Part shown: piece by piece, positions 1 to 64,000 of the stretch
Layout of the letters: each line of letters opens with the position of its first letter
How positions within the stretch are numbered: the stretch's first letter is position 1
NCBI GenBank assembly: GCA_964016885.1
Contig: OZ024741.1
Coordinates: 21,824,001 to 21,888,000, forward strand
Source: Eledone cirrhosa
Lineage: Eukaryota
DNA length: 64,000 nt
Reading direction: 5' to 3'
Translations under genes and position numbers: made by a program
The notes under the pieces: generated by a model
Seen by the model: the letters and a program-made list of their open reading frames with translations, nothing else
What the model was told of the DNA's origin: nothing
The model's database searches: none

Positions 1-3000
1 AGATTGTCTCCTAGTATTAATTCTGGTTCTTTGCTTTCTCAGTTCCAATCCCACCGAGAGATTGTCTCCTATTATTAGTTCTGGTTCTCTGCTTTATCAG
101 TCACAATCCCACCGAGAGATTGTCTCCTAGTATTAGTTCTGGTTCTCTGCTCTCTCAATTCCAATCCCACCGAGAGAATGTCTCCTAGTATTAGTTCTGG
201 TTCTCTGCTTTCTCAGTTCCAATCCCACCGAGAGAGTGTCTTCTAGTACTAGTTCTGGTTCTCTGCTTTCTCAGTTCAAATCCCACCGAGAGAATGTCTT
301 CTAGTATTAGTTCTGGTTCTCTGCTTTCTCAGTTCAAATCCCACCGAGAGATTGTCTCCTGGTATTAGTTCTGGTACTCTGCTTTCTCAGTTCCAATCCC
401 ACCAAGAGAATGTCTCCTAGTATTAGTTCTTGTTCTCTGCTCTGTCAGTTCAAATACCACTGAGAGTATGTCTCCTAGTATTAGTTCTGGTACTCTGCTT
501 TCTCAGTTCCAATCCCACCGAGAGAGTGTCTTCGAGTATTAGTTCTGGTTCTCTGCTTTCTCAGTTCCAATCCCACCGAGAGAATGTCTCCTAGTATTAG
601 TTCTGGTTCTCTGCTTTCTCAGTTCCAATCCCACCAAGAGAATGTCTCCTAGTATTAGTTCTGGTTCTCTGCTTTCTCAGTTCAAATTCCACCGAGAGAA
701 TGTCTTTTAGTATTAGTTCTGGTTCTCTGCTTTCCCCGTTCAAATCCCACCGAGAGATTGTCTCCTGGTATTAGTTCTGGTACTCTGCTTTCTCAATTCA
801 AATCCCACCGAGAGATTGTCTCCTAGTATTAATTCTGGTTCTCTGCTCTCTCAGTTCCAATCCCACCGAGAGAATGTCTCCTAGTATTAGTTCTGGTTCT
901 CTGCTTTTTCAGTTCCAATCCCACCGAGAGATTGTCTCCTAGTATTAGTTCTGGTTCTCTGCTCTCTCAGTTCCAATCCCACCGAGAGAATGTCTCCTAG
1001 TATTAATTCTGGTTCTCTGCTCTCTCAGTTCCAATCCCACCGAGAGAATGTCTCCTAGAATTAGTTCTGGTTCTCTGCTTTTTCAGTTCCAATCCCACCG
1101 AGAGATTGTCTCCTAGTATTAGTTCTGGTTCGCTGCTTTCTCAGTTCCAATCCCACCGAGAGATTGTCTCCTGGTATTAGTTCTGGTTCTCTGCTCTCTC
1201 AGTTCCAATCCCACCGAGAGAATGTCTCCTAGTATTAGTTCTGGTTCTCTGCTTTCTCAGTTCCAATCCCACCGAAAGATTGTCTCCTAGTATTAGTTCT
1301 GGTTCTCTGCTCTCTCAGTTCCAATCCCACCGAGAGATTGTCTCCTGGTATTAGTTCTGGTTCTCTGCTTTCTCAGTTCCAATCCCACTGAGAGAATGTC
1401 TCCTAGTATTAGTTCTGGTTCTCTGCTCTCTCAGTTCCAATCCCACCGAGAGAATGTCTCCTAATATTAGTTCTGGTTCTCTGCTTTCTCAGTTCCAATC
1501 CCACCGAGAGATTGTCTCCTGGTATTAGTTCTGGTACTCTGCTTTCTCAGTTCCAATCCCACCAAGAGAATGTCTCCTAGTATTAGTTCTTGTTCTCTGC
1601 TCTGTCAGTTCAAATGCCACCGAGAGTATGTCTCCTAGTATTAGTTCTGGTACTCTGCTTTCTCAGTTCCAATCCCACCGAGAGAGTGTCTTCTAGTATT
1701 AGATCTGGTTCTCTGCTTTCTCAGTTCCAATCCCACCGAGAGAATGTCTCCTAGTATTAGTTCTGGTTCTCTGCTTTCTCAGTTCCAATCCCACCGAGAG
1801 AATGTCTCCTAATATTAGTTCTGGTTCTCTGCTTTTTCAGTTCCAATCCCACCGAGAGATTGTCTCCTAGTATTAGTTCTGGTTCTCTGCTTTCTCAGTT
1901 CCAATCCCACCGAGAGATTGTCTCCTAGTATTAGTTCTGGTTCTCTGCTTTCTCACTTCCACTCCCACCGAGAGATTGTCTCCTCGTATTAGTTCTGGTT
2001 CTCTGCTTTCTCAGTTCCAATCCCACCGAGAGATTGTCTCCTAGTATTAGTTCTGGTTCTCTGCTCTCTCAGTTCCAATCCCACCGAGAGAATGTCTCCT
2101 AGTATTAGTTCTGGTTCTCTGCATTTTCAGTTCCAATCCCAACGAGAGATTGTCTGCTAGTATTAGTTCTGGTTCTCTGCTCTCTCAGTTCCAATCCCAC
2201 CGAGAGATTGTCTCCTGGTATTAGTTCTGGTTCTCTGCTCTCTCAGTTCCAATCCCACCGAGAGAATGTCTCCTAGTATTAGTTCTGGTTCTCTGCTTTC
2301 TCAGTTCCAATCCCACCGAAAGATTGTCTCCTAGTATTAGTTCTGGTTCTCTGCTCTCTCAGTTCCAATCCCACCGAGAGATTGTCTCCTGGTATTAGTT
2401 CTGGTTCTCTGCTCTCTCAGTTCCAATCCCACCGAGAGAATGTCTCCTGGTATTAGTTCTGGTTCTCTGCTCTCTCAGTTCCAATCCCACCGAGAGAATG
2501 TCTCCTAGTATTTGTTCTGGTTCTCTGCTTTCTCAGTTCCAATCCCACCGAAAGATTGTCTCCTGGTATTAGTTCTGGTTCTCTGCTCTCTCAGTTCCAA
2601 TCCCACCGAGAGAATGTCTCCTAGTATTAGTTCTGGTTCTCTGCTTTCTCAGTTCCAATCCCACCGAGATATTGTCTCCTAGTATTAGTTCTGGTTCTCT
2701 GCTTTCTCAGTCCCAATACCACCGAGAGAATGTCTCCTAGTATTAGTTCTGGTTCTCTGCTTTCTCAGTTCCAATCCCACCGAGAGATTGTCTCCTAGTA
2801 TTAATTCTGGTTCTCTGCTTTCTCAGTTCCAATCCCACCGAGAGATTGTCTCCTAGTATTAATTCTGGTTCTTTGCTTTCTCAGTTCCAATCCCACCGAG
2901 AGATTGTCTCCTATTATTAGTTCTGGTTCTCTGCTTTATCAGTCACAATCCCACCGAGAGATTGTCTCCTAGTATTAGTTCTGGTTCTCTGCTCTCTCAA

Positions 3001-6000
3001 TTCCAATCCCACCGAGAGAATGTCTCCTAGTATTAGTTCTGGTTCTCTGCTTTCTCAGTTCCAATCCCACCGAGAGAGTGTCTTCTAGTACTAGTTCTGG
3101 TTCTCTGCTTTCTCAGTGCAAATCCCACCGAGAGAATGTCTTCTAGTATTAGTTCTGGTTCTCTGCTTTCTCAGTTCAAATCCCACCGAGAGATTGTCTC
3201 CTGGTATTAGTTCTGGTACTCTGCTTTCTCAGTTCCAATCCCACCAAGAGAATGTCTCCTAGTATTAGTTCTTGTTCTCTGCTCTGTCAGTTCAAATACC
3301 ACTGAGAGTATGTCTCCTAGTATTAGTTCTGGTACTCTGCTTTCTCAGTTCCAATCCCACCGAGAGAGTGTCTTCTAGTATTAGTTCTGGTTCTCTGCTT
3401 TCTCAGTTCCAATCCCACCGAGAGAATGTCTCCTAGTATTAGTTCTGGTTCTCTGCTTTCTCAGTTCCAATCCCACTGAGAGAATGTCTCCTAGTATTAG
3501 TTCTGGTTCTCTGCTCTCTCATTTCCAATCCCACCGAGAGAATGTCTCCTAGTATTAGTTCTGGTTCTCTGCTTTCTCAGTTCCAATCCCACCAAGAGAA
3601 TGTCTCCTAGTATTAGTTCTGGTTCTCTGCTTTCTCAGTTCAAATTCCACCGAGAGAATGTCTTTTAGTATTAGTTCTGGTTCTCTGCTTTCCCCGTTCA
3701 AATCCCACCGAGAGATTGTCTCCTGGTATTAGTTCTGGTACTCTGCTTTCTCAATTCAAATCCCACCGAGAGATTGTCTCCTAGTATTAATTCTGGTTCT
3801 CTGCTCTCTCAGTTCCAATCCCACCGAGAGAATGTCTCCTAGTATTAGTTCTGGTTCTCTGCTTTTTCAGTTCCAATCCCACCGAGAGATTGTCTCCTAG
3901 TATTAGTTCTGGTTCTCTGCTCTCTCAGTTCCAATCCCACCGAGAGAATGTCTCCTAGTATTAATTCTGGTTCTCTGCTCTCTCAGTTCCAATCCCACCG
4001 AGAGAATGTCTCCTAGAATTAGTTCTGGTTCTCTGCTTTTTCAGTTCCAATCCCACCGAGAGATCGTCTCCTAGTATTAGTTCTGGTTCTCTGCTCTCTC
4101 AGTTCCAATCCCACCGAGAGAATGTCTCCTAGTATTAGTTCTGGTTCTCTGCTTTTTCAGTTCCAATCCCACCGAAAGATTGTCTCCTAGTATTAGTTCT
4201 GGTTCGCTGCTTTCTCAGTTCCAATCCCACCGAGAGATTGTCTCCTGGTATTAGTTCTGGTTCTCTGCTCTCTCAGTTCCAATCCCACCGAGAGAATGTC
4301 TCCTAGTATTAGTTCTGGTTCTCTGCTTTCTCAGTTCCAATCCCACCGAAAGATTGTCTCCTAGTATTAGTTCTGGTTCTCTGCTCTCTCAGTTCCAATC
4401 CCACCGAGAGATTGTCTCCTGGTATTAGTTCTGGTTCTCTGCTTTCTCAGTTCCAATCCCACTGAGAGAATGTCTCCTAGTATTAGTTCTGGTTCTCTGC
4501 TCTCTCAGTTCCAATCCCACCGAGAGAATGTCTCCTAGTATTAGTTCTGGTTCTCTGCTTTCTCAGTTCCAATCCCACCGAGAGAGTGTCTTCTAGTATT
4601 AGTTCTGGTTCTCTGCTTTCTCAGTTCCAATCCCACCGAGAGAATGTCTCCTAGTATTAGTTCTGGTTCTCTGCTTTCTCAGTTCCAATCCCACTGAGAG
4701 AATGTCTCGTAGTATTAGTTCTGGTTCTCTGCTCTCTCATTTCCAATCCCACCGAGAGAATGTCTCCTAGTATTAGTTCTGGTTCTCTGCTTTCTCAGTT
4801 CCAATCCCACCAAGAGAATGTCTCCTAGTATTAGTTCTGGTTCTCTGCTTTCTCAGTTCAAATTCCACCGAGAGAATGTCTTCTAGTATTAGTTCTGGTT
4901 CTCTGCTTTCCCCGTTCAAATCCCACCGAGAGATTGTCTCCTGGTATTAGTTCTGGTACTCTGCTTTCTCAATTCAAATCCCACCGAGGGATTGTCTCCT
5001 AGTATTAATTCTGGTTCTCTGCTCTCTCAGTTCCAATCCCACCGAGAGAATGTCTCCTAGTATTAATTCTGGTTCTCTGCTCTCTCAGTTCCAATCCCAC
5101 CGAGAGAATGTCTCCTAGTATTAGTTCTGGTTCTCTGCTTTTTCAGTTCCAATCCCACCGAGAGATTGTCTCCTAGTATTAGTTCTGGTTCTCTGCTCTC
5201 TCAGTTCCAATCCCACCGAGAGAATGTCTCCTAGTATTAATTCTGGTTCTCTGCTCTCTCAGTTCCAATCCCACCGAGAGAATGTCTCCTAGTATTAGTT
5301 CTGGTTCTCTGCTTTTTCAGTTCCAATCCCACCGAGAGATTGTCTCCTAGTATTAATTCTGGTTCTCTGCTCTCTCAGTTCCAATCCCACCGAGAGAATG
5401 TCTCCTAGTATTAGTTCTGGTTCTCTGCTTTTTCAGTTCCAATCCCACCGAGAGATTGTCTCCTAGTATTAGTTCTGGTTCTCTGCTCTCTCAGTTCCAA
5501 TCCCACCGAGAGAATGTCTCCTAGTATTAGTTCTGGTTCTCTGCTCTCTCAATTCCAATCCCACCGAGAGAATGTCTCCTAGTATTAGTTCTGGTTCTCT
5601 GCTTTCTCAGTTCCAATCCCACCGAGAGATTGTCTCCTAGTATTAGTTCTGGTTCTCTGCTCTCTCAGTTCCAATCCCACCGAGAGAATGTCTCCTAGTA
5701 TTAGTTCTGGTTCTCTGCCTTTTCAGTTCCAATCCCACCGAGAGATTGTCTCCTAGTATTAGTTCTGGTTCTCTGCTTTCTCAGGTCCAGTCCCACCGAG
5801 AGATTGTCTCCTAGTATTAGTTCTGGTTCTCTGCTTTCTCAGTTCCAATCCCACCGAGAGATTGTCTCCTAGTATTAGTTCTGGTTCTCTGCTTTCTCAG
5901 TTCCAATCCCACCGAGAGATTGTCTCCTAGTATTAGTTCTGGTTCTCTGCTTTCTCAGTTCCAATCCCACCGAGAGATTGTCTCCTCGTATTAGTTCTGG

Positions 6001-9000
6001 TTCTCTGCTTTCTCAGTTCCAATCCCACCGAGAGATTGTCTCCTAGTATTAGTTCTGGTTCTCTGCTCTCTCAGTTCCAATCCCACCGAGAGAATCTCTC
6101 CTAGTATTAGTTCTGGTTCTCTGCTTTTTCAGTTCCAATCCCACCGAGAGATTGTCTGCTAGTATTAGTTCTGGTTCTCTGCTTTTTCAGTTCCAATCCC
6201 ACCGAGAGATTGTCTGCTAGTATTAGTTCTGGTTCTCTGCTTTCTCAGTTCCAATCCCACCGAGAGAATGTCTCCTAGTATTAGTTCTGGTTCTCTGCTT
6301 TCTCAGTTCCAATCCCACCGAAAGATTGTCTCCTAGTATTAGTTCTGGTTCTCTGCTTTCTCAGTTCCAATCCCACCGAGATATTGTCTCCTAGTATTAG
6401 TTCTGGTTCTCTGCTTTCTCAGTCCCAATCCCACCGAGAGAATGTCTCCTAGTATTAGTTCTGGTTCTCTGCTTTCTCAGTTCCAATACCACCGAGATAT
6501 TGTCTCCTAGTATTAGTTCTGGTTCTCTGTTTTCTCAGTTCCAATCCCACCAAGAGATTGTCTCCTCGTATTAGTTCTGGTTCTCTGCTTTCTCAGTTCC
6601 AATCCCACCGAAAGATTGTCTCCTAGTATTAGTTCTGGTTCTCTGCTCTCGCAGTTCCAATCCCACCGAGAGATTGTCTCCTAATATTAGTTCTGGTTCT
6701 CTGCTTTCTCAGTTCCAATCCCACCGAGAGATTGTCTCCTAGTATTAGTTCTGGTTCTCTGCTTTCTCAGTTCCAATCCCACCGAGAGATTGTCTCCTAG
6801 TATTAATTCTGGTTCTTTGCTTTCTCAGTTCCAATCCCACCGAGAGATTGTCTCCTATTATTAGTACTGGTTCTCTGCTTTCTCAGTTCCAATCCCACCG
6901 AGAGATTGTCTCCTAGTATTAGTTCTGGTTCTCTGCTCTCTCAATTCCAATCCCACCGAGAGAATGTCTCCTAGTATTAGTTCTGGTTCTCTGCTTTCTC
7001 AGTTCCAATCCCACCGAGAGAGTGTCTTCTAGTATTAGTTCTGGTTCTCTACTTTCTCAGTTCAAATCCCACCGAGAGAATGTTTTCTAGTATTAGTTCT
7101 GGTTCTCTGCTTTCTCAGTTCAAATCCCACCGAGAGATTGTCTCCTGGTATTAGTTCTGGTACTCTGCTTTCTCAGTTCCAATCCCACCAAGAGAATGTC
7201 TCCCAGTATTAGTTCTTGTTCTCTGCTCTGTCAGTTCAAATGCCACCGAGAGTATGTCTCCTAGTATTAGTTCTGGTACTCTGCTTTCTCAGTTCCAATC
7301 CCACCGAGAGAGTGTCTTCTAGTATTAGATCTGGTTCTCTGCTTTCTCAGTTCCAATCCCACCGAGAGAATGTCTCCTAGTATTAGTTCTGGTTCTCTGC
7401 TTTCTCAGTTCCAATCCCACCGAGAGAGTGTCTTCTAGTATTAGTTCTGGTTCTCTGCTTTCTCAGTTCCAATCCCACCGAGAGAATGTCTCCTAGTATT
7501 AGTTCTGGTTCTCTGCTTTCTCAGTTCCAATCCCACCGAGAGAATGTCTCCTAGTATTAGTTCTGGTTCTCTGCTCTCTCAGTTCCAATCCCACCGAGAG
7601 AATGTCTCCTAGCATTAGTTCTGGTTCTCTGCTCTCTCATTTCTAATCCCAGCGAGAGAATGTCTCCTAGTATTAGTTCTGGTTCTCTGCTTTCTCAGTT
7701 CCAATCCCACCGAGAGATTGTCTCCTAGTATTAATTCTGGTTCTTTGCTTTCTCAGTTCCAATCCCACCGAGAGATTGTCTCCTATTATTAGTTCTGGTT
7801 CTCTGCTTTCTCAGTTCCAATCCCACCGAGAGATTGTCTCCTAGTATTAGTTCTGGTTCTCTGCTCTCTCATTTCTAATCCCACCGAGAGATTGTCTCCT
7901 AGTATTAGTTCTGGTTCTCTGCTTTCTCAGTTCCAATCCCACCGAGAGAATGTCTTCTAGTATTAGTTCTGGTTCTCTGCTTTCTCAGTTCCAATCCCAC
8001 CGAGAGAATGTCTCCTAGTATTAGTTCTGGTTCTCTGCTTTCTCAGTTCCAATCCCACCGAGAGAATGTCTTCTAGTATTAGTTCTGGTTCTCTGCTTTC
8101 TCAGTTCAAATTCCTCCGAGAGAATGTCTCCTAGTATTAGTTCTGGTTCTCTGCTTTCTCAGTTCCAATCCCACCGAGATATTGTCTCCTAGTATTAGTT
8201 CTGGTTCTCTGCTTTCTCAGTTCCAATCCCACCGAGAGAATGTCTCCTAGTATTAGTTCTGGTTCTCTGCTTTCTCAGTTCCAAACCCACCAAGAGAATG
8301 TCTCCTGGTATTAGTTCTTGTTCTCTGCTCTGTCAGTTCTAATCCCAGCGAGAGAATGTCTCCTAGTATTAGTTCTGGTTCTCTGCTTTCTCAGTTCCAA
8401 TCCCACCGAGAGATTGTCTCCTAGTATTAATTCTGGTTCTTTGCTTTCTCAGTTCCAATCCCACCGAGAGATTGTCTCCTATTATTAGTTCTTGTTCTCT
8501 GCTTTCTCAGTTCCAATCCCACCGAGAGATTGTCTCCTAGTATTAGTTCTGGTTCTCTGCTCTCTCATTTCTAATCCCACCGAGAGATTGTCTCCTAGTA
8601 TTAGTTCTGGTTCTCTGCTTTCTCAGTTCCAATCCCACCGAGAGAATGTCTTCTAGTATTAGTTCTGGTTCTCTGCTTTCTCAGTTCCAATCCCACCGAG
8701 AGAATATCTCCTAGTATTAGTTCTGGTTCTCTGCTTTCTCAGTTCCAATCCCACCGAGATATTGTCTCCTAGTATTAGTTCTGGTTCTCTGCTTTCTCAG
8801 TTCAAATTCCACCGAGAGAATGTCTCCTAGTATTAGTTCTGGTTCTCTGCTTTCTCAGTTCCAATCCCACCGAGATATTGTCTCCTAGTATTAGTTCTGG
8901 TTCTCTGCTTTCTCAGTTGCAATCCCACCGAGATATTGTCTCCTAGTATTAGTTCTGGTTCTCTGCTTTCTCAGTTCCAATCCCACCGAGAGATTGTCTC

Positions 9001-12000
9001 CTAGTATTAGTTCTGGTTCTCTGCTTTCTCAGTTCCAAACCCACCAAGAGAATGTCTCCTAGTATTAGTTCTTGTTCTCTGCTCTGTCAGTTCAAATCCC
9101 ACCGAGAGTATGTCTCCTAGTATTAGTTCTGGTTCTCCATTTTCTCAGTTCGAATCCCACCGAGATATTGTCTCCTAGTATTAGTTCTGGTTCTCTGCTC
9201 TCTCAGTTCCAATCCGACCGAGAGATTGTCTCCTAGTATTAGTTCTGGTTCTCTGCTCTCTCGGTTCCAATCCCACCGAGAGAGTGTCTTCTAGTATTAG
9301 TTCTGGTTCTCTGCTTTCTCAGTTCCAATCCCACCGAGAGATTGTCTCCTCGTATTAGTTCTGGTTCTCTGCTTTCTCAGTTCCAATCCCACCGAGAGAA
9401 TGTCTCCTAGTATTAGTTCTGGTTCTCTGCTCTCTCAGTTCCAATCCCACCAAGAGAATGTCTCCTAGTATTAGTTCTGGTTCTCTGCTTTCTCAGTTCA
9501 AATCCCACCGTGAGATTGTCTCCTAGTATTAGTTCTGGTTCTCTGCTCTCTCAATTCCAATCCCACCGAGAGAATGTCTCCTAGTATTAGTTCTGGTTCT
9601 CTGCTTTCTCAGTTCCAATCCCACCGAGATAGTGTCTTCTAGTATTAGTTCTGGTTCTCTACTTTCTCAGTTCAAATCCCACCGAGAGAATGTTTTCTAG
9701 TATTAGTTCTGGTTCTCTGCTTTCTCAGTTCAAATCCCACCGAGAGATTGTCTCCTGGTATTAGTTCTGGTACTCTGCTTTCTCAGTTCCAATCCCACCA
9801 AGAGAATGTCTCCCAGTATTAGTTCTTGTTCTCTGCTCTGTCAGTTCAAATGCCACCGAGAGTATGTCTCCTAGTATTAGTTCTGGTACTCTGCTTTCTC
9901 AGTTCCAATCCCACCGAGAGAGTGTCTTCTAGTATTAGATCTGGTTCTCTGCTTTCTCAGTTCCAATCCCACCGAGAGAATGTCTCCTAGTATTAGTTCT
10001 GGTTCTCTGCTTTCTCAGTTCCAATCCCACCGAGAGAGTGTCTTCTAGTATTAGTTCTGGTTCTCTGCTTTCTCAGTTCCAATCCCACCGAGAGAATGTC
10101 TCCTAGTATTAGTTCTGGTTCTCTGCTTTCTCAGTTCCAATCCCACCGAGAGAATGTCTCCTAGTATTAGTTCTGGTTCTCTGCTCTCTCAGTTCCAATC
10201 CCACCGAGAGAATGTCTCCTAGTATTAGTTCTGGTTCTCTGCTCTCTCATTTCTAATCCCAGCGAGAGAATGTCTCCTAGTATTAGTTCTGGTTCTCTGC
10301 TTTCTCAGTTCCAATCCCACCGAGAGATTGTCTCCTAGTATTAATTCTGGTTCTTTGCTTTCTCAGTTCCAATCCCACCGAGAGATTGTCTCCTATTATT
10401 AGTTCTGGTTCTCTGCTTTCTCAGTTCCAATCCCACCGAGAGATTGTCTCCTAGTATTAGTTCTGGTTCTCTGCTCTCTCATTTCTAATCCCACCGAGAG
10501 ATTGTCTCCTAGTATTAGTTCTGGTTCTCTGCTTTCTCAGTTCCAATCCCACCGAGAGAATGTCTTCTAGTATTAGTTCTGGTTCTCTGCTTTCTCAGTT
10601 CCAATCCCACCGAGAGAATGTCTCCTAGTATTAGTTCTGGTTCTCTGCTTTCTCAGTTCCAATCCCACCGAGAGAATGTCTTCTAGTATTAGTTCTGGTT
10701 CTCTGCTTTCTCAGTTCAAATTCCTCCGAGAGAATGTCTCCTAGTATTAGTTCTGGTTCTCTGCTTTCTCAGTTCCAATCCCACCGAGATATTGTCTCCT
10801 AGTATTAGTTCTGGTTCTCTGCTTTCTCAGTTCCAATCCCACCGAGAGAATGTCTCCTAGTATTAGTTCTGGTTCTCTGCTTTCTCAGTTCCAAACCCAC
10901 CAAGAGAATGTCTCCTGGTATTAGTTCTTGTTCTCTGCTCTGTCAGTTCTAATCCCAGCGAGAGAATGTCTCCTAGTATTAGTTCTGGTTCTCTGCTTTC
11001 TCAGTTCCAATCCCACCGAGAGATTGTCTCCTAGTATTAATTCTGGTTCTTTGCTTTCTCAGTTCCAATCCCACCGAGAGATTGTCTCCTATTATTAGTT
11101 CTTGTTCTCTGCTTTCTCAGTTCCAATCCCACCGAGAGATTGTCTCCTAGTATTAGTTCTGGTTCTCTGCTCTCTCATTTCTAATCCCACCGAGAGATTG
11201 TCTCCTAGTATTAGTTCTGGTTCTCTGCTTTCTCAGTTCCAATCCCACCGAGAGAATGTCTTCTAGTATTAGTTCTGGTTCTCTGCTTTCTCAGTTCCAA
11301 TCCCACCGAGAGAATATCTCCTAGTATTAGTTCTGGTTCTCTGCTTTCTCAGTTCCAATCCCACCGAGATATTGTCTCCTAGTATTAGTTCTGGTTCTCT
11401 GCTTTCTCAGTTGCAATCCCACCGAGATATTGTCTCCTAGTATTAGTTCTGGTTCTCTGCTTTCTCAGTTCCAATCCCACCGAGAGATTGTCTCCTAGTA
11501 TTAGTTCTGGTTCTCTGCTTTCTCAGTTCCAAACCCACCAAGAGAATGTCTCCTAGTATTAGTTCTTGTTCTCTGCTCTGTCAGTTCAAATCCCACCGAG
11601 AGTATGTCTCCTAGTATTAGTTCTGGTTCTCCATTTTCTCAGTTCGAATCCCACCGAGATATTGTCTCCTAGTATTAGTTCTGGTTCTCTGCTCTCTCAG
11701 TTCCAATCCGACCGAGAGATTGTCTCCTCGTATTAGTTCTGGTTCTCTGCTCTCTCGGTTCCAATCCCACCGAGAGAGTGTCTTCTAGTATTAGTTCTGG
11801 TTCTCTGCTTTCTCAGTTCCAATCCAAACGAGAGATTGTCTCCTCGTATTAGTTCTAGTTCTCTGCTTTCTCAGTTCCAATCCCACCGAGAGAATGTCTC
11901 CTAGTATTAGTTCTGGTTCTCTGCTCTCTCAGTTCCAATCCCACCAAGAGAATGGCTCCTAGTATTAGTTCTGGTTCTCTGCTTTCTCAGTTCAAATCCC

Positions 12001-15000
12001 ACCGAGAGATTGTCTCCTATTATTAGATCTGGTTCTCTGCTTTCTCAGTTCCAATCCCACCGAGAGAATGTCTTCTAGTATTAGTTCTGGTTCTCTGCTT
12101 TCTCAGTTCAAATCCCACCGAGAGATTGTCTCCTGGTATTAGTTCTGGTACTCTGTTTCTCAGTTCCAATCCCACCAAGAGAATGTCTCCTAGTATTAGT
12201 TCTTGTTCTCTGCTCTGTCAGTTCAAATCCCACCGAGAGTATGTCTCCTAGTATTAGTTCTGGTTCTCCATTTTCTCAGTTCCAATCCCACCGAGAGATT
12301 GTCTCCTAGTATTAGTTCTGGTTCTCTGCTCTCTCAATACCAATCCCACCGAGAGAATGTCTCCTAGTATTAGTTCTGGTTCTCTGCTTTCTCAGTTCCA
12401 ATCCCACCGAGATATTGTCTCCTAGTATTAGTTCTGGTTCTCTGCTTTCTCAGTTCCAATCCCACCGAGAGAATGTCTCCTAGTATTAATTCTGGTTCTC
12501 TGCTTTCTCAGTTCCAAACCCACCAAGAGAATGTCTCCTAGTATTAGTTCTTGTTCTCTGCTCTGTCAGTTCAAATCCCACCGAGAGTATGTCTCCTAGT
12601 ATTAGTTCTGGTTCTCCATTTTCTCAGTTCGAATCCCACCGAGATATTGTCTCCTAGTATTAGTTCTGGTTCTCTGCTCTCTCAGTTCCAATCCCACCGA
12701 GAGATTGTCTCCTCGTATTAGTTCTGGTTCTCTGCTCTCTCAGTTCCAATCCCACCGAGAGAGTGTCTTCTAGTATTAGTTCTGGTTCTCTGCTTTCTCA
12801 GTTCCAATCCCACCGAGAGATTGTCTCCTCGTATTAGTTCTGGTTCTCTGCTTTCTCAGTTCCAATCCCACCGAGAGAATGTCTCCTAGTATTAGTTCTG
12901 GTTCTCTGCTCTCTCAGTTCCAATCCCACCAAGAGAATGTCTCCTAGTATTAGTTCGGGTTCTCCATTTTCTCAGTTCGAATCCCACCGAGATATTGTCT
13001 CCTAGTATTAGTTCTGGTTCTCTGCTCTCTCAGTTCCAATCCCACCGAGAGATTGTCTCCTCGTATTAGTTCCGGTTCTCTGCTCTCTCAGTTCCAATCC
13101 CACCGAGAGATTGTCTCCAAATATTAGTTCTGGTTCTCTGCTTTCTCAGTTCCAATCCTACCGAGAGATTGTCTCCTATTATTAGTTCTGGTTCTCTGCT
13201 TTCTCAGTTCAAATCCCACCGAGAGATTGTCTCCTAATATTAGTTCTGGTTCTCTGCTTTCTCAGTTCCAATCCCACCAAGAGATTGTCTCCTATTATTA
13301 GTTCTGGTTCTCTGCTTTCTCAGTTCAAATCCCACCGAGAGATTGTCTCCTAATATTAGTTCTGGTTCTCTGCTTTCTCAGTTCCAATCCCACCGAGAGA
13401 TTGTCTCCTATTATTAGTTCTGGTTCTCTGCTCTCTCAGTTCCAATCCCACCGAGAGAATGTCTCCTAGTATTAGTTATGGTTCTCTGCTTTCTCAGTTT
13501 AAATCCCACCGAGAGAATGTCTTCTAGTATTAGTTCTGGTTCTCTGCTTTCTCAGTTCAAATCCCACCGAGAGATTGTCTCCTGGTATTAGTTCTGGTTC
13601 TCTGCTTTCTCAGTTCCAATCCCACCAAGAGAATGTCTCCTAGTATTAGTTCTTGTTCTCTGCTCTGTCAGTTCAAATCCCACCGAGAGTATGTCTCCTA
13701 GTATTAGTTCTGGTTCTCCATTTTCTCAGTTCCAATCCCACCGAGAGATTGTCTCCTATTATTAGTTCTGGTTCTCTGCTTTCTCAGTTCCAATCCCACC
13801 GAGAGATGGTCGCCTAGTATTAGTTCTGGTTCTCTGCTCTCTCATTTCCAATCCCACCGAGAGAATGTCTCCTAGTATTAGTTCTGGTTCTCTGCTTTCT
13901 CAGTTCCAATCCCACCGAGAGAATGTCTTCTAGTATTAGTTCTGGTTCTCTGCTCTCTCAGTTCAAATTCCACCGAGAGAATGTCTCCTAGTATTAGTTC
14001 TGGTTCTCTGCTTTCTCAGTTCCAATCCCACCGAGAGAATGTCTCCTAGTATTAGTTCTGGTTCTCTGCTTTCTCAGTTCCAATCCCACCAAGAGAATGT
14101 CTCCTAGTATTAGTTCTTGTTCTCTGCTCTGTCAGTTCAAATCCCACCGAGAGTATGTCTGCTAGTATTAGTTCTGGTTCTCCATTTTCTCAGTTCCAAT
14201 CCCACCGAGAGATTGTCTCCTATTATTAGTTCTGGTTCTCTGCTCTCTCAGTTCCAATCCCACCGAGAGATTGTCTCCTCGTATTAGTTCTGGTTCTCTG
14301 CTCTCTTAGTTCCAATCCCACCGAGAGAGTGTCTTCTAGTATTAGTTCTGGTTCTCTGCTTTCTCAGTTCCAATCCCACCGATAGAATGTCTCCTAGTAT
14401 TAGTTCTGGTTCTCTGCTTTCTCAGTTCAAATCCTACCGAGAGATTGTCTCCTGGTATTAGTTCTGGTTCTCTGCTTTCTCAGTTCCAATCCCACCGAGA
14501 GAATGTCTCCTAATATTAGTTCTGGTTCTCTGCTTTCTCAGTTCCAATCCCACCAAGAGAATGTCTCCTAGTATTAGTTCTTGTTCTCTGCTCTGTCAGT
14601 TCAAATCCCACCGAGAGTATGTCTCCTAGTATTAGTTCTGGTTCTCCATTTTCTCAGTTCCAATCCCACCGAGAGATTGTCTCCTAATATTAGTTCTGGT
14701 TCTCTGCTTTCTCAGTTCCAATCCCACCGAGAGATTGTCTCCTAGTATTAATTCTGGTTCTTTGCTTTCTCAGTTCCAATCCCACCGAGAGATTGTCTCC
14801 TGTTATTAGTTCTGGTTCTCTGCTCTCTCAATTCCAATACCACCGAGAGAATGTCTCCTAGTATTAGTTCTAGTTCTCTGCTTTCTCAGTTCAAACCACA
14901 CGGAGAGAATGTCTTCTAGTATTAGTTCTGGTTCTCTGCTTTCTCAGTTCAAATCCCACCGAGAGAATGTCTCCTAGTATTAGTTCTGGTTCTCTGCTTT

Positions 15001-18000
15001 CTCAGTTCAAATCCCACCGAGAGAATGTCTCCTAGTATTAGTTCTGGTTCTCTGCTTTCTCAGTTCAAATCCCACGGAGAGAATGTCTTCTAGTATTAGT
15101 TCTGGTTCTCTGCTTTCTCAGTTCAAATCCCACCGAGAGAATGTCTCCTAGTATTAGTTCTGGTTCTCTGCTTTCTCAGTTCAAATCCCACCGAGAGTAT
15201 GTCTCCTAGTATTAGTTCTGGTTCTCTGCTTTCTCAGTTCAAATCCCACCGAGAGTATGTCTCCTAGTATTAGTTCTGGTTCTCTGCTTTCTCAGTTCAA
15301 ATCCCACCGAGAGAATGTCTCCTAGTATTAGTTCTGGTTCTCCATTTTCTCAGTTCCAATCCCACCGAGAGATTGTCTCCTATTATTAGTTCTGGTTCTC
15401 TGCTTTCTCAGTTCCAATCCCACCGAGAGATTGTCTGCTAGTATTAGTTCTGGTTCTCTGCTCTCTCATTTCCAATCCCACCTGAGAGAATGTCTCCTAG
15501 TATTAGTTCTGGTTCTCTGCTTTCTCAGTTCCAATCCCACCGAGAGAATGTTTTCTAGTATTAGTTCTGGTTCTCTGCTTTCTCAGTTCCAATCCCACCG
15601 AGAGAATGTCTCCTAGTATTAGTTCTGGTTCTCTGCTTTCTCAGTTCCAAACCCACCAAGAGAATGTCTCCTAGTATTAGTTCTGGTTCTCTGCTCTCTC
15701 AGTTCCAATCCCACCGAGAGAGTGTCTTCTAGTATTAGTTCTGGTTCTCTGCTTTCTCAGTTCAAATCCCACCGAGAGATTGTCTCCTCTTATCATTTCT
15801 GGTTCTCTGCTCTCTCAGTTCCAATCCCACCGAGAGAATGTCTCCTAGTATTAGTTCTGGTTCTCTGCTTTCTCAGTTCAAATTCCACCGAGAGAATGTC
15901 TTCTAGTATCAGTTCTGGTTCTCTGTTTTCTCAGTTCAAATCCCACCGAGAGATTGTCTCCTATTATTAGTTCTGCTTCTCTGCTTTCTCAGTTCCAATA
16001 ACACCGAGAGATTGTCTCCTAATATTAGTTCTGGTTCTCTGCTTTCTCAGTTCAAATCCCACCGAGAGATTGTCTCCTAATATTAGTTCTGGTTCTCTGC
16101 TTTCTCAGTTCCAATCCCACCGAGAGATTGTCTCCTATTATTAGTTCTGGTTCTCTGCTCTCTCAGTTCAAATCCCACCGAGAGATTGTCTCCTAGTATT
16201 AATTCTGGTTCTTTGCTTTCTCAGTTCCAATCCCACCGAGAGTTTGTCTCCTAGTATTAATTCTGGTTCTTTGCTTTCTCAGTTCCAATCCCACCGAGAG
16301 ATTGTCTCCTAGTATTAGTTCTGGTTCCCTGCTCTCAGTTCCAATCCCACCGAGAGAATGTCTTCTAGTATTAGTTCTGGTTCTCTGCTTTGTCAGTTCA
16401 AATCCCACCGAGAGAATGTCTTCTAGTATTAGTTCTGGTTCTCTGCTTCCTCAGTTCAAATCCCACCGAGAGATTGTCTCCTGGTATTAGTTCTGGTACT
16501 CTGCTTTCTCAGTTCAAATCCCACCGAGAGAATGTCTCCCAATATTAGTTCTGGTTCTCCATTTTCTCAGTTCCAATCCCGCCGAGAGATTGTCTCCTAG
16601 TATTAGTTCTGGTTCTCTGCTCTCTTAGTTCCAATACCACCGAGAGAATGTCTCGTAGCATTAGTTCTGGTTTTCTGCTTTCTCAGTCCCAATACCACCA
16701 AGAGATTGTCTCATAGTATTAGATCTGGTTCTATGCTCTCTCAGTTTCAATCCCACCGAGAGATTGTCTCCTGGTATTAGTTCTGGTACTCTGCTTTCTC
16801 AGTTCCAATCCCACTAAGAGATTGTCTCCTAGTATTAGTTCTTGTTCTCTGCTCTGTCAGTTCAAATCCCACCGAGAGTATGTCTCCTAGTATTAGTTCT
16901 GGTTCTCCATTTTCTCAGTTCCAATCCCACCGAGAGATTGTCTCCTAGTATTAGTTCTGGTTCTCTGCTTTTTCAGTTCCAATCCCACCGAGAGATTGTC
17001 TCCTTGTATTAGTTCTGGTTCTCCATTTTCTCAGTTCCAATCCCACCGAGAGAATGTCTTCTAGTATTAGTTCTGGTTCTCTGCTTTCTCAGTTCCAATC
17101 CCACCGAGAGAATGTCTCCTAGTATTAGTTCTTGTTCTCTGCTTTCTCAGTTCCAATCCCACCGAGATATTGTCTCCTAGTATTAGTTCTGGTTCTCTGC
17201 TTTCTCAGTTCCAATCCCACCGAGAGAATGTCTCCTATTATTAGTTCTGGTACTCTGCTTTCTCAGTTCCAATCCCACCGAGATATTGTCTCCTAGTATT
17301 AGTTCTGGTACTCTGCTTTCTCAGTTCCAATCCCACCAAGAGAATGTCTCCTAGTATTAGTTCTTGTTCTCTGCTCTGTCAGTTCAAATCCCACCAGAGT
17401 ATGTCTCCTAGTATTAGTTCTGGTTCTCCATTTTCTCAGTTCCAATCCCACCGAGAGATTGTCTCCTATTATTAGTTCTGGTTCTCTGCTTTCTCAGTTC
17501 CAATCCCACCGAGAGATTGTCTCCTAGTATTAGTTCTGGTTCTCTGCTCTCTCATTTCCAATCCCACCGAGAGAATGTCTCCTAGTATTAGTTCTGGTTC
17601 TCTGCTTTCTCAGTTCCAATCCCACCGAGAGAATGTCTTCTATTTTTAGTTCTGGTTCTCTGCTTTCTCAGTTCAAATTCCACCGAGAGAATGTCTCCTA
17701 GTATTAGTTCTGGTTCTCTGCTTTCTCAGTTCCAATCCCACCGAGATATTGTCTCCTAGTATTAGTTCTGGTTCTCTGCTTTCTCAGTTCCAATCCCACC
17801 GAGAGAATGTTTTCTAGTATTAGTTCTGGTTCTCTGCTCTCTCAGTTCAAATCCCACCGAGAGATTGTCTCCTATTATTAGTTTTGGTTCTCTGCTCTCT
17901 CAGTTCAAATCCCACCGAGAGATTGTCTCCTAGTATTAATTCTGGTTCTTTGCTTTCTCAGTTCCAATCCCACCGAGAGATTGTCTCCTAGTATTAGTTC

Positions 18001-19254
18001 TGGTTCTCTGCTTTCTCAGTTCCAATCCCACCGAGAGATTGTCTCCTAGTATTAGTTCTGGTTCCCTGCTCTCAGTTCCAATCCCACCGAGAGAATGTCT
18101 TCTAGTATTAGTTCTGGTTCTCTGCTTTGTCAGTTCAAATCCCACCGAGAGAATGTCTTCTAGTATTAGTTCTGGTTCTCTGCTTTCTCAGTTCAAATCC
18201 CACCGAGAGATTGTCTCCTGGTATTAGTTCTGGTACTCTGCTTTCTCAGTTCAAATCCCACCGAGAGAATGTCTCCTAATATTAGTTCTGGTTCTCCATT
18301 TTCTCAGTTCCAATCCCACCGAGAGATTGTCTCCTAGTATTAGTTCTGGTTCTCTGCTCTCTTAGTTCCAATACCACCGAGAGAATGTCTCCTAGCATTA
18401 GTTCTGGTTTTCTGCTTTCTCAGTCCCAATACCACCGAGAGATTGTCTCATAGTATTAGATCTGGTTCTATGCTCTCTCAGTTTCAATCCCACCGAGAGA
18501 TTGTCTCCTGGTATTAGTTCTGGTACTCTGCTTTCTCAGTTCCAATCCCACCAAGAGAATGTCTCCTAGTATTAGTTCTTGTTCTCTGCTCTGTCAGTTC
18601 AAATCCCACCGAGAGTATGTCTCCTAGTATTAGTTCTGGTTCTCCATTTTCTCAGTTCCAATCCCACCGAGAGATTGTCTCCTAGTATTAGTTCTGGTTC
18701 TCTGCTTTTTCAGTTCCAATCCCACCGAGAGATTGTCTCCTAGTATTAGTTCTGGTTCTCTGCTTTCTCAGTTCCAATCCCACCGAGAGAATGTTTTCTA
18801 GTATTAGTTCTGGTTCTCTGCTCTCTCAGTTCAAATCCCACCGAGAGATTGTCTCCTATTATTAGTTTTGGTTCTCTGCTCTCTCAGTTCAAATCCCACC
18901 GAGAGATTGTCTCGTAGTATTAATTCTGGTTCTTTGCTTTCTCAGTTCCAATCCCACCGAGAGATTGTCTCCTAGTATTAGTTCTTGTTCTCTGCTCTGT
19001 CAGTTCAAATCCCACCGAGAGTATGTCTCCTAGTATTAGTTCTGGTTCTCCATTTTCTCAGTTCCAATCCCACCGAGAGATTGTCTCCTAGTATTAGTTC
19101 TGGTTCTCTGCTTTTTCAGTTCCAATCCCACCGAGAGATTGTCTCCTAGTATTAGTTCTGGTTCTCTGCTTTTTCAGTTCCAATCCCACCGAGAGATTGT
19201 CTCCTAGTATTAGTTCTGGTTCTCTGCTTTCTTAGTTCCAATCCCACCGAGATA
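1..19254 (+). repeat. Satellite A, 58-bp tandem repeat, left block (~332 monomers; continues beyond window start)
   Basis: Consensus ATTGTCTCCTAGTATTAGTTCTGGTTCTCTGCTTTCTCAGTTCMAATCCCACCGAGAG recurs at 3, 61, 119... (period 58). Ends at CCCACCGAGATA where the RTE frame begins. Confidence 0.98.
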
Positions 19255-20993
19255 GATTACTAAATGAGGAGAATGCATGGGAAGAAGAGACCCTACCCCA
19301 CGTAGACCCTATAGAGGGACCAGCAGTACAAGTCAGCGGCAGCGTAGTAAGTAAGGCAATCAGAGATATGAAGATAGGGAAGGCAACCGGTCCATTGGGT
19401 ATAGCTGCCGAGATGCTGAAGGCATCTGGGTCTGTAGGTCACACTATAACCACACGTATCGTTAACCAGGTAATACTAGAGGGGGCCATACCAAAAGATT
19501 GGTGCAGTAGCATCATTGTCAACTGCTACAAAGGTAAAGGCGATGCACTAGATAGAGGAAACTATAGAGGTATAAAGTTGATGGACCAGGTCATGAAAGT
19601 AACAGAAAGAGTTATAGCACAGCTGATTAGGGACCGGGTGAATATAGACGAGATGCAATTTGGGTTTGTACCAGGGAAAGGCACCACTGATGCCCTCTTC
19701 CTTGTGAGGCAATTACAGGAAAAGTACCTAGCTAAAAATAAGCCACTCTACTTGGCATTTGTCGACCTTGAGAAAGCCTTTGACAGAGTTCCACGTGCAG
19801 TAATCTGGTGGGCTCTTAGAAAACTAGGAGTAGATGAATGGCTTGTGAAAGCGGTACAAGCCATGTATAGGGGAGCAGTCAGCAAAGTTAGGATTGGCAA
19901 TGAGTATAGCGAGGAATTTAGCGTACAGGTTGGGGTCCACCAGGGCTCTGTTCTTAGCCCTCTCCTGTTCATCATAGTCCTGCAGGCAATAACGGAGGAG
20001 TTTAAGACCGGATGCCCATGGGAACTCCTGTATGCTGATGACCTCGCACTCATAGCTGAATCTATGGTAGAACTAGAGAATAAATTCCAAACCTGGAAGC
20101 AGGGACTAGAGAGAAAGGGCCTCAAAGTCAACATGACAAAGACTAAGGTCCTTATAAGTAGACGAGAAAACAGAACCCAGATCCCCTCAGGGAAATGGCC
20201 TTGCTCAGTATGTAGGAAAGGTGTAGGTAGGAACTCCATTCTCTGCCCCAAATGCAAACAATGGGTACACAAGAGATGTAGCGGGATCTCAGGAAGCTTA
20301 ATTAAGAATGTAGGATTCACATGCAGCAGCTGTGCTGAAACAGCAAGCAAACAGCCACAGGAAACAAGTACCACCAATCTCTGGGAGGGCCCTGTAGAAA
20401 CAGTAGACAGCTTCTGCTACCTAGGTGACCGAATTAGCAACGGAGGTGGGTGCTCAGAAAGTACAATAACTAGGGTAAGAACGGGATGGAAGAAGTTTAG
20501 GGAACTACTACCACTGCTAGCTGCAAAAGGCTTCTCCCTCAGAATGAAAGGCAGACTGTATGATGCGTGTATCCGAACAGCGATGTTGCATGGTAGTGAG
20601 ACCTGGGCGCTGAAGGTGGAAGACTTACGTAGATTAGAGAGAAACGAAGCCTGCATGCTCCGATGGATGTGTAACAGTAATATACGTGAACGACAAAGCA
20701 TAAAGGAATTGAGAGAGAGACTGAGCATAAGAGGAATCAAATGCTGCGTGCAGGAGAGGCGGTTACGCTGGTATGGACATGTGATGCGTATGAAGGATGA
20801 CAGCTGCATAAAAAGGTGCAGAGCACTAGAAGTTGATGGAAACCGCGGAGTGGGGAGACCCAAGATGACTTGGGATGAGGTGATAAAAGCCGACCTTACC
20901 CAACTACACCTCTCAAAGTCAATGACACACAACCGTGACTTCTGGCGTCACGCAGTAATACAGGGTACCCGACCTCCCATGGGTACATGCTGA
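19251..20993 (+). CDS. RTE reverse transcriptase (N-terminally truncated, uninterrupted frame) with inserted PHD-type finger
   Basis: Motifs [39 protein letters not shown] (20031-20042), [23 protein letters not shown]. Frame is open 39 codons upstream of the ATG at 19368. Confidence 0.9.
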   Translation, partial: DRLLNEENAWEEETLPHVDPIEGPAVQVSGSVVSKAIRDMKIGKATGPLGIAAEMLKASGSVGHTITTRIVNQVILEGAIPKDWCSSIIVNCYKGKGDALDRGNYRGIKLMDQVMKVTERVIAQLIRDRVNIDEMQFGFVPGKGTTDALFLVRQLQEKYLAKNKPLYLAFVDLEKAFDRVPRAVIWWALRKLGVDEWLVKAVQAMYRGAVSKVRIGNEYSEEFSVQVGVHQGSVLSPLLFIIVLQAITEEFKTGCPWELLYADDLALIAESMVELENKFQTWKQGLERKGLKVNMTKTKVLISRRENRTQIPSGKWPCSVCRKGVGRNSILCPKCKQWVHKRCSGISGSLIKNVGFTCSSCAETASKQPQETSTTNLWEGPVETVDSFCYLGDRISNGGGCSESTITRVRTGWKKFRELLPLLAAKGFSLRMKGRLYDACIRTAMLHGSETWALKVEDLRRLERNEACMLRWMCNSNIRERQSIKELRERLSIRGIKCCVQERRLRWYGHVMRMKDDSCIKRCRALEVDGNRGVGRPKMTWDEVIKADLTQLHLSKSMTHNRDFWRHAVIQGTRPPMGTC

Positions 20994-21018
20994 AGCATAT
21001 AAACAATATGCCCCCCCC

Positions 21019-21160
21019 CCACCGCAAGGTGGTCGTGGAGGTGCCACGGCAAAAAAGCACCCAGCCCACACTGTAAAGTGGACGTGTAGGCGCAATGAAA
21101 AAGCACCCAGCACTCACTGTAAATGAGGTTGGTGTTAGGAAGGGCATCCAGCTGTAGAAA
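21019..21160 (+). other. Structured RNA modules (hairpin + H-type pseudoknot) in RTE-1 3' UTR
   Basis: CCACC-GCAA-GGTGG hairpin, then TCGTG-GA-GGTGC-CACGG-CAAAAAA-GCACC (S1 TCGTG/CACGG, S2 GGTGC/GCACC). Further hairpins CCAC-actgtaaa-GTGG and CTCA-ctgtaaa-TGAG. Pairings read by eye. Confidence 0.6.
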
Positions 21161-21294
21161 TCAAGCCAGATCAGTTCCTGTATGAGCAAGGCATGGTCAG
21201 CCGACCAGACACTGCCCACAACAGGACAACCCGTCTAACCCATACTAGCGTGGAAGAACGGACGTAAAACGGTGATGATGATGATGATGATGAT

Positions 21295-21303
21295 ATATAT
21301 ATA

Positions 21304-21358
<55 letters not shown>

Positions 21359-21370
21359 ATATATATATAT

Positions 21371-21410
<40 letters not shown>

Positions 21411-21449
21411 ATATATATATATATGTATATATCCATATATATATATATA

Positions 21450-21486
<37 letters not shown>

Positions 21487-21601
21487 CCATATATATATAT
21501 ATGTATATATCCATATATATATGTATATATCCATATATATATATATATATCCATTTATATATATCTCTCTCTCTCTATATATATATATCCATTTATATAT
21601 A

Positions 21602-21636
<35 letters not shown>

Positions 21637-21687
21637 ATTTATATATATCTATATATATATATATATATATATATCCATTTATATATA

Positions 21688-21728
<41 letters not shown>

Positions 21729-22352
21729 ATATATATATATCTATATATATATATATATCCATTTATATATATCTATATATATATATATCCATATATATAT
21801 ATCCATGTATATATATCCATATATATATCTATCTATATATATATATCCATATATATATATCCATATATATATATATCTATATATATATATCCATATATAT
21901 ATATCCATATATATATATCCATATATATATATCCATATATATATATCCATATATATATATATATCCATATATATATATCCATATATATATATCCATATAT
22001 ATATATCTATATATATATATCCATATATATATATATCTATATATCTATATATATATATATATCCATATATATATCCATATATATATATCTATATATATAT
22101 ATATATATCCATATATATATATCCATATATATCCATATATATATATCCATATATATATATCCATATATCCATATATATATATCCATATATATATATATAT
22201 ATATCCATATATATATATATATCCATATATATATATATATATATATCCATATATATATATATATATATCCATATATATATATATATATATCTATATATAT
22301 ATATATATATCCATATATATATATATATCCATATATATATATATATATATAT

Positions 22353-22386
<34 letters not shown>

Positions 22387-22430
22387 ATATATATATATAT
22401 ATATATCCATATATATATATATATATATAT

Positions 22431-22482
<52 letters not shown>

Positions 22483-22759
22483 ATATATATATATATATAT
22501 ATCCATATATATATATATACATATCCATATATATATATATATATCCATATATTTATATATATATCCATATATTTATATATATATCCATATATATATATAT
22601 ATATATCCATATATATATATATATATATATATATCCATATATATATATATCCATATATATATATATATATCCATATATATGTATATATATCCATATATAT
22701 ATCCATATATATATATATATCCATATTTATATATATATATATATCCATATATATATATA
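21295..22759. repeat. (TA)n microsatellite interrupted by ATCC/ATCT units (~1.46 kb)
   Basis: Direct reading; starts immediately after the (GAT)7 RTE tail. Confidence 0.98.
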
Positions 22760-23640
22760 ATGGAAAAATTTGAACAGGGACAAAACAGAGGCAGTACAAC
22801 GAATGTTTATTAATTTCACGCTCTGGAGAGTGGAGTGTTGGTGGGGGACGACGTTTCGGGCATAAGCCCTTCCTCAGGTGAGAAGTGTGTGGGAACAGAG
22901 TTCAAAGGGTGTGTAGGGGAGTGGTGGAGAGACATATAGCGAAAGGAAACGGTGCAAATGAAAAAATAAAGATAAGAATAAAAATAAAGTATGATCAAAA
23001 TACAAGGAATGAAATAAATTTAAATATAAAAGCATGATCCAAATAAACTGAAATTAAAAGAGGGTAAAACAGGTGGTGGAAGGGTGTGCGGTGTGTAGGG
23101 GTGGTGGCGGTTGGAGTGGGGAGAGGGAGACGGGGTGTCAGAGCGGGGAGGGCTGAAGGTGTTGTGTGTGTGTAGGTGTACGTGTGTGTGTGTGTGTATG
23201 TGAAAGTAAGGGTTGGGGGAAGAACGGGGTTGCATGTTCAGGAAGAGGTGTGTGTGTGGGGTGGGGGGTGGGGGGGTTGTGGGTCGGAGTGTCTGTGCGT
23301 GTGTGGATAGAGGGGTGGGGAGAGAGGAATCAGGAGGCTGAGTGTGTAAATATGTGGTGGAAAGCACGTGTGTGTGGGGTTTAAGCGTGTTGTTGGTGTA
23401 GGTGGCGTGTGGATAAAAAAATTTTTTTGGTGTGTGTGTGTGGGTGAGTTATATAGGTGATTACGTAAGAGGATGGTTGAAAAGTTGGTAAAATCCAAAG
23501 GTGTTTAGTGGATTCTGTGTTGGTCAATTTCTGCGTGCGGGTATTCCATGAAGCGATGGTCGGAAGAGGAGAGATGTGGGGTGCGCGCGCAACAGGAAGT
23601 GGTCAAGCAGTGCGAGTGCTGTGTATCTGTTTGTGATCCA
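22760..23640 (-). mobile_element. Non-coding Penelope-like (pLTR / retrozyme-like) element fragment inside (TA)n
   Basis: Minus strand has a hammerhead core, then AATAAA (+ strand TTTATT 22806-22811), then (TA)n. C/CA-rich body. Flanked on both sides by the same microsatellite. No GIY-YIG or RT frame seen. Confidence 0.6.
22846..22877 (-). ncRNA. Minimal hammerhead ribozyme-like core (Penelope-associated variant)
   Basis: Minus strand CTGAGGA-A-GGGC-TTAT-GCCC-GAAA-CGTCGTC: CUGANGA box, 4-bp stem II, GAAA box, vestigial stem III, GUC site. No convincing stem I in cis. Confidence 0.6.
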
Positions 23641-23660
23641 TATATATATATATATATATC

Positions 23661-23759
<99 letters not shown>

Positions 23760-23801
23760 ATATATATATATATATATATATCCATATATATATATATATA
23801 T
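23641..23801. repeat. (TA)n microsatellite with ATCC interruptions
   Basis: Direct reading; same composition as 21295-22759. Confidence 0.97.
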
Positions 23802-25625
23802 ATTGTCGGGGAGAAGTGTGTACTTAACGATGATGGCATACTTGCCATCACCGACGCTGATAAGAAGGTGGCTTGGAAGTGTCACTACGAAAGGCTTCTA
23901 AATGAGGAGAACAAATGGGAGAAAGACAGTCTCCCCCAGATCGATCCAATAGAGGGACCAGCAGTGTTAGTTGAAGGTAGTATAATAAGTAAGGCAATCA
24001 AAGATATGAAGACGGGTAAGGCGGCTGGGCCTTCGGAAATAGTTGCTGAGATGCTGAAGGCATCTGGTTCGGTGGGACACACCATGGTCACCCGGATAGT
24101 TAACCAAGTCGCACAGAATGGGGTTGTTCCGAAGGAATGGCGTAGCAGCATCATCGTTAACTGCTATAAGGGAAAAGGAGATGCCCTAGATAGGAGTAAC
24201 TATAGAGGCATTAAATTAATCGACCAGGTCATGAAGGTCACGGAAAAAGTAATAGCGCAACTAATCAGAGAGAGAATTGATCTAGATGAAATGCAGTTCG
24301 GGTTTGTGTCAGGCAAAAGTACCACAGACGCTCTTTTCATTGTACGACAACTACAGGAGAAGTACCTAGCTAAAAGTAAACCCCTATACTTAGCTTTTGT
24401 CGACTTGGAGAAAGCCTTCGACAGAGTCCCCCGTTCCATTATCTGGTGGTCTCTTAGAAAACTAGGTGTTGACGAATGGCTTGTGAGAGCTATACAAGCC
24501 ATGTATAAAGAAACAGTCAGTAAGGTTAGAATTAACAACGAATATAGTGAAGAGTTTAGCGTAAAAGTTGGTGTCCATCAGGGCTCTGTACTTAGCCCCC
24601 TACTATTTATTATTGCCCTTCAGGCTATAACAGAGGAGTTCAAGACCGGCTGTCCATGGGAACTCCTATACGCAGATGATCTAACGCTCATAGCTGAATC
24701 AATGACCGAACTAGAGAAGAAATTCCAAACGTGGAAGCACGGCCTAGAATCAAAAGGCCTTAAAATTAACCTGGCTAAGACTAAAGTTCTAGTTTGTAGG
24801 AAAGAAAATAAGGCGGCGGTCCCATCGGGGAAATGGCCATGCTCAGTGTGTAGGAAAGGCGTAGGTAGAAACTCCATTTTATGTCCCAAATGCAAAGTAT
24901 GGGTGCATAAAAGATGTAGTGGGATCACAGGTAAGCTAACTAAGAACATAGATTTTACATGTGGCCGGTGCTCTGGTGCAATAAGTAGCAGCAAGTGCCC
25001 ACAAAATACTAGCTCCTTCAACTGCGCAGAGGGTTCTATAGAAATAGTGGACAGCTTCCGTTATCTGGGTGACAAAATCAGCAGTGGGGGAGGGTGCTCT
25101 GAAAGTACAGTAGCTAGAGTCAGAACTGGATGGAAAAAGTTCAGAGAGCTTATACCACTATTAGCCGCTAGAGGGTTCTCCCTAAAAATGAAAGGCAGGT
25201 TATACGATGCCTGCATACGAACATCAATGCTGCATGGCAGTGAGACCTGGGCATTGTGTGCAGAGGATATACGCAGACTAGAGAGGAACGAAGCTTGCAT
25301 GCTCCACTGGATGTGCAATAGTAATATACGTGAACGGCAAAGCATAAACGAACTAAGGAAAAAATTAGAAATAAGAGGGATCAGATGTTGTTTACTCGAG
25401 AGAAGGCTACGTTGGTACGGTCACGTGATGCGCATGAAAGACGACAGCTGTATAACAAAGTGCAGGGCAATAAAGATAGACGGTAGCCACGGAGTAGGCA
25501 GACCCAGAAAAACATGGGACGAGCTGATAAATTCCGACCTCACACGCTTACACCTCTCCAAGACAATGTCACTGGACCGAGACCTTTGGCGGTACTCAGT
25601 AATAGAGAAGACCCGCCTTACCTAA
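23802..25625 (+). CDS. RTE reverse transcriptase (N-terminally truncated, uninterrupted frame) with inserted PHD-type finger
   Basis: [12 protein letters not shown]...YERLLNEEN...[11 protein letters not shown]...[13 protein letters not shown]...YADD (24669-24680)...FRYLG...[11 protein letters not shown]. Colinear with copy 1, with many synonymous differences. Confidence 0.9.
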
Positions 25626-25793
25626 ATACAAAGTAAAAACCTACTACAGTCAGTAGGCATCTCTATCAAAACACACCCCCGTCCCACCACCTCCACCCCA
25701 CCCACACCGCCCCTTTCAATGTAAAGTTATGTTGGTCCCACAACATCCAGGCCGAAACAAATGAGATCGTGTAGGTGTCACGACAAAAAACAC

Positions 25794-26025
25794 ACAGTCC
25801 ACGCTGTAAATGTGGCCGTGTAGGCAACACGGTAAAAACCTCCCAGCCCCACACTGTAAATGTGGTTGGTGTTAGGAAGGGCATCCAGCTGTAGAAAACC
25901 CGCCAGACAGTCCACGCTGTAATGTGGCCGTGTAGGCAACACGGTAAAAACCTCCCAGCCCCACACTGTAAATGTGGTTGGTGTTAGGAAGGGCATCCAA
26001 CTGTAGAAAACCCGCCAGACAGTCC
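25794..26025 (+). repeat. Tandem duplication (113/112 bp) in RTE-2 3' UTR
   Basis: ACAGTCC at 25794, 25907 and 26019 delimits two near-identical copies (one 1-nt indel and one substitution seen). Confidence 0.95.
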
Positions 26026-26120
26026 TATGTGAGCAAGACAACCACTCTTGCCTCAAGTGGGAAAACCCCCGTCCAAACCCATGCAAGCGTGGAACACGGA
26101 CGCTAAACCTGATGATGATG

Positions 26121-29003
26121 ATATTGTCTCCTAGTATTAGTTCTGGTTCTCTGCTTTCTCAGTTCCAATCCCACCGAGAGAATGTCTCCTAATATTAGTT
26201 CTGGTTCTCTGCTTTCTCAGTTCCAATCCCACCAAGAGAATGTCTCCTAGTATTAGTTCTTGTTCTCTGCTCTGTCAGTTCAAATCCCACCGAGAGTATG
26301 TCTCCTAGTATTAGTTCTGGTTCTCCATTTTCTCAGTTCCAATCCCACCGAGAGATTGTCTCTTAGTATTAGTTCTGGTTCTCCATTTTCTCAGTTCCAA
26401 TCCCACCGAGAGATTGTCTCCTAGTATTAGTTCTGGTTCTCCATTTTCTCAGTTCCAATCCCACCGAGAGATTGTCTCCTAGTATTAGTTCTGGTTCTCT
26501 GCTTTCTCAGTTCCAATCCCACCGAAAGATTGTCTCCTAGTATTAGTTCTGGTTCTCTGCTCTCTCAGTTCCAATCCCACCGAGAGATTGTCTCCTAATA
26601 TTAGTTCTGGTTCTCTGCTTTCTCAGTTCCAATCCCACCGAGAGATTGTCTCCTAGTATTAGTTCTGGTTCTCTGCTCTCTCATTTCCAATCCCACCGAG
26701 AGAATGTCTCCTAGTATTAGTTCTGGTTCTCTGCTTTCTCAGTTCCAATCCCACCGAGAGAATGTCTTCTAGTATTAGTTCTGGTTCTCTGCTTTCTCAG
26801 TTCAAATTCCACCGAGAGAATGTCTCCTAGTATTAGTTCTGGTTCTCTGCTTTCTCAGTTCCAATCCCACCGAGATATTGTCTCCTAGTATTAGTTCTGG
26901 TTCTCTGCTTTCTCAGTTCCAATCCCACCGAGAGAATGTCTCCTAGTATTAGTTCTGGTTCTCTGCTTTCTCAGTTCCAAACCCACCAAGAGAATGTCTC
27001 CTAGTATTAGTTCTTGTTCTCTGCTCTGTCAGTTCAAATCCCACCGAGAGTATGTCTCCTAGTATTAGTTCTGGTTCTCCATTTTCTCAGTTCCAATCCA
27101 ACCGAGAGATTGTCTCCTATTATTAGTTCTGGATCTCTGCTCTCTCAGTTCAAATCCCACCGAGAGATTGTCTCCTATTATTAGTTCTGGTTCTCTGCTT
27201 TCTCAGTTCCAATCCCACCGAGAGAATGTCTCCTAGTATTAGTTCTGGTACTCTGCTCTCTCAGTTCAAATCCCACCGGGAGATTGTCTCCTAGTATTAA
27301 TTCTGGTTCTTTGCTTTCTCAGTTCCAATCCCACCGAGAGATTGTCTCCTATTATTAATTCTGGTTCTCTGTTTTCTCAGTTCCAATCCCACCGAGAGAT
27401 TGTCTCCTAGTATTAATTCTGGTTCTTTGCTTTCTCAGTTCAAATCCCACCGAGAGATTGTCTCCTATTATTAGTTCTGGTTCTCTGCTTTCTCAGTTCC
27501 AATCCCACCGAGAGAATGTCTCCTAGTATTAGTTCTGGTACTCTGCTCTCTCAGTTCAAATCCCACCGAGAGATTGTCTCCTAGTATTAATTCTGGTTCT
27601 TTGCTTTCTCAGTTCCAATCCCACCGAGAGATTGTCTCCTATTATTAATTCTGGTTCTCTGTTTTCTCAGTTCCAATCCCACCGAGAGATTGTCTCCTAG
27701 TATTAATTCTGGTTCTTTGCTTTCTCAGTTCCAATCCCACCGAGAGATTGTCTCCTATTATTAGTTCTGGTTCTCTGCTTTCTCAGTTCCAATCCCACCG
27801 AGAGAATGTCTCCTAGTATTAGTTCTGGTTCTCTGCTTTCTCAGTTCCAATCCCACCGAGAGATTGTCTTCTAGTATTAGTTCTGGTTCTCTGCTTTCTC
27901 AGTTCCAATCCCACCGAGAGATTGTCTCCTAGTATTAGTTCTGGTTCTCTGCTTTCTCAGTTCCAATCCCACCGAGAGATTGTCTCCTAGTATTAGTTCT
28001 GGTTCTCCATTTTCTCAGTTCCAATCCCACCGAGAGATTGTCTCCTAGTATTAGTTCTGGTTCTCTGCTTTCTCAGTTCCAATCCCACTGAGAGAATGTC
28101 TCCTAGTATTAGTTCTGGTTCTCCATTTTCTCAGTTCCAATCCCACCGAGAGATTGTCTCCTAGTATTAGTTCTGGTTCTCTGCTCTCTTAGTTCCAATA
28201 CCACCGAGAGAATGTCTCCTAGCATTAGTTCTGGTTCTCTGCTTTCTCAGGTCCAATACCACCGAGAGAGTGTCTTCTAGTATTAGTTCTGGTTCTCTGC
28301 TTTCTCAGTTCAAATCCCACCGAGAGATTGTCTCCTAGAATTAGTTCTGGTTCTCTGCTCTCTCAGTTCCAATCCCACCGAGAGATTGTCTCCTAGAATT
28401 AGTTCTGGTTCTCTGCTTTCTCAGTTCCAATCCCACCGAGAGATTGTCTCCTAGAATTAGTTCTGGTTCTCTGCTCTCTCAGTTCCAATCCCACCGAGAG
28501 ATTGTCTCCTAGAATTAGTTCTGGTTCTCTGCTTTCTCAGTTCCAATCCCACCGAGAGATTGTCTCCTAGTATTAGTTCTGGTTCTCCGCTTTCTCAGTT
28601 ACAATCCCACCGAGAGATTGTCTCCTAGTATCAGTTCTGGTTCTCCGCTTTCTCAGTTCCAATCCCACCGAGAGAATATCTCCTAGTATTAGTTCTGGTT
28701 CTCTGCTCTCTCAGTTACAATCCCACCGAGAGATTGTCTCCTAGTATTAGTTCTGGTTCTCTGCTCTCTCAGTTCCAATCCCACCGAGAGATTTTCTTCT
28801 AGTATTAGTTCTGGTTCTCTGCTTTCCCATTTCCAATCCCACCGAGAGATTGTCTCCTAGAATTAGTTCTGGTTCTCTGCTCTCTCAGTTCCAATCCCAC
28901 CGAGAGATTGTCTTCTAGTATTAGTTCTGGTTCTGTGCTTTCTCAGTTCAAATCCCACCGAGAGTTTGTCTCCCAGTATTAGTTCTGGTTTCTGCTCTCT
29001 CAG
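26121..29003 (+). repeat. Satellite A, right block (~50 monomers)
   Basis: Same 58-bp unit and same variant cassettes as the left block. Resumes in register (ATATTGTCTCC) and ends mid-monomer at CTCTCAG. Confidence 0.98.
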
Positions 29004-29274
29004 ATGTTAAATTTGATTCTCACCCGTTCGTGGACAGTAAAACGAAAAGCTTCAGTCCAGCACTGGGGCGGATTCTTCCTCTATATCTCTTTCACACTCC
29101 CTCTACCACACACAGCCTTCTCTTCTCTGGAAGAAATCAGGTGGAGAGGGGATTGTCACCACCTGGCTTAATAATTGTTTCTACTTTTGGCACAAGGCCA
29201 GCAATTACCTCAGTACTTTACTGGTACTTTATTTTATCGACCCCGTAATGATGAAAGGCAAAGTTAACCTCGGC

Positions 29275-29287
29275 GGGATTTGAACTC
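29275..29287 (-). promoter_or_regulatory. Pol III B box of the SINE
   Basis: GAGTTCAAATCCC matches GTTCRANYC. Confidence 0.8.
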
Positions 29288-29319
29288 AGACCCTAAAGGG
29301 CCATACCTCTTTGCTGCAA

Positions 29320-32300
29320 AGCATGGTGTCCAACTCTCTACCGAGACTGCCAATCCACCGCCCTTGAAAACCATGGTGTCTGACCCTCTATCGATATTGC
29401 CAATCCACCACCCTAGAATGGTGTCAGACCCTCTACCGATACTGTCAATCCACCACCCTTACAAAGCATGGTGTCCGACCCTCTACTGATACTGCCAATC
29501 CACCACCCTTACAAAGCATTGTGTCCGACCCTCTACCGATACATCCAATCCACAACCCTTACATAGCATGGTGTCCGACACTCTACTGATACTGCCAATC
29601 CACCACCCTTACAAAGCATTGTGTCCGACCCTCTACCGATACTGCCAATTCACCGCCCTTGAAAAGCAAGGTGTCCGACCCTCTACCGATACTGCCAATC
29701 CACCACCCTTACAAAGCATAGTGTCCGACCCTCTACCGATACTGCCAATCCACCACCCTTACAAAGCATGGTGTCTGACCCTCTAACGATACTGCCAATC
29801 CACCACCCTTACAAAGCATGTTGTCCGACCCTCTACCGAGACTGCCAATCCACCACCCTTCAAAAGCATGGTGTCCGACCCTCTACCGATACTGCCAATC
29901 CACCACCCTTACAAAGCATGGTGTCCGACCCTCTACCGAGACTGCCAATCCACCACCCTTACAAAGCGTTGTGTCCGACCCTCTACCGATACTGCCAATT
30001 AACCACCCTTACAAAGCATGGTCTCCGACCCTCTACCGAGACTGCCAATCCACCACCCTTATAAAGCATGGTGTCCGACCCTCTACCGATACTGCCAATC
30101 AACCACCCTTACAAAGCATGGTGTCCGACCCTCTACCGATACTGCCAATCCACCGCCCTAGCAATGGTGTCTGACCCTCTACCGAGACTGCCAATACAAA
30201 GTCCTTACAAAGCATAGTGTCCGACCCTCTACCAAGACTGCCAATCCACCACCCTAGCATGGTTTCCGACCCTCTACCGGTACTGCCAATCCACCACCAT
30301 AACATGGTGTCTGACCCTCTACCGATACTGCCAATCCACCACCATAGCATGGTGTCTGACCCTCTACCGATACTGCCAATCCACCACCCTAGCATGGTGT
30401 CTGACCCTCTACCGAGACTGCCAATCTGCCACCCTAGCATGGTGTCTGACCCTCTACCGATACTGCCAATCTGCCACCGTAGCATGGTGTCTGACCTTCT
30501 ACCGAGACTGCCAATCCAACACCCTAGCATGGTGTCTGACCCTCTACCGAGACTGCGAATCCACCAACCTAAAATGGTGTCCGACGCTCTACCGATACTG
30601 CCATTCCACCGCTCTTACAAAGCATGGTGTCCGACCCTCTACCGATACTACCAATCCACCGCCCTAGCATGGTGTCGGACTCTCTACCGATATTGCCAAT
30701 CCACCAACCTAGCATGGTGTCTGACCTTCTACTGAGATTGCCAATCTGCCACCCTAGCATGGTGTCCGACCCTCTACCGATACTACCAATCCACCACCCT
30801 TACATGGTGTCCGACCCTCTACCGATACTGCCAATCCACCACCCTAGCATGGTGTCCGCGCTCTACCGATACTCCCAATCTACCACCCTAGCATGGTGTA
30901 CGACGCTCTACCGATACTGCCAATCCACCACCCTTACAAAGCATGGTGTCCGACCCTCTACCGAGACTGCCAATCCACTACCCTAGCATGGTGTCCGACC
31001 CTCTACCGATACTGCCAATCCACCGCCCTTACAAAACATAGTGTCCGACCCTCTACCGATACTGCCAATCCACCACCCTAGCATGGTGTCCGACCCTCTA
31101 CCGAGACTGCCAATCCACCACCCTAGCATGGTTTCCGACCCTCTACCGATACTGCGAATCCACCACCCTAAAATGGTGTCCGACGCTCTACCGATACTGC
31201 CAATCCACCGCTCTTACAAAGCATGGTGTCCGACCCTCTACCGAGACTGCCAATACACCAACCTTACAAAGCATGGTGTCCGACCCTCTACCGATACTGC
31301 CAATCCACCACCCTAGCATGGTGTCTGTCCCTCTACTGAGATTGCCAATCTGCCACCCTAGCATGGTGTCTGACGCTCTACTGAGACTGCCAATCCAACA
31401 CCCTGGCATGGTGTCCGACCCACTACCGAGACTGCCAATCCAACACCCTGGCATGGTGTCCGACCCTCTACCGAGACTGCCAATCCACCACCCTGGCATG
31501 GTGTCTGACCCTCTACCGAGACTGCCAATCTGCCACCCTAGCATCGTGTCCGACCCTCTACCGATACTGCCAATCTGCCACCGTAGCATGGTGTCTGACC
31601 TTCTACCGAGACTGCTAATCCACCACCATAGCATGGTGTCTGACCCTCTACCAAGACTGCCAATCCACCGCCCTAGCATGGTCTCTGAATCTCGACCGAT
31701 ATTGCCAATCCACCACCCAAGCATGGTGTCTGACCTTCTACTGAGATTGCAAATCTGCCACCCTAGCATGGTGTCCGACCCTCTACCGAGACTGTCAATC
31801 CAACACCCTGGCATGGTGTCCGGCCCTCTATCGAGACTGCCAATCCAACACCCTGGCATGGTTGATGACCCTCTACCGAGACTGCCAAGCCACCACCATA
31901 GCATGGTGCCGACCCTCTACCGATACTACCAATCCACCACCCTAACATGGTGTCCGACCCTCTACCGATACTGCCAATCCACCGCCCTTACAAAGCATGG
32001 TGTCCGACCCTCTACCTACGGATACTGCCAATGCACCGCCCTTACAAAGCATGGTGTCCGACCCTCTACTGAGACTGCCAATCCACCACTCTTACAAAGC
32101 AGGGTGTCCGACCCTCTACTGAGACTGCCAATCCACCACCCTTACAAAGCATGGTGTCCGACCCTCTACCTACCGATACTGCCAATCCACCGCCCTTACA
32201 AATCATGGTGTCCGACCCTCTACTGAGACTGCCAATCCACCACTCTTACAAAGCAGGGTGTCCGACCCTCTACTGAGACTGCCAATCCACCACCCTTACA

Positions 32301-35300
32301 AAGCATTGTGTCCGACCCTCTACCTACCGATACTGCCAATCCACCGCCCTTACAAATCATGGTGTCCGACCCTCTACTGAGACTGCCAATCCACCACCCT
32401 TACAAAGCATGGTGTCCGACCCTCTACCTACCGATACTGCCAATCCACCGCCCTTACAAATCATGGTGTCCGACCCTCTACTGAGCCTGCCAATCCACCA
32501 CTCTTACAAAGCAGGGTGTCCGACCCTCTACTGAGACTGCCAATCCACCGCCCTTACAAAGCATGGTGTCCGACCCTCTACCGATACTGCCAATCCACCA
32601 CTCTTACAAAGCATGGTGTCCGACCCTCTATTGTGACTGCCAATCCACCACCCTTACAAAGCATGGTGTCCGACCCTCTACTGAGACTGCCAATCCACCA
32701 CCCTTAGAAAGCATGGTGTCCGACCCTCTACCGATACTACCAATCTGCCACCCTAGCATGGTGTCCGACCCTCTACCGAGACTGCCAATCCACCACCCTA
32801 GCATGGTGTGCGACCCTCTACCGAGACTGCCAATCCACCACCATAGCATGGTGTCCGACCCTCTACCGAGACTGCCAATCCACCTCCCTAACATGGTGTC
32901 CGACCCTCTAACGACACTACCAATCCAACACCCTAGCATGGTGTCCGAACCTCTACCGAGACTGCTAATCCCCCACCCTGCATGGTGTCCGTCACTCTAC
33001 CGAGACTGCCAATCCAGCACCCTAACATGGTGTCCGATCCTCTACCGAGACTGCCAATCCAACACCCTAACATGGTGTCCGACCCTCTACCGAGACTGCC
33101 AATCCAACACCCTATCATGGTGTCCGACCCTCTACCGATACTGCCAATCCACCACCCTAGCATAGTGTCCGATCCTCTCACGATACTGCCAATCCACCTC
33201 CCTAGCATTGTGTCAGACCCTCTACCTACACTGCCAATCCACCGCCCTAGCACGGTGTCCGACCCTCTACCTACCTATACTGCCAATCCACCACCCTAGC
33301 ATGGTGTCCAAGCCTCTACAGATACTGCCAATCCACCACCCTAGCATGGTGTCCCACCCTCTACCGATACTGCCAATCCCAAACCCTAGCATGGTGTCCC
33401 ACCCCCTACCGAGACTGCCAATCCACCACCCTAGCATGGTGTCCCACCCTCTACCAAGACTGCCAATCCACCACCCTAGCATGGTGTCCCACCCTCTACC
33501 GAGACTGCCAATCCACCACCCTAGCATGGTGTCCGACCCTCTACCGATACAGCCAATCTACCACTCTAGCATGGTGTACGACCCTCTACCAATACTGCCA
33601 ATCCACCACCCTTACAAAGCATGGTGTCCGACCCTCTACAGAGACTGCCAATCCACCACCCTAGCATGGTGTTCGACCCTCTACCGAGACTGCCAATCCA
33701 CCACCCTAGCATGGTGTTCGACCCTCTACCGAGACTGCCAATCTACCACCCTTGCAAAGCATGGTGTACGACCCTCTACCGATACTGCCAATCCACCGCC
33801 CTTACAAAGCATAGTGTCCGACCCCCTACCGATACTGCCAATCCACCACCCTTACAAAGCATGGTGTCCGACCCTCTACCGATACTACCAATCTGCCACC
33901 CTAGCATGGTGTCCGACCGTCTACCGAGACTGCCAATCCACCACCCTAGCATGGTGTCCGACCCTCTACCGAGACTGCCAATCCACCACCCTAGCATGGT
34001 GTCCCACCCTCTACCAACACTGCCAATCCACCACCCTAGTATGGTGTCCCACCCTCTACCAAGACTGTCAATCCACCACCCTAGCATGGTGTCCCACCCT
34101 CTACCGAGACTGCCAATCCACCACCCTAGCATGGTGTCCGACCCTCTACCGATACAGCCAATCTACCAGCCTAGCATGGTGTCCGACCCTCTACCGATAC
34201 AGCCAATCTACCACCCTAGTATGGTGTCCGACCCTCTACCGAGACTGCCAATACACCAACCTTACAAAGCATGGTGTCCGACCCTCTACCGATACTGCCA
34301 ATCCACCAGCCTAGTATGGTGTCCGACCCTCTACCGAGACTGTCAATCCACCACCCTTGCAAAGCAGGGTGTCTGACCCTCTACCGAGACTGCCAATCTA
34401 CCGCCCTTAAAAAGCATGGTGTCCGACCCTTACCGATACTGCCAATCCACCACCCTTACAAAGCATGGTGTTCGCCCCTCTACTGAGACTGCCAATCCGC
34501 CACCCTTACAAAGCATGGTGTCCGACCCTCTACGGATACTGCCAATCCACCGCCCTTACAAAGCATGGTGTCCGACCCTCTAACAATACTGCCAATCCAC
34601 CACCCTGTTATGGTGTCCGTCCCTCTACCGAGACAGCCAATCCAGCCCCTAACATGGTGTCCGACCCTCTACCGAGACTGCCAATCCACCACCCTAGCAT
34701 GGTGTCCGACCCTCTACCGATACTGCCAATCCACCACCCTAGCATGGTGTCCGACCCTCTACCTACACTGCCAATCCACCGCCCTAGCATGGTGTCCGAC
34801 CCTCTACCGATACTACTAATCCACCGCCCTAGCATGGTGTCCGACCCTCTACCGATACTGCCAATCCACCACCCTAGCATTTTGTCGCACCCTCTACCGA
34901 TACTGCCAATCCACTACCCTAGCATGGTGTCCTACCCTCTACCGAGACTGCCAATCCACCACCCTAGCATGGTGTCCCACCATCTACCAAGTCTGCCAAT
35001 CCACCACCCGAGCATGGTGTCCGACCCTCTACCTACCGATACTGCCAATCCACCACCTTAGCAAGGTGTCCCACCCTCTACCGATACTGCCAATCCACCA
35101 CCCTAGTATGGTGTCCCACCCTCTACCGATACTGCCAATCCACCACCCTAGCATGGTGTCCCACCCTCTACCGATACTGCCAATCCAACACCCTAGGATG
35201 GTGTCCGACCCTCTACCGAGACTGCCAATCCACCACCCTAACATGGTGTTCGACCCTCTACTGAGACTGCCAATCCACCACTCTGACAAAGCATGGTGTC

Positions 35301-38300
35301 CGACCCTCTACCGATACTGCCAATCCACCACCCTTACAAAGCATGGTGTCCGACCCTCTACTGAGACTGCCAATCCACCACTCTTACAAAGCATGGTGTC
35401 CGACCCTCTACCGATACTGCCAATCCACCGCCCTTACAAAGCATAGTGTCCCACCCTCTACCGAGACAGCCAATCTACCACCGTAGCATAGTGTACGACC
35501 CTCTACCGATACTGCCAATCCACCACCCTTACAAAGCATGGTGTCCGACCCTCTACCAAGACTGCCAATCCACCACCCTAGCATGGTGTTCGACCCTCTA
35601 CCGAGACTGCCAATCTACCACCCTTGCAAAGCATGGTGTCTGACCCTCTAGCGAGACTGCCAATCTACCGACCTTACAAAGCATGGTGTCCGACCCTCTA
35701 CCGATACATCCAATCCACCACACTAGAGTGGTGTTCGACCCTCTACTGAGACTGCCAATCTACCACCCTTGCAAAGCATGGTGTACGACCCTCTACCGAT
35801 ACTGCCAATCCACCACCCTAGTATGGCGTCCCACCCTCTACCAAGACTGCCAATCCACCACCCTACCATGGTGTCCCACCCTCTACCGTGACTGCCAATC
35901 CACCACCCTAGCATGGTGTACGACCCTCTACAGATACTGCCAATCCACCACCCTTACAAAGCATGGTGTCCGACCCTCTACCGATATTGCCAATCCCCCA
36001 CCCTAGCATGGTGTTCGACCTTCTACCGAGACTGCCAATCTACCACCCTTGCAAAGCATGGTGTCTGACCCTCTACCGAGACTGCTAATCTACCGCCCTT
36101 ACAAAGCATGGTGTCCGACCCTCTACCTACCGATACTGCCAATCGACCACCCTTACAAAGGATGGTGTCCGACCCTCTACAGATACTGTCAATCCACTAC
36201 CCTTACAAAGCATGGTGTCCGACCCTCTACCGATACTGCCAATCCACCACCCTTACAAAGCATGGTGTTCGACCCTCTACCGATACTGCCAATCCACCAC
36301 CCTTACAAAGCATGGTGTCCGACCCTCTACCGATACTGCCAATCCACCACCCTAGCATGGTGTTCGACCCTCTACCGAGACTGCCAATCTACCGACCTTA
36401 CAAAGAAGGGTGTCTGACCCTCTACCGAGACTGCCAATCTACCACCCTTACAAAGCATGGTGTCTGACCCTCTACCTACCGATACTGCCAATCCACCGCC
36501 CTTACAAAGCATGGTGTCCGACCCTCTACTGAGACTGCCAATCCACCACTCTTACAAAGCATGGTGTCCAACCCTCTACCGATACTGCCAATCCACCACC
36601 CTTACAAAGCATGGTGTCCGACTCTCTACCGAGACTGCCAATCCACCACCCTTACAAAGCATGGTGTCCGACCCTCTACCGATACTGCCAATCCACCACC
36701 CTTACAAAGCATGGTGTTCGACCCTCTACCGAGACTGCCAATCCACCACCCTTACAAAGCATGGTGTCCGACCCTCTACCGATACTGCCAATCCACCGCC
36801 CTTACAAAGCATGGTGTCCGACCCTCTAACGATGCTGCCAATACAACACCCTAGCATGGTGTCCGACCCTCTACCGACACTGCCAATCCACCACCCGAGC
36901 ATGGTGTCCGACACTCTACCGAGACTGCCAATCCAACACCCTAACATGGTGTCCGATCCTCTACCTAGACTGCCAATCCAAAACCCTAACATGGTGTCCG
37001 AGCCTCTACTGAGACTGCCAATCCACCACCCTAGCATGGTGTCCGACCCTCTACCGATACTGCCAATCCACCACCCTAGCATAGTGTCCGACCCTCTACC
37101 GATACTGCCAATCCACCACCCTAGCATGGTGTCCGACCCTCTACCTACACTGCCAATCCACCGCCCTAGCATGGTGTCCGACCATCTGCCGATACTGCCA
37201 ATCCACCCCCTAGCATGGTGTCCGACCCTCTACCGAGACTGCCAATCCACCACCCTAGCATGGTGTCCGACCCTCTACCGATACAGCCAATCTACCACCC
37301 TAGCATGGTGTACGACCCTCTACCGATACTGCCAATCCACCACCCTTACAAAGCATGGTGTACAACCCTCTACCGAGACTGTCAATCCACCACCCTTGCA
37401 AAGCAGGGTGTCTGACCCTCTACCGATACTGCCAATCCACCACCCTTACAAAGCATGGTGTCTGACCCTCTACCGAGACTGCCAATCTACCGACCTTACA
37501 AAGCATGGTGTCCGACCCTCTACTGATACATCCAATCCACCACCCTAGTATGGTGTCTGACCCTCTACCGATACATCCAATCCATCACCCTAGTATGGTG
37601 CCCGACCCTCTACTGAGACTGCCAATTCACCGCCCTTACAAAGCATAGTGTCCGACCCTCTACCGATACTGCCAATCCACCACCCTAGCATGGTGCCCGA
37701 CCCTCTACCGAGACTGCCAATACACCAACCTTACAAAGCATGGTGTCCGACCCTCTACCGAGACTGTCAATCCACCACCCTTGCAAAGCAGGGTGTCTGA
37801 CCCTCTACCGAGACTGCCAATCTACCGCCCTTACAAAGCATGGTGTCCGACCCTCTACCTACCGATACTGCCAATCGACCACCCTTACAAAGCAGGGTGT
37901 CCGACCCTCTATAGATACTGCCAATCCACCACCCTTACAAAGCATGGTGTCCGACCCTCTACCGATACTGCCAATCTACCACCCTTACAAAGCATGGTGT
38001 CTGACCCTCTACCGAGACTGCCAATCCACCACCGTAGCATGGTGTCCGACCCTCTACCGAGACTGCCAATCCACCACCCTAGCAGGGTTTCCGACCCTCT
38101 ACCGATACTGCGAATCCACCACCCTAAAATGGTGTCCGACCCTCTACTGATACTGCCAATCCACCGCTCTTACAAAGCATGGTGTCCGACCCTCTACCGA
38201 GACTGCCAATACACCAACCTTACAAAGCATGGTGTCCGACCCTCTACCGATACTGCCAATCCACCACCCTAGCATGGTGTCTGACCCTCTACTGAGATTG

Positions 38301-41300
38301 CCAATCTGCCACCCTAGCATGGTGTCTGACGCTCTACTGAGACTGCCAATCCAACACCCTGGCATGGTGTCCGACCCTCTACCGAGACTGCCAATCCAAC
38401 ACCCTGGCATGGTGTCCGACCCTCTACCGAGACTGCCAATCCACCACCCTGGCATGGTGTCTGACCCTCTACCGAGACTGCCAATCTGCCACCCTAGCAT
38501 CGTGTCCGACCCTCTACCGATACTGCCAATCTGCCACCGTAGCATGGTGTCTGACCTTCTACCGAGACTGCCAATCCACCACCCTAGCATGGTGTCCGAC
38601 CCACTACCAAGACTGCCAATCCACCGCCCTAGCATGGTCTCTGAATCTCTACCGATATTGCCAATCCACCACCCAAGCATGGTGTCTGACCTTCTACTGA
38701 GATTGCCAATCTGCCACCCTAGCGTGGTGTCCGACCCTCTACCGAGACTGCCAATCCAACACCCTGGCATGGTGTCCGACCCTCTACCGAGACTGCCAAT
38801 CCAACACCCTGGCATGGTTGATGACCCTCTACCGAGACTGCCAAGCCACCACCCTAGCATGGTGCCGACCCTCTACCGATACTACCAATCCACCACCCTA
38901 ACATGGTGTCCGACCCTCTACCGATACTGCCAATCCACCGCCCTTACAAAGCATGGTGTTCGACCCTCTACCTACCGATACTGCCAATCCACCGCCCTTA
39001 CAAAGCATGGTGTCCGACCCTCTACTGAGACTGCCAATCCACCACTCTTACAAAGCAGGGTGTCCGACCCTCTACTGAGACTGCCAATCCACCACCCTTA
39101 CAAAGCATTGTGTCCAACCCTCTACCTACCGATACTGCTAATCCACCGCCCTTACAAAGCATGGTGTTCGACCCTCTACCGATACTGCCAATCCACCACT
39201 CTTACAAAGCATGGTGTCCGACCCTCTACTGAGACTGCCAATCCACCACCCTTACAAAGCATGGTGTCCGACCCTCTACTGAGACTGCCAATCCACCACC
39301 CTTACAAAGCATGGTGTCCGACCCTCTACCGATACTACCAATCTGCCACCCTAGCATGGTGTGCGACCCTCTACCGAGACTGCCAATCCACCACCATAGC
39401 ATGGTGTCCGACCCTCTACCGAGACTGCCAATCCACCTCCCTAACATGGTGTCCGACCCTCTGACGACACTGCCAATCCACCACCCTGGCATGGTGTCCG
39501 ACACTCTACCGAGACTGCCAATCCAGCACCCTAACATGGTGTCCGATCCTCTACCGAGACTGCCAATCCAACACCCTAACATGGTGTCCGACCCTCTACC
39601 GAGACTGCCAATCCGCCACCCTAGCATGGTGTCCGACCCTCTACCGATACTGCCAATCCACCACCCTAGCATAGTGTCCGATCCTCTCACGATACTGCCA
39701 ATCCACCTCCCTAGCATTGTGTCAGACCCTCTACCTACACTGCCAATCCACCGCCCTAGCATGGTGTCCGACCATCTACCTACCGATACTGCCAATCCAT
39801 CGCCCTAGCATGGTGTCCGACCCTCTACAGATACTGCCAATCCACCACCCTAGCATGGTGTCCCACCTTCTACCGATACTGCCAATCCAAACCCTAGCAT
39901 GGTGTCCCACCCTCTACCGAGACTACCAATCCACCACCCTAGCATGGTGTCCCACCCTCTACCAAGACTGCCAATCCACCACCCTAGCATGGTGTCCCAC
40001 CCTCTACCGAGACTGCCAATCCACCACCCTAGCATGGTGTCCGACCCTCTACCGATACAGCCAATCTACCACCCTAGCATGGTGTACGACCCTCTACCGA
40101 TACTGCCAATCCACCACCCTTACAAAGCATGGTGTCCGACCCTCTACCGAGACTGCCAATCCACCACCCTTGCAAAGCATGGTGTCCGACCCTCTACCGA
40201 TACTATCAATCTGCCACCCTAGCATGGTGTCCAACCGTCTACCGAGACTGCCAATCCACCACCCTAGCATGGTGTCCGACCCTCTACCGAGACTGCCAAT
40301 CCACCACCCTAGCATGGTGTCCCACCCTCTGCCAACACTGCCAATCCACCACCCTAGTATGGTGTCCCACCCTCTACCAAGACTGCCAATCCACCACCCT
40401 AGCATGGTGTCCCACCCTCTACCGAGACTGCCAATCCACCACCCTAGCATGGTGTCCGACCCTCTACCGATACAGCCAATCTACCACCCTAGCATGGTGT
40501 CCGACCCTCTACCGATACAGCCAATCTACCACCCTAGTATGGTGTCCGACCCTCTACCGAGACTGCCAATACACCAACCTTACAAAGCATGGTGTCCGAC
40601 CCTCTACCGATACTGCCAATCCACCACCCTAGTATGGTGTCCGACCCTCTACCGAGACTGTCAATCCACCACCCTTGCAAAGCAGGGTGTCTGACCCTCT
40701 ACCGAGACTGCCAATCTACCGCCCTTAAAAAGCATGGTGTCTGACCCTTACCGAGACTGCCAATCCAGCACCCTTACAAAGCATGGTGTCCGACCCTCTA
40801 CCGATACTGCCAATCCACCACCCTGTTATGGTGTCCGACCCTCTACCGAGACTGCCAATCCAGCACCCTAACATGGTGTCCGACCCTCTACCGAGACTGC
40901 CAATCCACCACCCTAGCATGGTGTCCGACCCTCTACCGATACTGCCAATCCACCACCCTAGCATGGTGTCCGACCCTCTACCTACACTGCCAATCCACCG
41001 CCCTAGCATGGTGTCCGACCCTCTACCGATACTGCCAATCCACCACCCTAGCGTGGTGTCCGACCCTCTACCGATACTGCCAATCCACCACCCTAGCATG
41101 GTGTCCCACCCTCTACCGATACTGCCAATCCACTACCCTAGCATGGTGTCCCACCCTCTACCGAGACTGCCAATCCACCACCCTAGCATGGTGTCCCACC
41201 CTCTAGCAAGTCTGCCAATCCACCACCCTAGCATGGTGTCCGACCCTCTACCTACCGATACTGCCAATCCACCACCTTAGCATGGTGTCCCACCCTCTAC

Positions 41301-44300
41301 CGATACTGCCAATCCACCACCCTAGTATGGTGTCCCACCCTCTACCGATACTGCCAATCCACCACCCTAGCATGGTGTCCCACCCTCTACCGATACTGCC
41401 AATCCAACACCCTAGGATGGTGTCCGACCCTCTACCGAGACTGCCAATCCACCACCCTAACATGGTGTCCGACCCGCTACTGAGACTGCCAATCCACCAC
41501 TCTTACAAAGCATGGTGTCCGACCCTCTACCGATACTGCCAATCCACCACCCTTACAAAGCATGGTGTCCGACCCTCTACTGAGACTGCCAATCCACCAC
41601 TCTTACAAAGCATGGTGTCTGACCCTCTACCGATACTGCCAATCCACCGCCCTTACAAAGCATAGTGTCCCACCCTCTACCGATACTGCCAATCCACCAC
41701 CCTTACAAAGCATGGTGTTCGACCCTCTACCGATACTGCCAATCCACCACCCTTACAAAGCATGGTGTCCGACCCTCTACCGATACTGCCAATCCACCAC
41801 CCTAGCATGGTGTTCGACCCTCTACCGAGACTGCCAATCTACCGACCTTACAAAGAAGGGTGTCTGACCCTCTACCGAGACTGCCAATCTACCACCCTTA
41901 CAAAGCATGGTGTCTGACCCTCTACCTACCGATACTGCCAATCCACCGCCCTTACAAAGCATGGTGTCCGACCCTCTACTGAGACTGCCAATCCACCACT
42001 CTTACAAAGCATGGTGTCCAACCCTCTACCGATACTGCCAATCCACCACCCTTACAAAGCATGGTGTCCGACTCTCTACCGAGACTGCCAATCCACCACC
42101 CTTACAAAGCATGGTGTCCGACCCTCTACCGATACTGCCAATCCACCACCCTTACAAAGCATGGTGTTCGACCCTCTACCGAGACTGCCAATCCACCACC
42201 CTTACAAAGCATGGTGTCCGACCCTCTACCGATACTCCCAATCCACCGCCCTTACAAAGCATGGTGTCCGACCCTCTAACGATGCTGCCAATACAACACC
42301 CTAGCATGGTGTCCGACCCTCTACCGACACTGCCAATCCACCACCCGAGCATGGTGTCCGACACTCTACCGAGACTGCCAATCCAACACCCTAACATGGT
42401 GTCCGATCCTCTACCTAGACTGCCAATCCAACACCCTAACATGGTGTCCGAGCCTCTACTGAGACTGCCAATCCACCACCCTAGCATGGTGTCCGACCCT
42501 CTACCGATACTGCCAATCCACCACCCTAGCATAGTGTCCGACCCTCTACCGATACTGCCAATCCACCACCCTAGCATGGTGTCCGACCCTCTACCTACAC
42601 TGCCAATCCACCGCCCTAGCATGGTGTCCGACCATCTGCCGATACTGCCAATCCACCCCCTAGCATGGTGTCCGACCCTCTACCGAGACTGCCAATCCAC
42701 CACCCTAGCATGGTGTCCGACCCTCTACCGATACAGCCAATCTACCACCCTAGCATGGTGTACGACCCTCTACCGATACTGCCAATCCACCACCCTTACA
42801 AAGCATGGTGTACAACCCTCTACCGAGACTGTCAATCCACCACCCTTGCAAAGCAGGGTGTCTGACCCTCTACCGATACTGCCAATCCACCACCCTTACA
42901 AAGCATGGTGTCTGACCCTCTACCGAGACTGCCAATCTACCGACCTTACAAAGCATGGTGTCCGACCCTCTACTGATACATCCAATCCACCACCCTAGTA
43001 TGGTGTCTGACCCTCTACCGATACATCCAATCCATCACCCTAGTATGGTGCCCGACCCTCTACTGAGACTGCCAATTCACCGCCCTTACAAAGCATAGTG
43101 TCCGACCCTCTACCGATACTGCCAATCCACCACCCTAGCATGGTGCCCGACCCTCTACCGAGACTGCCAATACACCAACCTTACAAAGCATGGTGTCCGA
43201 CCCTCTACCGAGACTGTCAATCCACCACCCTTGCAAAGCAGGGTGTCTGACCCTCTACCGAGACTGCCAATCTACCGCCCTTACAAAGCATGGTGTCCGA
43301 CCCTCTACCTACCGATACTGCCAATCGACCACCCTTACAAAGCAGGGTGTCCGACCCTCTATAGATACTGCCAATCCACCACCCTTACAAAGCATGGTGT
43401 CCGACCCTCTACCGATACTGCCAATCTACCACCCTTACAAAGCATGGTGTCTGACCCTCTACCGAGACTGCCAATCCACCACCGTAGCATGGTGTCCGAC
43501 CCTCTACCGAGACTGCCAATCCACCACCCTAGCAGGGTTTCCGACCCTCTACCGATACTGCGAATCCACCACCCTAAAATGGTGTCCGACCCTCTACTGA
43601 TACTGCCAATCCACCGCTCTTACAAAGCATGGTGTCCGACCCTCTACCGAGACTGCCAATACACCAACCTTACAAAGCATGGTGTCCGACCCTCTACCGA
43701 TACTGCCAATCCACCACCCTAGCATGGTGTCTGACCCTCTACTGAGATTGCCAATCTGCCACCCTAGCATGGTGTCTGACGCTCTACTGAGACTGCCAAT
43801 CCAACACCCTGGCATGGTGTCCGACCCTCTACCGAGACTGCCAATCCAACACCCTGGCATGGTGTCCGACCCTCTACCGAGACTGCCAATCCACCACCCT
43901 GGCATGGTGTCTGACCCTCTACCGAGACTGCCAATCTGCCACCCTAGCATCGTGTCCGACCCTCTACCGATACTGCCAATCTGCCACCGTAGCATGGTGT
44001 CTGACCTTCTACCGAGACTGCCAATCCACCACCCTAGCATGGTGTCTGACCCACTACCAAGACTGCCAATCCACCGCCCTAGCATGGTCTCTGAATCTCT
44101 ACCGATATTGCCAATCCACCACCCAAGCATGGTGTCTGACCTTCTACTGAGATTGCCAATCTGCCACCCTAGCGTGGTGTCCGACCCTCTACCGAGACTG
44201 CCAATCCAACACCCTGGCATGGTGTCCGACCCTCTACCGAGACTGCCAATCCAACACCCTGGCATGGTTGATGACCCTCTACCGAGACTGCCAAGCCACC

Positions 44301-47300
44301 ACCCTAGCATGGTGCCGACCCTCTACCGATACTACCAATCCACCACCCTAACATGGTGTCCGACCCTCTACCGATACTGCCAATCCACCGCCCTTACAAA
44401 GCATGGTGTTCGACCCTCTACCTACCGATACTGCCAATCCACCGCCCTTACAAAGCATGGTGTCCGACCCTCTACTGAGACTGCCAATCCACCACTCTTA
44501 CAAAGCAGGGTGTCCGACCCTCTACTGAGACTGCCAATCCACCACCCTTACAAAGCATTGTGTCCAACCCTCTACCTACCGATACTGCTAATCCACCGCC
44601 CTTACAAAGCATGGTGTTCGACCCTCTACCGATACTGCCAATCCACCACTCTTACAAAGCATGGTGTCCGACCCTCTACTGAGACTGCCAATCCACCACC
44701 CTTACAAAGCATGGTGTCCGACCCTCTACTGAGACTGCCAATCCACCACCCTTACAAAGCATGGTGTCCGACCCTCTACCGATACTACCAATCTGCCACC
44801 CTAGCATGGTGTGCGACCCTCTACCGAGACTGCCAATCCACCACCATAGCATGGTGTCCGACCCTCTACCGAGACTGCCAATCCACCTCCCTAACATGGT
44901 GTCCGACCCTCTGACGACACTGCCAATCCACCACCCTGGCATGGTGTCCGACACTCTACCGAGACTGCCAATCCAGCACCCTAACATGGTGTCCGATCCT
45001 CTACCGAGACTGCCAATCCAACACCCTAACATGGTGTCTGACCCTCTACCGAGACTGCCAATCCGCCACCCTAGCATGGTGTCCGACCCTCTACCGATAC
45101 TGCCAATCCACCACCCTAGCATAGTGTCCGATCCTCTCACGATACTGCCAATCCACCTCCCTAGCATTGTGTCAGACCCTCTACCTACACTGCCAATCCA
45201 CCGCCCTAGCATGGTGTCCGACCATCTACCTACCGATACTGCCAATCCATCGCCCTAGCATGGTGTCCGACCCTCTACAGATACTGCCAATCCACCACCC
45301 TAGCATGGTGTCCCACCTTCTACCGATACTGCCAATCCAAAACCCTAGCATGGTGTCCCACCCTCTACCGAGACTACCAATCCACCACCCTAGCATGGTG
45401 TCCCACCCTCTACCAAGACTGCCAATCCACCACCCTAGCATGGTGTCCCACCCTCTACCGAGACTGCCAATCCACCACCCTAGCATGGTGTCCGACCCTC
45501 TACCGATACAGCCAATCTACCACCCTAGCATGGTGTACGACCCTCTACCGATACTGCCAATCCACCACCCTTACAAAGCATGGTGTCCGACCCTCTACCG
45601 AGACTGCCAATCCACCACCCTTGCAAAGCATGGTGTCCGACCCTCTACCGATACTATCAATCTGCCACCCTAGCATGGTGTCCAACCGTCTACCGAGACT
45701 GCCAATCCACCACCCTAGCATGGTGTCCGACCCTCTACCGAGACTGCCAATCCACCACCCTAGCATGGTGTCCCACCCTCTGCCAACACTGCCAATCCAC
45801 CACCCTAGTATGGTGTCCCACCCTCTACCAAGACTGCCAATCCACCACCCTAGCATGGTGTCCCACCCTCTACCGAGACTGCCAATCCACCACCCTAGCA
45901 TGGTGTCCGACCCTCTACCGATACAGCCAATCTACCACCCTAGCATGGTGTCCGACCCTCTACCGATACAGCCAATCTACCACCCTAGTATGGTGTCCGA
46001 CCCTCTACCGAGACTGCCAATACACCAACCTTACAAAGCATGGTGTCCGACCCTCTACCGATACTGCCAATCCACCACCCTAGTATGGTGTCCGACCCTC
46101 TACCGAGACTGTCAATCCACCACCCTTGCAAAGCAGGGTGTCTGACCCTCTACCGAGACTGCCAATCTACCGCCCTTAAAAAGCATGGTGTCTGACCCTT
46201 ACCGAGACTGCCAATCCAGCACCCTTACAAAGCATGGTGTCCGACCCTCTACCGATACTGCCAATCCACCACCCTGTTATGGTGTCCGACCCTCTACCGA
46301 GACTGCCAATCCAGCACCCTAACATGGTGTCCGACCCTCTACCGAGACTGCCAATCCACCACCCTAGCATGGTGTCCGACCCTCTACCGATACTGCCAAT
46401 CCACCACCCTAGCATGGTGTCCGACCCTCTACCTACACTGCCAATCCACCGCCCTAGCATGGTGTCCGACCCTCTACCGATACTGCCAATCCACCACCCT
46501 AGCATGGTGTCCGACCCTCTACTGATACTGCCAATCCACCACCCTAGCATGGTGTCCCACCCTCTACCGATACTGCCAATCCACTACCCTAGCATGGTGT
46601 CCCACCCTCTACCGAGACTGCCAATCCACCACCCTAGCATGGTGTCCCACCCTCTAGCAAGTCTGCCAATCCACCACCCTAGCATGGTGTCCGACCCTCT
46701 ACCTACCGATACTGCCAATCCACCACCTTAGCATGGTGTCCCACCCTCTACCGATACTGCCAATCCACCACCCTAGTATGGTGTCCCACCCTCTACCGAT
46801 ACTGCCAATCCACCACCCTAGCATGGTGTCCCACCCTCTACCGATACTGCCAATCCAACACCCTAGGATGGTGTCCGACCCTCTACCGAGACTGCCAATC
46901 CACCACCCTAACATGGTGTCCGACCCGCTACTGAGACTGCCAATCCACCACTCTTACAAAGCATGGTGTCCGACCCTCTACCGATACTGCCAATCCACCA
47001 CCCTTACAAAGCATGGTGTCCGACCCTCTACTGAGACTGCCAATCCACCACTCTTACAAAGCATGGTGTCTGACCCTCTACCGATACTGCCAATCCACCG
47101 CCCTTACAAAGCATAGTGTCCCACCCTCTACCGAGACTGACAATCCACCACCCTAGCATGGTGTCCGACCCTCTACCGATACAGCCAATCTACCACCGTA
47201 GCATAGTGTACGACCCTCTACCGATACTGCCAATCCACCACCCTTACAAAGCATGGTGTCCGACCCTCTACCGAGACTGCCAATCCACCACCCTAGCATG

Positions 47301-50300
47301 GTGTTCGACCCTCTACCGAGACTGCCAATCTACCACCCTTGCAAAGCATGGTGTCTGACCCTCTACCGAGACTGCCAATCTACCGACCTTACAAAGCATA
47401 GTGTCCGACCCTCTACCGATACTGCCAATCTACCAACCTTGCAAAGCATGGTGTCTGACCCTCTACCGAGACTGCCAATCTACCGACCTTACAAAGCATG
47501 GTGTCCGACCCTCTACCGTTACATCCAATCCACCACACTAGAGTGGTGTTCGACCCTCTACCGAGACTGCCAATCTACCACCCTTGCAAAGCATGGTGTA
47601 CGACCCTCTACCGATACTGCCAATCCACCGCCCTTACAAAGCATAGTGTCCGACCCTCTACCGATACTGCCAATCCACCACCCTAGTATGGCGTCCCACC
47701 CTCTACCAAGACTGCGAATCCACCACCCTAGCATGGTGTCCCACCCTCTACCGTGACTGCCAATCCACCACCCTAGCATGGTGTGCGACCCTCTACCGAT
47801 ACTGCCAATCCACCACCCTTACAAAGCATGGTGTCTGACCCTCTACCGATACTGCCAATCCCCCACCCTAGCATGGTGTTCGACCCTCTACCGAGACTGC
47901 CAATCTACTACCCTTGCAAAGCATGGTGTCTGACCCTCTACCGAGACTGCTAATCTACCGCCCTTACAAAGCATGGTGTCCGACCCTCTACCTACCGATA
48001 CTGCCAATCGACCACCCGTGCAAAGCATGGTGTCTGACCCTCTACCGAGACTGCCAATCTACCGACCTTACGAAGCAGGGTGTCTGACCCTCTACCGAGA
48101 CTGCCAATCTACCGCCCTTACAAAGCATGGTGTCCAACCCTCTACCGATACTGCCAATCCACCACCCTTACAAAGCATGTTGTTCGACCCTCTACCGAGA
48201 CTGCCAATCCACCACCCTAGCATGGTGTCCGACCCTCTACCGATACAGCCAATCTACCACCCTAGCATGGTGTACGACCCTCTACCGATACTGCCAATCC
48301 ACCACCCTTACAAAGCATGGTGTCCGACCCTCTACCGAGACTGCCAATCCACCACCCTTGCAAAGCATGGTGTCCGACCCTCTACCGATACTATCAATCT
48401 GCCACCCTAGCATGGTGTCCAACCGTCTACCGAGACTGCCAATCCACCACCCTAGCATGGTGTCCGACCCTCTACCGAGACTGCCAATCCACCACCCTAG
48501 CATGGTGTCCCACCCTCTGCCAACACTGCCAATCCACCACCCTAGTATGGTGTCCCACCCTCTACCAAGACTGCCAATCCACCACCCTAGCATGGTGTCC
48601 CACCCTCTACCGAGACTGCCAATCCACCACCCTAGCATGGTGTCCGACCCTCTACCGATACAGCCAATCTACCACCCTAGCATGGTGTCCGACCCTCTAC
48701 CGATACAGCCAATCTACCACCCTAGTATGGTGTCCGACCCTCTACCGAGACTGCCAATACACCAACCTTACAAAGCATGGTGTCCGACCCTCTACCGATA
48801 CTGCCAATCCACCACCCTAGTATGGTGTCCGACCCTCTACCGAGACTGTCAATCCACCACCCTTGCAAAGCAGGGTGTCTGACCCTCTACCGAGACTGCC
48901 AATCTACCGCCCTTAAAAAGCATGGTGTCTGACCCTTACCGAGACTGCCAATCCAGCACCCTTACAAAGCATGGTGTCCGACCCTCTACCGATACTGCCA
49001 ATCCACCACCCTGTTATGGTGTCCGACCCTCTACCGAGACTGCCAATCCAGCACCCTAACATGGTGTCCGACCCTCTACCGAGACTGCCAATCCACCACC
49101 CTAGCATGGTGTCCGACCCTCTACCGATACTGCCAATCCACCACCCTAGCATGGTGTCCGACCCTCTACCTACACTGCCAATCCACCGCCCTAGCATGGT
49201 GTCCGACCCTCTACCGATACTGCCAATCCACCACCCTAGCATGGTGTCCGACCCTCTACTGATACTGCCAATCCACCACCCTAGCATGGTGTCCCACCCT
49301 CTACCGATACTGCCAATCCACTACCCTAGCATGGTGTCCCACCCTCTACCGAGACTGCCAATCCACCACCCTAGCATGGTGTCCCACCCTCTAGCAAGTC
49401 TGCCAATCCACCACCCTAGCATGGTGTCCGACCCTCTACCTACCGATACTGCCAATCCACCACCTTAGCATGGTGTCCCACCCTCTACCGATACTGCCAA
49501 TCCACCACCCTAGTATGGTGTCCCACCCTCTACCGATACTGCCAATCCACCACCCTAGCATGGTGTCCCACCCTCTACCGATACTGCCAATCCAACACCC
49601 TAGGATGGTGTCCGACCCTCTACCGAGACTGCCAATCCACCACCCTAACATGGTGTCCGACCCGCTACTGAGACTGCCAATCCACCACTCTTACAAAGCA
49701 TGGTGTCCGACCCTCTACCGATACTGCCAATCCACCACCCTTACAAAGCATGGTGTCCGACCCTCTACTGAGACTGCCAATCCACCACTCTTACAAAGCA
49801 TGGTGTCTGACCCTCTACCGATACTGCCAATCCACCGCCCTTACAAAGCATAGTGTCCCACCCTCTACCGAGACTGACAATCCACCACCCTAGCATGGTG
49901 TCCGACCCTCTACCGATACAGCCAATCTACCACCGTAGCATAGTGTACGACCCTCTACCGATACTGCCAATCCACCACCCTTACAAAGCATGGTGTCCGA
50001 CCCTCTACCGAGACTGCCAATCCACCACCCTAGCATGGTGTTCGACCCTCTACCGAGACTGCCAATCTACCACCCTTGCAAAGCATGGTGTCTGACCCTC
50101 TACCGAGACTGCCAATCTACCGACCTTACAAAGCATAGTGTCCGACCCTCTACCGATACTGCCAATCTACCAACCTTGCAAAGCATGGTGTCTGACCCTC
50201 TACCGAGACTGCCAATCTACCGACCTTACAAAGCATGGTGTCCGACCCTCTACCGTTACATCCAATCCACCACACTAGAGTGGTGTTCGACCCTCTACCG

Positions 50301-53300
50301 AGACTGCCAATCTACCACCCTTGCAAAGCATGGTGTACGACCCTCTACCGATACTGCCAATCCACCGCCCTTACAAAGCATAGTGTCCGACCCTCTACCG
50401 ATACTGCCAATCCACCACCCTAGTATGGCGTCCCACCCTCTACCAAGACTGCGAATCCACCACCCTAGCATGGTGTCCCACCCTCTACCGTGACTGCCAA
50501 TCCACCACCCTAGCATGGTGTGCGACCCTCTACCGATACTGCCAATCCACCACCCTTACAAAGCATGGTGTCTGACCCTCTACCGATACTGCCAATCCCC
50601 CACCCTAGCATGGTGTTCGACCCTCTACCGAGACTGCCAATCTACTACCCTTGCAAAGCATGGTGTCTGACCCTCTACCGAGACTGCTAATCTACCGCCC
50701 TTACAAAGCATGGTGTCCGACCCTCTACCTACCGATACTGCCAATCGACCACCCGTGCAAAGCATGGTGTCTGACCCTCTACCGAGACTGCCAATCTACC
50801 GACCTTACGAAGCAGGGTGTCTGACCCTCTACCGAGACTGCCAATCTACCGCCCTTACAAAGCATGGTGTCCAACCCTCTACCGATACTGCCAATCCACC
50901 ACCCTTACAAAGCATGTTGTTCGACCCTCTACCGAGACTGCCAATCCACCACCCTTACAAAGCATGGTGTCCGACCCTCTACCGATACTGCCAATCCACC
51001 GCACTTACAAAGCATGGTGTCCGACCCTCTACCGATACTGCCAATCCACCACCCTTACAAAGCATGGTGTCCGACCCTCTACCGAGACTGCCAATCCACT
51101 ACCCTTACAAAGCATGGTGTCCGACCCTCTACCAATACTACCAATCTGCCACCCTAGCATGGTGTCCGACCGTCTACCGAGACTGCCAATCCACCACCCT
51201 AGCATGGTGTCCGACCCTCTACCGAGACTGCCAATCCACCACCCTAGCATGGTGTCCCACCCTCTGCCAACACTGCCAATCCACCACCCTAGTATGGTGT
51301 CCCACCCTCTACCAAGACTGCCAATCCACCACCCTAGCATGGTGTCCCACCCTCTACCGAGACTGCCAATCCACCACCCTAGCATGGTGTCCGACCCTCT
51401 ACCGATACAGCCAATCTACCACCCTAGCATGGTGTCCGACCCTCTACTGATACAGCCAATCTACCACCCTAGTATGGTGTCCGACCCTCTACCGAGACTG
51501 CCAATACACCAATCTTACAAAGCATGGTGTCTGACCCTCTACCGATACTGCCAATCCACCACCCTAGTATGGTGTCCGACCCTCTATCGAGACTGTCAAT
51601 CCACCACCCTTGCAAAGCAGGGTGTCTGACCCTCTACCGATACTGCCAATCTACCGCCCTTAAAAAGCATGGTGTCTGACCCTTACCGAGACTGCCAATC
51701 CAGCACCCTTACAAAGCATGGTGTCCGACCCTCTACCGATACTGCCAATCCACCGCCCTTACAAAGCATGGTGTCCGACCCTCTAACGATACTGCCAATC
51801 CACCACCCTTACAAAGCATGGTGTCCGACCCTCTAACGATACTGCCAATCCACCGCCCTTACAAAGCATTGTGTCCGACCCTCTACCGAGACTGCCAATC
51901 CAGCACCCTAACATGGTGTCCGACCCTCTACCGAGACTGCCAATCCACCACCCTAGCATGGTGTCCGACCCTCTACCGATACTGCCAATCCACCACCCTA
52001 GCATGGTGTCCGACCCTCTACCTACACTGCCAATCCACCGCCCTAGCATGGTGTCCGACCCTCTACCGATACTGCCAATCCACCGCCCTAGCATGGTGTC
52101 CGACCCTCTACCGATACTGCCAATCCACCACCCTAGCATGGTGTCCCACCCTCTACCGATACTGCCAATCCACTACCCTAGCATGGTGTCCCACCCTCTA
52201 CCGAGACTGCCAATCCACCACCCTAGCATGGTGTCCCACCCTCTACCAAGTTTGCCAATCCACCACCCTAGCATGGTGTCCGACCCTCTACCTACCGATA
52301 CTGCCAATCCACCACCTTAGCATGGTGTCCCACCCTCTACCGATACTGCCAATCCACCACCCTAGTATGGTGTCCCACCCTCTACCGATACTGCCAATCC
52401 ACCACCCTAGCATGGTGTCCCACCCTCTACCGATACTGCCAATCCAACACCCTAGGATGGTGTCCGACCCTCTACCGAGACTGCCAATCCACCACCCTAA
52501 CATGGTGTCCGACCCTCTACTGAGACTGCCAATCCACAACTCTTACAAAGCATGGTGTCTGACCCTCTACCGATACTGCCAATCCACCACCCTTACAAAG
52601 CATGGTATCCGACCCTCTACTGAGACTGCCAATCCACCACTCTTACAAAGCATGGTGTCCGACCCTCTACCGATACTGCCAATCCACCGCCCTTACAAAG
52701 CATAGTGTCCCACCCTCTACCGAGATTGCCAATCCACCACCCTAGCATGGTGTCCGACCCTCTACCGATATAGCCAATCTACCACCGTAGCATAGTGTAC
52801 GACCCTCTACCGATACTGCCAATCCACCACCCTTACAAAGCATGGTGTCCGACCCTCTACCGAGACTGCCAATCCACCACCCTAGCATGGTGTTCGACCC
52901 TCTACCGAGACTGCCAATCTACCACCCTTGCAAAGCATGGTGTCTGACCCTCTACCGAGACTGCTAATCTACCGCCCTTACAAAGCATGGTGTCCGACCC
53001 TCTACCTACCGATACTGCCAATCGACCACCCGTGCAAAGCATGGTGTCTGACCCTCTACCGAGACTGCCAATCTACCGACCTTACGAAGCAGGGTGTCTG
53101 ACCCTCTACCGAGACTGCCAATCTACCGCCCTTACAAAGCATGGTGTCCAACCCTCTACCGATACTGCCAATCCACCACCCTTACAAAGCATGTTGTTCG
53201 ACCCTCTACCGAGACTGCCAATCCACCACCCTTACAAAGCATGGTGTCCGACCCTCTACCGATACTGCCAATCCACCGCCCTTACAAAGCATGGTGTCCG

Positions 53301-56300
53301 ACCCTCTACCGATACTGCCAATCCACCACCCTTACAAAGCATGGTGTCCGACCCTCTACCGAGACTGCCAATCCACCACCCTTACAAAGCATGGTGTCCG
53401 ACCCTCTACCAATACTACCAATCTGCCACCCTAGCATGGTGTCCGACCGTCTACCGAGACTGCCAATCCACCACCCTAGCATGGTGTCCGACCCTCTACC
53501 GAGACTGCCAATCCACCACCCTAGCATGGTGTCCCACCCTCTGCCAACACTGCCAATCCACCACCCTAGTATGGTGTCCCACCCTCTACCAAGACTGCCA
53601 ATCCACCACCCTAGCATGGTGTCCCACCCTCTACCGAGACTGCCAATCCACCACCCTAGCATGGTGTCCGACCCTCTACCGATACAGCCAATCTACCACC
53701 CTAGCATGGTGTCCGACCCTCTACCGATACAGCCAATCTACCACCCTAGTATGGTGTCCGACCCTCTACCGAGACTGCCAATACACCAACCTTACAAAGC
53801 ATGGTGTCCGACCCTCTACCGATACTGCCAATCCACCACCCTAGTATGGTGTCCGACCCTCTATCGAGACTGTCAATCCACCACCCTTTCAAAGCAGGGT
53901 GTCTGACCCTCTACCGATACTGCCAATCTACCGCCCTTAAAAAGCATGGTGTCTGACCCTTACCGAGACTGCCAATCCAGCACCCTTACAAAGCATGGTG
54001 TCCGACCCTCTACCGATACTGCCAATCCACCGCCCTTACAAAGCATGGTGTCCGACCCTCTAACGATACTGCCAATCCACCACCCTTACAAAGCATGGTG
54101 TCCGACCCTCTAACGATACTGCCAATCCACCGCCCTTACAAAGCATGGTGTCCGACCCTCTACCGAGACTGCCAATCCAGCACCCTAACATGGTGTCCGA
54201 CCCTCTACCGAGACTGCCAATCCACCACCCTAGCATGGTGTCCGACCCTCTACCGATACTGCCAATCCACCACCCTAGAATGGTGTCCGACCCTCTACCT
54301 ACACTGCCAATCCACCGCCCTAGCATGGTGTCCGACCCTCTACCGATACTGCCAATCCACCGCCCTAGCATGGTGTCCGACCCTCTACCGATACTGCCAA
54401 TCCACCACCCTAGCATGGTGTCCCACCCTCTACCGATACTGCCAATCCACTACCCTAGCATGGTGTCCCACCCTCTACCGAGACTGCCAATCCACCACCC
54501 TAGCATGGTGTCCCACCCTCTACCAAGTTTGCCAATCCACCACCCTAGCATGGTGTCCGACCCTCTACCTACCGATACTGCCAATCCACCACCTTAGCAT
54601 GGTGTCCCACCCTCTACCGATACTGCCAATCCACCACCCTAGTATGGTGTCCCACCCTCTACCGATACTGCCAATCCACCACCCTAGCATGGTGTCCCAC
54701 CCTCTACCGATACTGCCAATCCAACACCCTAGGATGGTGTCCGACCCTCTACCGAGACTGCCAATCCACCACCCTAACATGGTGTCCGACCCTCTACTGA
54801 GACTGCCAATCCACAACTCTTACAAAGCATGGTGTCCGACCCTCTACCGATACTGCCAATCCACCACCCTTACAAAGCATGGTATCCGACCCCCTACTGA
54901 GACTGCCAATCCACCACTCTTACAAAGCATGGTGTCCGACCCTCTACCGATACTGCCAATCCACCGCCCTTACAAAGCATAGTGTCCCACCCTCTACCGA
55001 GACTGCCAATCCACCACCCTAGCATGGTGTCCGACCCTCTACCGATATAGCCAATCTACCACCGTAGCATAGTGTACGACCCTCTACCGAGACTGCCAAT
55101 CCACCACCCTAGCATGGTGTTCGACCCTCTACCGAGACTGCCAATCTACCACCCTTGCAAAGCATGGTGTCTGACCCTCTACCGAGACTGCCAATCTACC
55201 GACCTTACAAAGCATAGTGTCCGACCCTCTACCGATACTGCCAATCTACCACCCTTGCAAAGCATGGTGTCTGACCCTCTACCGAGACTGCCAATCTACC
55301 GACCTTACAAAGCATGGTGTCCGACCCTCTACCGTTACATCCAATCCACCACACTAGAGTGGTGTTCGACCCTCTACCGAGACTGCCAATCTACCACCCT
55401 TGCAAAGCATGGTGTACGACCCTCTACCGATACTGCCAATCCACCGCCCTTACAAAGCATAGTGTCCGACCCTCTACCGATACTGCCAATCCACCACCCT
55501 AGTATGGCGTCCCACCCTCTACCAAGAATGCGAATCCACCACCCTAGCATGGTGTCCCACCCTCTACCGTGACTGCCAATCCACCACCCTAGCATGGTGT
55601 ACGACCCTCTACCGATACTGCCAATCCACCACCCTTACAAAGCATGGTGTCCGACCCTCTACCGATACTGCCAATCCCCCACCCTAGCATGGTGTTCGAC
55701 CCTCTACCGAGACTGCCAATCTACCACACATGCAAAGCATGGTGTCTGACCCTCTACCGAGACTGCTAATCTACCGCCCTTACAAAGCATGGTGTCCGAC
55801 CCTCTACCTACCGATACTGCCAATCGACCACCCGTGCAAAGCATGGTGTCTGACCCTCTACCGAGACTGCCAATCTACCGACCTTACGAAGCAGGGTGTC
55901 TGACCCTCTACCGAGACTGCCAATCTACCGCCCTTACAAAGCATGGTGTCCAACCCTCTACCGATACTGCCAATCCACCACCCTTACAAAGCATGTTGTT
56001 CGACCCTCTACCGAGACTGCCAATCCACCACCCTTACAAAGCATGGTGTCCGACCCTCTACCGATACTGCCAATCCACCGCCCTTACAAAGCATGGTGTC
56101 CGACCCTCTAACGATACTGCCAATACAACACCCTAGCATGGTGTCCGACCCTCTACCGACACTGCCAATCCACCACCCGAGCATGGTGTCCGACACTCTA
56201 CCGAGACTGCCAATCCACCACCCTAGCATGGTGTCCCACCCTCTACCGAGACTGCCAATCCAACACCCTAACATGGTGTCCGATCCTCTACCGAGACTGC

Positions 56301-59300
56301 CAATCCAACACCCTAACATGGTGTCCGATCCTCTACCGAGACTGCCAATCCAACACCCTAACATGGTGTCCGAGCCTCTACCGAGACTGCCAATCCACCA
56401 CCCTAGCATAGTGTCCGACCCTCTACCGATACTGCCAATCCACCACCCTAGCATGGTGTCCGACCCTCTACCTACACTGCCAATCCACCGCCCTAGCATG
56501 GTGTCCGACCCTCTACCGATACTGCCAATCCACCACCATAGCATGGTGTCCCACCCTCTACCGAGACTGCCAATCCACCACCCTAGCATGGTGTCCCACC
56601 CTCTACCGATACTGCCAATCCACCACCCTAGCATGGTGTCCGATCCTCTACCTACACTGCCAATCCACCGCCCTAGCATGGTGTCCGACCCTCTAGCGAT
56701 ACTGCCAATCCACCACCCTAGCATGGTGTCCCACCCTCTACCGATACTGCCAATCCACCAGCCTAGCATGGTGTCCCACCCTCTACCGATACTGCCAATC
56801 CACCACCCTAGCATGGTGTCCGACCCTCTACCTACACTGCCAATCCACCACCCTAGCATGGTGTCCGACCCTCTACCGATACAGCCAATCTACCACCCTA
56901 GCATGGTGTACGACCCTCTACCGATACTGCCAATCCACCGCCCTTACAAAGCATGGTGTCCGACCCTCTAACGATACTGCCAATCCACCACCCTTACAAA
57001 GCATGGTGTCCGACCCTCTAACGATACTGCCAATCCACCGCCCTTACAAAGCATGGTGTCCGACCCTCTACCGAGACTGCCAATCCAGCACCCTAACATG
57101 GTGTCCGACCCTCTACCGAGACTGCCAATCCACCACCCTAGCATGGTGTCCGACCCTCTACCGATACTGCCAATCCACCACCCTAGCATGGTGTCCGACC
57201 CTCTACCTACACTGCCAATCCACCGCCCTAGCATGGTGTCCGACCCTCTACCGATACTGCCAATCCACCGCCCTAGCATGGTGTCCGACCCTCTACCGAT
57301 ACTGCCAATCCACCACCCTAGCATGGTGTCCCACCCTCTACCGATACTGCCAATCCACTACCCTAGCATGGTGTCCCACCCTCTACCGAGACTGCCAATC
57401 CACCACCCTAGCATGGTGTCCCACCCTCTACCAAGTTTGCCAATCCACCACCCTAGCATGGTGTCCGACCCTCTACCTACCGATACTGCCAATCCACCAC
57501 CTTAGCATGGTGTCCCACCCTCTACCGATACTGCCAATCCACCACCCTAGTATGGTGTCCCACCCTCTACCGATACTGCCAATCCACCACCCTAGCATGG
57601 TGTCCCACCCTCTACCGATACTGCCAATCCAACACCCTAGGATGGTGTCCGACCCTCTACCGAGACTGCCAATCCACCACCCTAACATGGTGTCCGACCC
57701 TCTACTGAGACTGCCAATCCACAACTCTTACAAAGCATGGTGTCCGACCCTCTACCGATACTGCCAATCCACCACCCTTACAAAGCATGGTATCCGACCC
57801 CCTACTGAGACTGCCAATCCACCACTCTTACAAAGCATGGTGTCCGACCCTCTACCGATACTGCCAATCCACCGCCCTCACAAAGCATAGTGTCCCACCC
57901 TCTACCGAGACTGCCAATCCACCACCCTAGCATGGTGTCCGACCCTCTACCGATATAGCCAATCTACCACCGTAGCATAGTGTACGACCCTCTACCGAGA
58001 CTGCCAATCCACCACCCTAGCATGGTGTTCGACCCTCTACCGAGACTGCCAATCTACCACCCTTGCAAAGCATGGTGTCTGACCCTCTACCGAGACTGCC
58101 AATCTACCGACCTTACAAAGCATAGTGTCCGACCCTCTACCGATACTGCCAATCTACCACCCTTGCAAAGCATGGTGTCTGACCCTCTACCGAGACTGCC
58201 AATCTACCGACCTTACAAAGCATGGTGTCCGACCCTCTACCGTTACATCCAATCCACCACACTAGAGTGGTGTTCGACCCTCTACCGAGACTGCCAATCT
58301 ACCACCCTTGCAAAGCATGGTGTACGACCCTCTACCGATACTGCCAATCCACCGCCCTTACAAAGCATAGTGTCCGACCCTCTACCGATACTGCCAATCC
58401 ACCACCCTAGTATGGCGTCCCACCCTCTACCAAGAATGCGAATCCACCACCCTAGCATGGTGTCCCACCCTCTACCGTGACTGCCAATCCACCACCCTAG
58501 CATGGTGTACGACCCTCTACCGATACTGCCAATCCACCACCCTTACAAAGCATGGTGTCCGACCCTCTACCGATACTGCCAATCCCCCACCCTAGCATGG
58601 TGTTCGACCCTCTACCGAGACTGCCAATCTACCACACTTGCAAAGCATGGTGTCTGACCCTCTACCGAGACTGCTAATCTACCGCCCTTACAAAGCATGG
58701 TGTCCGACCCTCTACCTACCGATACTGCCAATCGACCACCCGTGCAAAGCATGGTGTCTGACCCTCTACCGAGACTGCCAATCTACCGACCTTACGAAGC
58801 AGGGTGTCTGACCCTCTACCGAGACTGCCAATCTACCGCCCTTACAAAGCATGGTGTCCAACCCTCTACCGATACTGCCAATCCACCACCCTTACAAAGC
58901 ATGTTGTTCGACCCTCTACCGAGACTGCCAATCCACCACCCTTACAAAGCATGGTGTCCGACCCTCTACCGATACTGCCAATACAACACCCTAGCATGGT
59001 GTCCGACCCTCTACCGACACTGCCAATCCACCACCCGAGCATGGTGTCCGACACTCTACCGAGACTGCCAATCCACCACCCTAGCATGGTGTCCCACCCT
59101 CTACCGAGACTGCCAATCCAACACCCTAACATGGTGTCCGATCCTCTACCGAGACTGCCAATCCAACACCCTAACATGGTGTCCGATCCTCTACCGAGAC
59201 TGCCAATCCAACACCCTAACATGGTGTCCGAGCCTCTACCGAGACTGCCAATCCACCACCCTAGCATAGTGTCCGACCCTCTACCGATACTGCCAATCCA

Positions 59301-62300
59301 CCACCCTAGCATGGTGTCCGACCCTCTACCTACACTGCCAATCCACCGCCCTAGCATGGTGTCCGACCCTCTACCGATACTGCCAATCCACCACCATAGC
59401 ATGGTGTCCCACCCTCTACCGAGACTGCCAATCCACCACCCTAGCATGGTGTCCCACCCTCTACCGATACTGCCAATCCACCACCCTAGCATGGTGTCCG
59501 ACCCTCTACCTACACTGCCAATCCACCGCCCTAGCATGGTGTCCGACCCTCTAGCGATACTGCCAATCCACCACCCTAGCATGGTGTCCCACCCTCTACC
59601 GATACTGCCAATCCACCACCCTAGCATGGTGTCCCACCCTCTACCGATACTGCCAATCCACCACCCTAGCATGGTGTCCGACCCTCTACCTACACTGCCA
59701 ATCCACCACCCTAGCATGGTGTCCGACCCTCTACCGATACAGCCAATCTACCACCCTAGCATGGTGTACGACCCTCTACCGATACTGCCAATCCACCACC
59801 CTTACAAAGCATGGTGTCTGACCCTCTACCGATACTGTCAATCCACCACCCTTGCAAAGCAGGGTGTCTGACCCTCTACCGATACTGCCAATCCACCACC
59901 CTAGCATGGTGTTCGACCCTCTACCGAGACTGCCAATCTACCACCCTTGCAAAGCATGGTGTCCGACCCTCTACCGAGACTGTCAATCCACCACCCTTGC
60001 AAAGCAGGGTGTCTGACCCTCTACCGATACTGCCAATCCACCACCCTAGCATGGTGTTCGACCCTCTACCGAGACTGCCAATCTACCACCCTTGCAAAGC
60101 ATGGTGTCCGACCCTCTACCGAGACTGTCAATCCACCACCCTTGCAAAGCAGGGTGTCTGACCCTCTACCGATACTGCCAATCCACCACCCTAGCATGGT
60201 GTACGACCCTCTACAGAGACTGCCAATCTACCACCCTTGCAAAGCATGGTGTCCGACCCTCTACCGAGACTGTCAATCCACCACCCTTGCAAAGCAGGGT
60301 GTCTGACCCTCTACCGATACTGCCAATCCACCACCCTAGCATGGTGTCCGACCCTCTACCGATACATCCAATCCACCACCCTAGTATGGTGTCCGACCCT
60401 CTACCTACCGATACTGCCAATCGACCACCCTTACAAAGCAGGGTGTCCGACCCTCTACAGATACTGCGAATCTACCACCCTTACAAAGCATGGTGTCTGA
60501 CCCTCTACCGATACTGCCAATCCACCACCCTTACAAAGCATGGTGTATGACCCTCTACCGAGACTGCCAATCTACCACCCTTACAAAGCATGGTGTCTGA
60601 CCCTCTACCGAGACTGCCAATCCACCACCCTTACAAAGCATGGTGTCTGACCCTCTACCGAGACTGCCAATCTACCACCCTTACAAAGCATGGTGTCCGA
60701 CCCTCTACCGATACTGCCAATCTACCACCCTTACAAAGCATGGTGTCCGACCCTCTACCGATACTGCCAATCTACCACCCTTACAAAGCATGGTGTCCGA
60801 CCCTCTACCGATACTGCCAATCTACCACCCTTACAAAGCATGGTGTCTGACCCTCTACCGATACTGCCAATCTACCACCCTTACAAAGCATGGTGTCCGA
60901 CCCTCTACCGATACTGCCAATCTACCACCCTTACAAAGCATGGTGTCCGACCCTCTACCGATACTGCCAATCTACCACCCTTACAAAGCATGGTGTCCGA
61001 CCCTCTACCGATACTGCCAATCTACCACCCTTACAAAGCATGGTGTCCGACCCTCTACCGATACTGCCAATCTACCACCCTTACAAAGCATGGTGTCCGA
61101 CCCTCTACCGATACTGCCAATCTACCACCCTTACAAAGCATGGTGTCCGACCCTCTACCGATACTGCCAATCTACCACCCTTACAAAGCATGGTGTCCGA
61201 CCCTCTACCGAGACTGCCAATCTACCACCCTTACAAAGCATGGTGTCCGACCCTCTACCGATACTGCCAATCTACCACCCTTACAAAGCATGGTGTCCGA
61301 CCCTCTACCGATACTGCCAATCTACCACCCTTACAAAGCATGGTGTCCGACCCTCTACCGATACTGCCAATCTACCACCCTTACAAAGCATGGTGTCCGA
61401 CCCTCTACCGATACTGCCAATCTACCACCCTTACAAAGCATGGTGTCCGACCCTCTACCGATACTGCCAATCTACCACCCTTACAAAGCATGGTGTCCGA
61501 CCCTCTACCGAGACTGCCAATCTACCACCCTTACAAAGCATGGTGTCCGACCCTCTACCGATACTGCCAATCTACCACCCTTACAAAGCATGGTGTCCGA
61601 CCCTCTACCGATACTGCCAATCTACCACCCTTACAAAGCATGGTGTCCGACCCTCTACCGATACTGCCAATCTACCACCCTTACAAAGCATGGTGTCCGA
61701 CCCTCTACCGATACTGCCAATCTACCACCCTTACAAAGCATGGTGTCCGACCCTCTACCGATACTGCCAATCTACCACCCTTACAAAGCATGGTGTCCGA
61801 CCCTCTACCGATACTGCCAATCTACCACCCTTACAAAGCATGGTGTCCGACCCTCTACCGATACTGCCAATCTACCACCCTTACAAAGCATGGTGTCCGA
61901 CCCTCTACCGATACTGCCAATCTACCACCCTTACAAAGCATGGTGTCCGACCCTCTACCGAGACTGCCTATCCACCACCCTGGCATGGTGTTCGACCCTC
62001 TACCGAGACTGCCAATCTACCGACCTTACAAAGCATGGTGTCCGACCCTCTACCGATACTGCCAATCCACCACCCTTACAAAGCATGGTGTCTGACCCTC
62101 TACCGAGACTGCCAATCTACCACCCTTACAAAGCATGGTGTCCGACCCTCTACCGATACTGCCAATCTACCACCCTTACAAAGCATGGTGTCCGACCCAC
62201 TACCGATACATCCAATCCACCACCCTAGCATGGTGTTCGACCCTCTACCAAGACTGCCAATCCACCACCCTAGCATGGTGTCCCACCCTCTACCAAGACT

Positions 62301-62526
62301 GACAATCCACCACCCTAGCATGGTGTCCGACCCTCTACCGAGACTGCCAATCCACCACCCTAGCATGGTGTCCCACCCTCTACCGAGACTGCCAATCCAC
62401 CACCCTAGCATGGTGTCCGACCCTCTACCTACACTGCCAATCCACCACCCTAGCATGGTGTCCCACCCTCTACCTGTACTATTAATCCACCACCCTAGCA
62501 TGGTGTCCCACCCTCTACCGAGACTG
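29320..62526 (-). repeat. Satellite B, mixed 45-bp/50-bp tandem repeat (~700 monomers) derived from the SINE 5' end
   Basis: + strand unit AGCATGGTGTCCGACCCTCTACCGAKACTGCCAATCCACCACCCT (45 bp) with or without TACAA (50 bp), plus occasional CTAC insertions. Minus strand equals the first ~45-50 nt of the adjoining SINE. Confidence 0.97.
29341..29352 (-). promoter_or_regulatory. Pol III A-box-like element of the SINE
   Basis: TGGCAGTCTCGG (TGGCAGTATCGG in many SatB units), ~12 nt from the SINE 5' end and ~53 nt upstream of the B box. Imperfect match to TRGCNNARYNNG. Confidence 0.6.
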
Positions 62527-62835
62527 TATGTGTGTATATGTGTGTATATGTGTATATGTGTGTATATATGTGTATATATGTGTATATGTGTATATGTGTA
62601 TATGTGTATGTGTGTATAAGTATATAAGTGAGTATATGTGTGTATATATCTACATGTGTATATGGGTATATGTGTGTATATATGTGTATGTGTGTATGTG
62701 TGTATAAGTGTACATGTGTGTATATATGTGTATATATTTGTGTATATGTGTGTATATGTGTGTGTATATGTGTGTATATATGTGTGTATATATGTGTATA
62801 TATGTGAATATGTGTTTATATGTGTATGTGTGTAT
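62527..62835. repeat. Degenerate (TG)/(TA) microsatellite
   Basis: Direct reading: TATGTGTGTATATG... Confidence 0.97.
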
Positions 62836-64000
62836 CACTTCTTCCGGTTGCCTTTCGATATGATGGATGGACTAGGGAATTCTGGAGAGTCTGAAAAATC
62901 TGGACACTCAGTGACAATGCCAAAGATAAAGACAAATTCACCTCTTGCTGCCGGACGAAAAGGCAAGGACTCCTCTTCGTTTCGGCCGCGGATGGCCAAC
63001 ATAACCACAACCCCAGCCCCCTCACCCCTCCCCGCGCCCCACCGTTCCCACCCACCAAACGCAATCCAAAACTTCAGAGTTGGTAACATTAATGTAGGCA
63101 TCTTAAAAGGTCGCTCTAACGAAGTTGTAGAAATGCTTGAACGTAAGGAGGTCGATGTTTGTTGTATCCAAGAGACCAGGTGGAGGGGTGGGTCTGCTAG
63201 ATTCATTGTGGGTAAAAAACGATGCTATAATCTTTTCTGGGTGGGAAATGACAATGGGCTGGGTGTGGTAGGAATCATGTTAGCAGAAAAATGGGTAGAT
63301 AAGATAATAGACGTAAATAGAGTGAACGAGAGAATAATTAAAATAAGACTTGTCCTAAATAGAACTACTGTGACAGTAATATCTGCGTACGCACCCCAAT
63401 CCGGACTGCCTGGCGTTATAAAAGACAGGTCCTATGAGATATTGATGCTCACTACCTCCCAAATAACCGACAGTGACTACATAATTATTGCTGGCGACCT
63501 AAATGGTCACGTTGGACAACATTGTGATGGCTATGACGGAATCCATGGAGGCTATGGGTTTGGTACTAGAAATGAGGAAGGCTCCAGAATCCTGGAATTC
63601 TGTGACGCAAATAACCTAACTGTCTGTAACACTAACTTCAAAAAACGAGACAATCACTTGATCACCTATAGATCAGGGGAACACGCCAGTCAGATAGATT
63701 ATATCCTTACCAGAAGACGTGATATAGTGTCCTCCATGAAGAATGCACCTCCCAACATAGACTCAAACTCAGCGACCTTGTAGTCAGGACAAAACGTACT
63801 CGACAACAGTGGAGGACTATCCTCAGGAGAAAAATATGGAAGCTAAAGGACCCCACAGCCAGTAATAACTTTAAAAGCATATTACTTGATGCTTTTGACA
63901 GTAAGGAAGAGCAATTAGAGTCGTACAATATAGAGGAACAGTGGGAATTCCTGAAAGCTAACCTGCTGAAGGCGGCATATGATGTCTGTGGCTGGAGCAG
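62836..64000 (+). mobile_element. RTE-clade LINE copy 3, 5' part (APE endonuclease), runs off window end
   Basis: APE motifs NINVG, CIQETRW, SAYAPQ, AGDLNGHVG, GYGFGTRN, NTNFKKR, SQIDYIL, EECTSQHRL, followed by linker sequence. Confidence 0.93.
62860..64000 (+). pseudogene. RTE ORF, apurinic-like endonuclease domain, frameshifted at ~63725-63737
   Basis: First frame (ATG 62860) reaches IDYILTRRRDI and stops at 63783. Homology continues in another frame from 63738 (EECTSQHRLKLSDL...RRKIWKLKD...WEFLKANLLKAAYDVCGWS). Confidence 0.85.

What the first reader, a model, noticed from the sequence alone, without database searches (positions are those of the whole stretch)
1..62526. Two convergent satellites tile the two halves (A box and B box) of one SINE promoter
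Seen: SatA TCTcAGTTCAAATCCCaCCGAG (A-variant monomers) matches the local SINE TCTgAGTTCAAATCCCgCCGAG at 20/22 positions. Upstream landmarks are roughly colinear (ATG..AG.A..TGG..TCT spans 36 vs 37 nt). SatA thus corresponds to SINE nt ~40-97 and SatB to nt 1-45/50: adjacent, barely overlapping halves, amplified separately, on opposite strands and only ~320 bp apart. Inference: the SINE head is a recurrent satellite-seeding substrate, with both monomers breaking near the same CATG/AATG position, suggesting a mechanistic breakpoint (RT template slippage or a structure-linked break). A functional A-box-array/B-box-array pairing is speculative.
Basis: partly seen in the sequence, partly recalled or inferred. 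Interest (0 to 1): 0.85.

Follow-up and report, generated by a model that had tools for sequence, protein, structure and literature searches.

The report
Twin satellites from tail-to-tail SINEs
Two neighbouring blocks of repeated DNA in an animal genome (likely an octopus) are each built from a piece of a short jumping element and each still ends in the rest of its own parent copy; they likely grew separately by ordinary DNA duplication, a process already known from reptiles, and nothing here shows that they act together as a promoter.

Summary
The core observation holds. SatA (58 bp, 380 units, +) matches the local SINE only in the 22-nt B-box stretch. However, dispersed copies of a sister subfamily align to nearly the whole unit without gaps (80-84%) and run on into SINE head and body. 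SatA is SINE nt 38-96. SatB (45/50 bp, about 700 units, -) is nt 1-45/50 of another subfamily. Each array has its own parent. The units overlap by 8-13 nt, breaks that close arise by chance 16-26% of the time, SatA's junction shows no microhomology, only 62 of 380 units keep a canonical B box, and the boxes lie on opposite strands. These are SINE-derived satellites as described in squamates (PMC10702118), whose snake sSat3 unit (nt 42-108, with box B) parallels SatA. I found no cephalopod report. The scan noted LINE-derived equivalents elsewhere in this genome. New member of a known kind.

The parts
1..19252 (+). SatA, left block: 331 units of 58 bp, 4.8% mean divergence from consensus, higher-order lag 2610 bp (45 units); open at the window's left edge
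19253..26122 (+). 6.87-kb composite insertion that splits SatA nearly in phase: two 5'-truncated RT+PHD LINE pieces with (GAT)n tails (19253-21292, 23804-26122), (AT)n tracts and an 880-bp piece between them
26123..29002 (+). SatA, right block: 49 units; last full unit in SINE phase 28905-28962 (= SINE nt 38-96 of a sister subfamily); last partial unit 28963-29002 stops at SINE nt 79
29003..29140 (+). Decayed body and tail of SatA's parent SINE (SINE-1): resumes at SINE nt 94, so the 14 nt holding the B box are missing at the junction; 43 identities in 64 aligned letters to the local SINE nt 94-157; 29053-29140 is a multi-copy SINE tail
   Evidence: (0 of 2000 shuffles reach the score), tables 2, 5, 5c, 7
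29170..29364 (-). SINE-2, 195 nt, parent of SatB: nt 1 = 29364, A-box-like word nt 13-24 (29352-29341), B box nt 80-90 (29285-29275), body, ATT-type tail; member of a very high-copy dispersed family
29319..62526 (-). SatB: 698 unit anchors, 384 spacings of 45 and 268 of 50 among 697; = SINE nt 1-45/50; 5.3-6.4% divergence; higher-order lags 5450, 2737, 2908 bp; 50-mers dominate next to the SINE body; far end cut mid-unit by a microsatellite

Best explanation
SatA and SatB are two SINE-derived satellites, each still attached to the 3' part of its own parent copy; the two parents belong to different subfamilies of one tRNA-type SINE and lie tail to tail, and each array likely began with a separate small tandem duplication and likely grew by ordinary DNA-level recombination. 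Shown: the origin of both units, the two parent bodies, the different subfamilies, kilobase higher-order repeats in both arrays, loss of the canonical B box in most SatA units. Inferred: (1) two SINEs of a very abundant family landed about 30 bp apart in opposite orientation; (2) in the + copy nt 38-96 was duplicated without microhomology (end-joining or replication-fork repair), in the - copy nt 1-50 was duplicated, either at DNA level or by the reverse transcriptase re-copying the 5' end, and the 45-mer likely arose from the 50-mer by a 5-nt loss; (3) unequal exchange or break-induced replication then copied blocks of 45-120 units in a region prone to tandem expansion (86% of the window is these arrays); (4) LINE pieces later inserted into SatA. 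The apparent tiling of A and B boxes is likely a by-product of both units being cut from the first 100 nt of a 195-nt element.
For:: in run X8, which shows no SatA-specific letters, all 8 listed contig pieces start at 28905 and cover 55-57 letters with 9-11 differences and no gaps (the longest of 5,449 pieces; 24 shown); loose ends run into SINE body behind 28959-28962 in all 4 runs (392 reads in X10) and into a SINE head before 28917-28918 in 3 of 4 (X1 110+166, X4 58+84, X8 140+159 contigs); 14 of 15 shown joints link the unit to the spacer tail 29052-29123 within single contigs; spacer aligns to SINE nt 94-157 on the + strand, 0 of 2000 shuffles; 89,094-211,804 records laid per run; SatB consensus carries the majority SINE letter at 3 of 4 listed head sites; lags of 2610 and 2737-5450 bp; B-box columns no better conserved than the rest (0.952 vs 0.952); two SINE-state letters travel together in a minority class (30 of 50 vs 48 of 328 units). 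PMC10702118 describes the same architecture (tandem units plus a terminal unit that continues to the SINE end).
Against: The first duplications are not observed: the leading ends of both arrays are missing (SatA off the window, SatB cut at 62526), so microhomology at SatB's 5' break cannot be checked and an RNA-level origin of SatB remains open. No run bridges the SatA-spacer junction (depth 0 at 28993-29002 in 4 of 4 runs). Two adjacent SINEs both seeding arrays above 20 kb is a coincidence that the model assigns to regional propensity without a genome-wide count. Loose-end consensuses mix subfamilies (agreement 0.5-0.75). Units share descent, so the association is not an independent-sample test.
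Confidence: 0.72

Rival explanations
1. The anticodon-arm region of tRNA-type SINE heads (about nt 38-50) is a preferred break site, through reverse-transcriptase slippage or RNA structure, so satellites seeded there split the promoter into an A half and a B half.
For: SatA starts at nt 38 and SatB ends at nt 45/50. The snake sSat3 unit, from an unrelated SINE, spans nt 42-108 and includes box B (PMC10702118). SatB's 5' break coincides with the element's 5' end, as an RNA-level event would give.
Against: Breaks 8 and 13 nt apart; chance 16% (within 7 nt) to 26% (within 12 nt) under a uniform model. SatA's junction keeps both AG words, so no microhomology was used. None of the 15 best-supported joints shown (of 966) falls at nt 38-50; they join SINE tails to following copies or duplicate nt 75-115. 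The squamate paper reports units covering 5', middle and 3' parts, and variable in short loci.
Confidence: 0.12
2. The inverted SINE pair is itself the cause: it forms a hairpin or cruciform that breaks or stalls forks, and repair seeded tandem expansion outward on both sides.
For: Both arrays start within about 100 nt of homologous inverted bodies and extend outward. Instability of close inverted Alu pairs is recalled from the literature, not checked here.
Against: The bodies are now only 43/64 identical and about 140 bp apart at their nearest homologous ends; no inverted repeat joins them; the region folds no better than shuffles (z -0.40, 68 of 200 as good). The parents are of different subfamilies, so they were never identical. 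A SatB-type junction appears in organism B while SatA is not seen there, hinting at different ages.
Confidence: 0.1
3. The arrays form a functional pair, an A-box array and a B-box array that recruit TFIIIC or Pol III together, or the B boxes alone act as a TFIIIC boundary element.
For: 62 canonical B-box words lie in SatA and 37 on the + strand of SatB. TFIIIC binds SINE-type elements in mammals (PMC7014570, listing and start of abstract only).
Against: A type 2 promoter needs A before B on one strand at short range (established knowledge); here they face each other. 250 of 380 SatA units have C at the conserved purine; B-box columns are not extra conserved; SatA has 0 strict A boxes on either strand and SatB 0 strict A boxes; the unit joined to the parent body lacks the B box altogether.
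Confidence: 0.04
4. SatA resembles the SINE only through a generic B-box word or chance.
For: Against the local copy only 22 nt align, and the upstream 40 nt are not significant; MAFFT misplaces that part.
Against: Near full-length ungapped alignment to dispersed copies with correct flanks on both sides, and a parent body in register.
Confidence: 0.01

Closest known systems
SINE-derived satellites (sSat1-3) of squamate reptiles, Vassetzky, Kosushkin and Ryskov 2023, PMC10702118 (main text parts 1-4 of 5 read; supplements not read)
   Same: Unit is a sub-portion of a tRNA-type SINE; array ends in a longer terminal unit that continues to the SINE terminus; hundreds of units, about 94-95% homogeneous; several variants from different parts of one SINE in one genome. 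Snake sSat3 (67 nt, nt 42-108, box B included) parallels SatA.
   Different: Different SINE family and, likely, a mollusc host; units shorter (45-58 vs about 70-290 nt); two arrays from two subfamilies sit 315 bp apart on tail-to-tail parents, which the text read does not describe; chromosomal position unknown.
Tandem-like and palindromic SINE structures of bivalves, PMC11481361 (passages)
   Same: Molluscan tRNA SINEs in direct tandems and in inverted pairs; inverted pairs are 23% of such structures in one clam.
   Different: Those arrays have 2-15 near-full-length elements; here hundreds of 45-58-nt partial units with higher-order repeats.
Octopus tRNA-derived SINEs OR1, OR2, OK (Ohshima and Okada 1994; seen only as citations in PMC4758252 and PMC4824008)
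   Same: From recall, the element resembles OR2-type octopus SINEs; earlier notes of this scan call the genome octopus-like.
Pol III-type tandem repeats of amphibians (PolIII/TAN, Xenopus OAX/satellite I, Rana/polIII), as summarised in PMC10702118
   Same: Tandem repeats containing tRNA-like promoter sequence.
   Different: Those 200-360-nt or longer units hold a whole tRNA-like region and some are transcribed in vitro; here each unit holds one box only, and the dispersed parent SINE is demonstrated.

Membership tests
SINE-derived satellite (sSat) | Unit is homologous to part of a dispersed SINE family and shorter than it | tested here: met
   SatA = nt 38-96, SatB = nt 1-45/50 of a 195-nt element
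SINE-derived satellite (sSat) | At least four head-to-tail middle units, homogenised | tested here: met
   380 and about 700 units, 4.5-6.4% from consensus
SINE-derived satellite (sSat) | Terminal unit continues into the SINE up to its terminus | tested here: met
   SatB into 29318-29170; SatA into 29003-29140 with a 14-nt gap; leading ends not visible
SINE-derived satellite (sSat) | Subtelomeric or heterochromatic position | not testable with these tools
   No genome held
tRNA-type SINE (parent element) | High-copy, dispersed, 100-500 nt, defined 5' end, simple-repeat tail, non-coding | tested here: met
   89,094-211,804 records laid per run in 4 of 4 runs; heterogeneous flanks past 29364 and before 29170
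tRNA-type SINE (parent element) | A and B boxes in order on one strand | tested here: inconclusive
   Canonical B box at nt 80-90; the A-box-like word at nt 13-24 misses the strict consensus I used (recalled) by one position
tRNA-type SINE (parent element) | Head alignable to a tRNA model | tested here: not met
   ARAGORN 0 genes; no Rfam tRNA hit at E up to 10. The tRNA origin rests on the boxes and on recall; long A-B spacing (55 nt) could defeat these models
Octopus OR2 SINE or MetaSINE superfamily | Match to the published consensus or central domain | tested here: inconclusive
   Four short motifs not found in the one searchable supplement of PMC4824008; alignments there are figures; no OR2 sequence available
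Type 2 Pol III promoter formed by the two arrays | A box upstream of B box on the same strand within about 30-90 nt | tested here: not met
   Opposite strands; 0 strict A boxes in SatA; 0 B boxes on SatB's SINE-sense strand

The most novel reading that the evidence does not exclude
A close inverted pair of SINEs is a bidirectional satellite nursery, and tRNA heads break preferentially just inside the anticodon arm (nt 38-50): the same cut yields B-box units of 58 nt here and 67 nt in snakes, in unrelated SINEs of different phyla. Satellite birth from SINEs would then be predictable from element anatomy and neighbour geometry.
Probability: 0.15. Interest if true: 0.68.

Novelty: new member of a known kind. 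Interest (0 to 1): 0.38.

Why it matters
The squamate paper left open whether SINE-derived satellites occur outside scaled reptiles. This locus gives two large, clear cases in what is likely a cephalopod, each with its parent copy still attached, so both breakpoints of SatA and the 3' break of SatB can be read to the base. It is a good natural record of satellite birth and makes the breakpoint-bias question directly testable in one genome. It does not reveal a new mechanism or a function.

Tried and rejected
No whole genome is held, so the genome-wide catalogue, co-occurrence test and chromosomal position stay open. Pattern scans for the SINE found 0 loci in metagenome, genome and viral contigs. 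ARAGORN found 0 tRNAs. Rfam gave only sub-threshold hits, mostly microRNA models on the (AT)n tracts. The run search listed no RNA holder, which says nothing about expression. The LINE protein search did not name the host: best full-length hits 59% identical, named hits a hydrozoan, a lancelet, a fish and one bacterial-bin record. Multiple alignment of SatA with the local SINE was uninformative. A nested-insertion origin of SatB predicts a minus-strand SINE remnant (nt 51 onward) beyond the tail; the body (nt 91-195) scored 14 on that strand, below the shuffle mean of 18.7. A present-day hairpin between the two parents was not found. Look-ups of earlier notes by place (near), by sequence (three stretches) and by words returned nothing for this locus or these units. 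Paper searches with 0 hits.

Full report
Layout. Tandem Repeats Finder shows a 58-bp array at 1-19252 and 26123-29003 (SatA) and a 45/50-bp array at 29319-62526 (SatB); together they cover 86% of the window. SatA has 331 + 49 units, 4.8% and 4.5% from consensus. SatB has 698 unit anchors; of 697 spacings 384 are 45 bp and 268 are 50 bp, at 6.4% and 5.3% divergence. SatA is split nearly in phase by a 6.87-kb insertion with two reverse-transcriptase LINE pieces. No genome is held. The host is an animal; 'octopus' comes from unchecked earlier notes and my recall of the SINE, and the protein search did not settle it.

SatB and the local SINE. On the minus strand the last SatB unit begins at 29364 and runs without a break into a 195-nt element with a canonical B box at nt 80-90 and an ATT-type tail at 29170. 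Laying four public runs on it placed 89,094 to 211,804 records per run; flanks become heterogeneous past 29364 and before 29170, so this is a very high-copy dispersed element with its 5' end where the SatB unit starts. In raw-read run X10 depth at nt 50-65, outside the SatB unit, is as high as in the head, so these reads are mostly dispersed copies. The SatB consensus carries their majority letter at 3 of the 4 head sites listed (31 rows were not shown). SatB is therefore nt 1-50 of this subfamily, with a 45-nt form. The 50-mers dominate next to the parent body, and the 45-mer is likely a derivative.

SatA and the SINE. Against the local copy only 22 nt align (nt 75-96): 20/22 in 35 of 380 units, 19/22 in 228, a score that 0 of 3000 shuffles reached. 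The decisive test was to lay the same runs on 28893-29175. In run X8, where no contig shows SatA's diagnostic letters, all 8 listed pieces begin at 28905, the start of the unit, and cover 55-57 letters with 9-11 differences and no gaps. These are the longest of 5,449 pieces, of which 24 were shown, so they are the best cases. Loose ends continue into SINE body after the unit in all 4 runs, and into a SINE head before it in 3 of 4. That head ends GGAC before AGAATG, which fixes the start at nt 38 in local numbering, and differs from the SatB head. SatA is nt 38-96 of a sister subfamily. Two SINE-state letters co-occur in a minority of units (30 of 50 against 48 of 328), as an older unit class would; units are not independent, so I give no weight to the P value.

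A second parent in the spacer. Window 29003-29068 aligns on the + strand to local SINE nt 94-157 with 43 identities, 21 mismatches and 2 gap letters; 0 of 2000 shuffles reach the score. Window 29053-29140 is a multi-copy tail whose loose ends lead back into SINE body, and 14 of the 15 shown joints (32 in all, 1-3 contigs each) link the SatA unit to this tail within one contig, with SINE-body letters between. So SatA also ends in its parent. The last partial unit stops at nt 79 and the body resumes at nt 94: the B box is missing there. The two parents lie tail to tail about 30 bp apart. One X1 contig at depth 7.2 spans 29053-29175 with 2 differences, and 1-2 X10 reads cover the spacer, so that join looks real and low-copy; X1 may be the window's own source. 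No run bridges 28993-29002.

Breakpoints. The units overlap at nt 38-45 or 38-50. The CATG/AATG word lies inside the overlap and neither break is at it. Under independent uniform breaks, one SatA break falls within 7 nt of SatB's internal break 16% of the time and within 12 nt 26%. SatA's junction keeps the AG of both sides, so it shows no microhomology. SatB's other break is the element's own 5' end, which fits either a DNA duplication or re-copying by the reverse transcriptase; the flank that would tell is lost. Of 966 joints the 15 shown are tail-to-next-copy joins or a duplication of nt 75-115; none is at nt 38-50, but this is a small displayed sample, not a catalogue.

Function. SatA holds 62 canonical B-box words in 380 units, 250 units have C at the conserved purine, and the B-box columns are as variable as the rest (0.952 against 0.952). 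No strict A box occurs in SatA on either strand or in SatB, whose commonest A-box-like states are the parent subfamily's one-mismatch word (237) and a further variant (202). SatB has 0 B boxes on its SINE-sense strand and 37 on the other. The box consensuses are recalled. The two arrays cannot form a type 2 promoter; B-box-only TFIIIC binding is not excluded but has no support here.

Mechanism. Exact 150-mers recur most often at 2610 bp (45 units) in SatA and at 5450, 2737 and 2908 bp in SatB, the mark of DNA-level block duplication. I infer two independent initial duplications followed by unequal exchange or break-induced replication in an expansion-prone region. Earlier notes describe neighbouring arrays born from LINE pieces elsewhere in this genome (e1-9515023, unchecked), which fits a regional tendency. 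A hairpin between the parents is not present today. Summed contig depth over SatA in X1 is about 115,000 against 7.2 in the spacer, hinting at thousands of units, though the tool warns that this is no copy number. SatA was not seen in organisms B and E, while one joint in organism B has the spacing of the SatB 45-mer junction; contigs show presence, not absence, so different ages are only a lead.

Comparison. PMC10702118 (main text parts 1-4 of 5 read; supplement list seen, files not read, 7 unreadable) defines SINE-derived satellites in squamates with this same architecture, arrays up to 320-1200 units, variants from different SINE parts in one genome, and a snake unit at nt 42-108 that includes box B. 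It states that it is uncertain whether such satellites are restricted to squamates. Its supplements could hold unit positions or paired loci that I did not see. PMC11481361 (passages) reports short direct and inverted SINE tandems in bivalves. PMC4758252 and PMC4824008 (passages; one supplement searched) only cite the octopus SINEs. Searches listed no report of SINE-derived satellites in cephalopods; the library lacks most subscription papers.

Verdict. A real and well-preserved case of two SINE-derived satellites on tail-to-tail parents of different subfamilies. It is a new member of a known kind, probably the first in this animal group. The shared-breakpoint and paired-promoter readings are not supported. 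Interest 0.38.

Noticed in passing
window 19253-26122: Composite insertion in SatA: two different 5'-truncated RT+PHD LINE pieces (1492 identities, 415 mismatches between them), both with open frames over 580 codons and (GAT)n tails, with no clear target-site duplication; the array resumes nearly in phase.
   Followed up: partly
window 22850-22880, minus strand: Hammerhead-core-like motif (CTGAnGA, 4-bp stem, GAAA) in an 880-bp piece between two (AT)n tracts, recalled as typical of Penelope-like element ends; the closing stem was not found and Rfam gave no hit.
   Followed up: partly
window 21293-22759: 1.47-kb (AT)n tract punctuated by recurring CC pairs, itself forming a higher-order microsatellite directly after a LINE tail.
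   Followed up: no
window 25794-26025: 112-bp perfect-looking tandem duplication (2.1 copies, 98%) in the 3' UTR of the second LINE piece: a seed-stage duplication of the kind that could start an array.
   Followed up: no
window 62527-64000: SatB is cut mid-unit by a TG/TA microsatellite, followed by the 5' part of another LINE with an endonuclease-like frame (recognised by eye); SatB may resume beyond it.
   Followed up: no
window 29169-29365, table 5: Head-to-tail joins of full-length SINE copies are frequent in three organisms' data (for example 68 contigs in X1 and 53 in X4 for one joint), and a duplication of about nt 75-115 appears in X1, X4 and X8.
   Followed up: no
window 29324-29355, one search run X4: Organism B shows a several-fold excess of depth over the SINE head relative to nt 50-65 and one SatB-type junction: either a large SatB-like satellite or another subfamily sharing the head.
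   Followed up: no
window 29365-62526, plus strand: A single-letter variant of the SatB unit creates a canonical B-box word on the antisense strand in 37 places.
   Followed up: no

Follow-up and report, generated by a model that had tools for sequence, protein, structure and literature searches.

A 33-kb cephalopod satellite built from the 5'-terminal 45-50 nt of a very common tRNA-like SINE, in phase with one damaged copy that is its likely founder

Minisatellites derived from Alu elements were reportedly described by Jurka and Gentles in 2006, with units that correspond approximately to the first 44 nt of Alu. Such minisatellites are cited in PMC6947457, PMC9659126 and PMC3389668, and the available text of the last of these has them start from short direct repeats in the flanks. 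Section 3.4 of PMC3389668, in the part available, reports 136 human cases in which a 5' partial Alu is repeated beside a full or nearly full Alu, with a mean unit of 88.6 bp; the start is proposed to be the endonuclease site that adjoins the Alu 5' end. In 56 squamate genomes, satellites derived from SINEs (sSat1-3) were described in PMC10702118. As far as the available sections of that paper go, their arrays contain up to 320, about 950 and more than 1,200 units, the unit measures 67-290 nt, and the terminal unit is extended to one SINE end in all major sSats, including families with thousands of loci; the authors left open the occurrence of sSats outside squamates. In molluscs, the available text of PMC11481361 describes tandem-like SINE structures of bivalves, whose units are SINE hits of at least 150 bp in 2-15 copies.

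We searched the literature, with Repbase, Dfam and subscription papers outside the search, and found no report of an octopus SINE-derived satellite or of the array described below as SatB. The part of PMC13282606 consulted, which deals with repeats of O. vulgaris and 80 satellite families, contains no matching sequence, and our SINE family was not identified in the available portions of PMC4824008, PMC5786205 and PMC4758252. Pattern scans gave 0 matches in viral contigs and 0 in genome contigs.

The DNA analysed here (the window) is a stretch of 64,000 nucleotides, which carries two satellites, SatA and SatB, and one SINE copy attached to SatB. SatB consists of tandem copies of the 5'-terminal 45-50 nt of an abundant tRNA-like SINE, in phase with one damaged copy that is its likely founder, and it has likely grown by ordinary duplication at the DNA level, with no function. 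The window contains the following features.

1..19252, plus strand: SatA, a 58-nt satellite that likely corresponds to about nt 40-97 (spacer and B box) in the head of a related SINE
26123..29003, plus strand: second stretch of SatA, which ends 166 nt from the SINE tail and is opposite in orientation to SatB
29169..29365, minus strand: attached SINE copy of 197 nt, without about 30 nt of the dispersed copies; diverse loose flanks in reads and contigs
29169..29206, minus strand: SINE 3' tail ending in ATTATT (29174-29169), with the deletion point at its 5' edge, 29206/29207
29222..29270, minus strand: conserved central domain, UCON3-type; it shares 32 of 40 nt with the SINE2-1_CrH row in the available Fig. 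S2 of PMC7245038, counted by eye
29272..29362, minus strand: tRNA-like region, with a predicted GGCGG/CCGCC acceptor-type stem (nt 4-8 with 90-94)
29277..29285, minus strand: B box GTTCAAATC, SINE nt 81-89, outside the SatB unit; it fits the Pol III box consensus (29285-29277)
29316..29365, minus strand: nt 1-50 of the SINE (its head), doubling as the last satellite monomer; 45 of 49 positions carry the majority letter of the dispersed copies
29341..29352, minus strand: A-box-like motif, SINE nt 14-25, imperfect and present in every SatB monomer; we take it to be an A box by resemblance to the Pol III consensus
29366..31100, minus strand: SINE-proximal layer of SatB, mostly unique; nine of its first ten units are 50-mers
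31101..59947, minus strand: interior of SatB, mixed 45- and 50-mers in recent multi-kb block duplications
59948..62526, minus strand: distal layer of SatB, 77% 50-mers, cut mid-monomer by a microsatellite
62527..64000, plus strand: a (TG/TA)n microsatellite together with a LINE 5' part, in which one frame looks endonuclease-like from its motifs

An earlier reading made from the sequence only had proposed a 33-kb array of about 700 copies, and this is borne out. TRF placed SatB at 29319-62526 with 702.7 copies, and splitting at 698 anchors sorted most units into two lengths, 45 nt (384 units) and 50 nt (268 units); the other units measure 44-54 nt, plus five doubles of 99 nt. The mean pairwise identity of the units is 87%. 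Both main units start at the SINE 5' end (within 1 nt) and stop at nt 46 or 50/51, the 45-mer being SINE nt 2-46 and the 50-mer nt 1-50 (or 2-51), so that the 45-mer is the 50-mer minus 5 nt. The sequence shared at the unit junction does not exceed 1 nt.

The array is layered. In the SINE-proximal layer 93% and 80% of the units are unique and no near-exact long duplicate was found, the best 300-nt match being 77-94%. Unique monomers make up only 5-9% of the interior at 37-60 kb, where blocks recur at lags of 2,277-5,451 nt and the longest exact run reaches 2,769 nt. Window 45450-50955 contains a 2,769-nt segment duplicated exactly, at lag 2,737, which is either very recent or made by the assembler. 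Between 32093 and 60482 we also observed 19 units of 54 nt, with a 4-nt duplication at the junction, which mark the block duplications. The first monomer beside the SINE head (29366-29415) has G at unit position 45; this letter is rare in SatB (3 units, one of them an alignment artefact) and common in the 45-nt junction of another organism (organism B, below), and its presence here is a relic or chance.

On the minus strand the last SatB monomer (29365-29316) continues in phase into a spacer, the B box, the central domain and ATTATT. This passage had been claimed to occur without a break, and the assembly sequence confirms it. The terminal unit is extended to one SINE end (29169-29365), as in the major sSats. 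Among the longest read and contig pieces listed, none spans the body, the head and the second monomer together, and the junction rests on the assembly. We found no second SINE body or head within the window outside the SatB array. The domains follow each other in the order tRNA-like head, conserved UCON3-type domain of about 50 nt, and tail. The taxa in Fig. S2 of PMC7245038, in the version available, include no mollusc, and the UCON3-type domain (29222-29270) is found here in this absent group. ARAGORN predicted 0 tRNA genes and Rfam gave no tRNA up to E 10, and the predicted acceptor-type stem is non-significant (z -0.73); from the two boxes and this predicted stem, we infer that the head may have originated from a tRNA.

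Reads and contigs from public sequencing runs were aligned to 29010-29415 at 80% likeness, a cut that favours the nearest subfamily; the species labels of these runs may differ from the species of the window, and the flank 29010-29037 has depth 0 in three of the four runs. On 29169-29365 we observed a pile of 215,954 and 202,730 reads in two RAD runs, in which reads are site-biased, and of more than 150,000 contigs in each of the two others. Past both ends the copies run into unrelated flanks, with a loose-flank agreement of 0.37-0.47 at 29168-29171 and 29359-29365. This SINE family is very abundant and dispersed, with fixed ends, and the loose flanks show that the bounds given by the sequence-only reading, 29168-29363, were right within 2 nt. 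That reading was wrong in calling the attached copy one complete SINE: dispersed copies have about 30 extra nt at 29206/29207 (8,617 X15 reads with a loose end there, agreement 0.73), and these are missing from the attached copy. The missing segment (29206-29207) includes an apparent small hairpin. A/T-rich loose ends are seen in contigs at the SINE tail, and loose ends also reveal other spacer types among the dispersed copies. Four metagenome loci (L001:187-217, L002:601-631, L003:601-631 and L004:601-631) are SINEs of other animals, in which the core domain is the same but the head is not; L002 and L004 do not differ in the stretch shown. We rejected L001-L004 as evidence on the head, only the core domain being common.

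For the head alone, 43,272 X17 reads were aligned to 29296-29368. The X17 majority letter differs from the attached head at four positions only, namely nt 39/29327 (66% of reads), nt 34/29332 (89%), nt 31/29335 (72%) and nt 21/29345 (98%). Over 49 positions the consensus of the SatB 50-mer agrees with the dispersed majority at 46 (94% alike). Of the three differences, two are CpG transitions, C to T at nt 6 and G to A at nt 39, and the third is the junction letter nt 50. At the two transition sites SatB has TpG/CpA where the dispersed copies retain CpG, which points from SINE to satellite. The derivation of the monomer from the SINE 5' head depended on what the dispersed 5' ends look like; they match the monomer and, together with the CpG states, support that derivation. 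The SatB monomer almost certainly comes from this SINE family.

The dispersed copies are single-headed in X17, where 18,409 reads enter diverse flanks (four listed 5' loose-end rows), and head-to-head joints amount to 14 + 6 = 20 reads. About 1,000 X15 reads across 29371 were considered as double heads and rejected, since a read with one head may also align to the second monomer, and only 20 joint reads appeared when the single-head stretch was used. Joints from 29364/29365 back to 29169 are not supported as direct SINE dimers, the letters between being unknown.

The other satellite, SatA, comprises 381 units found, of which 56 keep a SINE-type B box. Its consensus agrees with the SINE at the B box over 19 of 22 nt, the best of 60 shuffles reaching 17. 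Upstream of the B box, with the register fixed, 16 of 25 nt equal a loose-end motif of the SINE spacer in organism C (shuffle P 0.0005, the motif having been chosen after about six candidates); over the full 30 nt there are 7 transitions among 10 mismatches, and a second candidate motif gives 16/30. From these alignments a related head is the likely source of SatA, which would cover about nt 40-97, the spacer and B-box half missing from SatB; a tRNA gene or another SINE might also be its source. No SINE body is attached at the end of SatA that faces the SINE, and no parent copy is attached to SatA in the window.

SatA is interrupted by two 5'-truncated LINE copies (19260-21290 and 23804-26122) with (GAT)n tails. 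Their open reverse-transcriptase frames measure 585 aa and about 600 aa, a PHD-type domain occurs in relatives, and a protein search with the LINE gave animal-type reverse transcriptases at 48-69% identity. The 3' end of the second copy contains a 112-nt tandem duplication (25794-26025), and a G/T-rich stretch of about 0.9 kb lies between two (AT)n runs at 22760-23640. Between SatA and the SINE tail, 29038-29149 is a piece of another dispersed repeat, with a depth of up to about 4,000 in X15. The original 5' flank of the SINE has been replaced by the array, the microsatellite and the LINE, so that any target-site duplication would be hidden.

The attached copy had been called the progenitor of SatB and this locus its birth site. 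The average SatB monomer is at about 4.9/44 (11%, summed by hand) from the dispersed majority, the attached head at 4/44 and the attached spacer at 3/20; array and body therefore look about equally old. No more than two changes have come close to fixation among the monomers. The attached head has C at nt 21, a letter found in at most 2% of dispersed reads versus 46% of monomers, while 44% of monomers keep the ancestral A; and it is changed at positions 31 and 34, where the array retains the family state. In the simplest reading, C21 originated among the monomers and was passed to the terminal unit by exchange, and the attached head has apparently exchanged with the array. It shows 3-8 differences to the next 14 monomers and a mean of 5.1-6.8 to 50-monomer bins along the array, with its nearest matches at 36,653 and 42,103; its similarity to a monomer does not depend on how near that monomer lies, which leaves no ancestry gradient. 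At positions 6 and 39 the monomers near the SINE resemble it no more than the others do, and the distal edge of SatB is also rich in 50-mers.

In organism B, the 45-nt junction has a depth of 125,435 in 15 contigs, versus 12-26 for single SINE-bearing contigs, depth not being copy number; most of these junctions carry another letter at nt 45. Since the junction occurs there at high depth, the family is not confined to this assembly, and either the satellite family predates a species split or it occupies further loci, unless both hold. For the progenitor, the similar age and the unduplicated, 50-mer-rich layer on the SINE side agree with the claim, whereas the array-type C21 and the differing positions 31 and 34 of the head call for a qualification. 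The birth site is plausible, but it is not implied by the attachment: according to the available text of PMC10702118 an extended terminal unit is the rule in all major sSats, and attachment therefore marks no birth site. We lean slightly towards this locus being the place where SatB was born.

The head may have been duplicated at or soon after insertion, in a process anchored at the 5' insertion junction, either by a nick there, for which the start proposed for the human Alu cases of PMC3389668 is a precedent, or by a jump of the reverse transcriptase. The unit border at the exact end of the element points to the insertion junction as the start point, and with at most 1 nt shared at the unit junction a model based on short flanking repeats fits poorly. 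Slippage or unequal exchange would then add monomers, the two CpG transitions would spread and a 5-nt loss would give the 45-mer, before multi-kb block duplications enlarged the interior; the terminal monomer would continue to exchange with the array. Growth by slippage or unequal exchange, followed by block duplication, is suggested by the layers in the array. Because the SatB unit is devoid of a B box and lies upstream of the only B box, Pol III would not be expected to transcribe the array.

A hairpin predicted across the 50-mer junction reaches -6.3 kcal/mol, better than shuffles (1.3% of 300). The 45-mer junctions do not fold better than shuffles (33-40%), the array has a mean z of -1.2, and no compensatory pairs were seen. 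In the 50-mer hairpin, both near-fixed CpG changes would turn weak pairs into Watson-Crick pairs, with a mean of -4.6 kcal/mol for T6 versus -1.7 for C6, an effect noticed after the fact and absent from the 45-mers. On these folds the hairpin is a weak candidate for a cause of the unit borders.

Birth at this locus has to be weighed against other histories. SatB could have been born elsewhere from the same SINE family and joined to this body via ectopic recombination at the near-identical head. We consider such a secondary join unlikely, even though the very numerous dispersed heads share 94% of their letters with the monomer, the C21 of the attached head is the array-type state, the 45-nt junction is abundant in organism B and no ancestry gradient leads away from the SINE; body, head and monomers are about equally distant from the family majority, and on the SINE side the array ends in an unduplicated stretch of the longer unit, the one that resembles the SINE more. 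Alternatively, the array and the SINE body could have arisen jointly at another locus and reached this place as a single copied block, which appears improbable. The flank by the SINE tail (29150-29163) is covered by only about 6 (X15) and 2 (X16) reads versus about 150,000 at the core, a weak argument as RAD reads are site-biased; a block copy would be in keeping with the satellite-rich neighbourhood and with the squamate precedent, where, in the available text of PMC10702118, all major sSat families share the extended terminal unit and thousands of snake loci share both the unit and the terminal extension.

It is very improbable that a mobile subfamily of double-headed SINEs supplied ready-made seeds: organisms A, B and D do show head-to-head joints, but in X17 the 20 joint reads, which may stem from arrays, stand against 18,409 with diverse 5' flanks. 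Hardly any weight can be given to an unrelated satellite abutting a headless SINE, to a SINE head taken from the satellite or to an assembly join, although no listed read or contig piece spans the junction and the 2,769-nt exact duplication could be assembly-made. Against all three stand the 46/49 identity, the exact phase and the ancestral CpGs in the dispersed copies, and in the predicted fold the head pairs with the stem after the B box.

A wider proposal combines birth at this site with the seeding of SatA and SatB by complementary halves of the head of the same SINE family (about nt 40-97 and nt 1-50, respectively); it is tentative and, in our view, rather doubtful. If true, the SINE head would be a recurrent satellite seed in octopods, and the unit borders would be set by the 5' insertion junction together with the junction hairpin, both CpG changes of the array strengthening this hairpin. 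The parent family, the ancestral states and the unit borders of SatB can be read at single-base level. Orthologous loci, if found, would date the growth of the satellite from one insertion to 33 kb and test insertion junctions as seeds. The SatB data suggest no function.

SatB is a clean new example of the SINE-derived satellites already known from reptiles and humans, with a short unit that contains only the A box and with a probable sister satellite, SatA, from the other half of the head. It is a clear long case outside reptiles, in a cephalopod, and touches the question left open in the available text of PMC10702118. Like the squamate sSats, as described in that text, SatB has a unit that is part of a tRNA-related SINE, an extended terminal unit, hundreds of units and alternating subvariants; its approximately 700 units exceed the sSat minimum of four middle monomers. 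Its 45- and 50-nt units lie outside the reported 67-290 nt, which is a range and not a definition, and it differs further by using the A-box half only, by its invertebrate host and by its multi-kb block duplications. SatA, for its part, resembles the snake sSat3, whose 67-nt unit corresponds to nt 42-108 and includes the B box (PMC10702118, same sections). As in the Alu repeats of PMC3389668, in the part available, a 5' part is repeated beside an almost whole SINE, but those repeats have mostly two units and are 7SL-derived, whereas SatB has about 700 units and a tRNA-like head; and unlike the Alu minisatellites, for which the same text proposes a start from flanking repeats, SatB shares at most 1 nt at its junction. 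In its parent SINE the central domain follows a tRNA-like head, as in the UCON3-domain SINEs of the available PMC7245038 figure (32/40 nt to SINE2-1_CrH, by eye). With the bivalve structures, as the available text of PMC11481361 presents them, SatB has in common that SINE-based tandem arrays occur in a mollusc, and it differs from them by its 45/50-nt units and its approximately 700 copies.
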